Of a stretch of DNA of 55,851 bases, positions 1 through 55,851 are shown in pieces. The notes under the pieces are model-generated. The model was not told the origin of the DNA, searched no databases, and saw only the letters and a list, made by a program, of their open reading frames with translations. The first letter of the stretch is position 1; every line of letters begins with the position of its first letter. Source of the DNA: Dehalococcoidia bacterium (GTDB lineage Bacteria; Chloroflexota; Dehalococcoidia; Dehalococcoidales; E44-bin46); NCBI GenBank assembly GCA_004376105.1, contig SOKA01000091.1:1-55851 (forward strand), read 5' to 3'. Position numbers and translations under genes: made by a program.

Positions 1-1703
1 CTAATCAGCCTAAACTCATTAACATCCACCAGACCGAGGTCGGTGAGGCGGAGTTGGGGGATTACGGGCAGAGCCAGGAAGGAAAGGGTGGAGAAGGGGG
101 ATTTTAGGGTGGTGCCTAAATCCCTGGCTATCTGCTCTAGTTTCTCTAGCTTAGCTACCACTACCTCTAATGGTTCGTCTGATAGTAAGCCAGCCATAGG
201 TAGGGCTAGGCTGGCTAATACCCTACCCTCAGCAGTCACTACCAGACCACCGTTTAATCTCTCAATCTCTTTAACCGCAATAAATATGTCTTTATCATTA
301 GTCCCGACAGCAATAATATTATGAGAATCATGGGCAATTGAGGAGGCTAGAGCCCCTTTCTTCAAGCCAAATCCCATAACTAGCCCCAAGCCAATATTGC
401 CTGTAGCCTTGTGCCTCTCCACTACCACCAGCTTCAGAATATCCCGGCTGATATCAGGCACAATAATACCATCCAAAACCTTAACCCTCTCCACCCTTTT
501 CTTAGTAATTATCTGACCAGGGACAATCTCAATGACTGGCTCAGTCTCTCCTGAAGCTAAAAGTTTCAATGCCTCTATATTGAAGGGCTTAATATTCACC
601 GTATTGGCTAGTCCCCTGGCAGCAGCCTGATATAAGGGGAATAAAGGTTTCCCCTGTCTGGCTACCAAGCGACCTCGGTAAAAGACCATATCTATTGGCA
701 GGTTAGATAGTTCATCAATGACAATTAGATTAGCCTGATAGCCAGGGGCTATAGCTCCAAGCCTATTCAGCCTGAAATACTCGGCGGTATTAATAGTAGC
801 CATCTGAATTGCCCGCACCGGGTCAAGACCTTTCCTAATTGCCTTTCGCACTACAGCGTCAATATCACCATCCCTATGTAGGTCAAGGCAACTACGGTCA
901 TCAACCACAAACATGCACCTTTTATAGGTTTTATCGGTAACCAGGGGAAGCAAAGCATCTAGATTTTTCTCTGAAGAGCCTTCTCTAATCATGACATACA
1001 TACCCCGCCTTAATTTCTCTCTAGCCTCTTCCAGAGAGGTAGACTCATGGTCAGAGACAATGCCAGCGGCAATGTAGGCATTAAGGTTTTTCCGGCTAAC
1101 ACCTGGGGCATGACCATCGATAACTTTACCCCGGGCAAGGTTAATCTTACTCAGAACATTTTCATCACCACTGAGCACACCGGGGAAATTCATTACCTCC
1201 CCTAGCCCGATACAGCCCTTCCATCTAAGAAGCTGACGAATAGCCTCAGGCTTAAGGCTGGCTCCTGAGGTCTCTAGAGGGGTAGCTGGCACGCAGGAGG
1301 GAGCCATTAGAAAGAGGTCAAGGGGCAAACGGCGGGCGCAGCTCAGCACATATCTTATACCATCCAGCCCACAAACATTGGCTATTTCATGGAGGTCGGT
1401 TACCACAGCCAAAGTGCCTCGTGGCACCACTGCCCGAGCATATTGACCAACATCAAGCATAGAGCTTTCTAGGTGAGTATGCCCATTAATAAGACCAGGG
1501 GCAAGATATTTGCCCCCTAAATCCAGCACCTGCTTTGCTTGGTGGTAGTCCCCTATTCCAGCAATCCTATCTCCGCAAATAGCTACATTGCCCGGTTCAA
1601 CTTCACCAGAAAAGACATTCACTACCTTAGCCTTAGCCAGGATAAGGTCAGCGGGAAGTTCCCCTTTAGCTACTGAGATTAGGCGAGCCAGTTTGGGTAA
1701 CAC
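1..1703 (-). CDS. ade: Adenine deaminase. The C-terminus runs off the left window edge, so about 567 codons are present.
   Basis: This gene is absent from the ORF track. My minus-strand translation from GTG at 1703-1701 is open to nt 3. It reads VLPKLARLISVAKGELPADLIL..GLINGHTHLESSML..VIDGHAPGVS..VSDHESTS..ATINTAEYF, which are the amidohydrolase and adenine deaminase motifs. The GTG shares one nt with the hpt stop codon. Confidence 0.85.
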   Translation of the reverse strand, partial: MLPKLARLISVAKGELPADLILAKAKVVNVFSGEVEPGNVAICGDRIAGIGDYHQAKQVLDLGGKYLAPGLINGHTHLESSMLDVGQYARAVVPRGTLAVVTDLHEIANVCGLDGIRYVLSCARRLPLDLFLMAPSCVPATPLETSGASLKPEAIRQLLRWKGCIGLGEVMNFPGVLSGDENVLSKINLARGKVIDGHAPGVSRKNLNAYIAAGIVSDHESTSLEEAREKLRRGMYVMIREGSSEKNLDALLPLVTDKTYKRCMFVVDDRSCLDLHRDGDIDAVVRKAIRKGLDPVRAIQMATINTAEYFRLNRLGAIAPGYQANLIVIDELSNLPIDMVFYRGRLVARQGKPLFPLYQAAARGLANTVNIKPFNIEALKLLASGETEPVIEIVPGQIITKKRVERVKVLDGIIVPDISRDILKLVVVERHKATGNIGLGLVMGFGLKKGALASSIAHDSHNIIAVGTNDKDIFIAVKEIERLNGGLVVTAEGRVLASLALPMAGLLSDEPLEVVVAKLEKLEQIARDLGTTLKSPFSTLSFLALPVIPQLRLTDLGLVDVNEFRLI

Positions 1704-2236
1704 TAATCCTCGACCTCAACAAAACATATGTCAGGGAGGTAACGAAACTTCTCATCCCAATCTATGCCATAGCCAACTATGAACTTATTGGGAACAGTGA
1801 AACCCAGATAGTCAATAGTAACTGGAATCTGTCGCCGGGAAGGCTTATCAGTCAGGGCACAAAGCTTCAAAGAGGCGGGCTTCTTCTTCCGCAAGTAATC
1901 TAAAAGGAAAGAAATAGTGAGTCCGGTGTCCACTATGTCCTCAATTACCAATACATCCCTGCCTTTAATTGGAGCACGAAGCCCCTTCACTACCCTAATC
2001 TTCCCCGAACTCTCCTTACCCTTGCCATAGCTAGATAGTGTGATAAACTCCACTTCCAGCGGCAAGTCAAGAAGCCGAATCAGGTCAGCCATAAACACAA
2101 AGGAGCCTTTAAGAATACCTATCAAAAGGGGACACTTGCCTTGATAATCTTTTCCAATTTCAGCCGCCAGCTTCTTAACGGTAGCTTCCACCTCTTCCCT
2201 GGTAAAAAGAATATGGGGTTTAGATTGAGAATTCAT
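1703..2236 (-). CDS. hpt: Hypoxanthine phosphoribosyltransferase
   Basis: 177 aa with the PRPP-binding motif VLVIEDIVDTGLT and the typical Hpt ending GYGIDWDEKFRYLPDI. Confidence 0.9.
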   Translation of the reverse strand: MNSQSKPHILFTREEVEATVKKLAAEIGKDYQGKCPLLIGILKGSFVFMADLIRLLDLPLEVEFITLSSYGKGKESSGKIRVVKGLRAPIKGRDVLVIEDIVDTGLTISFLLDYLRKKKPASLKLCALTDKPSRRQIPVTIDYLGFTVPNKFIVGYGIDWDEKFRYLPDICFVEVED

Positions 2237-2277
2237 AGCTATCTGAGATTATAGTCTTTACCTCTAATCCTGTCCAA

Positions 2278-3078
2278 CTACTCTCGCTTGGTAATGCGTT
2301 CCTTAGGCATAACGATTATATGAGGAACACCGGTTATCTGATGTGGCTCCACTCTAACCGATGCCGAGAAAACCTCCTTTATTCGAGCCTCGGTTAAGAC
2401 CTGAGCCGGAGTCCCATCAGCTGAAACCCTACCCTCCTTAAGCAGGATTAAGCGCTCAAAGTAAAGTGATGCCAAGTTGAGGTCATGCATAGCCGCAATA
2501 ACAGTAAGCCCCTGTTCAACATTAAGTCTTCTTATCAGCTCCAAGATTTCTATTTGATGGGTGATATCCAAATGCACTATTGGCTCATCAAGAAGTAGCA
2601 GTTTGGGCTGCTGAGCCAACGCCATGGCCAGGATAACTTTCTGTCGCTCTCCTCCACTTAGTTCATCAAAACGTCGTTCCTTCAGCTCACTGATACCTAC
2701 TAACTCTAAGGCATTAACCACAAATTGCCTATCAACCTTGCTTTCCCCAGCAAGGGCTTTAAGGAAGGGAATTCGCCCCAGCGTTACTACCTCATTGACG
2801 GTAAAGGCAAAGGGGATGTGGAATTGCTGTGGCACTACAGCCACACTACGGGCTATAGACTTTCGGCTCAACTGGCTTAAACTAGAGCCATCCAGCCTAA
2901 TCTCTCCCTCCTTAGGTTTAAGGATACCACTGGCCAGTTTAATCAGGGTGGTCTTGCCCGAGCCATTAGGGCCGAGTAAGCCCACCATCTCGCCAGCCTT
3001 AATAAAAAGATCAATGTTATGTAAAACCAAGCCGTTAAGATATGAAAAGTAGACCTGCCGAACTTGTAAGCTGACCAT
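2278..3078 (-). CDS. ABC transporter ATP-binding protein, iron-siderophore/cobalamin (FecE/BtuD) type
   Basis: Walker A GPNGSGKTT, signature LSGGERQ and Walker B LLLLDEP. It overlaps the upstream FecCD permease gene by 1 nt. Confidence 0.85.
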   Translation of the reverse strand: MVSLQVRQVYFSYLNGLVLHNIDLFIKAGEMVGLLGPNGSGKTTLIKLASGILKPKEGEIRLDGSSLSQLSRKSIARSVAVVPQQFHIPFAFTVNEVVTLGRIPFLKALAGESKVDRQFVVNALELVGISELKERRFDELSGGERQKVILAMALAQQPKLLLLDEPIVHLDITHQIEILELIRRLNVEQGLTVIAAMHDLNLASLYFERLILLKEGRVSADGTPAQVLTEARIKEVFSASVRVEPHQITGVPHIIVMPKERITKRE

Positions 3079-4157
3079 TAGAAAGCATACTCCCTTCTAG
3101 TACGTCTTAGCAGATAGATAAAAAATGGAGCGCCAATAATAGCAGTAATAACCCCCACTGGAATTTCCACCGGAGCTAGTAGGATGCGGGCTAGAAGGTC
3201 AGCAATAATCAAAAAGGCAGCGCCGACTAATGCTGAAGCTGGTAACAGGAGCCGATGGTCTGGTCCTAAACTCAGGCGCACAGCATGAGGCACCACTAGT
3301 CCCACAAAACCAACCAGCCCACTAATAGAAACCGCCGTTGCCGTGAGCAAAGAGCCTAAAGCCAGGATGCGAATTTTGTCCCTCTCCACCTCAATGCCTA
3401 GATAGGCAGCCCCCTCTTCCCCTAGGGAAAAGGCATTCAAATGGGAAGCGAAAAATCGGGCTCCGATGATACCCCCAATGACCAGCGGGGCGATAACCGC
3501 AAGCTGTCCCCAGCTAGTTACTGAGATATGACCCATAAGAAAGGAGTAAATTGAGTGAAGGTTTAGGTTTAGCCTGTCGCTTATTGACATCATAAACATC
3601 ATAACTGCTGCTAGAAGAGCACTTACCACAAATCCGGCTAGGAGCATACTTATGATAGGTGTCTTACCACCTACCCGGGCTAGATTATAGACTAAAATCA
3701 CTGTAGCCAGGGCACCACCAAAAGCAGCCATTGGCACCAAGCCAAAACCAAGAAAAACTAGATTTATGGGCAGCATCATAGCTATGGTAGCCCCTAAAGC
3801 GGCGCCGGCTGATGTGCCAATGATATATGGGTCAGCCATAGGATTACGCAATAAACCCTGAAAGAGTACCCCGGCTGTAGCCAGAGCTGCACCAACCAAA
3901 GCCCCACCTATTACTCGGGGTAGTCTAATCTGAAAAATAATTGTTTCATCCACCGCCCTCCAAGTAGAGGGAAAATCAAAAGCAGTTATCTTATTAAGAG
4001 ACATCTTTAATATATCAGGTAAAGGGATGTTCACCACACCAAAGGCATTAGCCAAAAATGATGAAGCAATCACCCCCCCACCTAATAGAAGTAAAATCAA
4101 AACTAGCCGATTACTGCGTCTTAGTTTAATAAACATTCTTCTAAACCTACTTAGCAA
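3078..4157 (-). CDS. FecCD/BtuC-family ABC permease
   Basis: 359 aa, polytopic and hydrophobic, with FecCD-like segments (RLPRVIGGALVGAALA, GIIGAPFFIYLL). It lies directly downstream of a cobalamin riboswitch. Confidence 0.85.
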   Translation of the reverse strand: MLSRFRRMFIKLRRSNRLVLILLLLGGGVIASSFLANAFGVVNIPLPDILKMSLNKITAFDFPSTWRAVDETIIFQIRLPRVIGGALVGAALATAGVLFQGLLRNPMADPYIIGTSAGAALGATIAMMLPINLVFLGFGLVPMAAFGGALATVILVYNLARVGGKTPIISMLLAGFVVSALLAAVMMFMMSISDRLNLNLHSIYSFLMGHISVTSWGQLAVIAPLVIGGIIGARFFASHLNAFSLGEEGAAYLGIEVERDKIRILALGSLLTATAVSISGLVGFVGLVVPHAVRLSLGPDHRLLLPASALVGAAFLIIADLLARILLAPVEIPVGVITAIIGAPFFIYLLRRTRREYAF

Positions 4158-4188
4158 TCAAAGTGGTGCCCCCAATAACCAACCAAAC

Positions 4189-4226
4189 GTAAAAAATCCC
4201 CTCGTTTGCAGAACAAGGGGATTTCT
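4189..4226 (-). terminator. Intrinsic terminator hairpin, likely the riboswitch expression platform
   Basis: On the minus strand the sequence reads AAATCCCCTTG-ttctgcaaa-CGAGGGGATTT followed by TTTTT. It sits between the aptamer and the permease start at 4157. Confidence 0.6.
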
Positions 4227-4392
4227 CAATCTGTAACTTGCTTCCCCCCATCTCCGCGGAGGTAATAAAGAATAGGGGCTGGCGTTCTGACTTCTGAGGG
4301 GTATAGCCCTCAGTTACAGCAGGCGGAACTGTGCCGGATTTCCACCGGTCTTGCCTTCCACTTAAGCCCTCACTTGCGCTCAGGCACCCCTG
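4227..4392 (-). promoter_or_regulatory. Cobalamin (B12) riboswitch aptamer
   Basis: The minus strand reads GGTGCCTGAGCGCAAGTGAGGGCTTAAGTGGAAGGCAAGACCGGTGGAAATCCGGCACAGTTCCGCCTGCTGTAAC...GAAGTCAGAACGCCAGCCCC. This contains the GGTG-AAATCC-GG..CCGCC..CTGTAA core and a B12-box-like AGTCAGAACGCCAGCC. Confidence 0.75.
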
Positions 4393-4416
4393 TAATTCCT
4401 TATTTAATTTGTTAAT

Positions 4417-4445
4417 AGAATATCAAAAAGGCGAACAGGAGTCAA
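4417..4445 (-). promoter_or_regulatory. Putative sigma70-type promoter for the riboswitch/ABC operon
   Basis: Minus strand TTGACT (4445-4440), 17-nt spacer, TATTCT (4422-4417), about 20 nt upstream of the aptamer. Confidence 0.45.
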
Positions 4446-4508
4446 CTTAACCTTTCAATTTGCTGTCATTATTCCGGCTATGCTAAACTGGATAAGCAAA
4501 GGCACTGT

Positions 4509-5288
4509 ATGAGAATACTGATAACTAATGATGATGGAATATTTGCCCCAGGGCTGTGGACACTGGTCAAGGAGCTAAAGAACATCGCCCAGGTAGTAGT
4601 CGTAGCTCCGGATAGAGAACAGAGCGCCACAGGCACTGCTGTAACCCTGCGCCAACCACTGAGGGTGCAAAGAGTAAGACCTCTAGTGGCTGAAATAGAA
4701 ACCTACTCGGTAGAAGGCACTCCGGCTGATAGTGTTATCTTGGCTTTAGGTAAACTGGTTAAAAGCAAAGTAGACTTGGTCGTTTCAGGCATAAACCAGG
4801 GACCAAATCTGGGCGATGATGTGCTTATCTCAGGAACAGTAGGGGCTGCTTTGCAAGGCTACCTGCGTGGTTTCCCAGCCTTTGCCATCTCAGTAGCCGC
4901 AGTGGATAGTGTCTACCTGGATAATGCGGCTAGATTAGCTGTATTGTTAGCTAAAAAGATTGACTCTAATTCCCTGCCGACTAATATTTTGCTCAATGTA
5001 AACCTGCCTAATTTATCCTTGGTAAAAATTAAGGGGGCAAAGATTACTCGATTAGCCAGCGGAAGTTATACTAACACAGTCGAGGAAAGATTTGATGGGA
5101 AACGGGAATACTATTGGGTGGTGCGTCAAAAGATAGATACAGATACGGACGAGAAAACAGATATATGGGCAATAGAGCAAGGAAATATCTCCATCACTCC
5201 CTTACATACTAACCTTCTCAATAAGTCTTCACCCTCCATCCCGGATAGCCTATGTTCTGACCTTCTTCAGGAGTTGCAAAAAACCTAG
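4509..5288 (+). CDS. surE: 5'/3'-nucleotidase SurE
   Basis: N-terminus MRILITNDDGIFAPGL and GINQGPNLGDDVLISGTVGAA are SurE hallmarks. Confidence 0.9.
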   Translation: MRILITNDDGIFAPGLWTLVKELKNIAQVVVVAPDREQSATGTAVTLRQPLRVQRVRPLVAEIETYSVEGTPADSVILALGKLVKSKVDLVVSGINQGPNLGDDVLISGTVGAALQGYLRGFPAFAISVAAVDSVYLDNAARLAVLLAKKIDSNSLPTNILLNVNLPNLSLVKIKGAKITRLASGSYTNTVEERFDGKREYYWVVRQKIDTDTDEKTDIWAIEQGNISITPLHTNLLNKSSPSIPDSLCSDLLQELQKT

Positions 5289-5324
5289 ACACTAGCAAGA
5301 TACTGAACAAAGAAGGAAAAGGCA

Positions 5325-5358
5325 AAAAGAAAAGGCGGGGAATATTCCCCGCCTTTCA
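5325..5358. terminator. Bidirectional terminator hairpin between the convergent surE and SDR genes
   Basis: GGCGGGGA-atat-TCCCCGCC is flanked by an A-run on the left and a T-run on the right. On the minus strand it is followed by TTTTCTTTTTG. Confidence 0.65.
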
Positions 5359-5417
5359 GTTAGTATTTCTTTTTTATGAGTTTACCTTGGAGGCTGTATA
5401 GCTATTAGCTTTCAGAA

Positions 5418-6200
5418 CTAACTTTTTGCCTTGACTTTTATGACTTGTTTGTTATCAACTTCCAAACCTCCGTCAACAATCAAGGTATGGCCGGTTACAT
5501 GGGAGGATTCATCAGAAGCTAAAAACAAGGCGGCATAGGCAACTTCCTCCGGTCTGCCCATCCGACCCTGAGGTATTACCGCCGCAAAACCCTCCTGCTC
5601 TTCTTTAGACGCCCTCATTGCCATCGGCGTAGCAATAATCCCAGGGTTGAGACCGTTAACCCGAATGTTCTTTTTAGCCAGTTCCATAGCCGTCACTCTG
5701 GTTAAGGCGAGTACTCCCCCTTTAGAGGCACAATAGGCACATAGATTGCGCGTGCCTCTCTCTGCACATTGGGAAGCAGTATTTACGATTGACCCTCCCC
5801 CTCTCTTGAGCATCTCGGGGATAGCATACTTCATTCCAAGGAAGACACCCTTGAGATTAACGGCCATGATTCTATCCCAATTCTCCTCGGAGCAATTTTC
5901 GGTGAAGGTTACCTCACCAAGAATAGCCGCGTTATTATAGAGAACATCCAATTTCCCATAGGTATCTATGGCTGTCTTGACTATATTTTTAACATCCTCT
6001 GTTTTGGAGACGTCAGCCTTAATAAATATAGCCTCACCACCAGCCTCCTTAATCGTCTTGACCGTCTCCTCTCCAGCCTCAGCAACCCAGTCAACAACAA
6101 CCACTTTTGCCCCTTCTTTAGCGAAGAGGATGGCTGCTGCCTGCCCCATTCCCATGCCAGCCCCGGTTATAATGGCTACCTTACCGTCCAGTCTACCCAT
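5418..6200 (-). CDS. Short-chain dehydrogenase/reductase (SDR) family oxidoreductase
   Basis: TGAGMGMG dinucleotide-binding motif, NNAA, and the catalytic YCASK (YxxxK). Confidence 0.85.
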   Translation of the reverse strand: MGRLDGKVAIITGAGMGMGQAAAILFAKEGAKVVVVDWVAEAGEETVKTIKEAGGEAIFIKADVSKTEDVKNIVKTAIDTYGKLDVLYNNAAILGEVTFTENCSEENWDRIMAVNLKGVFLGMKYAIPEMLKRGGGSIVNTASQCAERGTRNLCAYCASKGGVLALTRVTAMELAKKNIRVNGLNPGIIATPMAMRASKEEQEGFAAVIPQGRMGRPEEVAYAALFLASDESSHVTGHTLIVDGGLEVDNKQVIKVKAKS

Positions 6201-6383
6201 TTTGTTACCTCCTTGTATTTACTATTATTCGCCATTACCTCGTATCCATATTTAAGTCACGGTATTTTTTGACACAATTAGGCTACCAAGAGCTGGCCTA
6301 TTTACATCCATCTCAGCCAACTCTCAGTAGCCCTTTCTTCTGGACTATTCTAATAGTCTCTCAAATATATAGCCCTGTGGGCA

Positions 6384-7685
6384 TCAGTAGCCCATATACT
6401 GCATCCTCAGCGCCAAGCTAGGCTGCGGGAATCCGTAAGGCTCCGCCGGATCCATAGGTATCCATACATCATACTTGCCTCTTGGCCATCCGGGAGCAGG
6501 TGGTATCCCACCAATTTGAACGGTATCAATGTTATCTACACTAACATTAATAAAGGGGCACGAATAAAACTTATCTACCGGCTGTCCAAAGATGACATTG
6601 GTAATAGCTACCTGCAAGCAGATGTCGGTCGGCTCCACTCCGCCATGGGTGGAGAAGATATCAGCAGTGCCGTCTATTACCGCATCCCACATGGCACTCT
6701 CAGCATCGTTAGATACAATTATGATGTGGTCAGGGTCCCCCACTGGCTTGAGCATGCCTACCCCCTCAAGCCCTGGGACCATCCCAGCTCCACCACAACC
6801 GTGATGGAAGAAAGCCTTGATTTCAGGATGGGCAATTGCCATTTCGGCGATGATGGACGCCGTTTTCTCCTCACCCCAGTCAGTGTCCGCAGATTCTATC
6901 ACTGTAATCCAGGCTTCCCGGTCGACCGCAAGGTGAAATCCCTTATTACGCAGCTGGGAGGTTAACATTTCACGCATACCCCACAGTTCACCAACGACCA
7001 CCGGGTTATCTGGACCGTAACCCATTCTCATGAATTCGTCTATCAACCACTCTCCGAGTAAATCTGTTCCGCCCGGTCCCTCGAACTTGTGGGCGACAAA
7101 TGAACTAATAGCGTCGCTCTCGATACCACAGTCAAGAGTGAACACGGGGATACCCTGCGCTACAGCAGCTTCAGCCGGCGGGGCCAGCAGCTCGGCACTA
7201 GCTGAGTGAATCATGAACCAGTCTGGATTGAAGGTTGCCGTCATGTCCTCAACCCAGGCTATCTGGGCCTCAATGTCAAAACGACCACCAAACGTCGTCC
7301 AGTTTTCTCCTTTTGGTCCTAAACCAAACCGTGGCAGGTAGTCTTCCAACATATTTGTTGCCTCAGCCATGGGCTCGACCTCTAGGGTAGCGACGCCGTA
7401 GGCAATCCTAAATGGTGTGCCATCAGGCTTGACCAGCAAATCCTTGAACGGATTCCACAAGAGGTGTCCCCAGACCTGCCCTCTAGCCACCATTTCGGCT
7501 AGCTCGGGTATGTCGGCGGCGGTAAGTTCTACTTCCGGTGGTGTCACTGGCGGCGTCACTGGCGGCGTCACTGGTGGTGTTACTGGCGGTGGTGTTACTT
7601 CTGGCGCCGCTGGCATACATCCGGCAAACAGTATACTAACTAACACTGCTGCCGTTACTAACGGGATAATGAACTTTTTCATCAC
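6384..7685 (-). CDS. ABC transporter substrate-binding lipoprotein, periplasmic-binding-protein type 1 (sugar-like)
   Basis: Signal peptide plus lipobox (LFAGC) and a (PPVT)n linker. It is adjacent to RbsC-type permeases. The family call is from overall PBP1-like sequence only. Confidence 0.65.
   Translation of the reverse strand: MMKKFIIPLVTAAVLVSILFAGCMPAAPEVTPPPVTPPVTPPVTPPVTPPEVELTAADIPELAEMVARGQVWGHLLWNPFKDLLVKPDGTPFRIAYGVATLEVEPMAEATNMLEDYLPRFGLGPKGENWTTFGGRFDIEAQIAWVEDMTATFNPDWFMIHSASAELLAPPAEAAVAQGIPVFTLDCGIESDAISSFVAHKFEGPGGTDLLGEWLIDEFMRMGYGPDNPVVVGELWGMREMLTSQLRNKGFHLAVDREAWITVIESADTDWGEEKTASIIAEMAIAHPEIKAFFHHGCGGAGMVPGLEGVGMLKPVGDPDHIIIVSNDAESAMWDAVIDGTADIFSTHGGVEPTDICLQVAITNVIFGQPVDKFYSCPFINVSVDNIDTVQIGGIPPAPGWPRGKYDVWIPMDPAEPYGFPQPSLALRMQYMGY
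7537..7599 (-). repeat. Coding tandem repeat with a 12-nt unit, about 5 copies
   Basis: Plus strand ggtggtgtcact/ggcggcgtcact/ggcggcgtcact/ggtggtgttact/... encodes the PPVTPPVTPPVTPPVTPP linker of the lipoprotein. Confidence 0.9.
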
Positions 7686-7786
7686 CTTTTTCTCCTTTGT
7701 TTAAGATTTTTAGCTGCATTAGTCATCACATCATTTTTCACATAGGCTCCCCTCCTTTCTCTCAGCTTATCTTGGTAGTCAATAGC

Positions 7787-7814
7787 ATTATAGTATCAAA
7801 ATATAATTTGTCAA
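7787..7814 (-). promoter_or_regulatory. Near-consensus promoter, proximal copy, upstream of the binding-protein gene
   Basis: Minus strand TTGACA (7814-7809), 16-nt spacer, TATAAT (7792-7787). It is part of a 29-nt duplicated unit. Confidence 0.55.
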
Positions 7815-7829
7815 GTATTCTATACTAAA

Positions 7830-7857
7830 ATTATAGTATTAAAATATAATTTGTCAA
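7830..7857 (-). promoter_or_regulatory. Near-consensus promoter, distal copy
   Basis: Minus strand TTGACA (7857-7852), 16-nt spacer, TATAAT (7835-7830). It matches the proximal copy at 28 of 29 nt. Confidence 0.55.
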
Positions 7858-7880
7858 GCCCCCTAAGAATAATGCCAGCT

Positions 7881-8924
7881 TCAGCGGCCTCCTCTACGCC
7901 AGTAGTCAATAGCCACAGCCGTAATCATTAGCACTCCCAATACCGTACTCTCGATAAAGGGGTCAGCACCTAATATGCTCATGCCGTTCATAATAACAGC
8001 AATTATTAGAGCGCCCAATACCACCCCAACCACGGTTCCTCTACCGCCAAATAGACTGACGCCACCAATTACAGCCGCAGCTATGCTCTGTAGCTCAAGA
8101 AACCCGAAGCTGGCAAATGAAACCGACATAACACGGGATGTCCGTATTAAACCGCCAAGTGTAGCTAGCATTGCCGAGATAATATAGACCGAAAGTCGTG
8201 TGTTTCTCACGTTTATGCCGGAAAGCCAAGCCATTACTGGATTGCCGCCAGTGGCATAAACCGCCCTAGCATAATTAGTGTGGTGCAGAACAAAATAGGC
8301 AACAACACCTACCAGTATCCAAATAATACCTGCCACTGGAAACCCGGCGGGTCTGCCGGGGATAAACGCCTGCGCAACCCAGCCCTGCCCGAAGAAAGGC
8401 AGAGGGTCCACCATTCTTCTAAGGGTTAACCCCCCAGTTATGAGGAATCCGACTCCGTGGGCTATTTGCCACATACCCAGGGTGGCTATGAACGGTGGTA
8501 CCCCGACACGTGAGACAAATATGCCACTGATTAGCCCAAGACCAGCTCCGAGTGCCAGCATAGCTGGTATTCCTACCCATATAGGAGCCGGGTAGCCGAG
8601 AATATTTTGCCACAACTGGGTAGTCATCATTGCCGACCCCAGAGCTGAAGTCCCAAAAGCCATGCCAGCAACGGATAAATCAATGCCAGCGGTTAAGATA
8701 ACAAACATCTGACCTATGGCTGCCACCCCCATAGTCGAGCCTGTTACCAGAACCATCTTCATATTAGATATGCGGATTGATTTCAGCCCAGTGGCCACTG
8801 CCATCCCGCCCATTATTGCTGCCAGCACGATGCCGAGGGTAGCGTTTTCATGTCCGATGACACGTCTGGCAATGTCCTTCGCCCTGTCAATAAAAGACTT
8901 CAGTCTTTCTACAACTTCAGCCAT
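7881..8924 (-). CDS. ABC sugar-type permease (RbsC/AraH-like, BPD_transp_2)
   Basis: 347 aa polytopic protein with the LTAGIDLSVAGM motif typical of monosaccharide ABC permeases. Confidence 0.85.
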   Translation of the reverse strand: MAEVVERLKSFIDRAKDIARRVIGHENATLGIVLAAIMGGMAVATGLKSIRISNMKMVLVTGSTMGVAAIGQMFVILTAGIDLSVAGMAFGTSALGSAMMTTQLWQNILGYPAPIWVGIPAMLALGAGLGLISGIFVSRVGVPPFIATLGMWQIAHGVGFLITGGLTLRRMVDPLPFFGQGWVAQAFIPGRPAGFPVAGIIWILVGVVAYFVLHHTNYARAVYATGGNPVMAWLSGINVRNTRLSVYIISAMLATLGGLIRTSRVMSVSFASFGFLELQSIAAAVIGGVSLFGGRGTVVGVVLGALIIAVIMNGMSILGADPFIESTVLGVLMITAVAIDYWRRGGR

Positions 8925-8955
8925 AATTTACATCCTTACGGTAAGAATACCGACT

Positions 8956-9948
8956 TCAGCGGCCGCGCCGACGCAAGATGTCAGCCGCCACCGCCCCAAC
9001 TATTACTGCCCCTTTTACGATGTACCTGCCAGCGTGACCCATATGCATCACACCCATGGCGTTATTAATAACGCCAATTATTAGAGCCCCCAATACCACC
9101 CCAATCATGTTTCCTCGGCCACCAAATAGACTGACACCACCAATAACAACCGAAGCTATGCTGTCCAGCTCAATACCGCGTAAGGCTTCTGTCGAACCCG
9201 CCATACCACGTGATGTCATTAGCACACCAGCCAGTCCGGCGCACAATGCCGAGATAATAAAGACCGAACGTTGCACATTTTTCACGTTTATGCCGGAGAG
9301 GTAGGCGCTTACTGGATTACCACCAGTGGCATAGACGCGACGACCAAAGCTGGTGTGCATAAGGACAAAATAAGCCACCGCCGCCACCGAGAAAAATATA
9401 ATAGGTGCCGCCGGCAAACTCCCGTAGATAGCAAAACTCCGTGGTAGCTCCATAACGGCTTGGCCTCCGGTTATGTAGAAGGCGACGCCGTAGCCTATTT
9501 GCCACACGCCAAAGGTTACTATCAACGATGGTAGGGCGAGGCGCGAGACTAAGGTGCCACTCAGCAGCCCCCAAGCGGCTGCCACTACCAACATAACTGG
9601 TATTGCCATAAATGGAGAAACCGGGTAGCCGAGAATATTTGTCCACTCCGTGGTCATCATGGCGCTGCCCAGCATCATAGCCATAACTCCCACCCCAGAA
9701 ACCGATAAATCAAAATTAGCGGTTAAGATACAAAAGGCCTGACCTACCGCTGCCACCCCCCGGATTGAGCTCTGTAACACAATATTCGCCATATTAGATG
9801 CGGTGACTGTGCTCCCCCTGGATATAACCCCCAGCACTCCTATCAGTGCTGCCAGAGCAATGCCGATAACAGCGTTTTCGTGGGCTAAGACACGCCTGGC
9901 CACCTCTCGAGCGGTAACAGGTTTTGGTCTTTCTACAACTTCAGCCAT
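8956..9948 (-). CDS. ABC sugar-type permease, paralog of the 7881-8924 gene
   Basis: 330 aa with the same architecture (LTANFDLSVSGV). Both proteins start MAEVVER, and the first 22 nt of the two genes are identical. Confidence 0.85.
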   Translation of the reverse strand: MAEVVERPKPVTAREVARRVLAHENAVIGIALAALIGVLGVISRGSTVTASNMANIVLQSSIRGVAAVGQAFCILTANFDLSVSGVGVMAMMLGSAMMTTEWTNILGYPVSPFMAIPVMLVVAAAWGLLSGTLVSRLALPSLIVTFGVWQIGYGVAFYITGGQAVMELPRSFAIYGSLPAAPIIFFSVAAVAYFVLMHTSFGRRVYATGGNPVSAYLSGINVKNVQRSVFIISALCAGLAGVLMTSRGMAGSTEALRGIELDSIASVVIGGVSLFGGRGNMIGVVLGALIIGVINNAMGVMHMGHAGRYIVKGAVIVGAVAADILRRRGR

Positions 9949-9973
9949 AGTCTATGCCCTTACTAAATTAGTC

Positions 9974-10002
9974 AATATAACCCACTTTTTATTGTTTGTC
10001 AA
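9974..10002 (-). promoter_or_regulatory. Putative promoter of the permease genes
   Basis: Minus strand TTGACA (10002-9997), 17-nt spacer, TATATT (9979-9974). Confidence 0.5.
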
Positions 10003-10118
10003 TAGGCTGAGTCAATTTAGTGGCTAAATGATAGCAATAAGAGCCGGAGGTGGCTATAGAAATCAATAAAAATTCCATACTAAACCTAGTTCCTGTCTTT
10101 CATTCGTTCTCACCCTAA

Positions 10119-10164
10119 ACAAGGGGGAGACTTCTCTCGTTTTGGATTTTAGCCTCCCCCTTGT
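10119..10164 (-). terminator. Long hairpin downstream of the orphan binding-protein gene; possible terminator
   Basis: An 11-bp perfect stem (ACAAGGGGGAG / CTCCCCCTTGT) with a 24-nt loop. The trailing T-tract is weak (TTTAGGG). Confidence 0.35.
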
Positions 10165-10219
10165 CCTAGGCTCCGATTGCTGCTATAACCACTTAACCTA
10201 ATACTGACACCGTCTGGCT

Positions 10220-11590
10220 CTACCGCTCACCCCAAGGTGGTATCGGCAGGACAACCGATGGGGAGTCTAGCTCCCTTCGTCTCTCCGGGTATAACGGCCA
10301 GCGTGTGCCACCGATGTTCTGGCTAACCATACCCACACCGTAGAGGTTTTGCCCTGTCTCATCAAACTCAATCCGGTTAGAACGCATCACCTGCAGAGCT
10401 GGGAGAAACGGCGTGCCATCGGGTAGCTGAATCTTCGCAGTATCGCCACGGGTTACAGCAAGGACGGCCAATGAATATCGGAGATTGCCCCGGAATTCAT
10501 CTAGGTCAAGACTGAACTCCATTCCCTTATAGCCGCCCACTTGAGATACCAGCGAAGGTGGTGTCATTCGCTCAAGGCTCTCTTTAATAATCCAGACTGC
10601 GGCATATCCAGTGCCTATGGAGTAATCCTCCCAGTCCTGACCTATTCTAGCCTTAACCTCGCTGTTAATCCAATCGTAGTAACTCCTTCTTTGCGGCAAG
10701 GGGTCACCGGTTTCGTAACTGAAGCCATACTCATAGGCTGGCTGCGGTAGCGCCTCATAGAAGCGCGCGTCTTCAACACCGCCTCCGCAGGAAAATACTC
10801 CGTAGGGAAAATAGGTTTCCCTCTCCATCATTTCCCGGTACAGAATTATGGCATCATCGGTGTAGTGGCAGCTGAACAATAAATCTGGCTCAGCCGCCTC
10901 TATTGCAGTGAGCTGGGGAACAAAGCTCGTTGCCGTAGCGTCAACAATCTCCTCACCTACTATGTCTATACCAGCCTCCTCGGCTTGGGGCTTAAACGCC
11001 TCAGCTACAGCCACACTAGGCTCATCAGAGACGTACTCCATGAAGCAGGTCTTGGGCGGAGGGAGTCCAGCCTCCTCAGCCGATTTAGTCATGGCATATA
11101 CCATCTGACCAGCCACATCCGAGACGCTACCGACGGTGCGGAAGGTATAGTAGTACCCACGCTCGGTAAGAAGCGGGTCTAGGCTTAGTGGGCAGATGAA
11201 AGGAGTCTCATGCTCCTCAGCTACCTCGCTAACTGCCATAGCCGTTGGCCAGGCACCCAGTAGGAAAATGACCTCCTCCTCGGTAATTAACCGCTCAGCC
11301 TCGGCAGCCGCCCGCTCAGGTGAGCCGCCGTCGTCAGCCACGATAAGCCTCAGGTCCATAGAAAGCATATTCCTGATGCCACCCCACTCATTCATTTGGT
11401 AAGCGCCTACTTCTGCCCCAGTGCTTAGCTTTTTGCCCAGTTCAGCATGGGGACCGCTTAAATCAACGACCATGCCAATAGGCATTTCTGCGGGATACAT
11501 GGGTCGTTCTGGTGGCTTTGGCCTACAACCAGTAGCAATTAGAATAGCCACCATGGCAACTATTAGCAAAGGTATAACAAATTTTTTCAT
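10220..11590 (-). CDS. ABC substrate-binding lipoprotein, Leu/Ile/Val-binding (Peripla_BP_6)-like
   Basis: Lipobox LIATGC, then MPIGMVVDLSGPHAELG...LRLIVADDGGSPERAAAEAERLI, typical of amino-acid/amide-type PBP1 proteins. No cognate permease or ATPase lies next to it. Confidence 0.7.
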   Translation of the reverse strand: MKKFVIPLLIVAMVAILIATGCRPKPPERPMYPAEMPIGMVVDLSGPHAELGKKLSTGAEVGAYQMNEWGGIRNMLSMDLRLIVADDGGSPERAAAEAERLITEEEVIFLLGAWPTAMAVSEVAEEHETPFICPLSLDPLLTERGYYYTFRTVGSVSDVAGQMVYAMTKSAEEAGLPPPKTCFMEYVSDEPSVAVAEAFKPQAEEAGIDIVGEEIVDATATSFVPQLTAIEAAEPDLLFSCHYTDDAIILYREMMERETYFPYGVFSCGGGVEDARFYEALPQPAYEYGFSYETGDPLPQRRSYYDWINSEVKARIGQDWEDYSIGTGYAAVWIIKESLERMTPPSLVSQVGGYKGMEFSLDLDEFRGNLRYSLAVLAVTRGDTAKIQLPDGTPFLPALQVMRSNRIEFDETGQNLYGVGMVSQNIGGTRWPLYPERRRELDSPSVVLPIPPWGER

Positions 11591-11934
11591 CCTTCCCTCC
11601 TCTCCTTAGGAACTCTACACGTCTTTTGTTTCGACAAGGATAAATTCGCCTTCATCTATAATCTTCTGTAGCACTACACCCTTTTACGTAATTTACCCAA
11701 GGAATTTGGTTTCACTGAAAACTAAACTCGGGATAATAAGCTTTATATATGTGAACCGCTCTTGTTGCCGGATTATTTTCTGCTCAAATCAGATATTATT
11801 TAATATCATTTCTTTTAGCTTGTCAACAGGCTTCGGCCAACGCGGTGGCAAAATGACCCTGTTATTTTGCGAGTAAATAATGTCTATCAGTTTTAAAATT
11901 TTCATAAGCTAGATAGCAAATTGTGCAAAAAAAG

Positions 11935-12016
11935 TGGGGAAGGGGGGATTTGAACCCCCACGCCTTGCGGCACATGATCCTAAGTCATGCTCGTCTGCCA
12001 GTTCCGACACTTCCCC
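11935..12016 (-). tRNA. tRNA-Leu (anticodon TAG)
   Basis: The minus strand folds as GGGGAAG-TG-...-CATGA-CTTAGGA-TCATG-long variable arm-GGGGG-TTCAAAT-CCCCC-CTTCCCC-A. This is a cloverleaf with a type II variable arm. Confidence 0.9.
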
Positions 12017-12166
12017 GGTACAAAATCTCCTAAATACTATAGCATTTTACCAAACCTGTCTCAAGTCATTTGTGGGCAACCATGAGCTAACAGTGGCTAT
12101 ATTGACAAAGACCAGAATTGAGACTAGGATTTGTGTTTGAAAGATATTTCCTCTACTGTTAACAGG

Positions 12167-12568
12167 ATGTACTATTTTGGCTATGGCTCTAATCTAAACC
12201 GAAAGCAGATGCTAGAACGCTGCCCAGACAGCAAGCCTAAGTTTATAGCCACCCTTCATAATTATAAGTTGGTATTTGTCGGATGGTCTAGGCAATGGCG
12301 AGGTGGAGTCGCCAGCATCAGGCCTTTTAGAGGGGAGAGGGTTCTCGGGGCTATTTATGAAATTTCGGACAGAGACTTAAGACGACTGGATAGCTACCAA
12401 GGTTATCCTGGTAACTATAACAGATTGAATGTCACCGTATTTAATGAAAATGGTGACCCCATAGAAGCCATAACCTATATCAAGGCTAGGCAATCAGAAG
12501 AAACACAGCCTTCGCCGGAGTATCTATCTGTTATTCAGCAGGGCTGTAGAGATTGGAGAATCATCTGA
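12167..12568 (+). CDS. Gamma-glutamylcyclotransferase (AIG2/GGCT-like) family protein
   Basis: MYYFGYGSNLNRKQMLERCP is the GGCT N-terminal motif. I prefer the ATG at 12167 over the TTG at 12131 given in the ORF track. Confidence 0.75.
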   Translation: MYYFGYGSNLNRKQMLERCPDSKPKFIATLHNYKLVFVGWSRQWRGGVASIRPFRGERVLGAIYEISDRDLRRLDSYQGYPGNYNRLNVTVFNENGDPIEAITYIKARQSEETQPSPEYLSVIQQGCRDWRII

Positions 12569-12601
12569 TTTTGTTCCGTCATAAAAACAAGGAGGTGGAT
12601 T

Positions 12602-12919
12602 ATGGCTTTCAAAGCAGGATTTGTTGCCACGGCACCTGATGCTGACCCCAAGAGGCATAGAGCTTCAATCAAGACCTCTAAGTTTGAACTTACCGTAGTA
12701 GTAGTTGAGTCGGGTAACCTTGACCAAGCAGTTGAGGTATGCCAGGAGCTAGTTCGAAATGAAGGGGTCCAATCCTTTATCCTCTGCCCCGGTTTCTCAC
12801 ACCAAGCGGTGGCGAAGGTTGCAAATGCCGTCGGTAAAGGAGTTCCAATAAATGTAGCCAGGGGTGATACACGGAGCACAATGGTGGCAAGCAGGATCTT
12901 GAAACAAGAAGGGTGGTAA
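12602..12919 (+). CDS. Conserved hypothetical small protein (105 aa)
   Basis: Strong RBS AAGGAGGTG 5 nt upstream of the ATG. I recognise no catalytic motif. Confidence 0.6.
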   Translation: MAFKAGFVATAPDADPKRHRASIKTSKFELTVVVVESGNLDQAVEVCQELVRNEGVQSFILCPGFSHQAVAKVANAVGKGVPINVARGDTRSTMVASRILKQEGW

Positions 12920-12998
12920 CCAAGACATTAAGGCTGACAGGATCGGCTGAACATTGCCTCACCCAACAAAGGATTGTAGCTTACTTCATTCGCAGGGG

Positions 12999-13286
12999 CT
13001 ACCCCAGGATTCTATCCACCTCCTCCGCATCTAAGTCTGAGACGAGTGGAATACCGCTAACTCTAGCGGCCTCTGGAGTCAGGGCAACGATGTAGCCTCG
13101 CTTCTTGAGGAGCTGTGCCTTCTCAAGGCTTTTGATTTTGACCTCACCGCCTATGTCCTTTGCCCCCTGTCCCCATTTTAGTTCGACTGCCTCGACTCCA
13201 AGTTTATCAATAGCATACTCCTGTGCACCAAGCCTGGTATCCTCAACATTTGCCTGCTCTGTGTTGCTCGCCGATAGTTTTGCCAT
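12999..13286 (-). pseudogene. Possible remnant of an FMN-dependent glutamate-synthase-like gene (95-aa ORF)
   Basis: The segment VELKWGQGAKDIGGEVKI resembles the GQGAKPGxGG motif of the GltS FMN domain. The ORF is far too short for that family. This call is tentative. Confidence 0.3.
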
Positions 13287-13340
13287 ACTATATGTAATAC
13301 TGGCGAGGAGTTTTCTATACCAATCTTTATCAATGACAAA

Positions 13341-14588
13341 CTAGACCCAACCACGAAGCTTCATTGCTTCAACCACACGTTCAACAGCAATCACATAGGC
13401 AGCCTGTCGCATGTTTATGTTATATTTTTTGGAAGTATTTAGTACTGAGTGATAAGCAAAACTCATTCTCTTATCTAAACGTTCATGAATTTCTTTTTCA
13501 TCCCAATAATACATGTAGAAGTTCTGCACCATCTCAAAATAGGAACAGGTTACCCCGCCGGCATTACATAAGAAATCAGGTATCACGTGAACACCATTTT
13601 TACACAGAATATCATCTGCCTCCGGTATAGTTGGGCCATTAGCCAGCTCAGCGACGATTTTAGCCTTAATGTTTGAGGCGTTCTTATCAGTGATAACATT
13701 TTCTAGAGCAGCAGGAAAGAGTATATCCACTTCAAGTTCTAGAAGCTCTTCATTAGAAATAAGTTTAGCGCCTGGGAAATTGATTACTGAGCCGGTTTTG
13801 GCCTTGTGTTCACGAACTGCCTCTGGTTGTAGCCCTTCCTTGCTGAATATACCCCCTTTACTATCACTAACAGCTACTATTTTGCAGCCAAGGAGGGTTT
13901 TGCATAGTAAAGCAGCATTATACCCAGCATTCCCATAGCCTTGTATGGCAACTGTGGCTTCTTTAAGGTTTATGTTGCATTCTTTGGCTGCTTCACGAAC
14001 AGTGTATAAGCCACCTCGCGCAGTTGCATCAGAACGCCCTGCCGAACCACCTAAGCAAGGCGGTTTGCCAGTAATGACACCAAATTGACTCTTCCCGACA
14101 ATCTTTGAATACTCATCTGCCATCCAAGCCATAATTTTCGGGTTTGTATAGACATCAGGAGCAGGAATATCTTTGTCAGGGCCAATAAATTGCCTTACCC
14201 CTTGTATATATGCTCGACTTAAGCGTTCTAATTCACCTTGAGACATTTTTGTAGGATTACAGACGACACCGCCCTTTGCTCCTCCCAAAGGTAAGTCAAG
14301 TAAGGAACACTTCCATGTCATCCAAGCAGCAAGTGCTCGAACAGTATCGATAGTTTCATCAGGATGGAATCGAATTCCTCCCTTCATTGGACCTCTGGCA
14401 TCATTGTACTGAACCCGGTATCCTTGAAATACTTTGATAGAACCATCATCCATGCGGATCGGTAATGATACATGAAGCTCACGCATCGGAACTCCGAGGA
14501 TGGCACGTATATCAGGATCTAATTTGAGTATCTCGGCACATTTATCTAACTGTTTTTGTACAACTTCAAACGGGTTGAGTTTTACCAT
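13341..14588 (-). CDS. gdhA: Glutamate dehydrogenase
   Basis: [15 protein letters not shown] and the GYGNAG Rossmann motif. The start is placed at MVKLNPF (GGAGG 8 nt upstream) rather than the upstream ATG of the ORF track. Confidence 0.9.
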
Positions 14589-14691
14589 CTTTATTACCTC
14601 CATTTCTGATTTCAACCTAGGTTTTTTCTAGCTCAAATAAGGAACTTAGGCTAGCCAGAGGCAGAAATGCTACCTGTAGCCTCACTGGAGA

Positions 14692-15462
14692 CTATATTTT
14701 AATAGGTATTCCCCTTTCTTTGAGGTACTTTTTAGCTTGCGAAATTGAGATTTCACCGAAATGGAAAATTGAAGCCGCTAAAACCGCAGACGCTTTGCCT
14801 ATTACCACAGCTTCATATAGGTGCTCCAGCTTTCCCGCACCTCCTGAAGCGGTAACTGGAATGCCGACGGCTTCGGCTACTGCTTTGGTCATCTCTAAAT
14901 CATAGCCTTCCTTGGTTCCATCGGCATCCTTGCTGGTGAGCAAAATCTCCCCCGCCCCCAGTTCCTCTACCCTCTTCGCCCAGTCGACAATCTCTATACC
15001 GGTGGACTCACTGCCGCTCTTAACCACTACTTCGAGTCGGGGAAGACCACTATCTGGTGGATTCTTCCTGCCATCAATAGCAACAACAAGCCTGTCCTTG
15101 CCAATTTCTCTAGCTGCTCTTCCTATAAGCTCAGGGTTCCTGACAGCCGCTGTATTTATAGAGACCTTGTCCACACCAAGGTCAAGTAATGCCTTCATAT
15201 CCTCAATACTGGCTATGCCGCCACCTACAGCAAAGGGAATAGTAGTCACATCGCGAACCTTTTTGACCCACTCTAGCCTAGTCTTTCTATTTTCTACAGT
15301 GGCGAAGATATCAAGGAAAACAAGCTCATCAGCACCCTGGCGACAATAGGCCTCTGCCGCCTCCACAGGGTCACGAGCATCCCTCAGGTTGACAAATTTT
15401 ACCCCTTTGACCACTCTGCCGTCCTTGACATCCAGACAGGGTATAATCTTTACCTCTTTCAT
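14692..15462 (-). CDS. hisF: Imidazole glycerol phosphate synthase cyclase subunit HisF
   Basis: KIIPCLDVKDGRVVKG, LTSKDADGTKEGYD, ASGGAG and AASIFHF. The start at MKEVK lies 1 nt after the nrpR stop codon. Confidence 0.9.
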   Translation of the reverse strand: MKEVKIIPCLDVKDGRVVKGVKFVNLRDARDPVEAAEAYCRQGADELVFLDIFATVENRKTRLEWVKKVRDVTTIPFAVGGGIASIEDMKALLDLGVDKVSINTAAVRNPELIGRAAREIGKDRLVVAIDGRKNPPDSGLPRLEVVVKSGSESTGIEIVDWAKRVEELGAGEILLTSKDADGTKEGYDLEMTKAVAEAVGIPVTASGGAGKLEHLYEAVVIGKASAVLAASIFHFGEISISQAKKYLKERGIPIKI

Positions 15463-15463
15463 C

Positions 15464-16459
15464 TCACAGCTTCTCAAATTTGATTAAATCTTGGTATTCC
15501 ATAACAGTACTCATGGCATGATTCTCGGCTTCAATACCGGCTTCCTCAGCAGCAGCCACAGGATTCAAACCACCGAGGAGAATTATCCCAACCCGATTAA
15601 GCTCCACCGGGATTTCGCATACTGGTTCACTGGTATTTCCCATTACCAACACACCTCCCAGTCCAGCCTCCTTGAGTTTGGCTACTACCTCCTCAGCTAT
15701 GGGTCGGCAGAGCTCCGGTATCTCACGAAAGTTGGCTAGTATTTTCCCGTTACCCTTTTTGGCTACTTCGGTGACAGAGGTCATCTTGGCTCTGATGAAT
15801 ACCTCCGAAGGGTCTGACGATGAGCCAGCATAGTGAATGAGTTCCACAAAGCGAAGGGGCTTATGATTTCGAATCTGAAGGATGCCACCGAACCTTGAGT
15901 CCATAGGGACACCAGCCTTAAGTAAAGCGCCATTTACCACGATGCTGCAAACTGTAGCCAATGCTATCTTACCCCTGGGAACGATTAACTCACCAAGCAT
16001 CTGGCCTTCTTGGGCTAGTGCCACTAATTCACTAACGCAAAGCCCAGCTGAGAAGATAGGCTTCATTACTTGCAATGCCTTCTCGAAATCTTTTTCTGGG
16101 AAAAAGGAGACGTTGACTGGAACCCAACCAGTGTGCCTATGCAAACCAAAATTGGTGCGGAAGGCAAGTAGCTCAATTTTTGAGATAACGAAGCCAACTT
16201 TATCTCCGACTAGGGCGCTCTTTAGTTCTTCAATCCCTGACTCTGTAATCAGTCTGCCATCCCTCCCCACAAGTCGGGTTAGACCTCGCTCATCCATTAG
16301 TTTGAGATGATATCTCACCGCTCTTTCGCCTAGTTCAACTCCAAGGTCTTTCAATCGGCGGGCAACAACCCTGGCTCCCAGTGCTTCTTGGGAATCACTC
16401 AAGATCTTCAGGATGGAAAGGACCTTTCTCTCAACCTCATGACTATTATAGCCTATCAT
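15464..16459 (-). CDS. nrpR: NrpR-like nitrogen regulatory repressor (winged HTH plus one DUF128/NrpR domain)
   Basis: The N-terminus ILKILSDSQEALGARVVARRLKDLGVELGERAVRYHLKLMDERGLT..GRLITESG..FVISKIE closely follows the methanogen NrpR pattern. Confidence 0.8.
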   Translation of the reverse strand: MIGYNSHEVERKVLSILKILSDSQEALGARVVARRLKDLGVELGERAVRYHLKLMDERGLTRLVGRDGRLITESGIEELKSALVGDKVGFVISKIELLAFRTNFGLHRHTGWVPVNVSFFPEKDFEKALQVMKPIFSAGLCVSELVALAQEGQMLGELIVPRGKIALATVCSIVVNGALLKAGVPMDSRFGGILQIRNHKPLRFVELIHYAGSSSDPSEVFIRAKMTSVTEVAKKGNGKILANFREIPELCRPIAEEVVAKLKEAGLGGVLVMGNTSEPVCEIPVELNRVGIILLGGLNPVAAAEEAGIEAENHAMSTVMEYQDLIKFEKL

Positions 16460-16475
16460 TGGTCAGCTCAATTGT

Positions 16476-16496
16476 GGAAATAGGTAACCGTTTTCC
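16476..16496 (-). promoter_or_regulatory. Inverted repeat GGAAA-N11-TTTCC; candidate NrpR operator
   Basis: Minus strand GGAAAACGGTTACCTATTTCC, with 8 of 10 positions palindromic. It lies immediately downstream of the putative -10 box of the nrpR promoter. Confidence 0.35.
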
Positions 16497-16497
16497 T

Positions 16498-16526
16498 AGC
16501 TTATCACGTTAGTATGTCTTTGTCAA
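16498..16526 (-). promoter_or_regulatory. Putative promoter of nrpR-hisF-gdhA
   Basis: Minus strand TTGACA (16526-16521), 17-nt spacer, TAAGCT (16503-16498). Confidence 0.4.
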
Positions 16527-16582
16527 CCCCTGGGCTCTTCCGCCCGCACTGAGAAGCAATTTATTCCGGAGGAGAGCCATCT

Positions 16583-16625
16583 CAGGCAAAAGAAACGCCT
16601 GAGGTCTTATATCGAACCTCAGGCG
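16583..16625 (-). terminator. Intrinsic terminator downstream of the Lrp-family gene
   Basis: Stem CGCCTGAGGT / ACCTCAGGCG (10 bp) followed on the minus strand by TTTCTTTTG. Confidence 0.6.
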
Positions 16626-16965
16626 TAAAGATTTCAGTATGGTGGAGACAGGGGAGAGTCAAACTACACTCACACCAAAAATTAAAACCTTGGCTGCCAG
16701 CTCACGCATCTTGTTAACGTCTATAACTGATTCCGTCTCGTCTAGCTTCTCCCCTAGAACCTTGATTTGCTCAAGGGCAACCTCGCTCCTTGAACCTAGG
16801 GCTTCTGTCTCCTCCTCTGTGTCCTCTATCTCAATCCTCAAGGCTTCCAGTTCTAGGTTCGTTTCCTTCTTCTTAGTTAGGAGGTCAAATTCCTCTTCAA
16901 TGGACAGCTTGCCTTTAGCCTTTTTAGCTTTTCCACCAGTGACTTTACCGGCCTACTATGGTCCA

Positions 16966-17469
16966 CTACCTTTTCTTCTGTTCCTCCCCAAGCAAGAAAC
17001 TGTCGAGGTCACTAACGAGTTGGGTAGTATCTGCTCCTGACCACGCCCCTTTGATAACGTCCAGGTTTACAAAGGTTTCCGTTCTTAAAACGCTGGGGAT
17101 GGTAGAGATTTCCTTTTCAATAAAGTTAGAGAGTTCTTTATGTGACCGGGCCACGACGAGGGCCATAAGGTCATACCTGCCAGCGACAAAGGCTAGGTGG
17201 CATACGTTCGCCTTCTTAGCTAGAGCATCCGCTACCTTTCTCAAGTCTACCATCTTAACCTGCATCCCTATAATGCTCATCAACGTGTAACCTAGCTCAC
17301 TCACATTCGGTACGGCAACTATTTTCATCATACCCCTATCCACAAGGTTTCTAACCCTCTTCCTTACCGTGCCCTCAGTTATTCCCAGCTTACTAGCCAG
17401 CTCTGTATAGCTCTTTCTTCCGTCTTTTTGCAGCTCCTCTATCAGTTTCCGATCGAGTTTGTCGATCAT
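16966..17469 (-). CDS. Lrp/AsnC family transcriptional regulator
   Basis: MIDKLDRKLIEELQKDGRKSYTELASKLGITEGTVRKRV (HTH) plus a C-terminal RAM/AsnC_trans_reg domain. The start is placed at MIDKL. Confidence 0.85.
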   Translation of the reverse strand: MIDKLDRKLIEELQKDGRKSYTELASKLGITEGTVRKRVRNLVDRGMMKIVAVPNVSELGYTLMSIIGMQVKMVDLRKVADALAKKANVCHLAFVAGRYDLMALVVARSHKELSNFIEKEISTIPSVLRTETFVNLDVIKGAWSGADTTQLVSDLDSFLLGEEQKKR

Positions 17470-17655
17470 GTCAACCTCACAGTAAGCACTTAGCATTATT
17501 ACATCACATTGTATTGTATCGCAATTTTACGATTTTGTGAAGGCCTTTCACGAAGGAACTGCGATAGACCCGAATTACCGGTTCCATTTGGCAATCTGTC
17601 GGAGTCCAGCCCAATGGTTGAGTAAGGTTTTCCCTAACATGAAGCGATAAATAGC

Positions 17656-17683
17656 TTGACAAATACGAATTCTGCGCTATAAT
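17656..17683 (+). promoter_or_regulatory. Near-consensus promoter for the D-aminoacylase cluster
   Basis: TTGACA (17656-17661), 16-nt spacer, TATAAT (17678-17683), leaving a leader of about 130 nt. Confidence 0.6.
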
Positions 17684-17819
17684 ATGGTCAATTAGCCGAT
17701 TTCCGTAAAAATATTGTGTCGAAAAGGGGAGCTATTTTGGAGAAGCGCCCGAGTGAAGGCTCAGGTAGTTGGGCATTATTGTTCAACGCTTCTTCGGTGA
17801 GTTTTAGAGGTTGTAGGTT

Positions 17820-19463
17820 ATGTTTGATTTACTAATCAAAAATGGAAAAATCATGGACGGCACAGGTAATCCTTGGTTCTTCGGAGACGTAGCAATTAAA
17901 GACAGTAAAATTGAAAAAATAGGCTTTATCGATAGCCGTTTAGCACGAGAGGTTATTAATGCAAAAGGATTTGTTGTTGCCCCTGGATTTGTGGATATTC
18001 ATAGCCATGCAGATTTCGTCCTCCCTCTTGATGAGCACCCCGAAATTCTGGAACCCCTTGTGCGTCAAGGTGTGACAACAATTGTGACGGGAAATTGTGG
18101 CTATTCCACAGCACCGATCAACCCGCAAACCCTTGAGTTACTAAAAACATACACGTTGTTCTTACAAACCGCAGAGCTTAAGTGGGAATGGCTTGATATG
18201 AAAGGATATATGGATTTTATTGAAAAAGGGGGCGTTGCCTATAATGTGGTCCCGTTGGTATCCCATGGGGCAATACGTATCGCTATAAAGGGCTTTGAAG
18301 GTGGTCCAGCCGCAGACTCTGAAAAAAAGGAGATGGCTAGACTTGCCAGGGAAGCCATGGAACAGGGGGTCTTTGGCCTTTCTTGTGGCTTAATTTACCC
18401 GCCAGGGATGTATTCTGACACCGATGAATTAACTGCCATTTGTAAGCCCCTAAAGGATTTCGGAGGCGTATTTACCTCCCATGTTCGTGGCTCAAGTGAA
18501 ACTTTATTATCGGCAACCAGAGAGATTATTAAGGTAGGTGAACAGAATGGTATTGGCGTAGAACATTCTCATCTGGAGGCTTTTGGTGAGGAGCATTGGC
18601 CGAAGATTGACCGTGTTCTAAATCTTCATGACGAGGCTCGTGCCAGAGGCGTGGATATCACCTTTGATGTTATCCCGTATATAGCTGCTAATACCACGCT
18701 TTTAGGTATTTTCCCACCCTGGTCTATCGAGGGAGGGGTAAGTAAGCTTATCGAGCGGTTAAAGAATAAAGAGGTCAGAAATCGTATCAATGTGGACGTA
18801 GAGGAGACTGTTTCCGACTGGCCACCTTGGTTGCCCGGTGCCTGGCCCCACAACCTTGCTAGAGCAGCGGGATGGAAGAATATTATTGTTATCTCGGTAG
18901 GCAGCGCTGTCAACAAGCATCTGGAAGGGAAAAACCTCGTGGAACTGGGAGAGGAAGAGAAGAAGATGCCTTTTGATGCAGCTGCCGATTTGATTATCGA
19001 AGAGGAGGGGCAGGTTATGGCGTTGTATATTGGGGTTTCTGGAGATATGAGGGGCGATGAGGGGCTGAGGAAAATAATATCACATCCTCGAGCTTCGATA
19101 TGTACGGATGCCATAATCACTGGAAGAGGTCTCCCACATCCGGCAGCGTACGGTTCTTTCCCCAAGGTGTTGGGCTATTTTAGCCGTGACCTAGGGCTCT
19201 TTACCATGGAAGAAGCTGTCAGAAAGATGACCTCCATGAACCTGCAGAGATTTGGGGTAAGGGACAGAGGGCTGATAAGAGAGGGGTGTTTTGCCGACAT
19301 AACCATTTTTGATGAAGCTACTGTGGGCGAAAGAGGTACATACTTTGATCCTGCTCACTCTCCTGAGGGGATTAAATATGTTATTATCAACGGAATCCCG
19401 GTTCTACAAGATGGTATATACAACAGCAAGCTCTGTGGCCGTGTTTTACGTAAACAAAGGTAG
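17820..19463 (+). CDS. N-acyl-D-amino-acid deacylase (D-aminoacylase) family amidohydrolase
   Basis: MFDLLIKNGKIMDGTG..VAPGFVDIHSHADF and a length of 547 aa are typical of the D-aminoacylase/Amidohydro_3 family. Confidence 0.8.
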   Translation: MFDLLIKNGKIMDGTGNPWFFGDVAIKDSKIEKIGFIDSRLAREVINAKGFVVAPGFVDIHSHADFVLPLDEHPEILEPLVRQGVTTIVTGNCGYSTAPINPQTLELLKTYTLFLQTAELKWEWLDMKGYMDFIEKGGVAYNVVPLVSHGAIRIAIKGFEGGPAADSEKKEMARLAREAMEQGVFGLSCGLIYPPGMYSDTDELTAICKPLKDFGGVFTSHVRGSSETLLSATREIIKVGEQNGIGVEHSHLEAFGEEHWPKIDRVLNLHDEARARGVDITFDVIPYIAANTTLLGIFPPWSIEGGVSKLIERLKNKEVRNRINVDVEETVSDWPPWLPGAWPHNLARAAGWKNIIVISVGSAVNKHLEGKNLVELGEEEKKMPFDAAADLIIEEEGQVMALYIGVSGDMRGDEGLRKIISHPRASICTDAIITGRGLPHPAAYGSFPKVLGYFSRDLGLFTMEEAVRKMTSMNLQRFGVRDRGLIREGCFADITIFDEATVGERGTYFDPAHSPEGIKYVIINGIPVLQDGIYNSKLCGRVLRKQR

Positions 19464-19669
19464 AAAAGAGTGATTTATCATATAATGGATATTGGTGTAG
19501 CATCGGTGTTCTAAAGAGAGAAGTGGTTGATAAGAAGTATGATATACTAAAAGTCACACAGCAAGGAAAGAGCGACGGGAACAATGATTCAGAATGGGAT
19601 GGAAGGGGGTGAGAGATGAAATAATGTATTACATATTCAACTGACCAAAATCTTATCAGGAGGTTCAAG

Positions 19670-20860
19670 GTGAAACACAAGAAGTTGTTAGCATTAGTGA
19701 GTGGCATTTGTCTAATATCACTAGTTGGGGTCTCATTCATAGCCGGCTGCGCCCCAGGACCACCAGTAGAGGAGGAGCCAATCAAAATAGGCGCCATTCT
19801 GTGCCTCACCGGGGTGGTGGCAGAGCTAGGCCCCAAGTTCCGGGCGGGCATCGAGCTGGCACTGGAGGAGGCTAACTATGAAGTTGCCGGCAGACCGGTA
19901 GAACTTATAGTTGAAGACTCGGCGACTGATGTCACTACCGCTGTCGAGAAATTCAAAAAGCTGGTGGACCTAGACAAGGTGCATGTCGTCATTGGCCCAC
20001 TTATGGGCGATTCTCACCTGGCAATGGCACCCTATGCGGCTGAAAAGAAGATCCTTGTCACGTCTCTGATAAATGGAATGTATGAGGCTGTACAATATGA
20101 GACCTATTTAATCTACCCAACCACCTGTATGGCGCAGACTTATCCATTCGGCGAGTATTGTCATGACGTATTGGGTTACGACACCATGATCACTATAGGT
20201 GCCAACTATGCCGGTAAAATCGCTTATGCCAATGGCGCCGCGAAGGGTTTCGAGGACGCCGGGGGGACTGTGGTTCAGCAACTATGGCCAGATGTCGGCA
20301 CTCCAGATTATAGTCCTTTCATAGCTGCCTTTGGGGAAGCCGATGTTGTCCTCTATGCTATGGAGGGTCCTGGACCGGTAAGCCGATTTATCTACCAATA
20401 CCGGGAAGCAGGAAAGACAATGCCATTGGTGACCATCACCCAGGATGGAGACTATACCCCCGAGGCCTTGGCAGAACTTGGTGATATTGCCCTAGGTATT
20501 CTAGGCGAATCTTCCTACCCCTGGCAATTAGATACCGCAATCAACAGAGCATTTGTGGCGGCGATAAAAGCCAAGACTGGAGTGGTGCCTAGCTGCTCAG
20601 AGCAGAATGCCTACACAATGGCTAAGGTAGTTCTAGCCGGGCTAGAGGCTACGGGTGGCGATGACTCGTTTGACAAGCTGTGGCCAGCTATACTGGCGCT
20701 CGAAATAGATACCCCGCAGGGTCCTCTGTCCTTTACTCCTGAGGGGGTTGCCATTACAGATATGTATGTTACCCAAGCAGAGAAGGTAGATGGCGAATAC
20801 AGATTGTCGGCGCCGATTGACGTTGTTCACGCCATTCGCGACTGGAGACTGCCAGAATAA
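19670..20860 (+). CDS. Branched-chain/amino-acid-type ABC substrate-binding lipoprotein (LivK-like)
   Basis: GTG start with a GGAGG RBS and lipobox FIAGC. PIKIGAILCLTGVVAELG..ELIVEDSATD is the Peripla_BP_6 pattern. Confidence 0.8.
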   Translation: MKHKKLLALVSGICLISLVGVSFIAGCAPGPPVEEEPIKIGAILCLTGVVAELGPKFRAGIELALEEANYEVAGRPVELIVEDSATDVTTAVEKFKKLVDLDKVHVVIGPLMGDSHLAMAPYAAEKKILVTSLINGMYEAVQYETYLIYPTTCMAQTYPFGEYCHDVLGYDTMITIGANYAGKIAYANGAAKGFEDAGGTVVQQLWPDVGTPDYSPFIAAFGEADVVLYAMEGPGPVSRFIYQYREAGKTMPLVTITQDGDYTPEALAELGDIALGILGESSYPWQLDTAINRAFVAAIKAKTGVVPSCSEQNAYTMAKVVLAGLEATGGDDSFDKLWPAILALEIDTPQGPLSFTPEGVAITDMYVTQAEKVDGEYRLSAPIDVVHAIRDWRLPE

Positions 20861-20869
20861 GTTAGCCAA

Positions 20870-20906
20870 GGGCAGGTTGGGGTTTCCCCCAACCTGCCCT
20901 TTTCCC
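20870..20906 (+). terminator. Strong hairpin/terminator between the binding-protein and permease genes
   Basis: A 13-bp stem GGGCAGGTTGGGG-tttc-CCCCAACCTGCCC followed by TTTT. It is likely a partial terminator that sets the ratio of binding protein to permease. Confidence 0.7.
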
Positions 20907-20951
20907 TGACTAATGGCTCGGTGAGTGGAGCGTCACAGGTGATTAACTCTC

Positions 20952-21812
20952 ATGGAAACAGCCGTATTGACCTTTTTTAACGGGATTTCCTATGGCATGC
21001 TATTATTCCTTATAGCCTCTGGCATGTCCATTGTCATGGGGCTCATGGGTATAGTTAACCTAGCCCATGGCGCATTGTATATGGTTGGCGGCTATGTAGG
21101 TTGGACGATAGCCGTGCAGTATGACTTGAATTTCGGGCTGGCTGTTTTCCTGGGTGGGTGTGCTGGTGGGCTTACCGGCTTAATCCTGGAGCGCGGCTTC
21201 CTACGCCGCCTGTATAAACAACCAAACGAGCAAGTGCTGCTAACCTTTGGCTGTATCTACATCCTGAGCAACCTATGTATGTGGATTTGGGGTCCGAGAC
21301 GTCGGCTTCAGTTTACCGGCGAATTTCTGTCCGGTCTTATCCATATCGGAGGCATACCTTTCCCCATGACCCGAGTTTTTATTATCATCACCGGGATACT
21401 GGTGGCAATAGGTCTATGGTGGATGCAGGATAGAACCCGGCTTGGTGCCATGGTGCGGGGAGGAATGGACGATAAGGAAATGACAATGGGGTTAGGCATA
21501 AACCTGGAGCGGGTTTCTATGCTCGTTTTTTTCTTGGCTGCATTCATAGCTGGGATTGGTGGCGTAGTTGGAGCCCAGTTATTGGGCGTATACAACTGGC
21601 TGAGCACAGATATTTTGCTCCTGGCACTAGTTGTCGTCATTGTCGGCGGCATGGGCTCTGTACAGGGAGCTCTATTGGGGGGGATTGTGATAGGCCTTAT
21701 CGATACAGCTTTCAAAACCCTGCTCCCACAATTTTCCATGTTTACCATTTACCTAGCCATGATAATTATCTTGATGATTAGACCCAGCGGCCTTCTGGGG
21801 AGGAGGGTCTAA
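20952..21812 (+). CDS. livH: Branched-chain amino acid ABC permease LivH-type
   Basis: 286 aa polytopic protein with a typical LivH N-terminus (LTFFNGISYGMLLFLIASG..NLAHGALYMVGGY). Confidence 0.85.
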   Translation: METAVLTFFNGISYGMLLFLIASGMSIVMGLMGIVNLAHGALYMVGGYVGWTIAVQYDLNFGLAVFLGGCAGGLTGLILERGFLRRLYKQPNEQVLLTFGCIYILSNLCMWIWGPRRRLQFTGEFLSGLIHIGGIPFPMTRVFIIITGILVAIGLWWMQDRTRLGAMVRGGMDDKEMTMGLGINLERVSMLVFFLAAFIAGIGGVVGAQLLGVYNWLSTDILLLALVVVIVGGMGSVQGALLGGIVIGLIDTAFKTLLPQFSMFTIYLAMIIILMIRPSGLLGRRV

Positions 21813-21815
21813 GAG

Positions 21816-22829
21816 GTGGCAACAGCTAAACTAAAAGAGTCTGTTAAGCAACCATGGCAGGGGCAACTGATTCGTTTTACCCCTTATATCGCTGGTGGTG
21901 TAATCCTTGTCATATTGCCGGCTGTGATGCCCTCATATATTCAAGGCATATGGACTAGGTTCGTTATTTTTGCCATCTTCGCCGCGAGTTACGACCTTGC
22001 TTATGGTCACACCGGGCTTCTTTCCTTAGGACACGCTGCCTACTTTGGAGCCGGAGGTTATACCGCTGCTCTGCTAATGTTCCATTATGGCATTGACTCT
22101 CTTTGGGTAGGTATACCTCTTGGCATCTTGATAGCCGCGGCCGTTGCTGCTGCCTTCGGCTTTATCGCCCTTCGAGTGTCAGGTATGTATTTCCTATTAG
22201 TCACCTTTGCTTTGGCACAGTTGCTTTTTAGTATTACCTGGAATGTGCGATGGTTCAATTCCCCCGGCATGATGGGCATTGCCGGCTTACCACGCCCGAA
22301 CCTCGGCATCCCCTGGTTTAGCTGGAGCCCGATTAGTCTTTATTATTTTGTTTTGGTAATGTTTCTCATCAGTTTTTTCTTGATACATCGGATTATGAAT
22401 TCTCCCTTTGGATATGCCCTGAGAGGCATTCGTGAAGATGAAACCCGAATGCGGTCCGTAGGCTATAATACCTGGCTGTATAAATATATTATCTTTATTA
22501 TTACCGGAGCTTTTGCCGGGCTAGCCGGCGTGCTATTTGTCTATTATAATAGGTTCATATCTCCCACGCATATCGGTATCACGTTTTCCTTTTTGCCCAT
22601 GTGCATGGTAATAATAGGTGGCAGTGGAACGCTTTTGGGGCCTGTTATCGGGGCCATGGTGATAATATTTGCCGAATACTTTGCCAGTCTGTTTACCCCA
22701 GAGCGCTGGCCTTTGATACTGGGCGCTATTTTTGTTGTAGCTATTATGTATGCCCGGGGAGGGATTGCCATTCACCTGTCCCGGCTTTGGAAGAGGATGA
22801 GTTATCGTTATGGAAGCACTAAGAGTTGA
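21816..22829 (+). CDS. livM: Branched-chain amino acid ABC permease LivM-type
   Basis: 337 aa with YDLAYGHTGLLSLGHAAYFGAGGY, the LivM hallmark. Confidence 0.85.
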   Translation: MATAKLKESVKQPWQGQLIRFTPYIAGGVILVILPAVMPSYIQGIWTRFVIFAIFAASYDLAYGHTGLLSLGHAAYFGAGGYTAALLMFHYGIDSLWVGIPLGILIAAAVAAAFGFIALRVSGMYFLLVTFALAQLLFSITWNVRWFNSPGMMGIAGLPRPNLGIPWFSWSPISLYYFVLVMFLISFFLIHRIMNSPFGYALRGIREDETRMRSVGYNTWLYKYIIFIITGAFAGLAGVLFVYYNRFISPTHIGITFSFLPMCMVIIGGSGTLLGPVIGAMVIIFAEYFASLFTPERWPLILGAIFVVAIMYARGGIAIHLSRLWKRMSYRYGSTKS

Positions 22830-23577
22830 GGGTTTGTCCAAAGATTTCGGTGGTGTTCACGCCTTGAGCAATGTTTCCTTCAGCGTGGAAGTTGGAGAGC
22901 GCTTGGCGATTATTGGGCCCAATGGGGCAGGGAAGACCACGCTATTTAACCTGCTCAATGGACAGCTACTCCCAACAGCTGGTTGGATACAATTTTTTGG
23001 ACAAGATATTACTACTATGCCTACACATCGCCGTGCCCATCTTGGCCAGGGCCGCTCTTTTCAAATAATAAGCCTTTTCCTTAATCTTACGGTACTTGAT
23101 AATACTTTGATAACCCTTCACGGTACTAAACGCTCCCGTTTCCAAATGTTTCGCCCAATTAATCGGTATGAACATTTACTTACTAGAGCTCAAGAGATGT
23201 TGACATCAGTGGCTTTGTGGGAAAAGAAGGACGAGTTCGTGAAAAATATATCTTATGGAGAGCAACGGAGATTGGAAATCGCTCTTACTGCAGCCTCGGA
23301 ACCAAAACTATTGTTGCTCGATGAACCCAGTTCTGGGTTAACTGCTGCCGAAGGTGTTGATATTGTCACCATGATTCGTAACCTGGGAACAGATATTACC
23401 GTAGTTGTCGTTGCCCATGACATGGACCTAGTATTTGGTGTGGCTGACCGGATTATGGTACTCCATTATGGGCAGCTTATAGCTGACGGAACGCCTGAGC
23501 AAATCCAGGCTGATTCAAGGGTTAAGGAAATCTACATGGGAATTGAGGAGGGCACAGGAAATGCTAGAGCTAGTTGA
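22810..23577 (+). CDS. livG: ABC ATP-binding protein LivG-type
   Basis: GPNGAGKTT, the LivG-type insertion, YGEQRRLEIA and LLLLDEP. Confidence 0.9.
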   Translation: MEALRVEGLSKDFGGVHALSNVSFSVEVGERLAIIGPNGAGKTTLFNLLNGQLLPTAGWIQFFGQDITTMPTHRRAHLGQGRSFQIISLFLNLTVLDNTLITLHGTKRSRFQMFRPINRYEHLLTRAQEMLTSVALWEKKDEFVKNISYGEQRRLEIALTAASEPKLLLLDEPSSGLTAAEGVDIVTMIRNLGTDITVVVVAHDMDLVFGVADRIMVLHYGQLIADGTPEQIQADSRVKEIYMGIEEGTGNARAS

Positions 23578-24265
23578 TATTCATAGTTACTACGGGGAAA
23601 GCCATGTTCTCCATGGCATTTCGCTGAAGGTCAAGGAAGGCTCTGTAGTAGCTCTCCTAGGTCGCAATGGAATGGGGAAAACAACCACTATCCGCTCAAT
23701 CATCGGCTTTACCCCTCCGCGGCGCGGCGTGGTACGTTTTAAGGGAAAGGACATCACCGGTCTCCAATCCTACCAGATTGCTCAGATGGGCATAGGCTTG
23801 GTTCCCCAAGGGCGGCATATTCTCCCCTCATTGAGCGTAGAGGAAAACCTCACTATGGCAGCAACGACCAGAGGAAAAACTGAAGCCTGGACTTTAGATA
23901 CAGTGTATTCGCGCTTTCCTATTCTAAAGGAGCGAGCTAAGCTAGGTGGTAGTCGCCTCAGCGGTGGGGAACAGCAGATGTTGGCCATTGGCCGGGCTTT
24001 AATGACCAACCCCGAGCTACTTCTAATGGATGAGCCTTCAGAGGGACTGGCTCCAATAATTGTCCGGGAGATTAGCCACATTATTGGCCAGCTTAAGAAA
24101 AGCGGCTTATCTATCCTATTGGTAGAGCAGAATTTCCCCATGGCATTAGCCGCGGCCGATTATAGCTACATAATAAGTAAGGGCATAATAGTATATGAGT
24201 CTACACCCGAGGAGCTTAGAGGCAATGAGGAGGTTAAAGCCAAATACCTTGGTGTAGCAAAATGA
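23561..24265 (+). CDS. livF: ABC ATP-binding protein LivF-type
   Basis: GRNGMGKTT, LSGGEQQMLAIGRAL and LLLMDEPSEGLAP. The start is placed at MLELVDIH, downstream of a GAGGAGG RBS. Confidence 0.9.
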   Translation: MLELVDIHSYYGESHVLHGISLKVKEGSVVALLGRNGMGKTTTIRSIIGFTPPRRGVVRFKGKDITGLQSYQIAQMGIGLVPQGRHILPSLSVEENLTMAATTRGKTEAWTLDTVYSRFPILKERAKLGGSRLSGGEQQMLAIGRALMTNPELLLMDEPSEGLAPIIVREISHIIGQLKKSGLSILLVEQNFPMALAAADYSYIISKGIIVYESTPEELRGNEEVKAKYLGVAK

Positions 24266-24398
24266 GGGCAATAAGCTCTCCAAATTGGGAATTAAAGCTG
24301 GAGAATCGAGGTGAAGACTTTTGGGGGATAAAGAGCCAAACCTAAGGGCGGAATTAAATAGCTTTTACAACGAAAGTATAACGGGGAGAAGGAGGTAT

Positions 24399-24860
24399 GA
24401 TATGGAAAATTTGCTTTACAAGAAGCCAAGCGAACTAGGGGATTTCACCCAAGAAGAACAGGAAAATCTTCGTATCGTGATGGAGGAATTAAAGGCATGG
24501 GATACTCACGACCTAGACAGGCTGTATGCGGTCATGGATGAAGATATAATTTATCATGACGTCACGCTGCCACCGGCTAAGCGACATGAAGGTCTGAAGA
24601 AATTTGCTGAGGGTTGGCTAAAGGCAGCGCCTGACTTTACGGTTTTCATTGAGAAATTTATTGTGAAAGGCAATTATGTGGTGAATGTGGGCAGAATATC
24701 AGGAACTATCACCGGCGAGTATTTTGGGCAGCCAGGTCCCAACAAACCCTTTGATTGCATGTATTGTCAAGTAGCTGTGGTCGAGAATGGAAAGATAAAG
24801 TATATCAGAGACCATTGGGATTCCTACACTATGATGCAGCAAATGGGTTGGGCCAAATGA
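24399..24860 (+). CDS. SnoaL-like / NTF2-fold (ester cyclase-like) protein
   Basis: About 150 aa, with the pattern ..DLDRLYAVMDEDIIYHD..GLKKFAEGWLKAAPDF..FIVKGNYVV..G..TG.. typical of SnoaL-like proteins. AAGGAGG lies 6 nt before the ATG. Confidence 0.6.
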   Translation, partial: DMENLLYKKPSELGDFTQEEQENLRIVMEELKAWDTHDLDRLYAVMDEDIIYHDVTLPPAKRHEGLKKFAEGWLKAAPDFTVFIEKFIVKGNYVVNVGRISGTITGEYFGQPGPNKPFDCMYCQVAVVENGKIKYIRDHWDSYTMMQQMGWAK

Positions 24861-24882
24861 AGATTTGAGGAGGAGGAAAGTT

Positions 24883-25191
24883 ATGGTAAAAGAGCCCCAA
24901 AATGTGCTTAAGGGGACCCTTGTCCAGATCCATAAGGTCATCCTGACACCGGAGCAAAGACCGGAGGATATACCGGCTTGTACGAAGAACGTCCCTTATG
25001 AAGCCTGGATAAAGGGGTTTCTTTTGGATGATGAGGCGAGGATTGGGGATACCGTCCAGATTGAGACCTTTATCGGGCGCCGACTCTCTGGGACTCTGGT
25101 TGAGGTGAACCCTGTATACATTCACAATTTTGGCAAACCTCAACCGGCTTTGCTTCCCGTGGGGAAACGGATAGGGAAGAGAAGGCAATGA
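24883..25191 (+). CDS. ortA: 2-amino-4-ketopentanoate thiolase alpha subunit (OrtA)-like
   Basis: About 100 aa. LVQIHKVILTPEQRPEDIPACTKNVPYEAWIKGFL..ARIGDTVQIETFIGRRLSGTLVEVNPVYIHNFGKP follows the OrtA pattern as I remember it. It overlaps ortB by 4 nt (ATGA). Confidence 0.75.
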   Translation: MVKEPQNVLKGTLVQIHKVILTPEQRPEDIPACTKNVPYEAWIKGFLLDDEARIGDTVQIETFIGRRLSGTLVEVNPVYIHNFGKPQPALLPVGKRIGKRRQ

Positions 25192-26597
25192 GGAATGATG
25201 TTAGCTATCCTTCAGTGATGTCTAGGAAGAGCGAGATTCTCAAGCACTCCGTTGGAATTGATTATCAAGAGTTTGAGCTTTCTCCGCTTGCCTTTGATTA
25301 CGAAAGGTTGATGAATTGTTGTGGCTATTCCCTGTCCGATGTTCAGAAGGTCCAGACAGATACCGGGGTAGGAAACACACCACTGGTTGAACTGAAGAAC
25401 ATTACTGAACTGGTACGGTCGATTTCGGCTCCCGGAAAGGGAGGGCGCATCTTTATCAAGGATGAGAAAGCCTGTCCTAGCGGAAGCTTCAAGGACCGCC
25501 GGGCTTCTTTATCCGTCTATCATGCTGCCCGTCTAGGATACAAAGGGGTGGTAGCCGCCACTTCGGGAAACTACGGTGCTGCCGTGGCTTCGCAGGCTGC
25601 CAAATATGGGCTTAAGGCGATCATCCTCCAAGAAGTTTATGATAGCCGCAAAGTGGGTCAACCCGAAATTTTGGAGAAAACAAGGGCTTGCGAGGCCTAT
25701 GGCGCAGAGGTCTGGCAGATGACGGTTGGACCGGAACTTTTCTACATCATGCTACGCATTCTAGAGGAGACCGGGTTTTTTAGTGCCTCCCTCTATATTC
25801 CTACAAGCGTCTTAGGAATTGAGACCTTGGGCTATGAATTAGCGCAGCAAGTTATGGAGCGAGAGGGCCGATTTCCTGATATGGTCGTGGTCGCCCATGC
25901 CGGCGGTGGTAATGTCACGGGTACGGCTAGGGGACTGCAAAAAGCAGGAAGCCATGAGACGGTGGTGGTGGGTGCCTCTGTTGACCTAAGAGGCCTGCAC
26001 ATGGCCAGTGACTACGACTTTAACCGCAAGTCCTTTACCACAGCACACTCCGGTTTCGGGATACCTTTTCTAACTTGGCCAGACCGCACAGATGTCCCAA
26101 GAAACGTTGCCCGGGGGCTGCGGTACCTAGATCAATACGTTCTGGTCAGTCAAGGGGAAGTGTTTTATGTCACCGAACTTCTGGCAAAATTGGAGGGGCT
26201 TGAGCGTGGCCCAGCAGGGAATACCTCATTAGCCGCCGCAATCCCTCTTGCTCAGGAGCTAGATAGAGACCAAATCTTGGTGGTCCAAGAAACAGAATAC
26301 ACAGCCGCTGGAAAGTTGCCCTCTTCTCAACTTACCTTTGCTGAAGAAAATGGAATCGAGGTAAAACGGGGTGACCCCAGAGACAATATTCCCGGCAAGG
26401 TGATCGTGATTCCCCAGCGGGTCGAGCAGCTCCAGGTAGAGAATCTCGATTTGGACAAGATTCGCCAGTCATATGTAAAACATGCCATAGAAGCGACAGG
26501 GGTGCGTCAGCCCAGAGAGGAAGATATTCTCTTTATGGCTGAGGACTCGAGGAGTTCCGTTGACTTTATCCGTTCAGTGTTGCAGGGGATTTCATAG
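25188..26597 (+). CDS. ortB: 2-amino-4-ketopentanoate thiolase beta subunit (OrtB)-like, PLP-dependent
   Basis: 469 aa, fold-type II PLP enzyme. Motifs are SGSFKDRRA (PLP lysine) and ATSGNYGAAVA. It is translationally coupled to ortA. Confidence 0.75.
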   Translation: MRNDVSYPSVMSRKSEILKHSVGIDYQEFELSPLAFDYERLMNCCGYSLSDVQKVQTDTGVGNTPLVELKNITELVRSISAPGKGGRIFIKDEKACPSGSFKDRRASLSVYHAARLGYKGVVAATSGNYGAAVASQAAKYGLKAIILQEVYDSRKVGQPEILEKTRACEAYGAEVWQMTVGPELFYIMLRILEETGFFSASLYIPTSVLGIETLGYELAQQVMEREGRFPDMVVVAHAGGGNVTGTARGLQKAGSHETVVVGASVDLRGLHMASDYDFNRKSFTTAHSGFGIPFLTWPDRTDVPRNVARGLRYLDQYVLVSQGEVFYVTELLAKLEGLERGPAGNTSLAAAIPLAQELDRDQILVVQETEYTAAGKLPSSQLTFAEENGIEVKRGDPRDNIPGKVIVIPQRVEQLQVENLDLDKIRQSYVKHAIEATGVRQPREEDILFMAEDSRSSVDFIRSVLQGIS

Positions 26598-26614
26598 AAA
26601 TAGGAGGATGTATC

Positions 26615-27901
26615 ATGCTTTCTGATTTTGAATTTAATCTCCAGCATCAGCTCTCCGGCCTCAAGGCATTAAGCAACATCAGCGAACTGGCAAAGGTTGG
26701 GTACAGGTTTGTGGGTACTGAAGGAGATAGAAAATCCATAGAGTTTATGAAGAAACAGTTTAAGTCCTATGGATTGGATGTTGTAGAACTACCCATCCGG
26801 GTTCCCACCTTTGAGGATGAGAAACCCCTCCTCAAGATTCTGGCGACTGGAGAAGAACTGGAATGCATTGCTCCTTTATTTTCACCCTCGACCCCACCCG
26901 GGGGGTTGGAAGCTAACCTAGTTCTGATCGGGGACGGGACAGAGGAAGATTATCGCCGGGTTAACGTACGAGGGAAAATTGTGGTTCTCCCTGAGACAAC
27001 TGTGGGGTTTGCCAAGTTCTGGTTAGGAACTTTCGCAGAGAGGGCGGCCCAAGCAGGTGCTGTGGGCATGGTTATAATTCACCCCATGCCATGGCCGTAT
27101 CGGATGACCATGGAAGCAGGATACTCGAATCCCCAAAAAAGATTCTGCGAGCAAAAACTTCCCGCCGTCTGTATTTCTGCTATTGATGGTTTAAAACTTA
27201 TGCACGCTATAGGAAAAGGGGAGACCAGAGTACGATTGGAGACAAAAAATCTGATAGAGGAAAGGGATTCGGTAATCATCTCCGCCTTCCGTCGGGGAAC
27301 AGAATATCCTGAAGAGCGAGTGGGTATTATAGCCCATCGAGACAGTGCAATCGCCCTCGGTGCCAACGACAATGGTTCGGGAAGTGGAACTATACTGGAG
27401 ATTGCCCGGGTTTTGAGCCAGACTAAGCCAAAAAGATCATTCGAATTTATCTCCAGTACTGCAGAAGATGGTGCCACGGTCGGTGCCTACAAGTATTGCG
27501 AGGTACACAAAGAGGACCTGGTCAAGAACATGAAGGCACTGTTAGATATAGACATGCTCAGCGGGGCTGTTGTTAAACAGATCGAAGTAGGGCATTGGCC
27601 GGATACAGAACCCATCAAACACCCGGCCTGGCTGCTGAAGATGGTTGATGATGTGGCTGCTGAACTGGGATATGGGTTCGGTAGGCTATCGGCAATGTGG
27701 GGTGTCCCAGAGGAAGGGCGATTTATCGATATAGGTGTACCAGCAACTGTTTTGTGGGCAAATGATGACCCCTATTACCATTCGATTCATGATACTGTCG
27801 ACAAGGTCAACCCGGCTAACCTTAAAGCCGCAGCGGATACCATTGCCATTGTGGCCTGGAGATTGGCGAATAGTAAAATCAAAGAGGAGGGGGAACGATG
27901 A
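26615..27901 (+). CDS. M28-family metallopeptidase with PA domain
   Basis: AHRDSAIALGANDNGSGSGTILEIARVL, the M28 zinc-ligand region. A PA-like insert is present (RGKIVVL). There is no signal peptide. Confidence 0.75.
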   Translation: MLSDFEFNLQHQLSGLKALSNISELAKVGYRFVGTEGDRKSIEFMKKQFKSYGLDVVELPIRVPTFEDEKPLLKILATGEELECIAPLFSPSTPPGGLEANLVLIGDGTEEDYRRVNVRGKIVVLPETTVGFAKFWLGTFAERAAQAGAVGMVIIHPMPWPYRMTMEAGYSNPQKRFCEQKLPAVCISAIDGLKLMHAIGKGETRVRLETKNLIEERDSVIISAFRRGTEYPEERVGIIAHRDSAIALGANDNGSGSGTILEIARVLSQTKPKRSFEFISSTAEDGATVGAYKYCEVHKEDLVKNMKALLDIDMLSGAVVKQIEVGHWPDTEPIKHPAWLLKMVDDVAAELGYGFGRLSAMWGVPEEGRFIDIGVPATVLWANDDPYYHSIHDTVDKVNPANLKAAADTIAIVAWRLANSKIKEEGER

Positions 27902-28731
27902 CATCAAAAGAAGTTTTAAAGAATCCTATCTTCCCAGCCCTTCAAAAAGTTGGACACAAGCCTGAGGATGAAATCTACACCTGGTCTCAGGGGCTGGGGT
28001 CTCATAACCAAAATCTTTTGAACGGTCTGAAAAGCAATGTTGAGGAACCATCGTTGAGGGAAGCGACCCTCAACGACCTGTGGAGCTTTTTCCACTCCGT
28101 CGGACTTGAAAAGGTTAATGAGGTCCTGGGAATAGAGGAAAAGCCCAATGTGGATAAAATCAACAAAACCCTGACCGATATCATGAATGATAAGGAACAT
28201 CCAGCTATCCTAGGAATGGGAGATTATACTGAAGAGGCTTTAGTCAACTGGGTAAAAGCCTTTGCCATTTATGATTTCGCTGCCTATACCTACCTAGAAA
28301 AGCATCTAGGTGCAAAAGACGCCTTGAAGATTTACATGGGTCTTTGGGAGAGCATTGCCCTTGCCCCCCTAGAGCAGCAGGCAAAAACCTTGGGGATAAA
28401 AGATGCATCCGGTATTGACATGGACACGATTGGAAAGCTGTCTCAGACCTACTGGGAATCCATTGCATCACCCTATCGTGTTACCCGGCATACTAAGGAT
28501 GTCCACGAGGCCGAGGTTTTGGTCTGCCCCTACTGGGAAAACATGAAGACTATCCTGGGTGAGGAGAAGGCCCGCTCCATGACCCTCAAGACTGAAGCTG
28601 TTGTCTCTGTCAACTATTACGACGCAATATTGAAGGCTCTCGGGGTTTTCGACAAATTCTCTTTTACCATGGATAAATTTGCCTGTTGTGGGGATGACTG
28701 TTGTAGAGTGAGGTTCGAGCGAAGAAAATAA
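27898..28731 (+). CDS. Hypothetical protein with Cys motifs (CPYW ... CCGDDCCRVRF)
   Basis: 277 aa, overlapping the upstream gene by 4 nt. It shares the CPY motif and a C-x-[VF]-x-F-x-R-[RK]-K C-terminus with the 31979-32569 product. It is reminiscent of ATC-hydrolase-like (PF14196-type) proteins; this is unverified. Confidence 0.5.
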   Translation: MTSKEVLKNPIFPALQKVGHKPEDEIYTWSQGLGSHNQNLLNGLKSNVEEPSLREATLNDLWSFFHSVGLEKVNEVLGIEEKPNVDKINKTLTDIMNDKEHPAILGMGDYTEEALVNWVKAFAIYDFAAYTYLEKHLGAKDALKIYMGLWESIALAPLEQQAKTLGIKDASGIDMDTIGKLSQTYWESIASPYRVTRHTKDVHEAEVLVCPYWENMKTILGEEKARSMTLKTEAVVSVNYYDAILKALGVFDKFSFTMDKFACCGDDCCRVRFERRK

Positions 28732-28756
28732 AGAATTTCATCAGAAGGAGGCAAAG

Positions 28757-29161
28757 ATGGAGTTGATTGAGGTTGCAAAAAGCTGGTTGAAAGCCATGAA
28801 TGAGCACGATATAGATAAGATGAGCTCTTTGTGCTGGAAAGATGCCGTGGGAGACGAGGTAGCAGAGCCCCCTCCTGCCGAGGGTAGCGAGCAAATCGCA
28901 ACCAGCTACCGAGAGTTATTCACCGCTTACCCAGATTGTGCCGCGGAGATTCTTAATATCTTCTCTGGTCAGAACCAGGTTCTAGCAGAGGTCCGATGGG
29001 CAGGAACCAACAAGGGTGACTTCCGCGGTACCCCCGCCACAGGGAAGTTTGTAGATATCAGGATCGCTTATATCTTCAAGGTCGATGAAAAGAAGATTAG
29101 TAGGATCACTGAATACTATGATGCTGCCACGCTTGCCAGACAGATAGGGCTTTCTCCGTGA
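28757..29161 (+). CDS. SnoaL-like / NTF2-fold protein, second copy
   Basis: 134 aa with WLKAMNEHDIDKMSSL...YRELFTAYPD...GTNKGDF.GTPATGK...I.. , the ester-cyclase-like pattern. Confidence 0.6.
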   Translation: MELIEVAKSWLKAMNEHDIDKMSSLCWKDAVGDEVAEPPPAEGSEQIATSYRELFTAYPDCAAEILNIFSGQNQVLAEVRWAGTNKGDFRGTPATGKFVDIRIAYIFKVDEKKISRITEYYDAATLARQIGLSP

Positions 29162-29191
29162 CTTTCTTAAGAAACTTGGTAAGGCTTTCAA

Positions 29192-30316
29192 GTGGGACAA
29201 GCAAGACAAAGTATTGAAAGGGCAACAAGAGCAATTATCGATCTTGGAGCGGTATCCTATAATGTTGCTGAGATACGGAAGAAGATAGGAAGCAAAAGAG
29301 GCCTGATGGCTGTGGTCAAGGCCGATGGCTATGGCCATGGTGCTGTAGAAGTTAGTAAGGCAGCCCTCAGAAGCGGGGCAGATTCTCTCGGGGTTGCCCT
29401 TCCGGAAGAGGGCCAACAGCTAAGAGAAGCAGGAATTGAGGTCCCCATCTTAGTTGTGGGGTTGATTCAGCCGGGGGAGGCCTATAAAGTGGTGAAGTTC
29501 CGTTTGGCTCAGACTGTTGCCTCTGTTGAACTCCTGGAGGCTTTGGATCACGAAGCCAGCAAGGCTTCTACCCGGGTTAGCGTGCATATCAAGCTGGACA
29601 CGGGGATGGGGCGGATTGGAGTAAAGCCTGACGACGCAGTCTCTTTCGCTTACAAGGTCAAGAGCTTTAAGAATCTAAATCTTGAAGGATTGTTTAGCCA
29701 CTTTTCTTCAGCAGGCGAGAGAGATAAGACTTTTTCAAAGCGGCAACTTCAACTTTTTGACCAGGTTATCGCTAACCTTCAGCTTGCTGGTATCGAGGTG
29801 CCCAAAAAGCATATGGCAAACAGCGCAGCGGTCCTAGATTTTCCTCAATCCTATTATGATATGGTGAGGCCAGGGATCATAATCTATGGTCTCTATCCCT
29901 CCACAGAGATTAGTCACAGTATTGAGTTAAAACCTGCCATGACCTTGAAAACTAAGGTCTTCCAGGTCAAGGTAGTTCCTCCCGCAACTCCTATCAGTTA
30001 TGGGAGAACATTCACCACCAAGGGAAGAACTACGGTAGCGACCCTTCCCGTGGGATATGCTGATGGTTATAGTCGGCTACTGTCCAATCGTGGGGAGGTG
30101 TTGATAAAAGGGCACCGAGCTCCGGTGATCGGTAACATCTGTATGGATATGTGTATGGTAGACGTTTCCAGCGTGGAAGATGTTCGACCAGGGGACGAAG
30201 TAATCCTGTTCGGCGAAGAACTATCTGTGGACGAGATCGCAGCCAAAATTGGCACTATCAACTACGAGATAGTTTGTGGTGTTAGCAAGAGAGTACCCCG
30301 AATCTACATCCAATAA
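29192..30316 (+). CDS. alr: Alanine racemase family PLP enzyme
   Basis: AVVKADGYGHGA (PLP lysine), PVGYADGY and NICMDMCMVD. GTG start. Confidence 0.85.
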   Translation: MGQARQSIERATRAIIDLGAVSYNVAEIRKKIGSKRGLMAVVKADGYGHGAVEVSKAALRSGADSLGVALPEEGQQLREAGIEVPILVVGLIQPGEAYKVVKFRLAQTVASVELLEALDHEASKASTRVSVHIKLDTGMGRIGVKPDDAVSFAYKVKSFKNLNLEGLFSHFSSAGERDKTFSKRQLQLFDQVIANLQLAGIEVPKKHMANSAAVLDFPQSYYDMVRPGIIIYGLYPSTEISHSIELKPAMTLKTKVFQVKVVPPATPISYGRTFTTKGRTTVATLPVGYADGYSRLLSNRGEVLIKGHRAPVIGNICMDMCMVDVSSVEDVRPGDEVILFGEELSVDEIAAKIGTINYEIVCGVSKRVPRIYIQ

Positions 30317-30335
30317 ACAAGAAAGGAGATAGGAG

Positions 30336-30809
30336 ATGGCGAAGGTTTTAATCATTTATCATTCAAGGACTGGAAATACGGAGGCAATGGCCGAGGCGGT
30401 GGAGGCAGGTGTCAAAAGAGAGGGCTTGGAGGTTATTAGGAAAAGGATCGAGGAGGCGAGTGTCGATGACCTCCTGAAGCCTGATGGCATTATCATCGGC
30501 TCTCCCACCTATTTTGCTGCTGCCGCAGCCGAAGTCAAAAAATTTATCGACGAGAGCATCAAACACTTTGGCAAGTTAGAGGGAAAGGTAGGTGCCGCCT
30601 TCTCATCGTCTGGTGACCTAGGAGGGGGCAGTGAGACAGCAATTCTGGATATCCTGCGGGCTTTCTTGGTTCATGGAATGATCATCCAGGGAGCTACATC
30701 AGGGGGTCACTATGGTCCGGTCTCTGTGGGTGCTCCCAACCAAGAACGGAAGGAAATATGTGAAGCATTGGGAGCAAGGGTTGCTAAGCTTGTTAAACGA
30801 CTGGCTTGA
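30336..30809 (+). CDS. Flavodoxin-like / WrbA-type FMN protein
   Basis: MAKVLIIYHSRTGNTEAMAEAV...IIIGSPTYF, a flavodoxin-like fold. Confidence 0.75.
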   Translation: MAKVLIIYHSRTGNTEAMAEAVEAGVKREGLEVIRKRIEEASVDDLLKPDGIIIGSPTYFAAAAAEVKKFIDESIKHFGKLEGKVGAAFSSSGDLGGGSETAILDILRAFLVHGMIIQGATSGGHYGPVSVGAPNQERKEICEALGARVAKLVKRLA

Positions 30810-30820
30810 GGGAGGTTTCA

Positions 30821-31927
30821 ATGATTGTTGGTATTCCAAAGGAGCTGAAGGTAGCTGAGAGGAGAGTGGCTATCACACCTGCGGGTGTTCAAGCATTGGT
30901 GGAACTAGGACATACGGTTCTGATCGAGGCTGGAGCTGGCCTGGGAAGCGGCCTTCAGGATAAGAGCTACGTTCAAGCGGGTGCTGAGATTCGGCCGTCT
31001 TCCGAGGTATGGAACAACTCAGAAATGATTCTTAAAGTAAAGGAACCTATCACGCCTGAGCTTGACCTGATGCATGAGGGGCAAATTGTCTTTACCTTCC
31101 TCCATCTGGCTACTGACAAAAATCTTACCCAAAAGCTGATGGAAAAGAGGGTTATTGGGATAGCCTACGAGACAATTCAGACGGACAAAGGCTTCCTACC
31201 ACTGCTTGCCCCTATGAGTGCTATTGCTGGGCGCCTCTCAATTCAGATGGGGGCATATTGCCTAGAAGCTAAAAGCGGAGGCATGGGAACCCTGCTGAGC
31301 GGAGTGCCTGGCGTGCAACCGGCTCACGTGGTAATCCTAGGAGGCGGCATTGTGGGGGTCAATGCCTGTTACATTGCAGCAGGGATCGGTGCCCAAGTCA
31401 GCGTCCTAGATATCAACCCGCAACGCCTGGCCTACATCGATAAGGTGACCAGTAGCAAAATCATCACACTGATGTCGAATCAAACCAATATTGAAGAAGA
31501 GGTCATGGGTGCGGATCTCGTCATTGGGGCTGTTCTCATTCCCGGAGCCCGCGCTCCTAAGCTGATCTCCAAGGAACTAGTCAGGAGGATGAAGCCGGGG
31601 GCAGCCATCGTTGATGTTGCAGTTGATCAAGGAGGATGTTGTGAGACCACACGCCCGACGACCCATGAGAACCCGACCTATGTGGAGGAGGACATTGTTC
31701 ACTACTGCGTAACCAACATGCCCGGAGCTGTTCCTCGTACCTCGACTTTTGCCCTGACCAATGCTACCCTACCATACGTGCTGGAGGTCGCCAACAAAGG
31801 CTATGAACGGGCTATCCAAGAGAATCCGGAGATAGCCAGGGGAATGAATGTAGTCAAGGGCAGTATATCGCACAAAGTGGTGGCTGAAAGTCTAGGGTTA
31901 AGCTATACGCCCATAGAGAGGAGGTGA
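30821..31927 (+). CDS. ald: Alanine dehydrogenase
   Basis: MIVGIPKELKVAERRVAITPAGV, VVILGGGIVG and the typical Ald length (368 aa from this ATG). The RBS is GAGGGAGG. Confidence 0.9.
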   Translation: MIVGIPKELKVAERRVAITPAGVQALVELGHTVLIEAGAGLGSGLQDKSYVQAGAEIRPSSEVWNNSEMILKVKEPITPELDLMHEGQIVFTFLHLATDKNLTQKLMEKRVIGIAYETIQTDKGFLPLLAPMSAIAGRLSIQMGAYCLEAKSGGMGTLLSGVPGVQPAHVVILGGGIVGVNACYIAAGIGAQVSVLDINPQRLAYIDKVTSSKIITLMSNQTNIEEEVMGADLVIGAVLIPGARAPKLISKELVRRMKPGAAIVDVAVDQGGCCETTRPTTHENPTYVEEDIVHYCVTNMPGAVPRTSTFALTNATLPYVLEVANKGYERAIQENPEIARGMNVVKGSISHKVVAESLGLSYTPIERR

Positions 31928-31978
31928 TACCGAGTTTAAAGGCAAATTTTCCTAAAAGAAGAAAAGGAAAGGAGAACT

Positions 31979-32569
31979 ATGGAAAAACCAATCAGGAACA
32001 ACGATATCATTGAAAATTACAAGGAGATGCAGAAAACCAACCCGAAATTGACCTTTGAGCATGGGTTGAGAGCCATACTGACCCTCTTCACACTGCATGA
32101 TTATTCCATGTTCACCGTGATGGAGCAAGAGGTCGGAACGGACCGAGCCGTAAATCTCTACGCTAAAATATGGGGACTAAGATCGGAACTGGAATGGCCA
32201 TCTCTATGCGCAGCGATTGGGAAAAAACCTGAGGACAAATTCACCATTGATGATGTGGCCAACATCATGGTCGCCGGCTTTGCCGACTTCGGCAACCCGA
32301 TGGAAGTGGTGGAGAAGACTGAAGACCGGGTTACCCTTCGGAATTACGATTGTCCCTACACGACGCAAGTGATCTGGAAACTTCTCTCACCAGAAAAGGC
32401 CTTCGCCTTTAATAATAAGATTCAGCTACAATGCAATCATGCGCTTTTTGAAACATACTTGAAGTTGGCCAGGCTCGACGACCAGTGGACTTTCAATTTC
32501 CCCTCCCAGCTGTGTTTGACTAATCAGTACTGTGAATTCACATTCATCAGGAAAAAGCTCAGCAAGTAG
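31979..32569 (+). CDS. Hypothetical protein, shorter paralog-like relative of the 27898-28731 product
   Basis: 196 aa with NYDCPYTTQV and the C-terminus QYCEFTFIRKK, the same motif arrangement as the 277-aa protein. Confidence 0.5.
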   Translation: MEKPIRNNDIIENYKEMQKTNPKLTFEHGLRAILTLFTLHDYSMFTVMEQEVGTDRAVNLYAKIWGLRSELEWPSLCAAIGKKPEDKFTIDDVANIMVAGFADFGNPMEVVEKTEDRVTLRNYDCPYTTQVIWKLLSPEKAFAFNNKIQLQCNHALFETYLKLARLDDQWTFNFPSQLCLTNQYCEFTFIRKKLSK

Positions 32570-32732
32570 CACCAAGAGCTAGCTAGAGGTAACGGCGGTT
32601 TGATTTAGGCAAAAATAATTGCTGGTTTCGTAGAAGGCGGGCTCTGCCAGCCTAGCTGAATCGGCACGTGGCATCCCGCCTCCAGTTATAGGCACGGCTG
32701 GAATCGCTGGATAAATTGGGAAAGGAGGGAAA

Positions 32733-34694
32733 GTGGCAAGCATACTGACCTTTAACGCCCCCCCTGAATATTATAAACTCTGGGAATCTTCAATAGAGGA
32801 CCCGGAAGGTTTTTGGGGGGAAATGGCAGAGAAGTCTATCAGTGATATTTATTGGTTTAAGAAATGGGATAGGGTTTTTGAAAGAAGACTCCCCGGCTTT
32901 AAATGGTTCGTCGGTGGAAAGACGAATACCGGATATAATTGCGTAGATTACAAGCTACCAAGGTATAAGGATAAAGCTGCTTATATTCAGGAAGTACCAG
33001 AACTCGGAATTTCACGAACGATAACTTATGGTGAACTGTTCGACGCTGTCAAAAGGCATACCGCAGCGCTCAGAAATCTGGGGGTCGAGAAAGGTGATCG
33101 GGTGCTTTTTTACATACCAAACAGTTTAGAGGCCGTGACTATGCTACAAGCGTGTGCCAGGATAGGCGTAATATCTACATGCGTATTTGCCGGCTTCTCG
33201 CCGGGGGCGTTAGCTAACCGGATAGAATTAACAAAGCCAAAAGCGATATTCACCCAGGATTTCACCCTCAGAAGAGGTAGGAAGGTACAGCTTAAAGAAG
33301 CTGTTGATGAGGCTATTAAGCTCTGCTCTCAAGAAGTAGCCGAAGCGGTGAAATTTATAATTATCAATCCAATAGAGGGAAGGGAGATTTCTCTAACTAG
33401 TAATAGGGATATTTCCCTAGCAGAATTTGAAAAAGGAGGGAAAGGGGGGAATAAAGGATATGCTGTGCTCGAAGCAAATGAACCACTACTCATAATGTGC
33501 ACCTCAGGAACCACAGCTAAGCCGAAACCTGTAGTCCACGTTCACGGGGGCTTTGAAATTTGGACTTACTGGACTGCTAAGTGGATATACGGCATCAAGC
33601 CTGAAGATGTGATCTTTAATACAAGTGATATAGGTTGGATTGTTGGCCAATCCTACCTTGTTTTTGCACCCTTGCTTGCTGGATGTAGTGTTATACTTTA
33701 CGAGGGAGCTCCTAATTTTCCTCAACCAGATATGTGGTGGGAAATTATAGAAAAGCACAAAGCTACAATGCTTTGGACCGCGCCAACCGGCGCCAGAGCT
33801 CTGCGTGGTCTTGGCGTGGAACAAGCTGAAAAGCATGATTTAAGTTCTCTTGAGAGGATAGTTGTTGCGGGAGAAGTTCTAAATCCAGAGGTTTGGTCTT
33901 GGTTATATAATGAGGTATTTAAAGGTAAGGTGCCTGTTTTTGACCACATGTGGCAGACCGAGGTTCCGGGTTCAATGTTTGGCTATTCCTACGGAGTTAA
34001 AATGCCAGAGGTTAGACCAGGCTCGGCTGGATTCCCTCTTCCAGGAATACTTCCGGAAATAGTGGATGAGCGTGAAGGAAAGCCTTGTAGCGTTAATGAG
34101 AAGGGTATTCTCTTACTCAAGGAACCTGTTCCTGGTATGACTCAGACTTTGTGGGAAGACCCTGAGTGGTATCGTAAAGAATATTGGGACGCACAGCCCA
34201 TTACTACAGGTCGATACTTCACAGGAGACTCCGCTTATATGGATGAGGACGGCTATATTTGGTTCTGTGGAAGATCTGATGAAGTTATGAAGATTGCAGC
34301 CCATAGAATAGGACCGGCAGAGGTGGAGAGTGCGCTTGTTTCGCATCCTGCAGTTAATGAAGCGGCTGTCTGCGGGGTGCCCGATGAACTTAGAGGCCAA
34401 GTTGCAGCAGCTTTCGTTGTTCTTAAGCCAGGGGTTCGACCATCGGATGGGCTAAAGAAGGAAATAATGGAACACGTTAGAAAGGTCATGGGACCTATTG
34501 TAGTATTTCAGGGCATAGAGTTTGTAAATCTACTTCCTAAAACGAGAAGTGGGAAGATTATGAGAAGGGTGATGAGAAAATTGTGGGCGGGTGAGGAGTT
34601 GGAAGACCTTTCCACAATAGAAACCGAGGCTTCCGTCGATGAAATCAAAGAAGCAGTTTCTAAGCTTATCGTGTCTAAACAGCCTCAGCTGTAA
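32733..34694 (+). CDS. AMP-forming acyl-CoA synthetase (acetyl-/short-chain acyl-CoA synthetase family)
   Basis: 653 aa. ACS-type N-terminus (DPEGFWGEMA..WFVGGKTNTGYNCVD), AMP motif TSGTTAKPKP, YFTGD, and SGKIMRR at the C-terminus. Confidence 0.85.
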   Translation: MASILTFNAPPEYYKLWESSIEDPEGFWGEMAEKSISDIYWFKKWDRVFERRLPGFKWFVGGKTNTGYNCVDYKLPRYKDKAAYIQEVPELGISRTITYGELFDAVKRHTAALRNLGVEKGDRVLFYIPNSLEAVTMLQACARIGVISTCVFAGFSPGALANRIELTKPKAIFTQDFTLRRGRKVQLKEAVDEAIKLCSQEVAEAVKFIIINPIEGREISLTSNRDISLAEFEKGGKGGNKGYAVLEANEPLLIMCTSGTTAKPKPVVHVHGGFEIWTYWTAKWIYGIKPEDVIFNTSDIGWIVGQSYLVFAPLLAGCSVILYEGAPNFPQPDMWWEIIEKHKATMLWTAPTGARALRGLGVEQAEKHDLSSLERIVVAGEVLNPEVWSWLYNEVFKGKVPVFDHMWQTEVPGSMFGYSYGVKMPEVRPGSAGFPLPGILPEIVDEREGKPCSVNEKGILLLKEPVPGMTQTLWEDPEWYRKEYWDAQPITTGRYFTGDSAYMDEDGYIWFCGRSDEVMKIAAHRIGPAEVESALVSHPAVNEAAVCGVPDELRGQVAAAFVVLKPGVRPSDGLKKEIMEHVRKVMGPIVVFQGIEFVNLLPKTRSGKIMRRVMRKLWAGEELEDLSTIETEASVDEIKEAVSKLIVSKQPQL

Positions 34695-34712
34695 TCGGGC
34701 GAGTGCATCCCG

Positions 34713-35015
34713 CCTTAACGCCTTGTAGTATGGCCAGGCTGTGGACGGTTTGGACTTGGTGAATCTGTGACTACCGTTACCTGCCGTGTACTTAAAGCTT
34801 CTTGAGCCAACCCAAGATGAAAACTGTCTGATTCGCTTGGCATCTAAGAGGTCGATTCGCTCAGGCCAGCCTTGACTGTTGGCGTAGTCTATGAAGTGCC
34901 AGAGAAGCTTATGGTAGTACTGATGCGTGCCAAGTGCACGCCCTTCAGCTTGGAGAGAAAACAGGAATCCCTCCACCAAATCTTGTAGCCCGATTGTCTT
35001 CTTTCGTTGTTTCAC
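34713..35015 (-). pseudogene. Truncated tyrosine recombinase (phage-integrase N-terminal SAM-like domain only)
   Basis: LVEGFLFSLQAEGRALGTHQYYHKLLWHFIDYANSQGW..DAKRIRQF...YYKALR is the integrase core-binding domain. No catalytic domain follows. The ORF track frame then runs by chance into the 3' end of the synthetase gene. Confidence 0.6.
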
Positions 35016-35126
35016 CTTTCATTGCGGTCGGCCCATAATTCTTATTTTGTTTACTCAGCTGGTTACTTCCAGATTTGCCCCAGCTTTGAGACTTCGACTG
35101 AGTCAGTTGCTTGCCCAGCTTTGAAG

Positions 35127-35199
35127 TGAGCCGCACAGGACTCGAACCTGTAACCGGCTGATTAAGAGTCAGCTGCTCTTCCAATTGAGCTAGCGGCCC
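35127..35199 (-). tRNA. tRNA-Lys (anticodon CTT)
   Basis: The minus strand folds as GGGCCGC-TA-GCTC-AATTGGA-AGAGC-A-GCTGA-CTCTTAA-TCAGC-CGGTT-ACAGG-TTCGAGT-CCTGT-GCGGCTC-A. Confidence 0.9.
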
Positions 35200-35257
35200 A
35201 ATGTACTATTAAGTCTAGCAAACCTTAAGCCGTCACGCAACCCACACAGTGAGCACT

Positions 35258-36487
35258 CTATTTAATACTCTCTATTAAGTCCTGACGGCTGGTCATCGCA
35301 GCAACTTTATCTAGGAAATCCTTCAATGAGGCGCTTTGACTTCTTAGCTTCTTTAACTCAAGCCCGAGGGGGCTAATAGAGGTTGGACTATCAGCATAGG
35401 TGCCATAAAAGGCAAAATAGGCTTGATTCAGTTTTCTAATATAATAGCCCTTTGAGGCTAAATACTGCCTTTTCTGTTCCATAAATTCCTCAGCCTGCTC
35501 AATTTCTCCCTGAGCAAGGTATTTGTCAACAGCTCTTCTTATGTCTCTCATCTCTCGGTTAAAGTCAAATTCTGAGTCTACTATCTGAGTTTGATTGTCA
35601 CCATTTTCATATTGGGAGTAATATCTTTCGACTACGATAGTGCCAATTTCCTTGCTAACCATACTGACTAGGGTTTCATTTATGGTGGCAATTTCATAAT
35701 TTCTGGACACGCCAGTTGAATCTAGCAAGTATAGAAAACCCAACGGCTTGAAAACCAGATATTGATGCAACCATTCCTCAGTCGCCATATCAATGGTAAA
35801 CCGGAGGCCAGCGCCATCAGTGACAAAGCTAGGATAGGTTGCACCAAAGCCACCAAGCTCCACCACCAGTGAAGAGACACCTAATTTGTCGACCTTGGCT
35901 TCAATATCCTCTATTTCCTTTAGGCTAATGCTCTGCTGTAAGGTAATCCGCCTTGTGCTTTCTATCCTGTCCCTAGGTGAAATCACAAGTAGATAGGGTG
36001 GTTTCTCTAGTTTGAAATTTAGTGGTGGAAAATTAATTTTTAACCTTATATATCTATCTATTGGATTGAAGATGCCCTGTTGCGCCAGGGTTTTCTTTAT
36101 CTGCTTCTCCATTATCCTCTCCACTGTATTCTTTAAAGCCATTTTTTGTTCCTGTAACATATTTAATTCGGCTTCGAGTAAAGTTAAGTCACCTTGCTCA
36201 TTGCCGGCATTGATTGCTTCAATCTCTGACTTCAAGGTTTTTATCCCCTCGATGGCGGAAAAATACTCTGTAACCATATGGACTTCATCATCAATCTTTT
36301 TATAGCTACCGAAAATCCATTGATTTACTTCATGGGGAATAGCCCTGGACTCCCATTTCATAACACTGAATCGGTATGACCTCACTACTGAGCTTAGATG
36401 GGTATCGAAATCCCGTGTAAAGGCACAACCTCCACCGAGCAAACAAATCAATAATAAGCTTGCAGTAGCAATCAATCTTATTTTCAA
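35258..36487 (-). CDS. Hypothetical lipoprotein (409 aa)
   Basis: Signal peptide plus lipobox LLGGGCAF and a coiled-coil-rich N-terminal third. I recognise no catalytic motif. Confidence 0.6.
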   Translation of the reverse strand: MKIRLIATASLLLICLLGGGCAFTRDFDTHLSSVVRSYRFSVMKWESRAIPHEVNQWIFGSYKKIDDEVHMVTEYFSAIEGIKTLKSEIEAINAGNEQGDLTLLEAELNMLQEQKMALKNTVERIMEKQIKKTLAQQGIFNPIDRYIRLKINFPPLNFKLEKPPYLLVISPRDRIESTRRITLQQSISLKEIEDIEAKVDKLGVSSLVVELGGFGATYPSFVTDGAGLRFTIDMATEEWLHQYLVFKPLGFLYLLDSTGVSRNYEIATINETLVSMVSKEIGTIVVERYYSQYENGDNQTQIVDSEFDFNREMRDIRRAVDKYLAQGEIEQAEEFMEQKRQYLASKGYYIRKLNQAYFAFYGTYADSPTSISPLGLELKKLRSQSASLKDFLDKVAAMTSRQDLIESIK

Positions 36488-36795
36488 TTTAATTCCTTAA
36501 AACATTCCCCGACTGCGAAAATCAGGAATACCTAATTTTGTGTTAATCCCAGCGCATTTGGTTATCAAAAACTTGGTGATATTAATTTCAGTACTATAAT
36601 AATGCTCTCTATATGATAATCCTATTGTGATGAGATGTTAAGTATTAGATAGACTGGTCTTAACAAGAACAATGCCTTAACCTTTACATGCTGCAGTGCC
36701 ATCTCGTTAAGATTTCTTGGAGAATCAAGGTGCCAAGACTTAGGTCAACCGACATTCGTTTTAACCATTTCTAAGCAGAAAACCTTGATATTGTC

Positions 36796-36824
36796 TTGAA
36801 GATTTGCCTTTATGAGAATATAAT
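36796..36824 (+). promoter_or_regulatory. Putative promoter of the MscS-family gene
   Basis: TTGAAG (36796-36801), 17-nt spacer, TATAAT (36819-36824). Confidence 0.5.
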
Positions 36825-36857
36825 GCAGCTAGTACAAAAGCTTCGGAGGAATGGGAA

Positions 36858-37712
36858 ATGGAGGTCATGACCGGCTGGGTTTACCAAACGGGATGGAAAG
36901 TCTTTGTCACCGTGGGCATTTGCCTTGGAACATTTATGATGATACGTCGCTTTGCCCCCTTAGCCATAAGGGGGACAGTGAAGCGTCAGATGAAACACAA
37001 ACGCAAGGTGGAGAGAGAAAAGAGGGTAAAGACCCTCGTTCGGCTTATAACCACCACCTCAGGTATAGGCCTGGGGATACTTGCTGCCTTCCTAGTTTCT
37101 CAGCAAGTGGGAATCAATATGACCGCTCCCCTAGTCGGCTTTGGGGTATTCGGCATCGCTATAGGCTTTGGTGCCCAGTACCTGATCCGCGACATTATTG
37201 CTGGATTCTTCATCTACCTTGAAAACCAGTACAATGTTGGCGATGTCATACGAGTGGGTAATATCGCTGGCGGGGTGGAGGAGATATCCCTCAGGAGGAC
37301 AATTCTGAGGGACCTTGACGGGGCACGCCATGTAATCCCCAATGGGGAGATCAGAATCGTGAGCAACCTCACCCAGGAATGGTCAAGGGCCCATCTCAAC
37401 ATAAGCGTGGCCTACAAGGAAGACCTCGACAGAGTTATGGCACTCATGAGGAAGACGTGGGAGGAGATGACCGAGGACACGAATTGGGGCTCCTTCATAA
37501 TTTCGAAAACCCCCTGGCTTCTTCGGGTGAATGAGTTCGGAAATTCGGGCATAACAATAAAGATGGTAGGAGAAACCCACCCCATCAAACAATGGGATGT
37601 CATGGGCGAATATAGAAGGAGAATAAAGAGGGTCTTCGATGAAGAGGGAATCGAGATTCCTTGGCCTCACGTTAAACTGTATTACGGCGAGTCTATGCCT
37701 CCCACCAGGTGA
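36858..37712 (+). CDS. Small-conductance mechanosensitive channel (MscS family)
   Basis: GFGAQYLIRDIIAGFFIYLENQYNVGDVIRV is the MscS pore-helix/beta-domain signature. Confidence 0.85.
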   Translation: MEVMTGWVYQTGWKVFVTVGICLGTFMMIRRFAPLAIRGTVKRQMKHKRKVEREKRVKTLVRLITTTSGIGLGILAAFLVSQQVGINMTAPLVGFGVFGIAIGFGAQYLIRDIIAGFFIYLENQYNVGDVIRVGNIAGGVEEISLRRTILRDLDGARHVIPNGEIRIVSNLTQEWSRAHLNISVAYKEDLDRVMALMRKTWEEMTEDTNWGSFIISKTPWLLRVNEFGNSGITIKMVGETHPIKQWDVMGEYRRRIKRVFDEEGIEIPWPHVKLYYGESMPPTR

Positions 37713-37762
37713 CAGGCAATATATTCAATTTCAACCAAATTCAAAGGCTCTCTTTAACCCGC

Positions 37763-38410
37763 CTAGTCTACCCCGGCTGCAATTCTAGCTAGCTCCCAGG
37801 AATACTCATAAAGGTGCAAGCCCTTACTCATGGCAATAATCTCACCATCGTCAACCCCTATCTCCCCTGCCATATACTCCTTCAAAAGCTGAATAGCTGC
37901 CAGGTTAGATGGAAAGCCAGCCCACAAGTCCCACGACCTGAAATAGACGACAAAATTGAGCCTATTATCACGGATTCTGGTATCTATTGCTCTCAGGCAT
38001 GGAGGGTCTGAGAGGAAAATAGATTGGCTATCACCCACCGCCATAAAAGCCTGATTAGTATTATAGCCATCTTCCTTATACATCTTGATTACTTCAGCTA
38101 TCTGCTTCTCCAAATACTGCCCGTAGGTATATTGCTCTCCTTCGGCTTTATGGGCGGTCATAAGATAGGGAAGATAACTTTCTACATAATCCATAGTGCT
38201 AGGAGGTGGCACACCCTGTGGCACATCTGGAATCAAAGGTTTTGTCCCCGGGTTCCTGACCTGAATTACTACAAAGTCAAGCTCTTTCCGACGCTGATCG
38301 GCGTAGCTCCCCCGCTCAATCTTATACTCATAACCCTCAGCCAAAATCTTACGCAGGCAAAGAAACCACGCCTCAGAAAGGTCTCTAGCTTCAATTACCG
38401 AAATCTTCAT
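37763..38410 (-). CDS. Thymidylate synthase family protein, short archaeal type
   Basis: 215 aa. PPCLRAIDTRI (nucleophile Cys) and YFRSWDLWAGFPSNLAAIQLL match the archaeal ThyA-like pattern (PCL ... FRSxD ... N). Confidence 0.75.
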   Translation of the reverse strand: MKISVIEARDLSEAWFLCLRKILAEGYEYKIERGSYADQRRKELDFVVIQVRNPGTKPLIPDVPQGVPPPSTMDYVESYLPYLMTAHKAEGEQYTYGQYLEKQIAEVIKMYKEDGYNTNQAFMAVGDSQSIFLSDPPCLRAIDTRIRDNRLNFVVYFRSWDLWAGFPSNLAAIQLLKEYMAGEIGVDDGEIIAMSKGLHLYEYSWELARIAAGVD

Positions 38411-38422
38411 AATATTAACCGG

Positions 38423-38605
38423 CTAAGCAGTCTTCCTCATCTCCTTCAGCTCTTTATTTACCTCCTCTAGCTCCGCCTCTAATTTCTGTTTATAATCCTC
38501 AAGCATACGGATATACTCATCTCTACGCGGGAAATAGGCTGGACCTCCAAACCAAAAACCGAAAGGAGGAAAACTAAAGCTAAACCTATGCCAGTGTCTA
38601 TACAT
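38423..38605 (-). CDS. Small protein (60 aa) with an aromatic/Gly-rich N-terminus and a coiled-coil C-terminus; DUF5320-like
   Basis: FPPFGFWFGGPAYFPRRDEY followed by LEDYKQKLEAELEEVNKELKEM. It is packed tightly between neighbouring genes. Confidence 0.45.
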   Translation of the reverse strand: MYRHWHRFSFSFPPFGFWFGGPAYFPRRDEYIRMLEDYKQKLEAELEEVNKELKEMRKTA

Positions 38606-38671
38606 TATCCCCTCCTACATAATTGCTTATCAACCCCGTTAGGAAATCTAACGGGGTCAACCTCACCCTCT

Positions 38672-39376
38672 TTATCGTCCCTTCTTGAAGATAGTAAAGA
38701 ATCTGTCCTCGTACTCCTCAAACAGGCCCCAGCGGTCAAGCTCCTCCTTTAGCTCACGAGGTTCACTCTCACCCTTTGAAACCTTCCTAAAGAACTCATC
38801 AATCCTTACCCTGGCATCAACCGGAATACCATCAGCGTCTATATCCAAAAGTCCTCTAGCCTCCATTTGTAATAGGTTATTGCGCAGGGAACTTCTGGTC
38901 ATCTCATAAATAAACTTCATCAACGACACATCCCAAAGTTCATCCTCACCCTTAATAATAGAGGTTAGCGGGTCAGCACGCTTATCAATTTCAGCATTTA
39001 GCTTATCTACCACTGATAGCAAATCTTCAGACACAATGGTAAGCTCTTTAGGCTCATTCCTGTAGCTATAAAATAGCCCAGGAATATTAGGACCGTGAGT
39101 CCTAGTTAGCATATCAAAATACCTTTTGGCCTCCGAGCTAAATCCTTCGAGCCTGGAAAGATAATAGGGGGTTACAATCCTCGGCTTCTCAGCAATTACT
39201 CTCCCCTCTCTAACCACAGTCTCAGTGACATTCTTTACCAGCTCGGCGTAAACAGGTTTGGTAACCAGATAGTAGTATATATTTGTGGTGCCGAAAGTGG
39301 CTAAGCTCTGCTTAGGTGGCCTCAGTATCTCAGTGTGCTTAACTGCTTCTCTAATCCTTTCGTCATCAATATCCAT
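38672..39376 (-). CDS. Hypothetical protein (234 aa)
   Basis: Clean ORF in operon context. I recognise no motif. Confidence 0.6.
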   Translation of the reverse strand: MDIDDERIREAVKHTEILRPPKQSLATFGTTNIYYYLVTKPVYAELVKNVTETVVREGRVIAEKPRIVTPYYLSRLEGFSSEAKRYFDMLTRTHGPNIPGLFYSYRNEPKELTIVSEDLLSVVDKLNAEIDKRADPLTSIIKGEDELWDVSLMKFIYEMTRSSLRNNLLQMEARGLLDIDADGIPVDARVRIDEFFRKVSKGESEPRELKEELDRWGLFEEYEDRFFTIFKKGR

Positions 39377-39386
39377 TAGATTCCCC

Positions 39387-39755
39387 TCAGCCTTCCTTTA
39401 ATAAATGACTTCTGAGACCGGCTCCCCGACAAAAGACTCGCCTTATCTTGGAAACATTCACCGGCATAACTACCTTTATCTCACTATTTTTGCAGCATAT
39501 TTCCTCACGTCCAGGGTCAAGGGCTACATCTACCCTCTCCCCCTCAATCTCAGTATAGACATGGACGAAAACAATAGGAAAATTATGCCATTTCTTAACC
39601 GGCGTTATTGCTATACAACCAATCAAATCAACCCTCATTCCCAGCTCCGCTGCCTTAGCTTTTATCTGCAAAGATTTATGGATACAGTTATTACTGACTA
39701 GAGAATAAGGTTGCCTATATACTGCATCTATAAAAGCTGATAATTTATCGTTCAT
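39387..39755 (-). CDS. Mini transglutaminase-like (papain-fold Cys-His-Asp) protein
   Basis: NNCIHKS...AAELGMRVDLIGC...FVHVYTEIEGERVDVALDP follows the transglutaminase-core pattern (C ... R..G.....G ... H.W.E ... DP). Confidence 0.5.
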   Translation of the reverse strand: MNDKLSAFIDAVYRQPYSLVSNNCIHKSLQIKAKAAELGMRVDLIGCIAITPVKKWHNFPIVFVHVYTEIEGERVDVALDPGREEICCKNSEIKVVMPVNVSKIRRVFCRGAGLRSHLLKEG

Positions 39756-39763
39756 TACACACC

Positions 39764-40354
39764 CTAAGATATAGCTGATAGCTCCTGCTTGTATTCGTCC
39801 AAAAGCTTAAGGTATTGTGAATCTAGCTGAGTCTGCATCTTGCGCCATTCTTCTTGGAACTGGGGCTGCTTTTCCACATCTATTTTAATTCCCACAAATG
39901 AGCCTAACTGCTGCTGAAGTGCCTGCTTTATCTTAGCTTCAAATTCAGCCTTTAATGACTCATAAGCCTGCTTTCTCTGCTGCTCACCCTCCCCTACATA
40001 GTGGTCAAAGATGCGCCTCATCTTACTGTAGACATTCTCCACACTGGCTTTATCGCTCTTAACCGTCTTTAAACCCTCCATTGCCCTTCTATTATTTCTT
40101 TTAGCCAAATCGCTACTGGGTAGGTTGATATTTCTAATTAGTATATCACCGACCCCTTCCATAATATATTTTTTAATACTTTCCTCATACTGGCTCAGCT
40201 CAACCACCAAATTACAACCTTGCTTAATATATCTGGCAGCTAGCTTTTCCCCCTCCGGGACATATTTCCATTTCAGGCGCTCTTCATCAGTTGCCTTACC
40301 TAACTTTTCCGCCTTTTCCATAGCTATCTCAAGAGCGCTCTTTATCTCACCCAT
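39764..40354 (-). CDS. Hypothetical all-helical protein (196 aa)
   Basis: Clean ORF and first gene of the minus-strand operon. No motif recognised. Confidence 0.6.
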   Translation of the reverse strand: MGEIKSALEIAMEKAEKLGKATDEERLKWKYVPEGEKLAARYIKQGCNLVVELSQYEESIKKYIMEGVGDILIRNINLPSSDLAKRNNRRAMEGLKTVKSDKASVENVYSKMRRIFDHYVGEGEQQRKQAYESLKAEFEAKIKQALQQQLGSFVGIKIDVEKQPQFQEEWRKMQTQLDSQYLKLLDEYKQELSAIS

Positions 40355-40429
40355 CTAGGTCTCCAGATGTTATTCTTACCTTAATATTATACTAAAATGG
40401 GATGAGGTAATAAATACTCTCTATAGTTT

Positions 40430-40879
40430 ATGTCTATCCTGGTAAATGATATAATCTATCTAGTGGAGAAGGAGTTTGAAATCATAGACCATACGGCTGA
40501 TGTTGGCGTTATAGCCTATGGTGCCAGCGTGAACCAGGCGTTTGTCAATGCGGCTAGAGCTTTGTTCAGCCTGATAACTGAGCTTGATAATGTAGAAGAG
40601 GTTGTTTACCGAGATATAGAGCTGGTAGCCCCTGACCAAGAAAGCCTGCTGGTAGAATGGCTAAACGAGCTCATTTATCTATTTGACACTGAGAATATTA
40701 TTTTTAAGAGGTTTGATATTACCCAGCTTAACAGTACCCAACTTAAAGCTAGAGGCTATGGAGAGAAGGTAGATAGTTCCAAGCATAAGCTAAAAACAGG
40801 GGTCAAAGCAGCCACTTACCATATGCTAAAGGTTGAGAAAACCAATGGTTGCCAAGTTCAGGTATTGTTTGATATTTAG
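40430..40879 (+). CDS. Archease (RtcB activator)
   Basis: FEIIDHTADVGVIAYG and KAATYHMLKV are archease hallmarks. rtcB lies directly downstream. Confidence 0.85.
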   Translation: MSILVNDIIYLVEKEFEIIDHTADVGVIAYGASVNQAFVNAARALFSLITELDNVEEVVYRDIELVAPDQESLLVEWLNELIYLFDTENIIFKRFDITQLNSTQLKARGYGEKVDSSKHKLKTGVKAATYHMLKVEKTNGCQVQVLFDI

Positions 40880-40890
40880 CGGAGGTAAAA

Positions 40891-42351
40891 ATGCCAGCAC
40901 CTTGGCAAGGAACACTAAAGAAGATAGATGACTATCGATGGGAGATTCCCAAAAGCTATAAAGCGGGTATGCTGGTGCCTGGTCTAATTTTTGCCAGCGA
41001 ATCAATGCTCAGCCATATCTGGCAAGAGCAGGTTTTTCAACAAGTAGCTAACGTGGCTTTCCTACCGGGTATTGTAGACCATTCACTGGCTATGCCTGAT
41101 ATTCACTGGGGCTATGGCTTCCCTATAGGGGGGGTAGCCGCCACTAGGGTAAAGGACGGAGTAATATCACCCGGTGGTGTCGGTTTTGATATCAATTGCG
41201 GTGTCAGGCTCTTGCGCACAAACCTTACCGAGGAAGAGGTAAGGCCCAAGATTGAACAGATAACTGCCGAACTCTATGTTAACGTTCCTTCCGGAGTCGG
41301 TTCCAAAGGTAAGCTAAGGGTGAATGAAAAGGAACTGGGTGAAGTCATGGTGAAGGGTAGCCTCTGGGCAGCAGAAAGGGGCTACGGAGAGGCTGAGGAT
41401 GTCAGGGTTACTGAAGAGTCAGGCTGTATCAAAGGGGCCAATCCGAATAAGGTAAGTAGCAAGGCCAAACAGCGCGGTATCCCACAACTGGGAACCTTGG
41501 GTTCTGGTAATCACTTCTTAGAGGTGGAGGTAGTAGATGAAATCTATGACCGTGATGCCGCCAAAGTTATGGGCATTGAGGATGTTGGGCAGGTGCTTGT
41601 CTTGATTCACACCGGCTCCCGGGGCTTCGGGCACCAGGTCTGTACCGATTATGTAGCCTTACTGGGCCAGGCGGTGAAAAGATACGGTATTAATCTCCCC
41701 GACCGCCAGCTTGCTTGCGCCCCAGTAAACTCACCAGAGGGACAAGACTACCTCCAAGCTATGTCCTGTGCTGCTAACTATGCCTGGACTAACCGACAGT
41801 GCATCACTCACTGGGTTAGAGAGTCTTTAGTTAAGGTCTTGGGTAAGAGCCGGAGGGAACTGGGGCTGGAACAGATTTATGACGTATGTCATAACATCGC
41901 TAAGATAGAGGACTACACTATTGATGGTAAGAAACAAACGCTTTGCGTTCACCGCAAGGGAGCAACCAGGGCCTTCCCTGCTGGGCACCCTGATATTCCT
42001 GATATTTATAGAGGCATAGGTCAGCCGGTTCTCATTCCCGGGGATATGGGGCGCTGCTCCTATATAGCAGTGGGCACAGAAACAGCAATGAAGGAGTCCT
42101 TTGGCTCCACCTGCCACGGTGCGGGCAGGACGCAGAGTCGGACTGCAGCCAAGCGCAGCCGTAGGGGGGCTGATGTTGTCAAAGCATTAGCCGCCAAGGG
42201 GATTACGGTTAAGGTAGGTAATATAGGTTCACTGGCTGAGGAAGCCTCTGAAGCCTACAAGGATGTAACTGAGGTGGTTGATATAACCCATAAGGCAGGT
42301 CTCTCTCGTAAGGTAGCCAGGGCAATACCTATGGGTGTAATTAAGGGGTAG
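40891..42351 (+). CDS. rtcB: RNA 3'-phosphate ligase RtcB
   Basis: MPDIHWGYGFPIGG, GFDINCGVR, GSGNHFLEV, HTGSRGFGHQV and STCHGAGR. Confidence 0.92.
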   Translation: MPAPWQGTLKKIDDYRWEIPKSYKAGMLVPGLIFASESMLSHIWQEQVFQQVANVAFLPGIVDHSLAMPDIHWGYGFPIGGVAATRVKDGVISPGGVGFDINCGVRLLRTNLTEEEVRPKIEQITAELYVNVPSGVGSKGKLRVNEKELGEVMVKGSLWAAERGYGEAEDVRVTEESGCIKGANPNKVSSKAKQRGIPQLGTLGSGNHFLEVEVVDEIYDRDAAKVMGIEDVGQVLVLIHTGSRGFGHQVCTDYVALLGQAVKRYGINLPDRQLACAPVNSPEGQDYLQAMSCAANYAWTNRQCITHWVRESLVKVLGKSRRELGLEQIYDVCHNIAKIEDYTIDGKKQTLCVHRKGATRAFPAGHPDIPDIYRGIGQPVLIPGDMGRCSYIAVGTETAMKESFGSTCHGAGRTQSRTAAKRSRRGADVVKALAAKGITVKVGNIGSLAEEASEAYKDVTEVVDITHKAGLSRKVARAIPMGVIKG

Positions 42352-42355
42352 AAGA

Positions 42356-43267
42356 ATGTATTTCAAAAATGTTATTGATGCCATAGGGCATACTCCATTA
42401 GTAGAAATGGCTCAGATGAGCCCGAATAAAAAGGTTAAAATTCTGGCTAAGCTGGAGGGGCAAAACCCGGGAGGAAGTGCCAGTATCAAAGACCGAGTGG
42501 CGAAATATATGATGGAAAAGGCGGAGCGGAGTAGAGAATTAACCAAGGGCAAGACTATCATCGAAGCCACCAGTGGCAATACCGGGATAGCTCTAGCCTG
42601 GCTGGGGTATAACAAAGGGTATAAGGTCACCATTGTGATGCCCGACAATATGAGCCTGGAGAGACAACAATTACTCAGAATCTTTGGTGCTGAGCTTATT
42701 CTTACCAGAGGTGCCGATGGAATGAAAGCGGCTATTGACACCGCCAAGGAACTAGCGGCTCAAGATAAAAGATGCTATATGCCCGACCAGTTCTCTAACC
42801 CGGCCAATCCACTGGCTCACTATGAGACTACTGGCGCCGAAATAATAGAGGATTTCCCCTACGACCGAATTGATGTCCTAATTACTGGCATTGGCACTGG
42901 CGGAACTATAGTTGGCATTGCCCAACGACTAAAGGAGAAGTATCCCAATATCAAGGTGATTGGTGTTGAACCGCCGGCTGGCGATAGCATCCAAGGCTTA
43001 AAGTGCCTTGAAGAACTTGGAGAGGCTCCACCCTTTCTGGATTTGAGCCTTATTACCGAAAGGACTATTGTTAATAGCCAGCAGGCAGCTATAGCCACCA
43101 GGCAATTGCTGGATAAGGAAGGGATTTTTGCCGGGTTATCCTCAGGAGCCGTAGTCCATCAAGCCATTAAGGTTGCCAGCGAGATGGATGAGGGCAATAT
43201 AGTAGTCGTGTTGGCTGATGGGGGATGGAAATACCTCAGTCTGGACTTCTGGAATAAAGCTAAGTAG
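42356..43267 (+). CDS. cysK: Cysteine synthase (O-acetylserine sulfhydrylase family)
   Basis: GGSASIKDR (PLP Lys), TSGNTGIALA and GIGTGGT. Confidence 0.9.
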   Translation: MYFKNVIDAIGHTPLVEMAQMSPNKKVKILAKLEGQNPGGSASIKDRVAKYMMEKAERSRELTKGKTIIEATSGNTGIALAWLGYNKGYKVTIVMPDNMSLERQQLLRIFGAELILTRGADGMKAAIDTAKELAAQDKRCYMPDQFSNPANPLAHYETTGAEIIEDFPYDRIDVLITGIGTGGTIVGIAQRLKEKYPNIKVIGVEPPAGDSIQGLKCLEELGEAPPFLDLSLITERTIVNSQQAAIATRQLLDKEGIFAGLSSGAVVHQAIKVASEMDEGNIVVVLADGGWKYLSLDFWNKAK

Positions 43268-43269
43268 AT

Positions 43270-43899
43270 ATGGGCACAGGTCAGTCGACAGAAATTCATC
43301 TGCCCTCACCAAGCCAAAAAGGCAGCATATCACTGGAGGAGGCTATTACCCGAAGAAGGTCGATAAGAGACTTCACCCCAGAGCCTATCTCTCAGTCACA
43401 GCTATCCCAGATATTATGGGCCACCCAAGGTATCACTGATACCTCATTGAAATTAAGAGCCGTCCCCAGTGCTGGCGCTACCTATCCCCTGGAAATTTTT
43501 GTTGTTTGTGGCCAGAATGGTATTGAAGAAATAGGTGATGGCATATATCACTATAGTATAGCTCACCACTCTCTGACTCTGCACCACAAAGGAGATGTAC
43601 GATTAGACCTAGCCAGAGCATCATTAAACCAAGAATTCATATATGAAGCTCCGGTAGATATAGTTATTTGCGCTCTATATCAGCGGACCACTCTAGGCTA
43701 TGGTAGCCGAGGGGAAAGGTATGTGCATATGGAAGTAGGACACGCCGGGCAGAATATCTATCTTCAGGCTACCGCCCTTGGTCTGGCTACCGTAGCCATC
43801 GGTGCCTTTAACGATGAACAAGTCAGACAAGTGCTACGACTAGACAAGCAATATAAGCCTCTATACATTATGCCAGTAGGTAGACCAGCTAGAAGTTAA
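43270..43899 (+). CDS. SagB/ThcOx-type nitroreductase family protein
   Basis: RRSIRDF.., RAVPSAGATYPLEIFVV and GHAGQNIYLQATALGL. Confidence 0.75.
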   Translation: MGTGQSTEIHLPSPSQKGSISLEEAITRRRSIRDFTPEPISQSQLSQILWATQGITDTSLKLRAVPSAGATYPLEIFVVCGQNGIEEIGDGIYHYSIAHHSLTLHHKGDVRLDLARASLNQEFIYEAPVDIVICALYQRTTLGYGSRGERYVHMEVGHAGQNIYLQATALGLATVAIGAFNDEQVRQVLRLDKQYKPLYIMPVGRPARS

Positions 43900-43999
43900 G
43901 ACTGGACCTGGACTAAAAACACTACCTAGCCTATTCTCTTTATGGACTAAATTCGGCTATTCTTCCCCCCTTGATAAACAATCTTGTCCCAGGGGTAAA

Positions 44000-44028
44000 T
44001 TGACAAGCCCAAGGTTTAATATTATTAT
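44000..44028 (+). promoter_or_regulatory. Putative promoter placed only about 10 nt before the ATG, implying a near-leaderless transcript
   Basis: TTGACA (44000-44005), 17-nt spacer, TATTAT (44023-44028). The ATG is at 44038 and has no clear Shine-Dalgarno sequence. Confidence 0.4.
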
Positions 44029-44037
44029 CGTGAAGAT

Positions 44038-45246
44038 ATGGCAAAAACGATTGAGGAAATAAACGAGAAGATAGGAGAGGGCAAAGCGGTAGTAGTTACT
44101 GCTGAAGAGCTAATAGACATTGTTAAGCAGAAGGGTATTAAGAAGGCAGCGCAGGAAGTGGATGTAGTTACTACAGGTACCTTTGGCCCTATGTGTTCAT
44201 CTGGTGCCTATCTTAATATTGGACACTCTAAGCCAAGAATCAAGTTGGGTGGTGGTAGAACCTATCTCAATGATGTCCTGGCTTATACTGGCTTTGCCGC
44301 AATAGATATACTCATAGGGGCTAACGCCCTTCCCGATGATGACCCCAGAAACAGAATCTACCCCGGCGAGTTCAATTATGGTGGTGGGCATGTAATTGAA
44401 GAGCTTGTAGCTGGAAAGGATGTCAGATTGGTAGCTACTGCTTACGGCACGGATTGCTACCCCAGGAAAAGGCTTGAAACCTGGATAAATATACAAGACC
44501 TTAATGAGGCAGTGCTATTCAACCTCAGGAACGCTTATCAAAATTATAATGTGGCGGTGAACCCGTCTGATAAGACGATTTACACCTATATGGGGGTATT
44601 AAAATCTAACTTGGGCAATGCTAACTTTTGTAGTGCTGGGCAGCTTTCGCCACTGCTCAACGACCCATATTATAAGACCATTGGCATCGGCACCAAGATA
44701 TTCCTGGGCGGTGGCATAGGCTTTATTGCTTGGCAAGGCACCCAGCATAATCCGAATGTGATCCGTTCTGAGAATGGAGTACCCAGAAGAGGAGCTGGCA
44801 CCCTTGCCGTAATAGGCGATTTGAAGCAGATGAAGCCACGATGGCTGTTAGGAACAAGCATGCTGGGCTATGGTTGCACCATAACTGTGGGCATTGGAGT
44901 CCCCATCCCTATACTCTCTGAAGAAATCTTGCAATATACAGCAGTAAGTGATGATGAAATTTCTGCCCCAGTGGTAGATTACTCAGAGGCATACCCCCAA
45001 ATGAGGCCAGATATCCTGGGAGAGGTCAGTTATGCTCAATTAAAGAGTGGTGAAATAATAGTTCAGGGTAAGGAGGTGCCTACTGCTTCCTTATCTAGCT
45101 ACTCACGGGCTGTGGAAATTGCCACCATTCTAAAGGAGTGGATACTAAGCGGAAGATTCCTATTAACTGAACCAGTAGCGCTTTTACCTGGGGTGGAATC
45201 AGGTATAACCCTTAAGCCACTTAAGGAACGACCGATAGAGGAGTAA
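44038..45246 (+). CDS. Homocysteine biosynthesis protein, COG1900/DUF39 family (methanogen MA1821-type)
   Basis: 402 aa. N-terminus KTIEEINEKIGEGKAVVVTAEE..VDVVTTGTFGPMCSSGA is typical of COG1900. It is followed by a NIL-ferredoxin gene, as in methanogens. Confidence 0.8.
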   Translation: MAKTIEEINEKIGEGKAVVVTAEELIDIVKQKGIKKAAQEVDVVTTGTFGPMCSSGAYLNIGHSKPRIKLGGGRTYLNDVLAYTGFAAIDILIGANALPDDDPRNRIYPGEFNYGGGHVIEELVAGKDVRLVATAYGTDCYPRKRLETWINIQDLNEAVLFNLRNAYQNYNVAVNPSDKTIYTYMGVLKSNLGNANFCSAGQLSPLLNDPYYKTIGIGTKIFLGGGIGFIAWQGTQHNPNVIRSENGVPRRGAGTLAVIGDLKQMKPRWLLGTSMLGYGCTITVGIGVPIPILSEEILQYTAVSDDEISAPVVDYSEAYPQMRPDILGEVSYAQLKSGEIIVQGKEVPTASLSSYSRAVEIATILKEWILSGRFLLTEPVALLPGVESGITLKPLKERPIEE

Positions 45247-45326
45247 AGATACTATTTTAAGAAATTCCTAGACAGGGTAACCTGGTGAGAACTTTTACTC
45301 CTTACTGGAGCTAAATAGCAACGGAG

Positions 45327-45746
45327 GTGATAAAAACGGCTGTTTCTAAGAGAATTGTACTGCATTTTCCCAAGCGGCTGGTAGAGCGAGCCATAGTCAG
45401 CCGACTGGTTAAGGAATATAACCTCGACTTTAACATTTTGAAGGCTTCAGTTACCCCGGATGAAGAAGGCCTAATGGTACTGGAATTGACCGGGAAACAA
45501 GCAGACTATGATAGAGGTATCAGGTATTTAGCTGAGACTGGAGTGAGGATTCAATCGCTTAGCCAAGATGTTACCCGTAATGAGGAAAGGTGCACTCATT
45601 GTGGCGCCTGTATAACTATTTGCCCTACCGCTGCCTTTGAGCTTGACTTTGTAACCAGGCGGGTTAACTTTCATGATGAAAAATGCCTGGCTTGCGAACT
45701 ATGTATAAAGGCTTGCCCTCCAAGAGCGATGGAGCTGCATTTTTAG
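45327..45746 (+). CDS. NIL domain plus 2x[4Fe-4S] ferredoxin protein (MA1822-type)
   Basis: N-terminal NIL-like region (IVSRLVKEYNLDFNILKASV..GLMVLEL.G) and two cluster motifs, CTHCGACITICP and CLACELCIKACP. GTG start. Confidence 0.8.
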   Translation: MIKTAVSKRIVLHFPKRLVERAIVSRLVKEYNLDFNILKASVTPDEEGLMVLELTGKQADYDRGIRYLAETGVRIQSLSQDVTRNEERCTHCGACITICPTAAFELDFVTRRVNFHDEKCLACELCIKACPPRAMELHF

Positions 45747-45749
45747 CTA

Positions 45750-46478
45750 ATGTATGAGCCGAGAACCTACCGGCATTGGATTAAAGCTGGAGACTTAATC
45801 TCTTTTAATATAGTAGTAAAAGAGACGGATTTATATATTCGTGCCTCAACTAACCTGAGAAGAAAAGCCCTCAAGCTAGTATCAAAGTATCGTGATATAT
45901 TGGAAAGGTATATTAGGCGATATCCTACTTTTCTAACCTCCCTGGAACCCCTCCCCGTTGATGAGAATGCTCCGCATATTGTAAAGGCGATGTCAGAGTC
46001 AGCAAACAGGGTTGGAGTTGGTCCTATGGCTTCAGTAGCCGGGGCTATAGCTGAATTTGTTGGCACTGAACTACTAGCCTTTTCGCCAGAGATAATTGTA
46101 GAAAATGGGGGCGATATTTACCTGAAGAGCTTGGGGAAAAGACTAGTGGGGATTTATGCTGGCAAATCGCCGTTAACCGGCAAAATTGGACTAGAAATCA
46201 ACGGGGCAGATACACCATTAGGGATTTGTACCTCTTCGGGAACAGTAGGGCATTCTCTGAGTTATGGGAAGGCTGATGCAGTTATAGTGCTTTCTAAATC
46301 AGCTACTCTGGCTGATGCTGCTGCCACCGCTATAGCAAACTTGATTAAACAACCAGGTGATATCCCCAGTGGGATTGAGTTAGCTAAAGGTATTGAGGGC
46401 GTATTAGGAGTGATAATCATTAAAGATGATAACACAGGGCTTTGGGGTAAGGTGAAAATTTGCCAGATGTCCATATAA
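45750..46478 (+). CDS. UPF0280 / COG2122 (ApbE-like, MA1715-type) protein
   Basis: MYEPRTYRHWIKAGDLISFNIVVKETDLYIRA.. and MASVAGAIAEFVG match the UPF0280 pattern. Confidence 0.7.
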   Translation: MYEPRTYRHWIKAGDLISFNIVVKETDLYIRASTNLRRKALKLVSKYRDILERYIRRYPTFLTSLEPLPVDENAPHIVKAMSESANRVGVGPMASVAGAIAEFVGTELLAFSPEIIVENGGDIYLKSLGKRLVGIYAGKSPLTGKIGLEINGADTPLGICTSSGTVGHSLSYGKADAVIVLSKSATLADAAATAIANLIKQPGDIPSGIELAKGIEGVLGVIIIKDDNTGLWGKVKICQMSI

Positions 46479-46491
46479 AAGAGGGACAGAA

Positions 46492-46722
46492 ATGACAAAA
46501 CGGCGTGTAACGCTTACCTTTCCCGCAGAACTACATTCTGAACCCGTTATCTATAACATTGGCCAGCAATTCAATCTAGTAACCACCATTTACCAGGCTG
46601 ATTTGACGGAAGACAGAGGCTGGGTAGTATTGGAACTTGAGGGTGAAGACCAAGATATCGAAGCTGGGATTGCTTGGGCTATCTCTAAGGGAGTGCGGGT
46701 TGACACGATTAGTGATAGCTAG
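46492..46722 (+). CDS. Stand-alone NIL domain protein (76 aa)
   Basis: VTLTFPAELHSEPVIYNIGQQFNLVTTIYQADLTEDRGWVVLELEGE is a NIL-domain-like pattern. Confidence 0.65.
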   Translation: MTKRRVTLTFPAELHSEPVIYNIGQQFNLVTTIYQADLTEDRGWVVLELEGEDQDIEAGIAWAISKGVRVDTISDS

Positions 46723-46746
46723 TCCAGTGACCTCACTTCATATCTA

Positions 46747-46823
46747 TGGTGGGCGGTAGAGGACTTGAACCTCTGACCTCCTGTGTGTAAAACAGACGCT
46801 CTAACCATCTGAGCTAACCGCCC
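46747..46823 (-). tRNA. tRNA-Val (anticodon TAC), CCA encoded
   Basis: GGGCGGT-TA-GCTC..GAGC-G-TCTGT-TTTACAC-ACAGG-AGGTC-AGAGG-TTCAAGT-CCTCT-ACCGCCC-A-CCA. Confidence 0.9.
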
Positions 46824-46828
46824 ACAGG

Positions 46829-46905
46829 TGGCGCGCTTGGTGGGTCTTGAACCCACGACCTCAGCCTCCGCAGGGCTGCGCTCTATCCTACTGAGCTACA
46901 AGCGC
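46829..46905 (-). tRNA. tRNA-Arg (anticodon GCG), CCA encoded
   Basis: GCGCTTG-TA-GCTC-AGTAGGATA-GAGC-G-CAGCC-CTGCGGA-GGCTG-AGGTC-GTGGG-TTCAAGA-CCCAC-CAAGCGC-G-CCA. Confidence 0.85.
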
Positions 46906-46919
46906 CAGAGTAATGGTAG

Positions 46920-47002
46920 TGCCGAAGGGGAGATTTGAACTCCCACGCTCTTACGAACACTACGCCCTGAACGTAGCGCGTCTGCCTTTCCGCCACTTCG
47001 GC
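46920..47002 (-). tRNA. tRNA-Leu (anticodon CAG)
   Basis: GCCGAAG-TG-...-CTACG-TTCAGGG-CGTAG-long variable arm-GGGAG-TTCAAAT-CTCCC-CTTCGGC-A. Confidence 0.9.
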
Positions 47003-47006
47003 ATAA

Positions 47007-47042
47007 TGAGTGATACTGGGCTTGAACCAGTGACCTCTTGCC
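47007..47042 (-). other. tRNA 3'-half-like fragment (variable loop, T-arm and acceptor 3' strand) in the leader of the tRNA operon
   Basis: The minus strand reads GGCAAG-AGGTC-ACTGG-TTCAAGC-CCAGT-ATCACTC-A. I could not fold a matching 5' acceptor strand, D-arm or anticodon arm upstream. Confidence 0.4.
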
Positions 47043-47057
47043 TTCTTTCTGGCTTCC

Positions 47058-47087
47058 ATTATATCCTGCCAGCGCTATGCTGGTCAA
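47058..47087 (-). promoter_or_regulatory. Putative promoter of the tRNA operon
   Basis: Minus strand TTGACC (47087-47082), 18-nt spacer, TATAAT (47063-47058). Confidence 0.55.
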
Positions 47088-47210
47088 CCTCACTATATTT
47101 TGCTTTCAAGCTGGAAGTATACAAAATGCCCTTTGGAGCAGTAGAAAGAAAGTCAGGGAAAGGAGGCAAGAATGTTAAAGTCTTTTTAGAGGGATTAAAT
47201 TGGAAAATCT

Positions 47211-47241
47211 AAGAATAAAAGAGGCTGAACTAGGTTCAGTC
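47211..47241 (-). terminator. Possible terminator at the end of the GroEL/PAC2 operon
   Basis: Short stem CTGAAC-cta-GTTCAG on the minus strand (extendable with a G-U pair), followed by CCTCTTTTATTCTT. It overlaps the stop codon. Confidence 0.4.
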
Positions 47242-48057
47242 CCCCCTTTTTTCGAGAAGTTCACTTACTTCTTTAGCCAATTTCATTTGCTCGTCTTCGC
47301 CTAGAGAAAGTCCCCTCTCTAGTATTCCTATGCATTCATTAACCTCTGAATTTTCCTCTCTTAGCTGAGCTATCTTTTCATTTTGTCTCCTGATCTCCAA
47401 GTCTAACTCGCCCAAATCCAGATCCAAGTTAAACCTCCTATCTAGAAAAGAAAGGGATAGCTTTATTGCCTCAGGGTCCTCTTTGGTAGCCAAGTAAAAC
47501 GGGACTTCAGGCCAAAGACTGGCTCCGGGAATGCCTCTTCTTTGAGCCACCCATAAAAGGCAACTGCTGATAGCTGGTGGTCCTTCCCAGTCCATATCTT
47601 CAAGCCCATAGCTTCGAAGTCCTTCTTGAAATTGCGACTGATTAGAAACTGTCAATATCCTTCGAGGGGTAGTATGGGCGATTGAGGAAACGGTTCCGCT
47701 GACAGTATAAAGCTCTTTTGCCTTACAATGATATTCAGCGAAATCTAGAACCGTATTTAAAAATTTATACCATTCATACTTAGGTCCATTGCTCTTAAAG
47801 ATTAAAAGATTATTTTTCTCACAAGCCCAGAATTTGCTTTCTGGAATCTGGATTAAATCATCTTTAAATACTGCTCCACCTAGTGGGAAAAAGCCTAAAG
47901 GTTTGACCTCTCCAACTTCTAAGCCTCCCAGTTTTTCTTTCAAGAAATTAGTGACTTTAGACCCTATCTTTCCAATATCCCGAGTTTGCCAACCTACAAT
48001 TAAAGATGGACTTTGAAGCTGGGAAGTTCGGTAGACCTCAAACAGGTTTTTCTCCAT
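47236..48057 (-). CDS. PAC2 (proteasome assembly chaperone 2)-family protein, divergent copy
   Basis: SPSLIVGWQTRDIGKIGSKVTNFL is a degenerate version of the PAC2 N-terminal motif. The C-terminal tail is coiled-coil. The start is placed at MEKNLF, overlapping the upstream gene by 20 nt. Confidence 0.6.
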   Translation of the reverse strand: MEKNLFEVYRTSQLQSPSLIVGWQTRDIGKIGSKVTNFLKEKLGGLEVGEVKPLGFFPLGGAVFKDDLIQIPESKFWACEKNNLLIFKSNGPKYEWYKFLNTVLDFAEYHCKAKELYTVSGTVSSIAHTTPRRILTVSNQSQFQEGLRSYGLEDMDWEGPPAISSCLLWVAQRRGIPGASLWPEVPFYLATKEDPEAIKLSLSFLDRRFNLDLDLGELDLEIRRQNEKIAQLREENSEVNECIGILERGLSLGEDEQMKLAKEVSELLEKRGD

Positions 48058-48955
48058 CTTCTTTGTCTCCTTTTTTAAAGAGTTCATCGATATGTTCTTC
48101 AATCCATTTGGCATCCTCTTCGGTTATTGCTCCGGGCTCAACCTGAGTAATGAATTTTCTTTGGTCATACTTTTCTTTCATCTCTGAGGGAAATTTCTCA
48201 TAGATCTTCTCAATAATCTCTTCTATCTGAGTAGTCATATAATCGAGAGCCATAAAATCAATCCTAATTCTGAGAATCTCGGCAAAAACCTCAAGTACCG
48301 ACTTTGAAGCTTTGGGGTAGGGCTGAGGAACTTGAGAGAGCCAATCTGGTATTTCTCCCATTAGACAAATACTTTCTAATCCTCGCTTTTTAGCTACTGC
48401 CAATAAAAGACCATTCAAGCCGGTGATAACGCCTTCGCCTACCTTCCCTTCCATCTGACTCATCAAAATTGTATTTTGATATTTCTTTACTTCCCTGGCT
48501 AGCGTCTCTGAACTTACTACCGCACGGACTCTTGGTTTCATCTGGTGATGAATTAGTGAAACACAGGCTCCTGAAGTATAAACTCTCTGGCAACCAAACT
48601 CTAAGCCTACATCTAAAACGAGATTAGCCATCTGATAAGCCTTTTCTCCTTTACTATAGGCTCCCTCTCCTTCAGTTGGCTGCTGTTCTCCAATGAAAAA
48701 TATCAAATCTTTCTCCTCAACCCTCTGGTAATAAAATTTGTTAGTCGGGAATTTTAAATCTTCCATCAAACCATTTTTGATTGAAACCTTCCGAGGATAG
48801 AAGAAATCCCAAGGCTCTATTTCTCCAAGCTCTTCTGCCTGAAGCTGACCTCGTAAAGTGTCGACAGCAATTATTCCGACGTTTCCAATCCCTGGCCAAC
48901 CAACAATCAGATCCGGTTTTTCAAGTTTCGGTTCTTTATAAAGTTTGATTGTCAT
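48038..48955 (-). CDS. PAC2-family protein, canonical copy
   Basis: KPDLIVGWPGIGNVGIIAVDTLRGQL matches the archaeal PbaA/PbaB-type G-x-PG-x-G-x-VG motif. It starts 15 nt downstream of groEL. Confidence 0.7.
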   Translation of the reverse strand: MTIKLYKEPKLEKPDLIVGWPGIGNVGIIAVDTLRGQLQAEELGEIEPWDFFYPRKVSIKNGLMEDLKFPTNKFYYQRVEEKDLIFFIGEQQPTEGEGAYSKGEKAYQMANLVLDVGLEFGCQRVYTSGACVSLIHHQMKPRVRAVVSSETLAREVKKYQNTILMSQMEGKVGEGVITGLNGLLLAVAKKRGLESICLMGEIPDWLSQVPQPYPKASKSVLEVFAEILRIRIDFMALDYMTTQIEEIIEKIYEKFPSEMKEKYDQRKFITQVEPGAITEEDAKWIEEHIDELFKKGDKEDGEKPV

Positions 48956-48970
48956 CTTTTTATATATGCC

Positions 48971-50668
<1,698 letters not shown>

Positions 50669-50671
50669 CTA

Positions 50672-52870
50672 TTACCAGCTATAAGTATCTTTAATCTGAA
50701 CAACCCTCGTATGGCCGGAAGTGACCACACGGTTGATAACCTGGCTATTATCCTTTATCTTGGTATTAGCGCCAAGGATACACTGTTTAAGACTGACACC
50801 GGCACCAATATTAACGCCTCTCCACAGGACAGCCACCTCTATACTGGCGCTCTCTCCTATACAGCAATCTGGCCCAATAACCACAGGTCCCTTAATGTAT
50901 GTTTTTTGGTCTATTCTGCATTTGCTGCCGATTACTGCTGGTCCCACTATCTCGGCTGAAGGATGGATAATAACATCCTTGTCGCAGCATACCTCATCCC
51001 TACTTAAACCCTCAATAAGGGCGCTTTTTGCTTTCGACAACAAAAGGTCACAATTTAGGCAAAGGTATTTCCCTGGCATTCCCATATCAAGCCAGTAGCC
51101 GCTAAATGGATAGCCATAGACAGGCTCGCCAAGCTCGAGGAGGAGCGGAAACAGCCCCTTCTCAAACATGTAACGAGCATTTGTTGGCACGTGCTCTAAA
51201 ACTTCCGGCTCAAGGAGGTAAATGCCAGCGTTTATCCAGTTGGTGGTTACTCGGGCAGGGCTAGGTTTTTCAATGAAGTGCCTGACCCTTCCATCACTAT
51301 CGGTTTCAACTACCCCGAAGGCACAGGGATTATCCACCCAGGTCAAGGCTATAGTTACCTTCGCCCCTTTGCCTCGATGAAATGCAAGCATATCAGCTAT
51401 ATCAAGATCGGTGAAGATGTCCCCGTTGAGGACGACAAAGGTACTACCTAAGTATCGCTCAGCATTCTTTACCGCCCCGGCAGTGCCCAGTGGCTTATCT
51501 TCCGCAGCATAGTTCAGCTGCACCCCCGAGTTACTGCCATCCCCAAAATAATTCTGAAAGACCTCTGGGAGATGGCTCAATGCCAGAATGATATTCTTAA
51601 CCCCATAGTCCTTAAGGTAAGCGATGGTATGCTCCAAGAAGGGCCGATTCAGCACCGGCATCATTGACTTGGGCATCCCATAGGTGAGCGGGCGTAGCCG
51701 CATACCCTCGCCGCCAACCAGAATAACCGCTTTCAGCAACGGTCTTGGTCTTTCTATCACTCCAGCAGGTGCATATTTGGTGCTAAGAGAACGCTCAACA
51801 CCCTCATATACCTTCAGGGTCTCTCTGGCTGTTTTCTCCCAGGAGAACTGCGCTGCCTGCTCAAGTCCCTTTGACACCAGTTCCCGCTTTAAGTGCTTAT
51901 CGGTAAGAACCATCCGAAGAGCACTAGCAATGCCGTCCGTGTCATGAGGATTGACCTTAATGGCTGCTTCCCCAACAATCTCCGGTAGCGAAGCCACATT
52001 GGAGACTATCACTGGGCAGCCGCAGGCCATCGCCTCCAGGGGTGGAAAGCCAAAGCCTTCACAGAAGGAAGGCAGGATAAAGCACTCGGCACCAGAGTAG
52101 TAGGCAGGTAAATCCTCTCGAGCTACATAATCAGCAAAAACTATCTCATTTGATAGCCCTAACTCATTAATCACCTGAAGGGTGTGCTTTCTAAACTCTG
52201 CCTCCGGCCTCCCAGCTCTGCCCACCTTCACCAGCTTAAGGTCTTTGAACCCCCCTTGGCTCTTTAACTTGCTGAAGCCCTTAAGCAGCCCAGCGAAATT
52301 CTTTCGAGGGTGCTCTGAACCAACGAAGAGAAGATACGGGTAGTCCACCAGTCGGCGGGGGGTCGGTTGGAACAGTCCATGGTCTATACCTTCGTAGACT
52401 ACGGAGATACGCTCCTCTGGTACCCCCAAGTGCTGGACTAAATCGTGTTTTGTTGCCTGGGATACAGCAATCACCCTGGTGGCTTTCTTCACCCCTCGGT
52501 AATCCCGGGAAAGGTAGAACCTGTCCCTGAGATTAGGCTGGTGGATAAAGGTGCTGTATCCCTTGAGGTCGAAATACCTTATGAGGTCATGCACGGTGAT
52601 GATGTAAGGAACCTTCAGGAAGAGGCCATAACGTCCCAAGTGCTGATTGGGCAAGTGGATGATGCCATCCAGCCTGTTAAGCATCCTTAAGAAGTGCCAG
52701 TCCTCCCGGATGGCTCTCAGGGCACCCGGTGAGAACCATGAAGTATTGAAGCGCTCAGCAATCCTCTGATAGATGTCGGTGTAAGCCTTTGGCACATCCA
52801 GTTTCTCGGCAAGCTTTTCAGCATAGAGGTCCATTGAGCCGAGGCCTTTTGTTACCACCAGAGTTACCAT
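50672..52870 (-). CDS. Fusion protein: GT4 glycosyltransferase (N-terminal) plus sugar-1-phosphate nucleotidyltransferase with a left-handed beta-helix (C-terminal)
   Basis: The N-terminal half carries the GT4 E-x7-E region ([25 protein letters not shown]). From about residue 375 it reads [46 protein letters not shown], followed by hexapeptide repeats. Confidence 0.8.
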
Positions 52871-53353
52871 TTTTTACCTCACGCTCTCCTGAAAGGTTTC
52901 AAGCACCATGGCCTAAATGATACCCTATCCTCAGCACTTCTTCTGAATTTAAGCTCAATTTTCATTAGAAATTTCCTTACCAATAAAGAATAAGGATAAC
53001 ACTAGCGAAATTGTAGTAACTGTTGTAACGATCTTTGGCGCTCTCAATCCCTGGTAGGGCTAAAGCGATAGAGAGGGTTTAAGTTGCTTGAGAGACACCT
53101 ATCGTTATTGATTTCCCAGAACATTGAACCGATAGAAGCTGCCTCCCTATTTTAACTTTACCCTAAGACAAGCTTGTAGTCAAGGTTCCTCTCGCTGTAT
53201 AGGAAAGGTTCTGAACCACTTTTCTTAGTGGCGATAATGCCAGAGTGGGTTCAATTCTACTTTAGCAAGCTTCCCCATCCTGCCAGGAAAAGAAAGCCTG
53301 TAGATTTCTAACATGCCTTTGAGCCGCTGCTTGGGGGTTATAAATCACCAGGA

Positions 53354-53784
53354 TTATTTCAAGGGCGAAAAGTGCCCCTCATCCAGATAACCTTGCAGAA
53401 TAATTGCTGCGGCTACAGCATCATCCCGAGCTTTCTTCCTGGGTTTCTTGGCATTAGCTGCTTGCATCAAGCGCTTGGCTGATACTGTTGATAAGCGCTC
53501 ATCCCTAAACTCTACAGGAACTTTGGTTTGGCTACATAGTTTCTGGACAAAAGCCTTTACCTTTTCTGCTTGCTTACCTAGACTACCGTCCATAGAGCGG
53601 GGCAAGCCAACTACAATTCGCTCGACCTGATGCTGGCTTATAATGTTAATAATAGCCTCAATATCCGCCGTCTCATTTTTGCAGTTGATAATAGTAAATG
53701 GGCTAGCTAGTATGCCCTGGGGGTCGCTGAGGGCTACTCCGATTCTTTTATCTCCAATATCAAGTCCTAGGCTACGCGTTTCAT
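53354..53784 (-). CDS. ruvX: Holliday-junction-resolvase-like/pre-16S nuclease RuvX (YqgF); start codon unresolved
   Basis: SLGLDIGDKRIGVALSD...IVVGLPRSMDGS...DERLSTV...DDAVAAAIILQGYLD. The conserved N-terminus has no in-frame ATG, GTG or TTG upstream (see findings). Confidence 0.7.
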
Positions 53785-53824
53785 GTACCTCCAGACTGTT
53801 TAAGTGCGGGTGGAGTATAAATTC

Positions 53825-55851
53825 TTATATTAGGCTTTTCACCAGCCGAAGGGCCTCATCTAATTTACCTTTATACTTGCCACCCGCCTGGGCAAATTGG
53901 GCTTTACCCCCACCACTGCCACCAGTAACCCTAGCCACTTGTTTAACTATTTCTCCGGCATTGTAGCCTCTAGCGACTAAATCTGGGGTTACCGCGGCTA
54001 AGAAAACAGGTTTATTATCATAAATTGTGCCCAGAACTACGACCACGCTTTTTAGTTGTTCCCTGAGCAGGTCGCTCATTTCTCGCAGAGCCTCCAGCCG
54101 TGAAGATGGCACCTTAGCTGACAGCACCTTTACCCCGTTAATCACTTCTGTCTGAGCTAATAAGGATGTGGCTATTTTCTTAGACAGCTCCCTCTCCAGA
54201 GCCAGAACCCGCCTACGCTCCTTATTCAGTTCAGTAACTAAACTAGATACCTTGTCCTGAACATCATCTGGCGAAGCTCCCAGAGACTCAGTAACATTAT
54301 GTAAAATAGAAAATTGTGTGTCAATAAACTCCTCAGCCCCCCTACCGGTAACGGCTTCAATGCGACGCAACCCGGCACCAATGCTAGTCTCACTAATGAT
54401 GTGAAAGAAACCTATCTCCCCAGTTGAGGCGACATGGGTGCCGCCACACAGTTCAGCGCTAATAAAAGGTTCACCTATTTTCACGGCTCGAACTACATCG
54501 CCATACTTTTCATCAAACAGAGCTATAGCCCCTTCCTCTATAGCCTTTTTATATGGAATCTCCTCACCATATACCCTGAGGTTCTGGCGAATTTTGGCAT
54601 TGACAATATGTTGTGTCTCCTGTAATTCCTTTTTTGTCATTGCTGTTAGGTGGGAGAAGTCAAATCTAAGTCGGTCTGGGGCTACCAGTGAGCCCCTTTG
54701 CTCAACATGCTCACCTAATACTTGTCGCAGAGCCAACTGAAGTAAATGTGTAGCCGTATGATTGCGCGCAATATCAAGCCGTCGTTCTCCATCTACCACC
54801 GCCTCAACCTCATCCCCCTCAGTTAAGCTTCCCTCGGTAACATACCCCTGGTGGACAATAATGTCTGGTGGAACTCGACTAGTATTGGTAACAGAAAATT
54901 TACCTGACGGGCTGATTATCTGACCAGTATCACCTGCCTGTCCTCCCATCTCGCCATAGAAGGGGGTGGATTCTAAAATCAGGCCTGCCTCTTGCCCCTC
55001 TTGTATCATCTCTACAGACTTATTACTAACTAAGAGGCTAACAATAACCGATTTATGTTTGAGGCTGTGATAGCCAACAAAAGGCTTTATATGAGGCTTA
55101 TGCACCACGCTTGCGGAAACCTTAAGGCCAAGTTTGACTTCAGCCGTTCTAACAAAGTGTATGGGGCCACGGGTTGTCTTAGTAGACCCGCAACTTGGAC
55201 ACTCTTTATCACTCTCCTTCAACCTTGTGCTGCACTCTGCACACCTCAAAATCTTGACCGTCCGGGCTCGCTCCCGCTGTTTCTCCATTTCCTGGTTAAA
55301 GCCTTCTAAATCTACCGAAAAACCGCGCTCAGCAGCAATCTCTGTGGTTAGCTCTACCGGGAAGCCATAGGTATCGTAGAGTCTGAATACTTCGTTGCCA
55401 GAAATATTCTCACCCCAGCGCTCAATCTCGCCAAGAATCTCTTGGGCAGGTTTCCCCAGTTGACCGCCTTCCTCCTCTAACTGTTCAAGAAAATCGTAGG
55501 TCAATCGTGAAATCGTCTCCGCAGCGATTTCAGCCCCAATCTCGCCTCCTGTTTCCCATCCACCACCTACAAACCCATATTGCTCCAAAATCTTTGCACT
55601 ATTTTCAGACGCAGGTCTAAAATCTCGTAAAAACAGAACTAGCTCCGGCATTGCGCCTCGATGAGCCTTACGATACCCTAGTAGACCCTCAATAACCTCT
55701 AAGCCCACATCAAGTGTCTGCCCAAATCTTTTCTCTTCCTGCTCAATGACCTTAATAATGAAGTCCCGTTTTTGCACTATTTCGGGGTAAATGTACCCCA
55801 TCTGTTCAACAGTGGTCTTAGCTGCTTCAGCCAAGAATGGTTTATCTACTC
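53825..55851 (-). CDS. alaS: Alanine--tRNA ligase; the N-terminal catalytic part lies beyond the right window edge
   Basis: FRLYDTYGFPVELT, TPFYGEMGGQAGD, NHTATHLL, LCGGTHV, and the C-terminal DHHA1-like GGSGGGKAQFAQAGG. The frame stays open to the window end. Confidence 0.9.
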   Translation of the reverse strand, partial: VDKPFLAEAAKTTVEQMGYIYPEIVQKRDFIIKVIEQEEKRFGQTLDVGLEVIEGLLGYRKAHRGAMPELVLFLRDFRPASENSAKILEQYGFVGGGWETGGEIGAEIAAETISRLTYDFLEQLEEEGGQLGKPAQEILGEIERWGENISGNEVFRLYDTYGFPVELTTEIAAERGFSVDLEGFNQEMEKQRERARTVKILRCAECSTRLKESDKECPSCGSTKTTRGPIHFVRTAEVKLGLKVSASVVHKPHIKPFVGYHSLKHKSVIVSLLVSNKSVEMIQEGQEAGLILESTPFYGEMGGQAGDTGQIISPSGKFSVTNTSRVPPDIIVHQGYVTEGSLTEGDEVEAVVDGERRLDIARNHTATHLLQLALRQVLGEHVEQRGSLVAPDRLRFDFSHLTAMTKKELQETQHIVNAKIRQNLRVYGEEIPYKKAIEEGAIALFDEKYGDVVRAVKIGEPFISAELCGGTHVASTGEIGFFHIISETSIGAGLRRIEAVTGRGAEEFIDTQFSILHNVTESLGASPDDVQDKVSSLVTELNKERRRVLALERELSKKIATSLLAQTEVINGVKVLSAKVPSSRLEALREMSDLLREQLKSVVVVLGTIYDNKPVFLAAVTPDLVARGYNAGEIVKQVARVTGGSGGGKAQFAQAGGKYKGKLDEALRLVKSLI

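Follow-up and report, generated by a model that had tools for sequence, protein, structure and literature searches.

In a 17-kb operon of the Dehalococcoidia contig studied here, OrtAB, the thiolase of ornithine fermentation, is joined with an importer, a pair of amide hydrolases and several uncharacterised proteins (Table 1). On balance we favour reading it as a self-contained catabolic operon that would feed OrtAB by a route needing neither ornithine aminomutase nor Ord. The joining of OrtAB to partners that are not B12-dependent suggests that the thiolase is supplied in a manner not described before.

Organization of the operon

All of the operon genes listed in an earlier note on this DNA were recovered in place on the + strand. 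Its description of them as translationally coupled holds for OrtA/OrtB, M28/277-aa protein and FMN protein/Ald, which overlap by 4 nt, while the remaining non-Liv pairs are separated by gaps. LivM/LivG and LivG/LivF likewise overlap. The other intergenic gaps measure 3-55 nt, except for LivK-LivH (91 nt), the space before the synthetase (163 nt) and that after the amidohydrolase (206 nt). The promoter-like site lies 137 nt upstream of the first operon gene. Orthologs of the divergent regulator, 66-68% identical, occupy the equivalent position in loci L042 and L043, and an HTH_3-cupin regulator stands in for the AsnC/Lrp type in other lineages; the regulators attached to the module across lineages are of small-molecule-sensing types.

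Table 1. Features of the operon and of the region upstream of it.
Feature	Position	Strand	Basis or remark
Lrp/AsnC-type transcription regulator	16966-17496	-	Pfam HTH_AsnC-type, AsnC_trans_reg; divergent from operon
Promoter-like site	17656-17683	+	TTGACA-16 nt-TATAAT, 12/12 matches; consensus match only
Amidohydro_3 metallohydrolase, D-aminoacylase family, atypical subfamily	17820-19463	+	PDB 1M7J, E 1e-72
LivK (lipoprotein binding protein), LivH, LivM, LivG, LivF	19670-24265	+	Pfam matches
SnoaL-like (NTF2-fold) protein 1 (SnoaL1), N-terminal extension, accessory	24321-24860	+	Pfam SnoaL, 85 bits
OrtA, 2-amino-4-oxopentanoate thiolase small subunit	24865-25191	+	NF040739, Pfam OrtA
OrtB, PLP-dependent 2-amino-4-oxopentanoate thiolase subunit	25188-26597	+	NF040741
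Cytoplasmic M28 metallopeptidase with PA domain	26615-27901	+	Pfam Peptidase_M28, PA
V4R/H-NOX/Bet3-fold protein A, 277 aa, uncharacterised	27898-28731	+	AF2 model, Foldseek
SnoaL-like (NTF2-fold) protein 2 (SnoaL2), core partner	28757-29161	+	Pfam SnoaL, 74 bits
Alanine racemase Alr	29192-30316	+	TIGR00492
Flavodoxin-fold FMN protein, FMN_red/WrbA-like	30336-30809	+	Pfam FMN_red, Flavodoxin families
Alanine dehydrogenase Ald	30806-31927	+	TIGR00518
V4R/H-NOX/Bet3-fold protein B, 196 aa, paralog of protein A	31979-32569	+	BLASTP, hhalign, AF2
AMP-forming acetate/propionate--CoA ligase-type synthetase, accessory	32733-34694	+	NF001208

The thiolase and the alanine branch

The assignment of OrtA and OrtB, for which a profile check had been proposed, is borne out: both proteins exceed the NCBI equivalog cut-offs (OrtA, 113 bits on NF040739, cut-off 70; OrtB, 784 bits on NF040741, cut-off 550). 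The true start codon of OrtA is uncertain. In OrtB, the lysine motif GSFKDRRA and the loops SGNYGAA and GGGN are at least 97% conserved among 72 sequences. Cluster-type OrtB is monophyletic and has in common with canonical OrtB 155 positions conserved at 95% or more, while no position is fixed differently between the two types at 95%. Since OrtB shows no clade-specific active-site change, 2-amino-4-oxopentanoate is probably the substrate of this thiolase as well.

The product of the canonical thiolase is D-alanine (PMC13397332), which explains the presence of Alr and agrees with the earlier proposal that Alr and Ald funnel the alanine product. The same proposal is supported by sister loci L042 and L043, where an unrelated AlaDH of archaeal type takes the place of Ald (TIGR02371, 421 bits, cut-off 409). 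Alr scores 414 bits on TIGR00492 (cut-off 168) and only 22 bits on the Orr model, and Ald scores 504 bits on TIGR00518 (cut-off 392). Alr and/or Ald also adjoin OrtAB in canonical Halanaerobiales loci and in a Gaiellales locus, the latter together with an ADP-forming acetyl-CoA synthetase. We regard this downstream half of the pathway (OrtAB, Alr and Ald) as well supported. The synthetase at the end of the operon scores 669 bits on NF001208 (cut-off 657) and falls under the TIGR02188 equivalog cut-off.

Ornithine-pathway partners

In a canonical locus (L016), OrtAB is flanked by Ord, OraS, OraE, Or-4 and Orr. Here, as had been noted, the context is non-canonical: an importer, hydrolases and uncharacterised proteins stand in place of the usual B12-dependent partners, and Ord, OraS, OraE and Orr were not found in the window, that is, the whole 55.8-kb stretch analysed. 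When the window was searched by tblastn with Ord, OraS, OraE, Or-4 and Orr of a canonical locus, only weak Alr/Orr fold similarity was detected, which is the expected one. The window also encodes cobalamin (B12) uptake under riboswitch control.

One alternative is that the operon serves ornithine or D-ornithine degradation after all, with Ord, OraSE and Orr encoded elsewhere and the operon freeing ornithine from acylated or peptide-bound forms. We consider this unlikely. Of 39 species-level genome loci, roughly 23 have at least one of Ord, OraS and OraE in the 10-kb flanks of OrtAB, as compared to 0 of the 27 well-covered loci of the cluster type, none of which has ornithine genes within 10 kb. 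The racemase of the operon is Alr rather than Orr, and independent lineages swap Ord for an adjacent aminotransferase instead of leaving it unlinked. On the other hand, the deacylase and peptidase could free ornithine, the conserved core of OrtB is unaltered, and the riboswitch-controlled cobalamin uptake makes B12 enzymes plausible in this organism; ord and oraSE may lie elsewhere in the host genomes, as the absence results cover the window and the locus flanks.

Recurrence across lineages

A neighbourhood comparison, which the earlier note had suggested, found the gene set repeated on dozens of contigs; as these are independent, the arrangement is far beyond chance. By MAG annotation, from which all lineage names are taken, it occurs in uncultured anaerobes from Dehalococcoidia, Chloroflexia, Desulfobacterales, Spirochaetota, Thermotogae, Proteobacteria and others; Gemmatimonadota and Bipolaricaulota appear in addition among the source names for the two unknown families. 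Among the 27 well-covered loci of the cluster type, each with the 277-aa unknown, an M28 homolog (27-88% identical) and SnoaL2 are both present in 100%, and in most of these loci SnoaL2 directly follows the gene for the 277-aa protein. The frequency is 85% for both OrtB and the 196-aa paralog; Amidohydro_3 occurs in 74%, the FMN/flavodoxin-like protein in 67%, Alr in 59%, SnoaL1 in 52% (it is missing from the HTH-cupin architecture), the acyl-CoA synthetase in 30% and Ald in 19%. The emphasis once placed on Alr, Ald and the synthetase thus has to shift: these three are accessories, and the invariant members are M28, SnoaL2 and the 277-aa protein. No additional conserved enzyme family was found in the flanks of cluster loci.

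These frequencies bear on the suggestion that the pathway runs in reverse, with Ald and Alr supplying D-alanine, the synthetase supplying acetyl-CoA, OrtAB condensing them to 2-amino-4-oxopentanoate, and SnoaL-type cyclases and other proteins building an unusual product. The window does hold all three supply enzymes, and polyketide cyclases are the best-known SnoaL-like proteins. However, this reading is very unlikely because the suppliers are dispensable and the module has importers of three different families, depending on the lineage. A binding-protein importer is found in nearly every lineage, the two hydrolases are core, and the synthetase joined to OrtAB in the Gaiellales locus is ATP-yielding. 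Thiolytic cleavage is also the favoured direction.

About 15% of loci possess the hydrolase/V4R/SnoaL module without OrtAB, so a single pathway may not link the two halves. Loci with the module but no OrtAB include L121, L123, L125, L096, L098, L099 and L108. They could be separate units travelling together: a peptide/amide scavenging module (importer, Amidohydro_3, M28, V4R pair and SnoaL, with the V4R-like proteins as ligand carriers or sensors rather than enzymes) and an OrtAB-Alr-Ald unit fed by a keto amino acid from elsewhere. We give this a small but real chance. It is consistent with the V4R fold being typically a binding domain and with the occurrence of OrtAB elsewhere beside a class-III aminotransferase, a gamma-glutamyltranspeptidase, or an Amidohydro_2 protein and a luciferase-like enzyme. 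Yet OrtAB sits inside the module, between importer/SnoaL1 and M28, overlapping its neighbours or spaced 4-17 nt from them; it is embedded in 85% of loci, in differently annotated lineages and in two gene orders, and nearby genes encode no alternative source of the keto amino acid.

Importer and hydrolases

The importer genes match Peripla_BP_6, BPD_transp_2 (twice) and ABC_tran (twice). The nearest solved relatives of LivK are 4ZPJ, 4EY3, 4EVS and 4F06, the last three of which we take to be R. palustris aromatic-acid binders. Opp/Dpp-type or CUT1-type importers substitute for the Liv type in other lineages.

The earlier name D-aminoacylase is correct as to family and metal site. Like characterised D-aminoacylases, the enzyme belongs to Amidohydro_3 (E 1e-72 to 1e-63), and it keeps all metal ligands (HxH, Cys, His, His, Asp) and, in the carboxylate site, the Pro-Tyr residue. 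In contrast, it has a ~60-residue insertion (547 aa vs 484 aa), and the carboxylate-site (c-site) arginine, which is highly conserved among characterised D-acylases (PMC12149444), is alanine in 32/32 cluster-linked copies. Because of this replacement, it is not safe to name as substrate an N-acyl-D-amino acid whose carboxylate is free. The M28 protein is closest to the aminopeptidases 2EK8 and YwaD; its HRD, GANDN, E, DM and YH motifs are conserved and its metal ligands intact.

The V4R-fold pair, SnoaL and FMN proteins

The two "Cys-motif unknowns" of the earlier note can now be described as paralogs (BLASTP E 6e-12; hhalign probability 97.8%) that share a V4R/H-NOX/Bet3 fold; the family of each is tiny and has no name. 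Protein A has no Pfam or PDB sequence match, and at 50% its full-length family amounts to one cluster in a set of 1.84 billion representatives. Its AF2 model (pLDDT 92.5) is matched in Foldseek by H-NOX, by the sensor domains of the phenol sensors PoxR, MopR and DmpR, and by TRAPP Bet3. The model of protein B (pLDDT 92.4) matches Bet3/TRAPPC3 with a TM of 0.57-0.68, and 24 of 33 members of its family match DUF6125. Both proteins show weak, near-full-length matches to ATC_hydrolase, far below Pfam cut-offs. Conserved cysteines are Cys210/Cys263/Cys264/Cys269 in protein A and Cys125/Cys152/Cys179/Cys185 in protein B; three lie in a C-terminal beta-strand/helix region that presumably resembles the MopR zinc site.

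V4R, Bet3 and H-NOX domains are mostly ligand binders rather than enzymes. Compared to such sensors, the cluster proteins are stand-alone, lacking a DNA-binding or ATPase partner domain, and form a conserved pair in a metabolic operon, with ~75% mean column identity and many invariant polar residues. The relationship between V4R and Bet3 has been published (PMC2253512).

SnoaL2 conserves E34, Y51, D60, E78, R90 and an EYYD motif. The FMN protein, which may have a catalytic role, has 77 of its 157 positions conserved at 93% or more. In an unrelated context (L012), OrtB is followed by a relative with 31% identity.

Proposed pathway

The catabolic reading, already put forward in the note, agrees with the importers and hydrolases. 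In the favoured self-contained route, the Liv-type system (Opp- or CUT1-type in other lineages) would import an amide-linked, amino-acid-like compound, which the M28 peptidase and the atypical Amidohydro_3 enzyme would break down in the cytoplasm. SnoaL2, as partner in the invariant trio, and the V4R-fold pair, in roles proposed from their folds, may then transform the moiety set free, without net oxidation or reduction, into (2R)-2-amino-4-oxopentanoate or a gamma-oxo amino acid very like it. We know of no core enzyme with known chemistry that yields the 4-keto group. OrtAB and CoA would split the keto amino acid to acetyl-CoA and D-alanine, which Alr would convert to L-alanine and Ald to pyruvate, NH4+ and NADH. 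The acetate-type CoA ligase could recover the short acid freed by deacylation. The order of these steps we infer.

Comparison with known systems

Ectoine/hydroxyectoine clusters (Doe/Eut) similarly combine an AsnC-type regulator, an ABC importer, a ring/amide hydrolase and deacylase, and an acetate-producing step, and loci related to the present cluster contain OCD-family and PLP fold-type-II enzymes like theirs. This is resemblance only, as the window yielded no recognisable DoeA-D homologs, and the chemistry of ectoine offers the thiolase no C-C-linked acetyl group.

Pathways that join a ring-opening hydrolase to a carbamoylase, namely AtcB/AtcC conversion of 2-aminothiazoline-4-carboxylate and the hydantoinase process, also bring together an ATC_hydrolase-related protein, a dinuclear-metal peptidase-family hydrolase and an amidohydrolase, although the peptidase of our cluster is M28 rather than M20. 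To our knowledge, no cyclic substrate yields 2-amino-4-oxopentanoate.

With the oxidative ornithine cluster of the C. (Acetoanaerobium) sticklandii type (orr, oraS, oraE, ord, ortA, ortB), the operon shares a two-subunit PLP thiolase at equivalog-level scores, the expected products acetyl-CoA and D-alanine (PMC13397332) and, in some canonical loci, Alr and Ald. Unlike that cluster, it is without ornithine racemase, B12 aminomutase, the reactivase-like Or-4 and Ord; their place is taken by a dedicated importer, the two amide hydrolases, the SnoaL-like and FMN proteins and the V4R-fold pair. Its hosts are chiefly uncultured non-Firmicutes, among them Chloroflexota and Desulfobacterota.

An operon of seventeen genes around OrtAB

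Seventeen genes of the cluster run in one direction, and a further gene, for an Lrp/AsnC regulator, is divergent from them. The seventeen encode, in order, an Amidohydro_3 protein, LivK, LivH, LivM, LivG, LivF, SnoaL-like protein 1 (SnoaL1), OrtA, OrtB, an M28 peptidase with a PA domain, a 277-aa protein, SnoaL-like protein 2 (SnoaL2), Alr, a flavodoxin-fold FMN protein (Fld), Ald, a 196-aa protein, and an AMP-forming CoA ligase. Reading frames overlap by 4 nt at each of the OrtA/OrtB, M28/277-aa and Fld/Ald junctions, while coupling is absent at some others, and no break in base composition was seen across the cluster. G+C content is about 47%.

Features of the window and of comparison loci (handles beginning with L denote loci from other genomes or metagenomes)
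Feature	Coordinates	Remark
OrtAB cluster	16966-34694	
Sigma-70-type consensus TTGACA-16-TATAAT	17656-17683	137 nt before first gene; perfect consensus match
LivK-type binding protein	19670-20860	
SnoaL1	24321-24860	
277-aa protein	27898-28731	
SnoaL2	28757-29161	
Fld	30336-30809	
196-aa protein	31979-32569	
tRNA-Lys	35126-35199 (-)	~430 nt past last gene of cluster
409-aa protein	35258-36487 (-)	just past tRNA-Lys; lipoprotein-like N-terminus, no Pfam match
tRNA-Val/Arg/Leu group	46747-47002 (-)	farther on
NrpR-type regulator, glutamate dehydrogenase, hisF	15464-16459 (-), 13341-14615 (-), 14692-15477 (-)	adjoining
Second Liv-type set	6384-11590 (-)	immediately upstream of cluster; two binding proteins, two permeases
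Cobalamin riboswitch	4260-4406 (-)	RF00174, 39.8 bits; upstream of transporter genes
FecCD-type permease	3078-4157 (-)	behind riboswitch
ABC ATPase	2278-3078 (-)	behind riboswitch
OrtAB with class-III aminotransferase	L012:3826-12046	
FMN_red-type protein	L012:11432-12046	
OrtAB with class-III aminotransferase	L028:5438-12753	
Gaiellales OrtAB locus	L031:6071-12355	
Dehalococcoidales OrtAB locus	L038:4909-8291	
Alr remnant	L046:11236-11388	50 residues

The OrtAB core is conserved and its ornithine-pathway partners are absent from the window

Both subunits of the 2-amino-4-oxopentanoate thiolase (EC 2.3.1.263) scored above their curated equivalog cut-offs (OrtA, NF040739, 113 bits against 70; OrtB, NF040741, 784 bits against 550), and the assignment made in the earlier note thus held in profile searches. 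We aligned 72 OrtB sequences, 42 of the cluster type and 21 canonical. The two groups shared 155 positions identical at >=95%, and no position was fixed differently between them at 95%. At 90% only two differences appeared (L18M and L377H), and at 80% they were confined to positions 18, 188, 197, 364, and 377. The fold-type-II PLP motifs GSFKDRRA (lysine), SGNYGAA (Ser-Gly-Asn loop), and GGGN (glycine loop) were >=97% conserved over all 72 sequences. In a neighbour-joining tree the cluster-type OrtB proteins formed one clade, with two Bacillota sequences nearest. A test for a shift in OrtB specificity gave no sign of one, and no clade-specific fixed substitution was seen. Because the core is conserved, the substrate of OrtAB would most likely still be 2-amino-4-oxopentanoate or something very close. 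To our knowledge, the one role described so far for OrtAB is to complete B12-dependent ornithine fermentation, as its final step, in Firmicutes.

The window had been noted to lack the other enzymes of that pathway. This was borne out by tblastn: Ord, OraS, OraE, Or-4, and Orr of a verified canonical locus (L016) had no counterpart in the 55.8-kb window. Ord, OraS, OraE, and Orr occurred in 0% of 27 related loci, and Or-4 likewise in 0/27, while Ord lies next to ortAB in L016 and in most Firmicutes loci. The racemase at the cluster is Alr (TIGR00492, 414 bits against an equivalog cut-off of 168); the Orr model, whose cut-off is 480, gave 22 bits.

Elsewhere in the window, the FecCD-type permease and ABC ATPase behind the cobalamin riboswitch likely form a B12 uptake system, and the organism likely uses cobalamin. 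Given the riboswitch and this type of transporter, B12 enzymes are possible somewhere in the host genome. The same flank carries the NrpR-type regulator (PF01995, 283 bits), of a family known chiefly from nitrogen control in methanogens; the best model for the glutamate dehydrogenase beside it was archaeal GdhA.

The cluster recurs across lineages

The nearest OrtB proteins, from uncultured Dehalococcoidia, were 92%, 84%, and 83% identical (L001, L038, and L037, respectively), and one metagenome contig (L047) matched the window gene by gene at 77-93% identity. We regard the window as coming from a Dehalococcoidia-like member of the Chloroflexota. To survey the context more broadly we scanned one genome per species for OrtB and sorted the resulting 39 loci by tblastn with canonical and window proteins. 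About 23 were canonical, with Ord and/or OraS/OraE adjacent, and nine carried the gene set of the window or an OrtB of its clade; these nine are annotated as Dehalococcoidia, Chloroflexia, Desulfobacterales, Spirochaetota, Thermotogae, and Proteobacteria. Three of the remainder represent a third variant and four lie in other contexts. The neighbourhood comparison therefore shows the non-canonical OrtAB context recurring over multiple annotated lineages. Because at least 16 of the 39 loci had no aminomutase within the flanks examined, an annotation of "ornithine degradation" from OrtAB alone is unsafe.

Scanning metagenomes with the 277-aa family brought in 80 further loci. Gene frequencies were taken from 27 non-redundant loci in which the contig extends >=5 kb on the upstream side of the 277-aa gene and >=4 kb on its downstream side. 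M28 (any homolog) and SnoaL2 were each present in 100%, OrtB and the 196-aa protein each in 85%, Amidohydro_3 in 74%, the Liv genes in 74-93%, the FMN protein in 67%, Alr in 59%, SnoaL1 in 52%, the CoA ligase in 30%, and Ald in 19%. We class the acyl-CoA synthetase, Alr, and Ald as accessory genes.

Two gene orders were found. The first is that of the window, with an AsnC regulator wherever the upstream end is visible (the window, L042, and L043); the second reads HTH_3-cupin regulator-OrtA-OrtB-Amidohydro_3-M28-278aa-SnoaL-(Alr-Fld-Ald)-199aa-LivKHMGF. A Desulfobacterales chromosome has an Opp/Dpp-type peptide importer instead of the Liv system. Clustering all unlabelled flanking ORFs of 94 loci revealed no hidden conserved enzyme, and the sole recurrent extras in these flanks were DUF362, M24, MFS, and ETF/acyl-CoA dehydrogenase, in <=4 loci each. 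A plasmid collection contained no 277-aa homolog, and its sole OrtB was canonical, from Acetoanaerobium.

The downstream half probably leads from alanine to pyruvate

If D-alanine is the thiolase product, as in the canonical pathway (PMC13397332), it would be expected to pass next to Alr and then to Ald, which exceeded its equivalog cut-off here (TIGR00518, 504 bits against 392). The CoA ligase scored 669 bits against an acetate--CoA ligase subfamily cut-off of 657, below the equivalog cut-off, and is of the acetate/propionate type.

Three comparisons bear on this order of steps. Two loci with OrtB 83% identical to that of the window (L042 and L043) have no Ald and instead carry in the operon an OCD-family protein scoring above the equivalog cut-off for alanine dehydrogenase of the archaeal type (421 bits against 409), a non-orthologous replacement. 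Alr and Ald also occur in canonical Halanaerobiales loci. Finally, a Gaiellales locus (L031) has the order ADP-forming acetyl-CoA synthetase-Ald-OrtA-OrtB-Alr-like racemase, which is an ATP-yielding layout. Together these observations support the proposed funnelling of alanine through Alr and Ald, and the catabolic direction with alanine as a product is well supported. The earlier note had also raised the reverse, biosynthetic reading, which we judge unlikely.

Farther downstream in the Gaiellales locus lies a very large protein with a BadF/BcrA-type activase domain. In L046, an otherwise intact cluster, the Alr gene is reduced to a remnant, which fits Alr being dispensable.

Hydrolases, SnoaL-like proteins, and an FMN protein

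The Amidohydro_3 protein matched D-aminoacylase 1M7J (E = 1e-72) and N-acyl-D-glutamate deacylase 3GIP (E = 4e-63), and its metal ligands (HxH, Cys, His, His, and Asp) all align with those of 1M7J. The substrate carboxylate of D-aminoacylases is held by the Tyr of a PYP motif and a conserved Arg (Arg373 in KleDacyl) (PMC12149444). In contrast to the characterised enzymes, the window protein keeps the Tyr (IPY) and has Ala in place of the Arg (HPR to HPA). The Ala recurs in 32/32 cluster-linked sequences, a set that takes in third-variant copies. The D-aminoacylase named in the earlier note therefore stands as to family and metal ligands and needs qualifying as to the carboxylate site. The cluster protein represents a distinct subfamily of D-aminoacylase relatives, and it would be unsafe to predict as its substrate an N-acyl-D-amino acid of the classical kind, whose carboxylate is free.

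The M28 protein (PF04389, 74 bits against 21) resembles PA-domain aminopeptidases. Across 52 sequences it shows conservation of the motifs HRD, GANDN, E, DM, and YH, and no signal peptide was evident on inspection of the N-terminus. SnoaL1 and SnoaL2 matched Pfam SnoaL (85 and 74 bits, respectively, against 28), with putative cyclases and SnoL as their nearest solved relatives (E = 1e-3 to 1e-5). SnoaL2 keeps acidic, Tyr, and Arg residues, including an EYYD motif, that would be compatible with enolate chemistry in which a keto acid is the substrate.

The FMN protein is unusually conserved in the cluster type (77/157 positions at >=93%). An FMN_red-type flavodoxin-fold protein occurs with OrtAB in two contexts, the window and L012, the two proteins being 31% identical (E = 1e-10).

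Two paralogous proteins with a predicted V4R-type fold

The 277-aa and 196-aa proteins are paralogs (BLASTP E = 6e-12; hhalign probability 97.8%), and neither had a significant Pfam match or a PDB sequence match. The 277-aa protein aligned with ATC_hydrolase (PF14196) over nearly its full length at E = 0.47 (11.7 bits against a threshold of 28.1). In the 196-aa family, DUF6125 (PF19620) was weakly matched by 24/33 members (best E = 1.3e-5) and ATC_hydrolase by 5/33.

AlphaFold2 models of both were confident (pLDDT 92.5 for the 277-aa and 92.4 for the 196-aa protein), and Foldseek assigned both to the fold of H-NOX, of V4R (the sensor domain of PoxR, MopR, and DmpR), and of Bet3. The 196-aa model matched Bet3 with a TM of 0.57-0.68. 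The 277-aa model matched H-NOX, PoxR/MopR, and Bet3 with a probability of 1.00, but with a TM of just 0.35-0.43 over the whole chain. Both proteins are thus predicted from the models to belong to this fold, within which V4R and Bet3 are related (PMC2253512). The paralogs have three cysteines in common (210/263/269 of the 277-aa protein, equivalent to 125/179/185 of the 196-aa protein), and each has one extra Cys. The shared trio resembles the zinc site of MopR, which is of the Cys3-plus-Glu type; an Fe-S site with 3 Cys is possible.

Each of the two families has very few members. When 5.8 billion proteins were searched by word index, 304 and 90 hits came back, every one "hypothetical". An exhaustive profile search, over 1.84 billion representatives at 50% identity, gave 58 hits in total, and the full-length 277-aa proteins made up one cluster. 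In a 30-sequence alignment of the 277-aa family, with source names including Chloroflexota, Desulfobacterota, and Gemmatimonadota, mean column identity was about 75% and many polar residues were invariant. ORFs upstream in locus L040 were ruled out as V4R-like relatives, being unrelated.

How OrtAB may be fed

In canonical loci, Ord feeds OrtAB. Neither a dehydrogenase nor an aminotransferase is present in the core of the cluster, so the keto group would have to come from outside the cluster or be formed with no net redox. Other loci offer comparisons. L012 and L028, whose contexts are unrelated, have OrtAB directly beside a class-III aminotransferase, which suggests that a transaminase can replace Ord; L028 also has a PotD-like ABC importer, and L012 an Amidohydro_1 protein, an Amdase-family protein, M20, an OCD-family protein, and the FMN_red protein. 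In L038, which has an OrtB of the same clade as the window, a gamma-glutamyltranspeptidase lies immediately upstream of OrtA-OrtB, and the other cluster genes are absent from its 10-kb contig. The third variant combines OrtAB with Amidohydro_3, Amidohydro_2, SnoaL, a luciferase-like oxidoreductase, and a CUT1-type importer. Amide hydrolases beside OrtAB are the recurring theme.

Several substrates were considered and set aside, by inference only: 4-hydroxyproline, which is isomeric with the keto amino acid (no enzyme was evident for the radical or reductive step that opening its C5-N bond would take); ectoine (which lacks a C-C bond to the acetyl carbon); kynurenine (its formation needs O2, and the OrtB pocket is unchanged); peptidoglycan D-glutamate or diaminopimelate (wrong oxidation state or carbon skeleton); and N-acetyl-D-alanine, also an isomer (an N-to-C acyl shift is implausible). 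Methylated pyrimidinone/ureide rings, chemically neat with an amidohydrolase and M28, were not adopted; we know of no natural compound of that sort.

Tentatively, and with more doubt than confidence, we propose that M28, SnoaL2, and a heterodimer-like V4R-fold pair with a Cys3 metal site could be a new enzyme system, forming 2-amino-4-oxopentanoate from an abundant necromass-derived amide or cyclic compound, B12-free and with no net redox. A competing explanation, which we keep alive, is that the OrtAB half and the hydrolase/V4R/SnoaL half are separable: about 15% of loci have the latter module without OrtAB, some of them with DUF362, or with an Opp-like importer plus a peptidase of the M24 creatinase/prolidase type. 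If the proposed single system holds, one imported molecule would give acetyl-CoA and pyruvate by a new energy-yielding route. This would be an undescribed route of substrate-level phosphorylation in widespread uncultured anaerobes (Dehalococcoidia, Desulfobacterota, and others), and the first catalytic function in metabolism for a V4R/DUF6125-type protein. Little is known of the organic substrates of Dehalococcoidia and Desulfobacterota, for which such a route would be of consequence.

Comparison with the canonical pathway

The cluster is a conserved multi-lineage operon carrying two protein families without name or function, and it offers a concrete handle on DUF6125/ATC_hydrolase-like V4R proteins as well as on a D-aminoacylase subfamily that probably cannot bind its substrate in the usual way. 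It represents a second, widespread genomic setting of the OrtAB thiolase, with its own uptake system, in uncultured anaerobes (JGI and ENA metagenomes). Full-text literature on OrtA/OrtB, the substrate names, and DUF6125 yielded canonical ornithine-pathway papers at most, none of which describes the cluster.

The results support the central idea of the earlier note, that OrtAB is used non-canonically within a catabolic cluster, and extend it. In the canonical cluster for oxidative ornithine degradation, Ord, OraS/OraE, Or-4, and Orr are adjacent, whereas the window cluster is without all of them. OrtAB itself was already known as the thiolase of the ornithine pathway; its place in a non-canonical catabolic cluster appears to be new.
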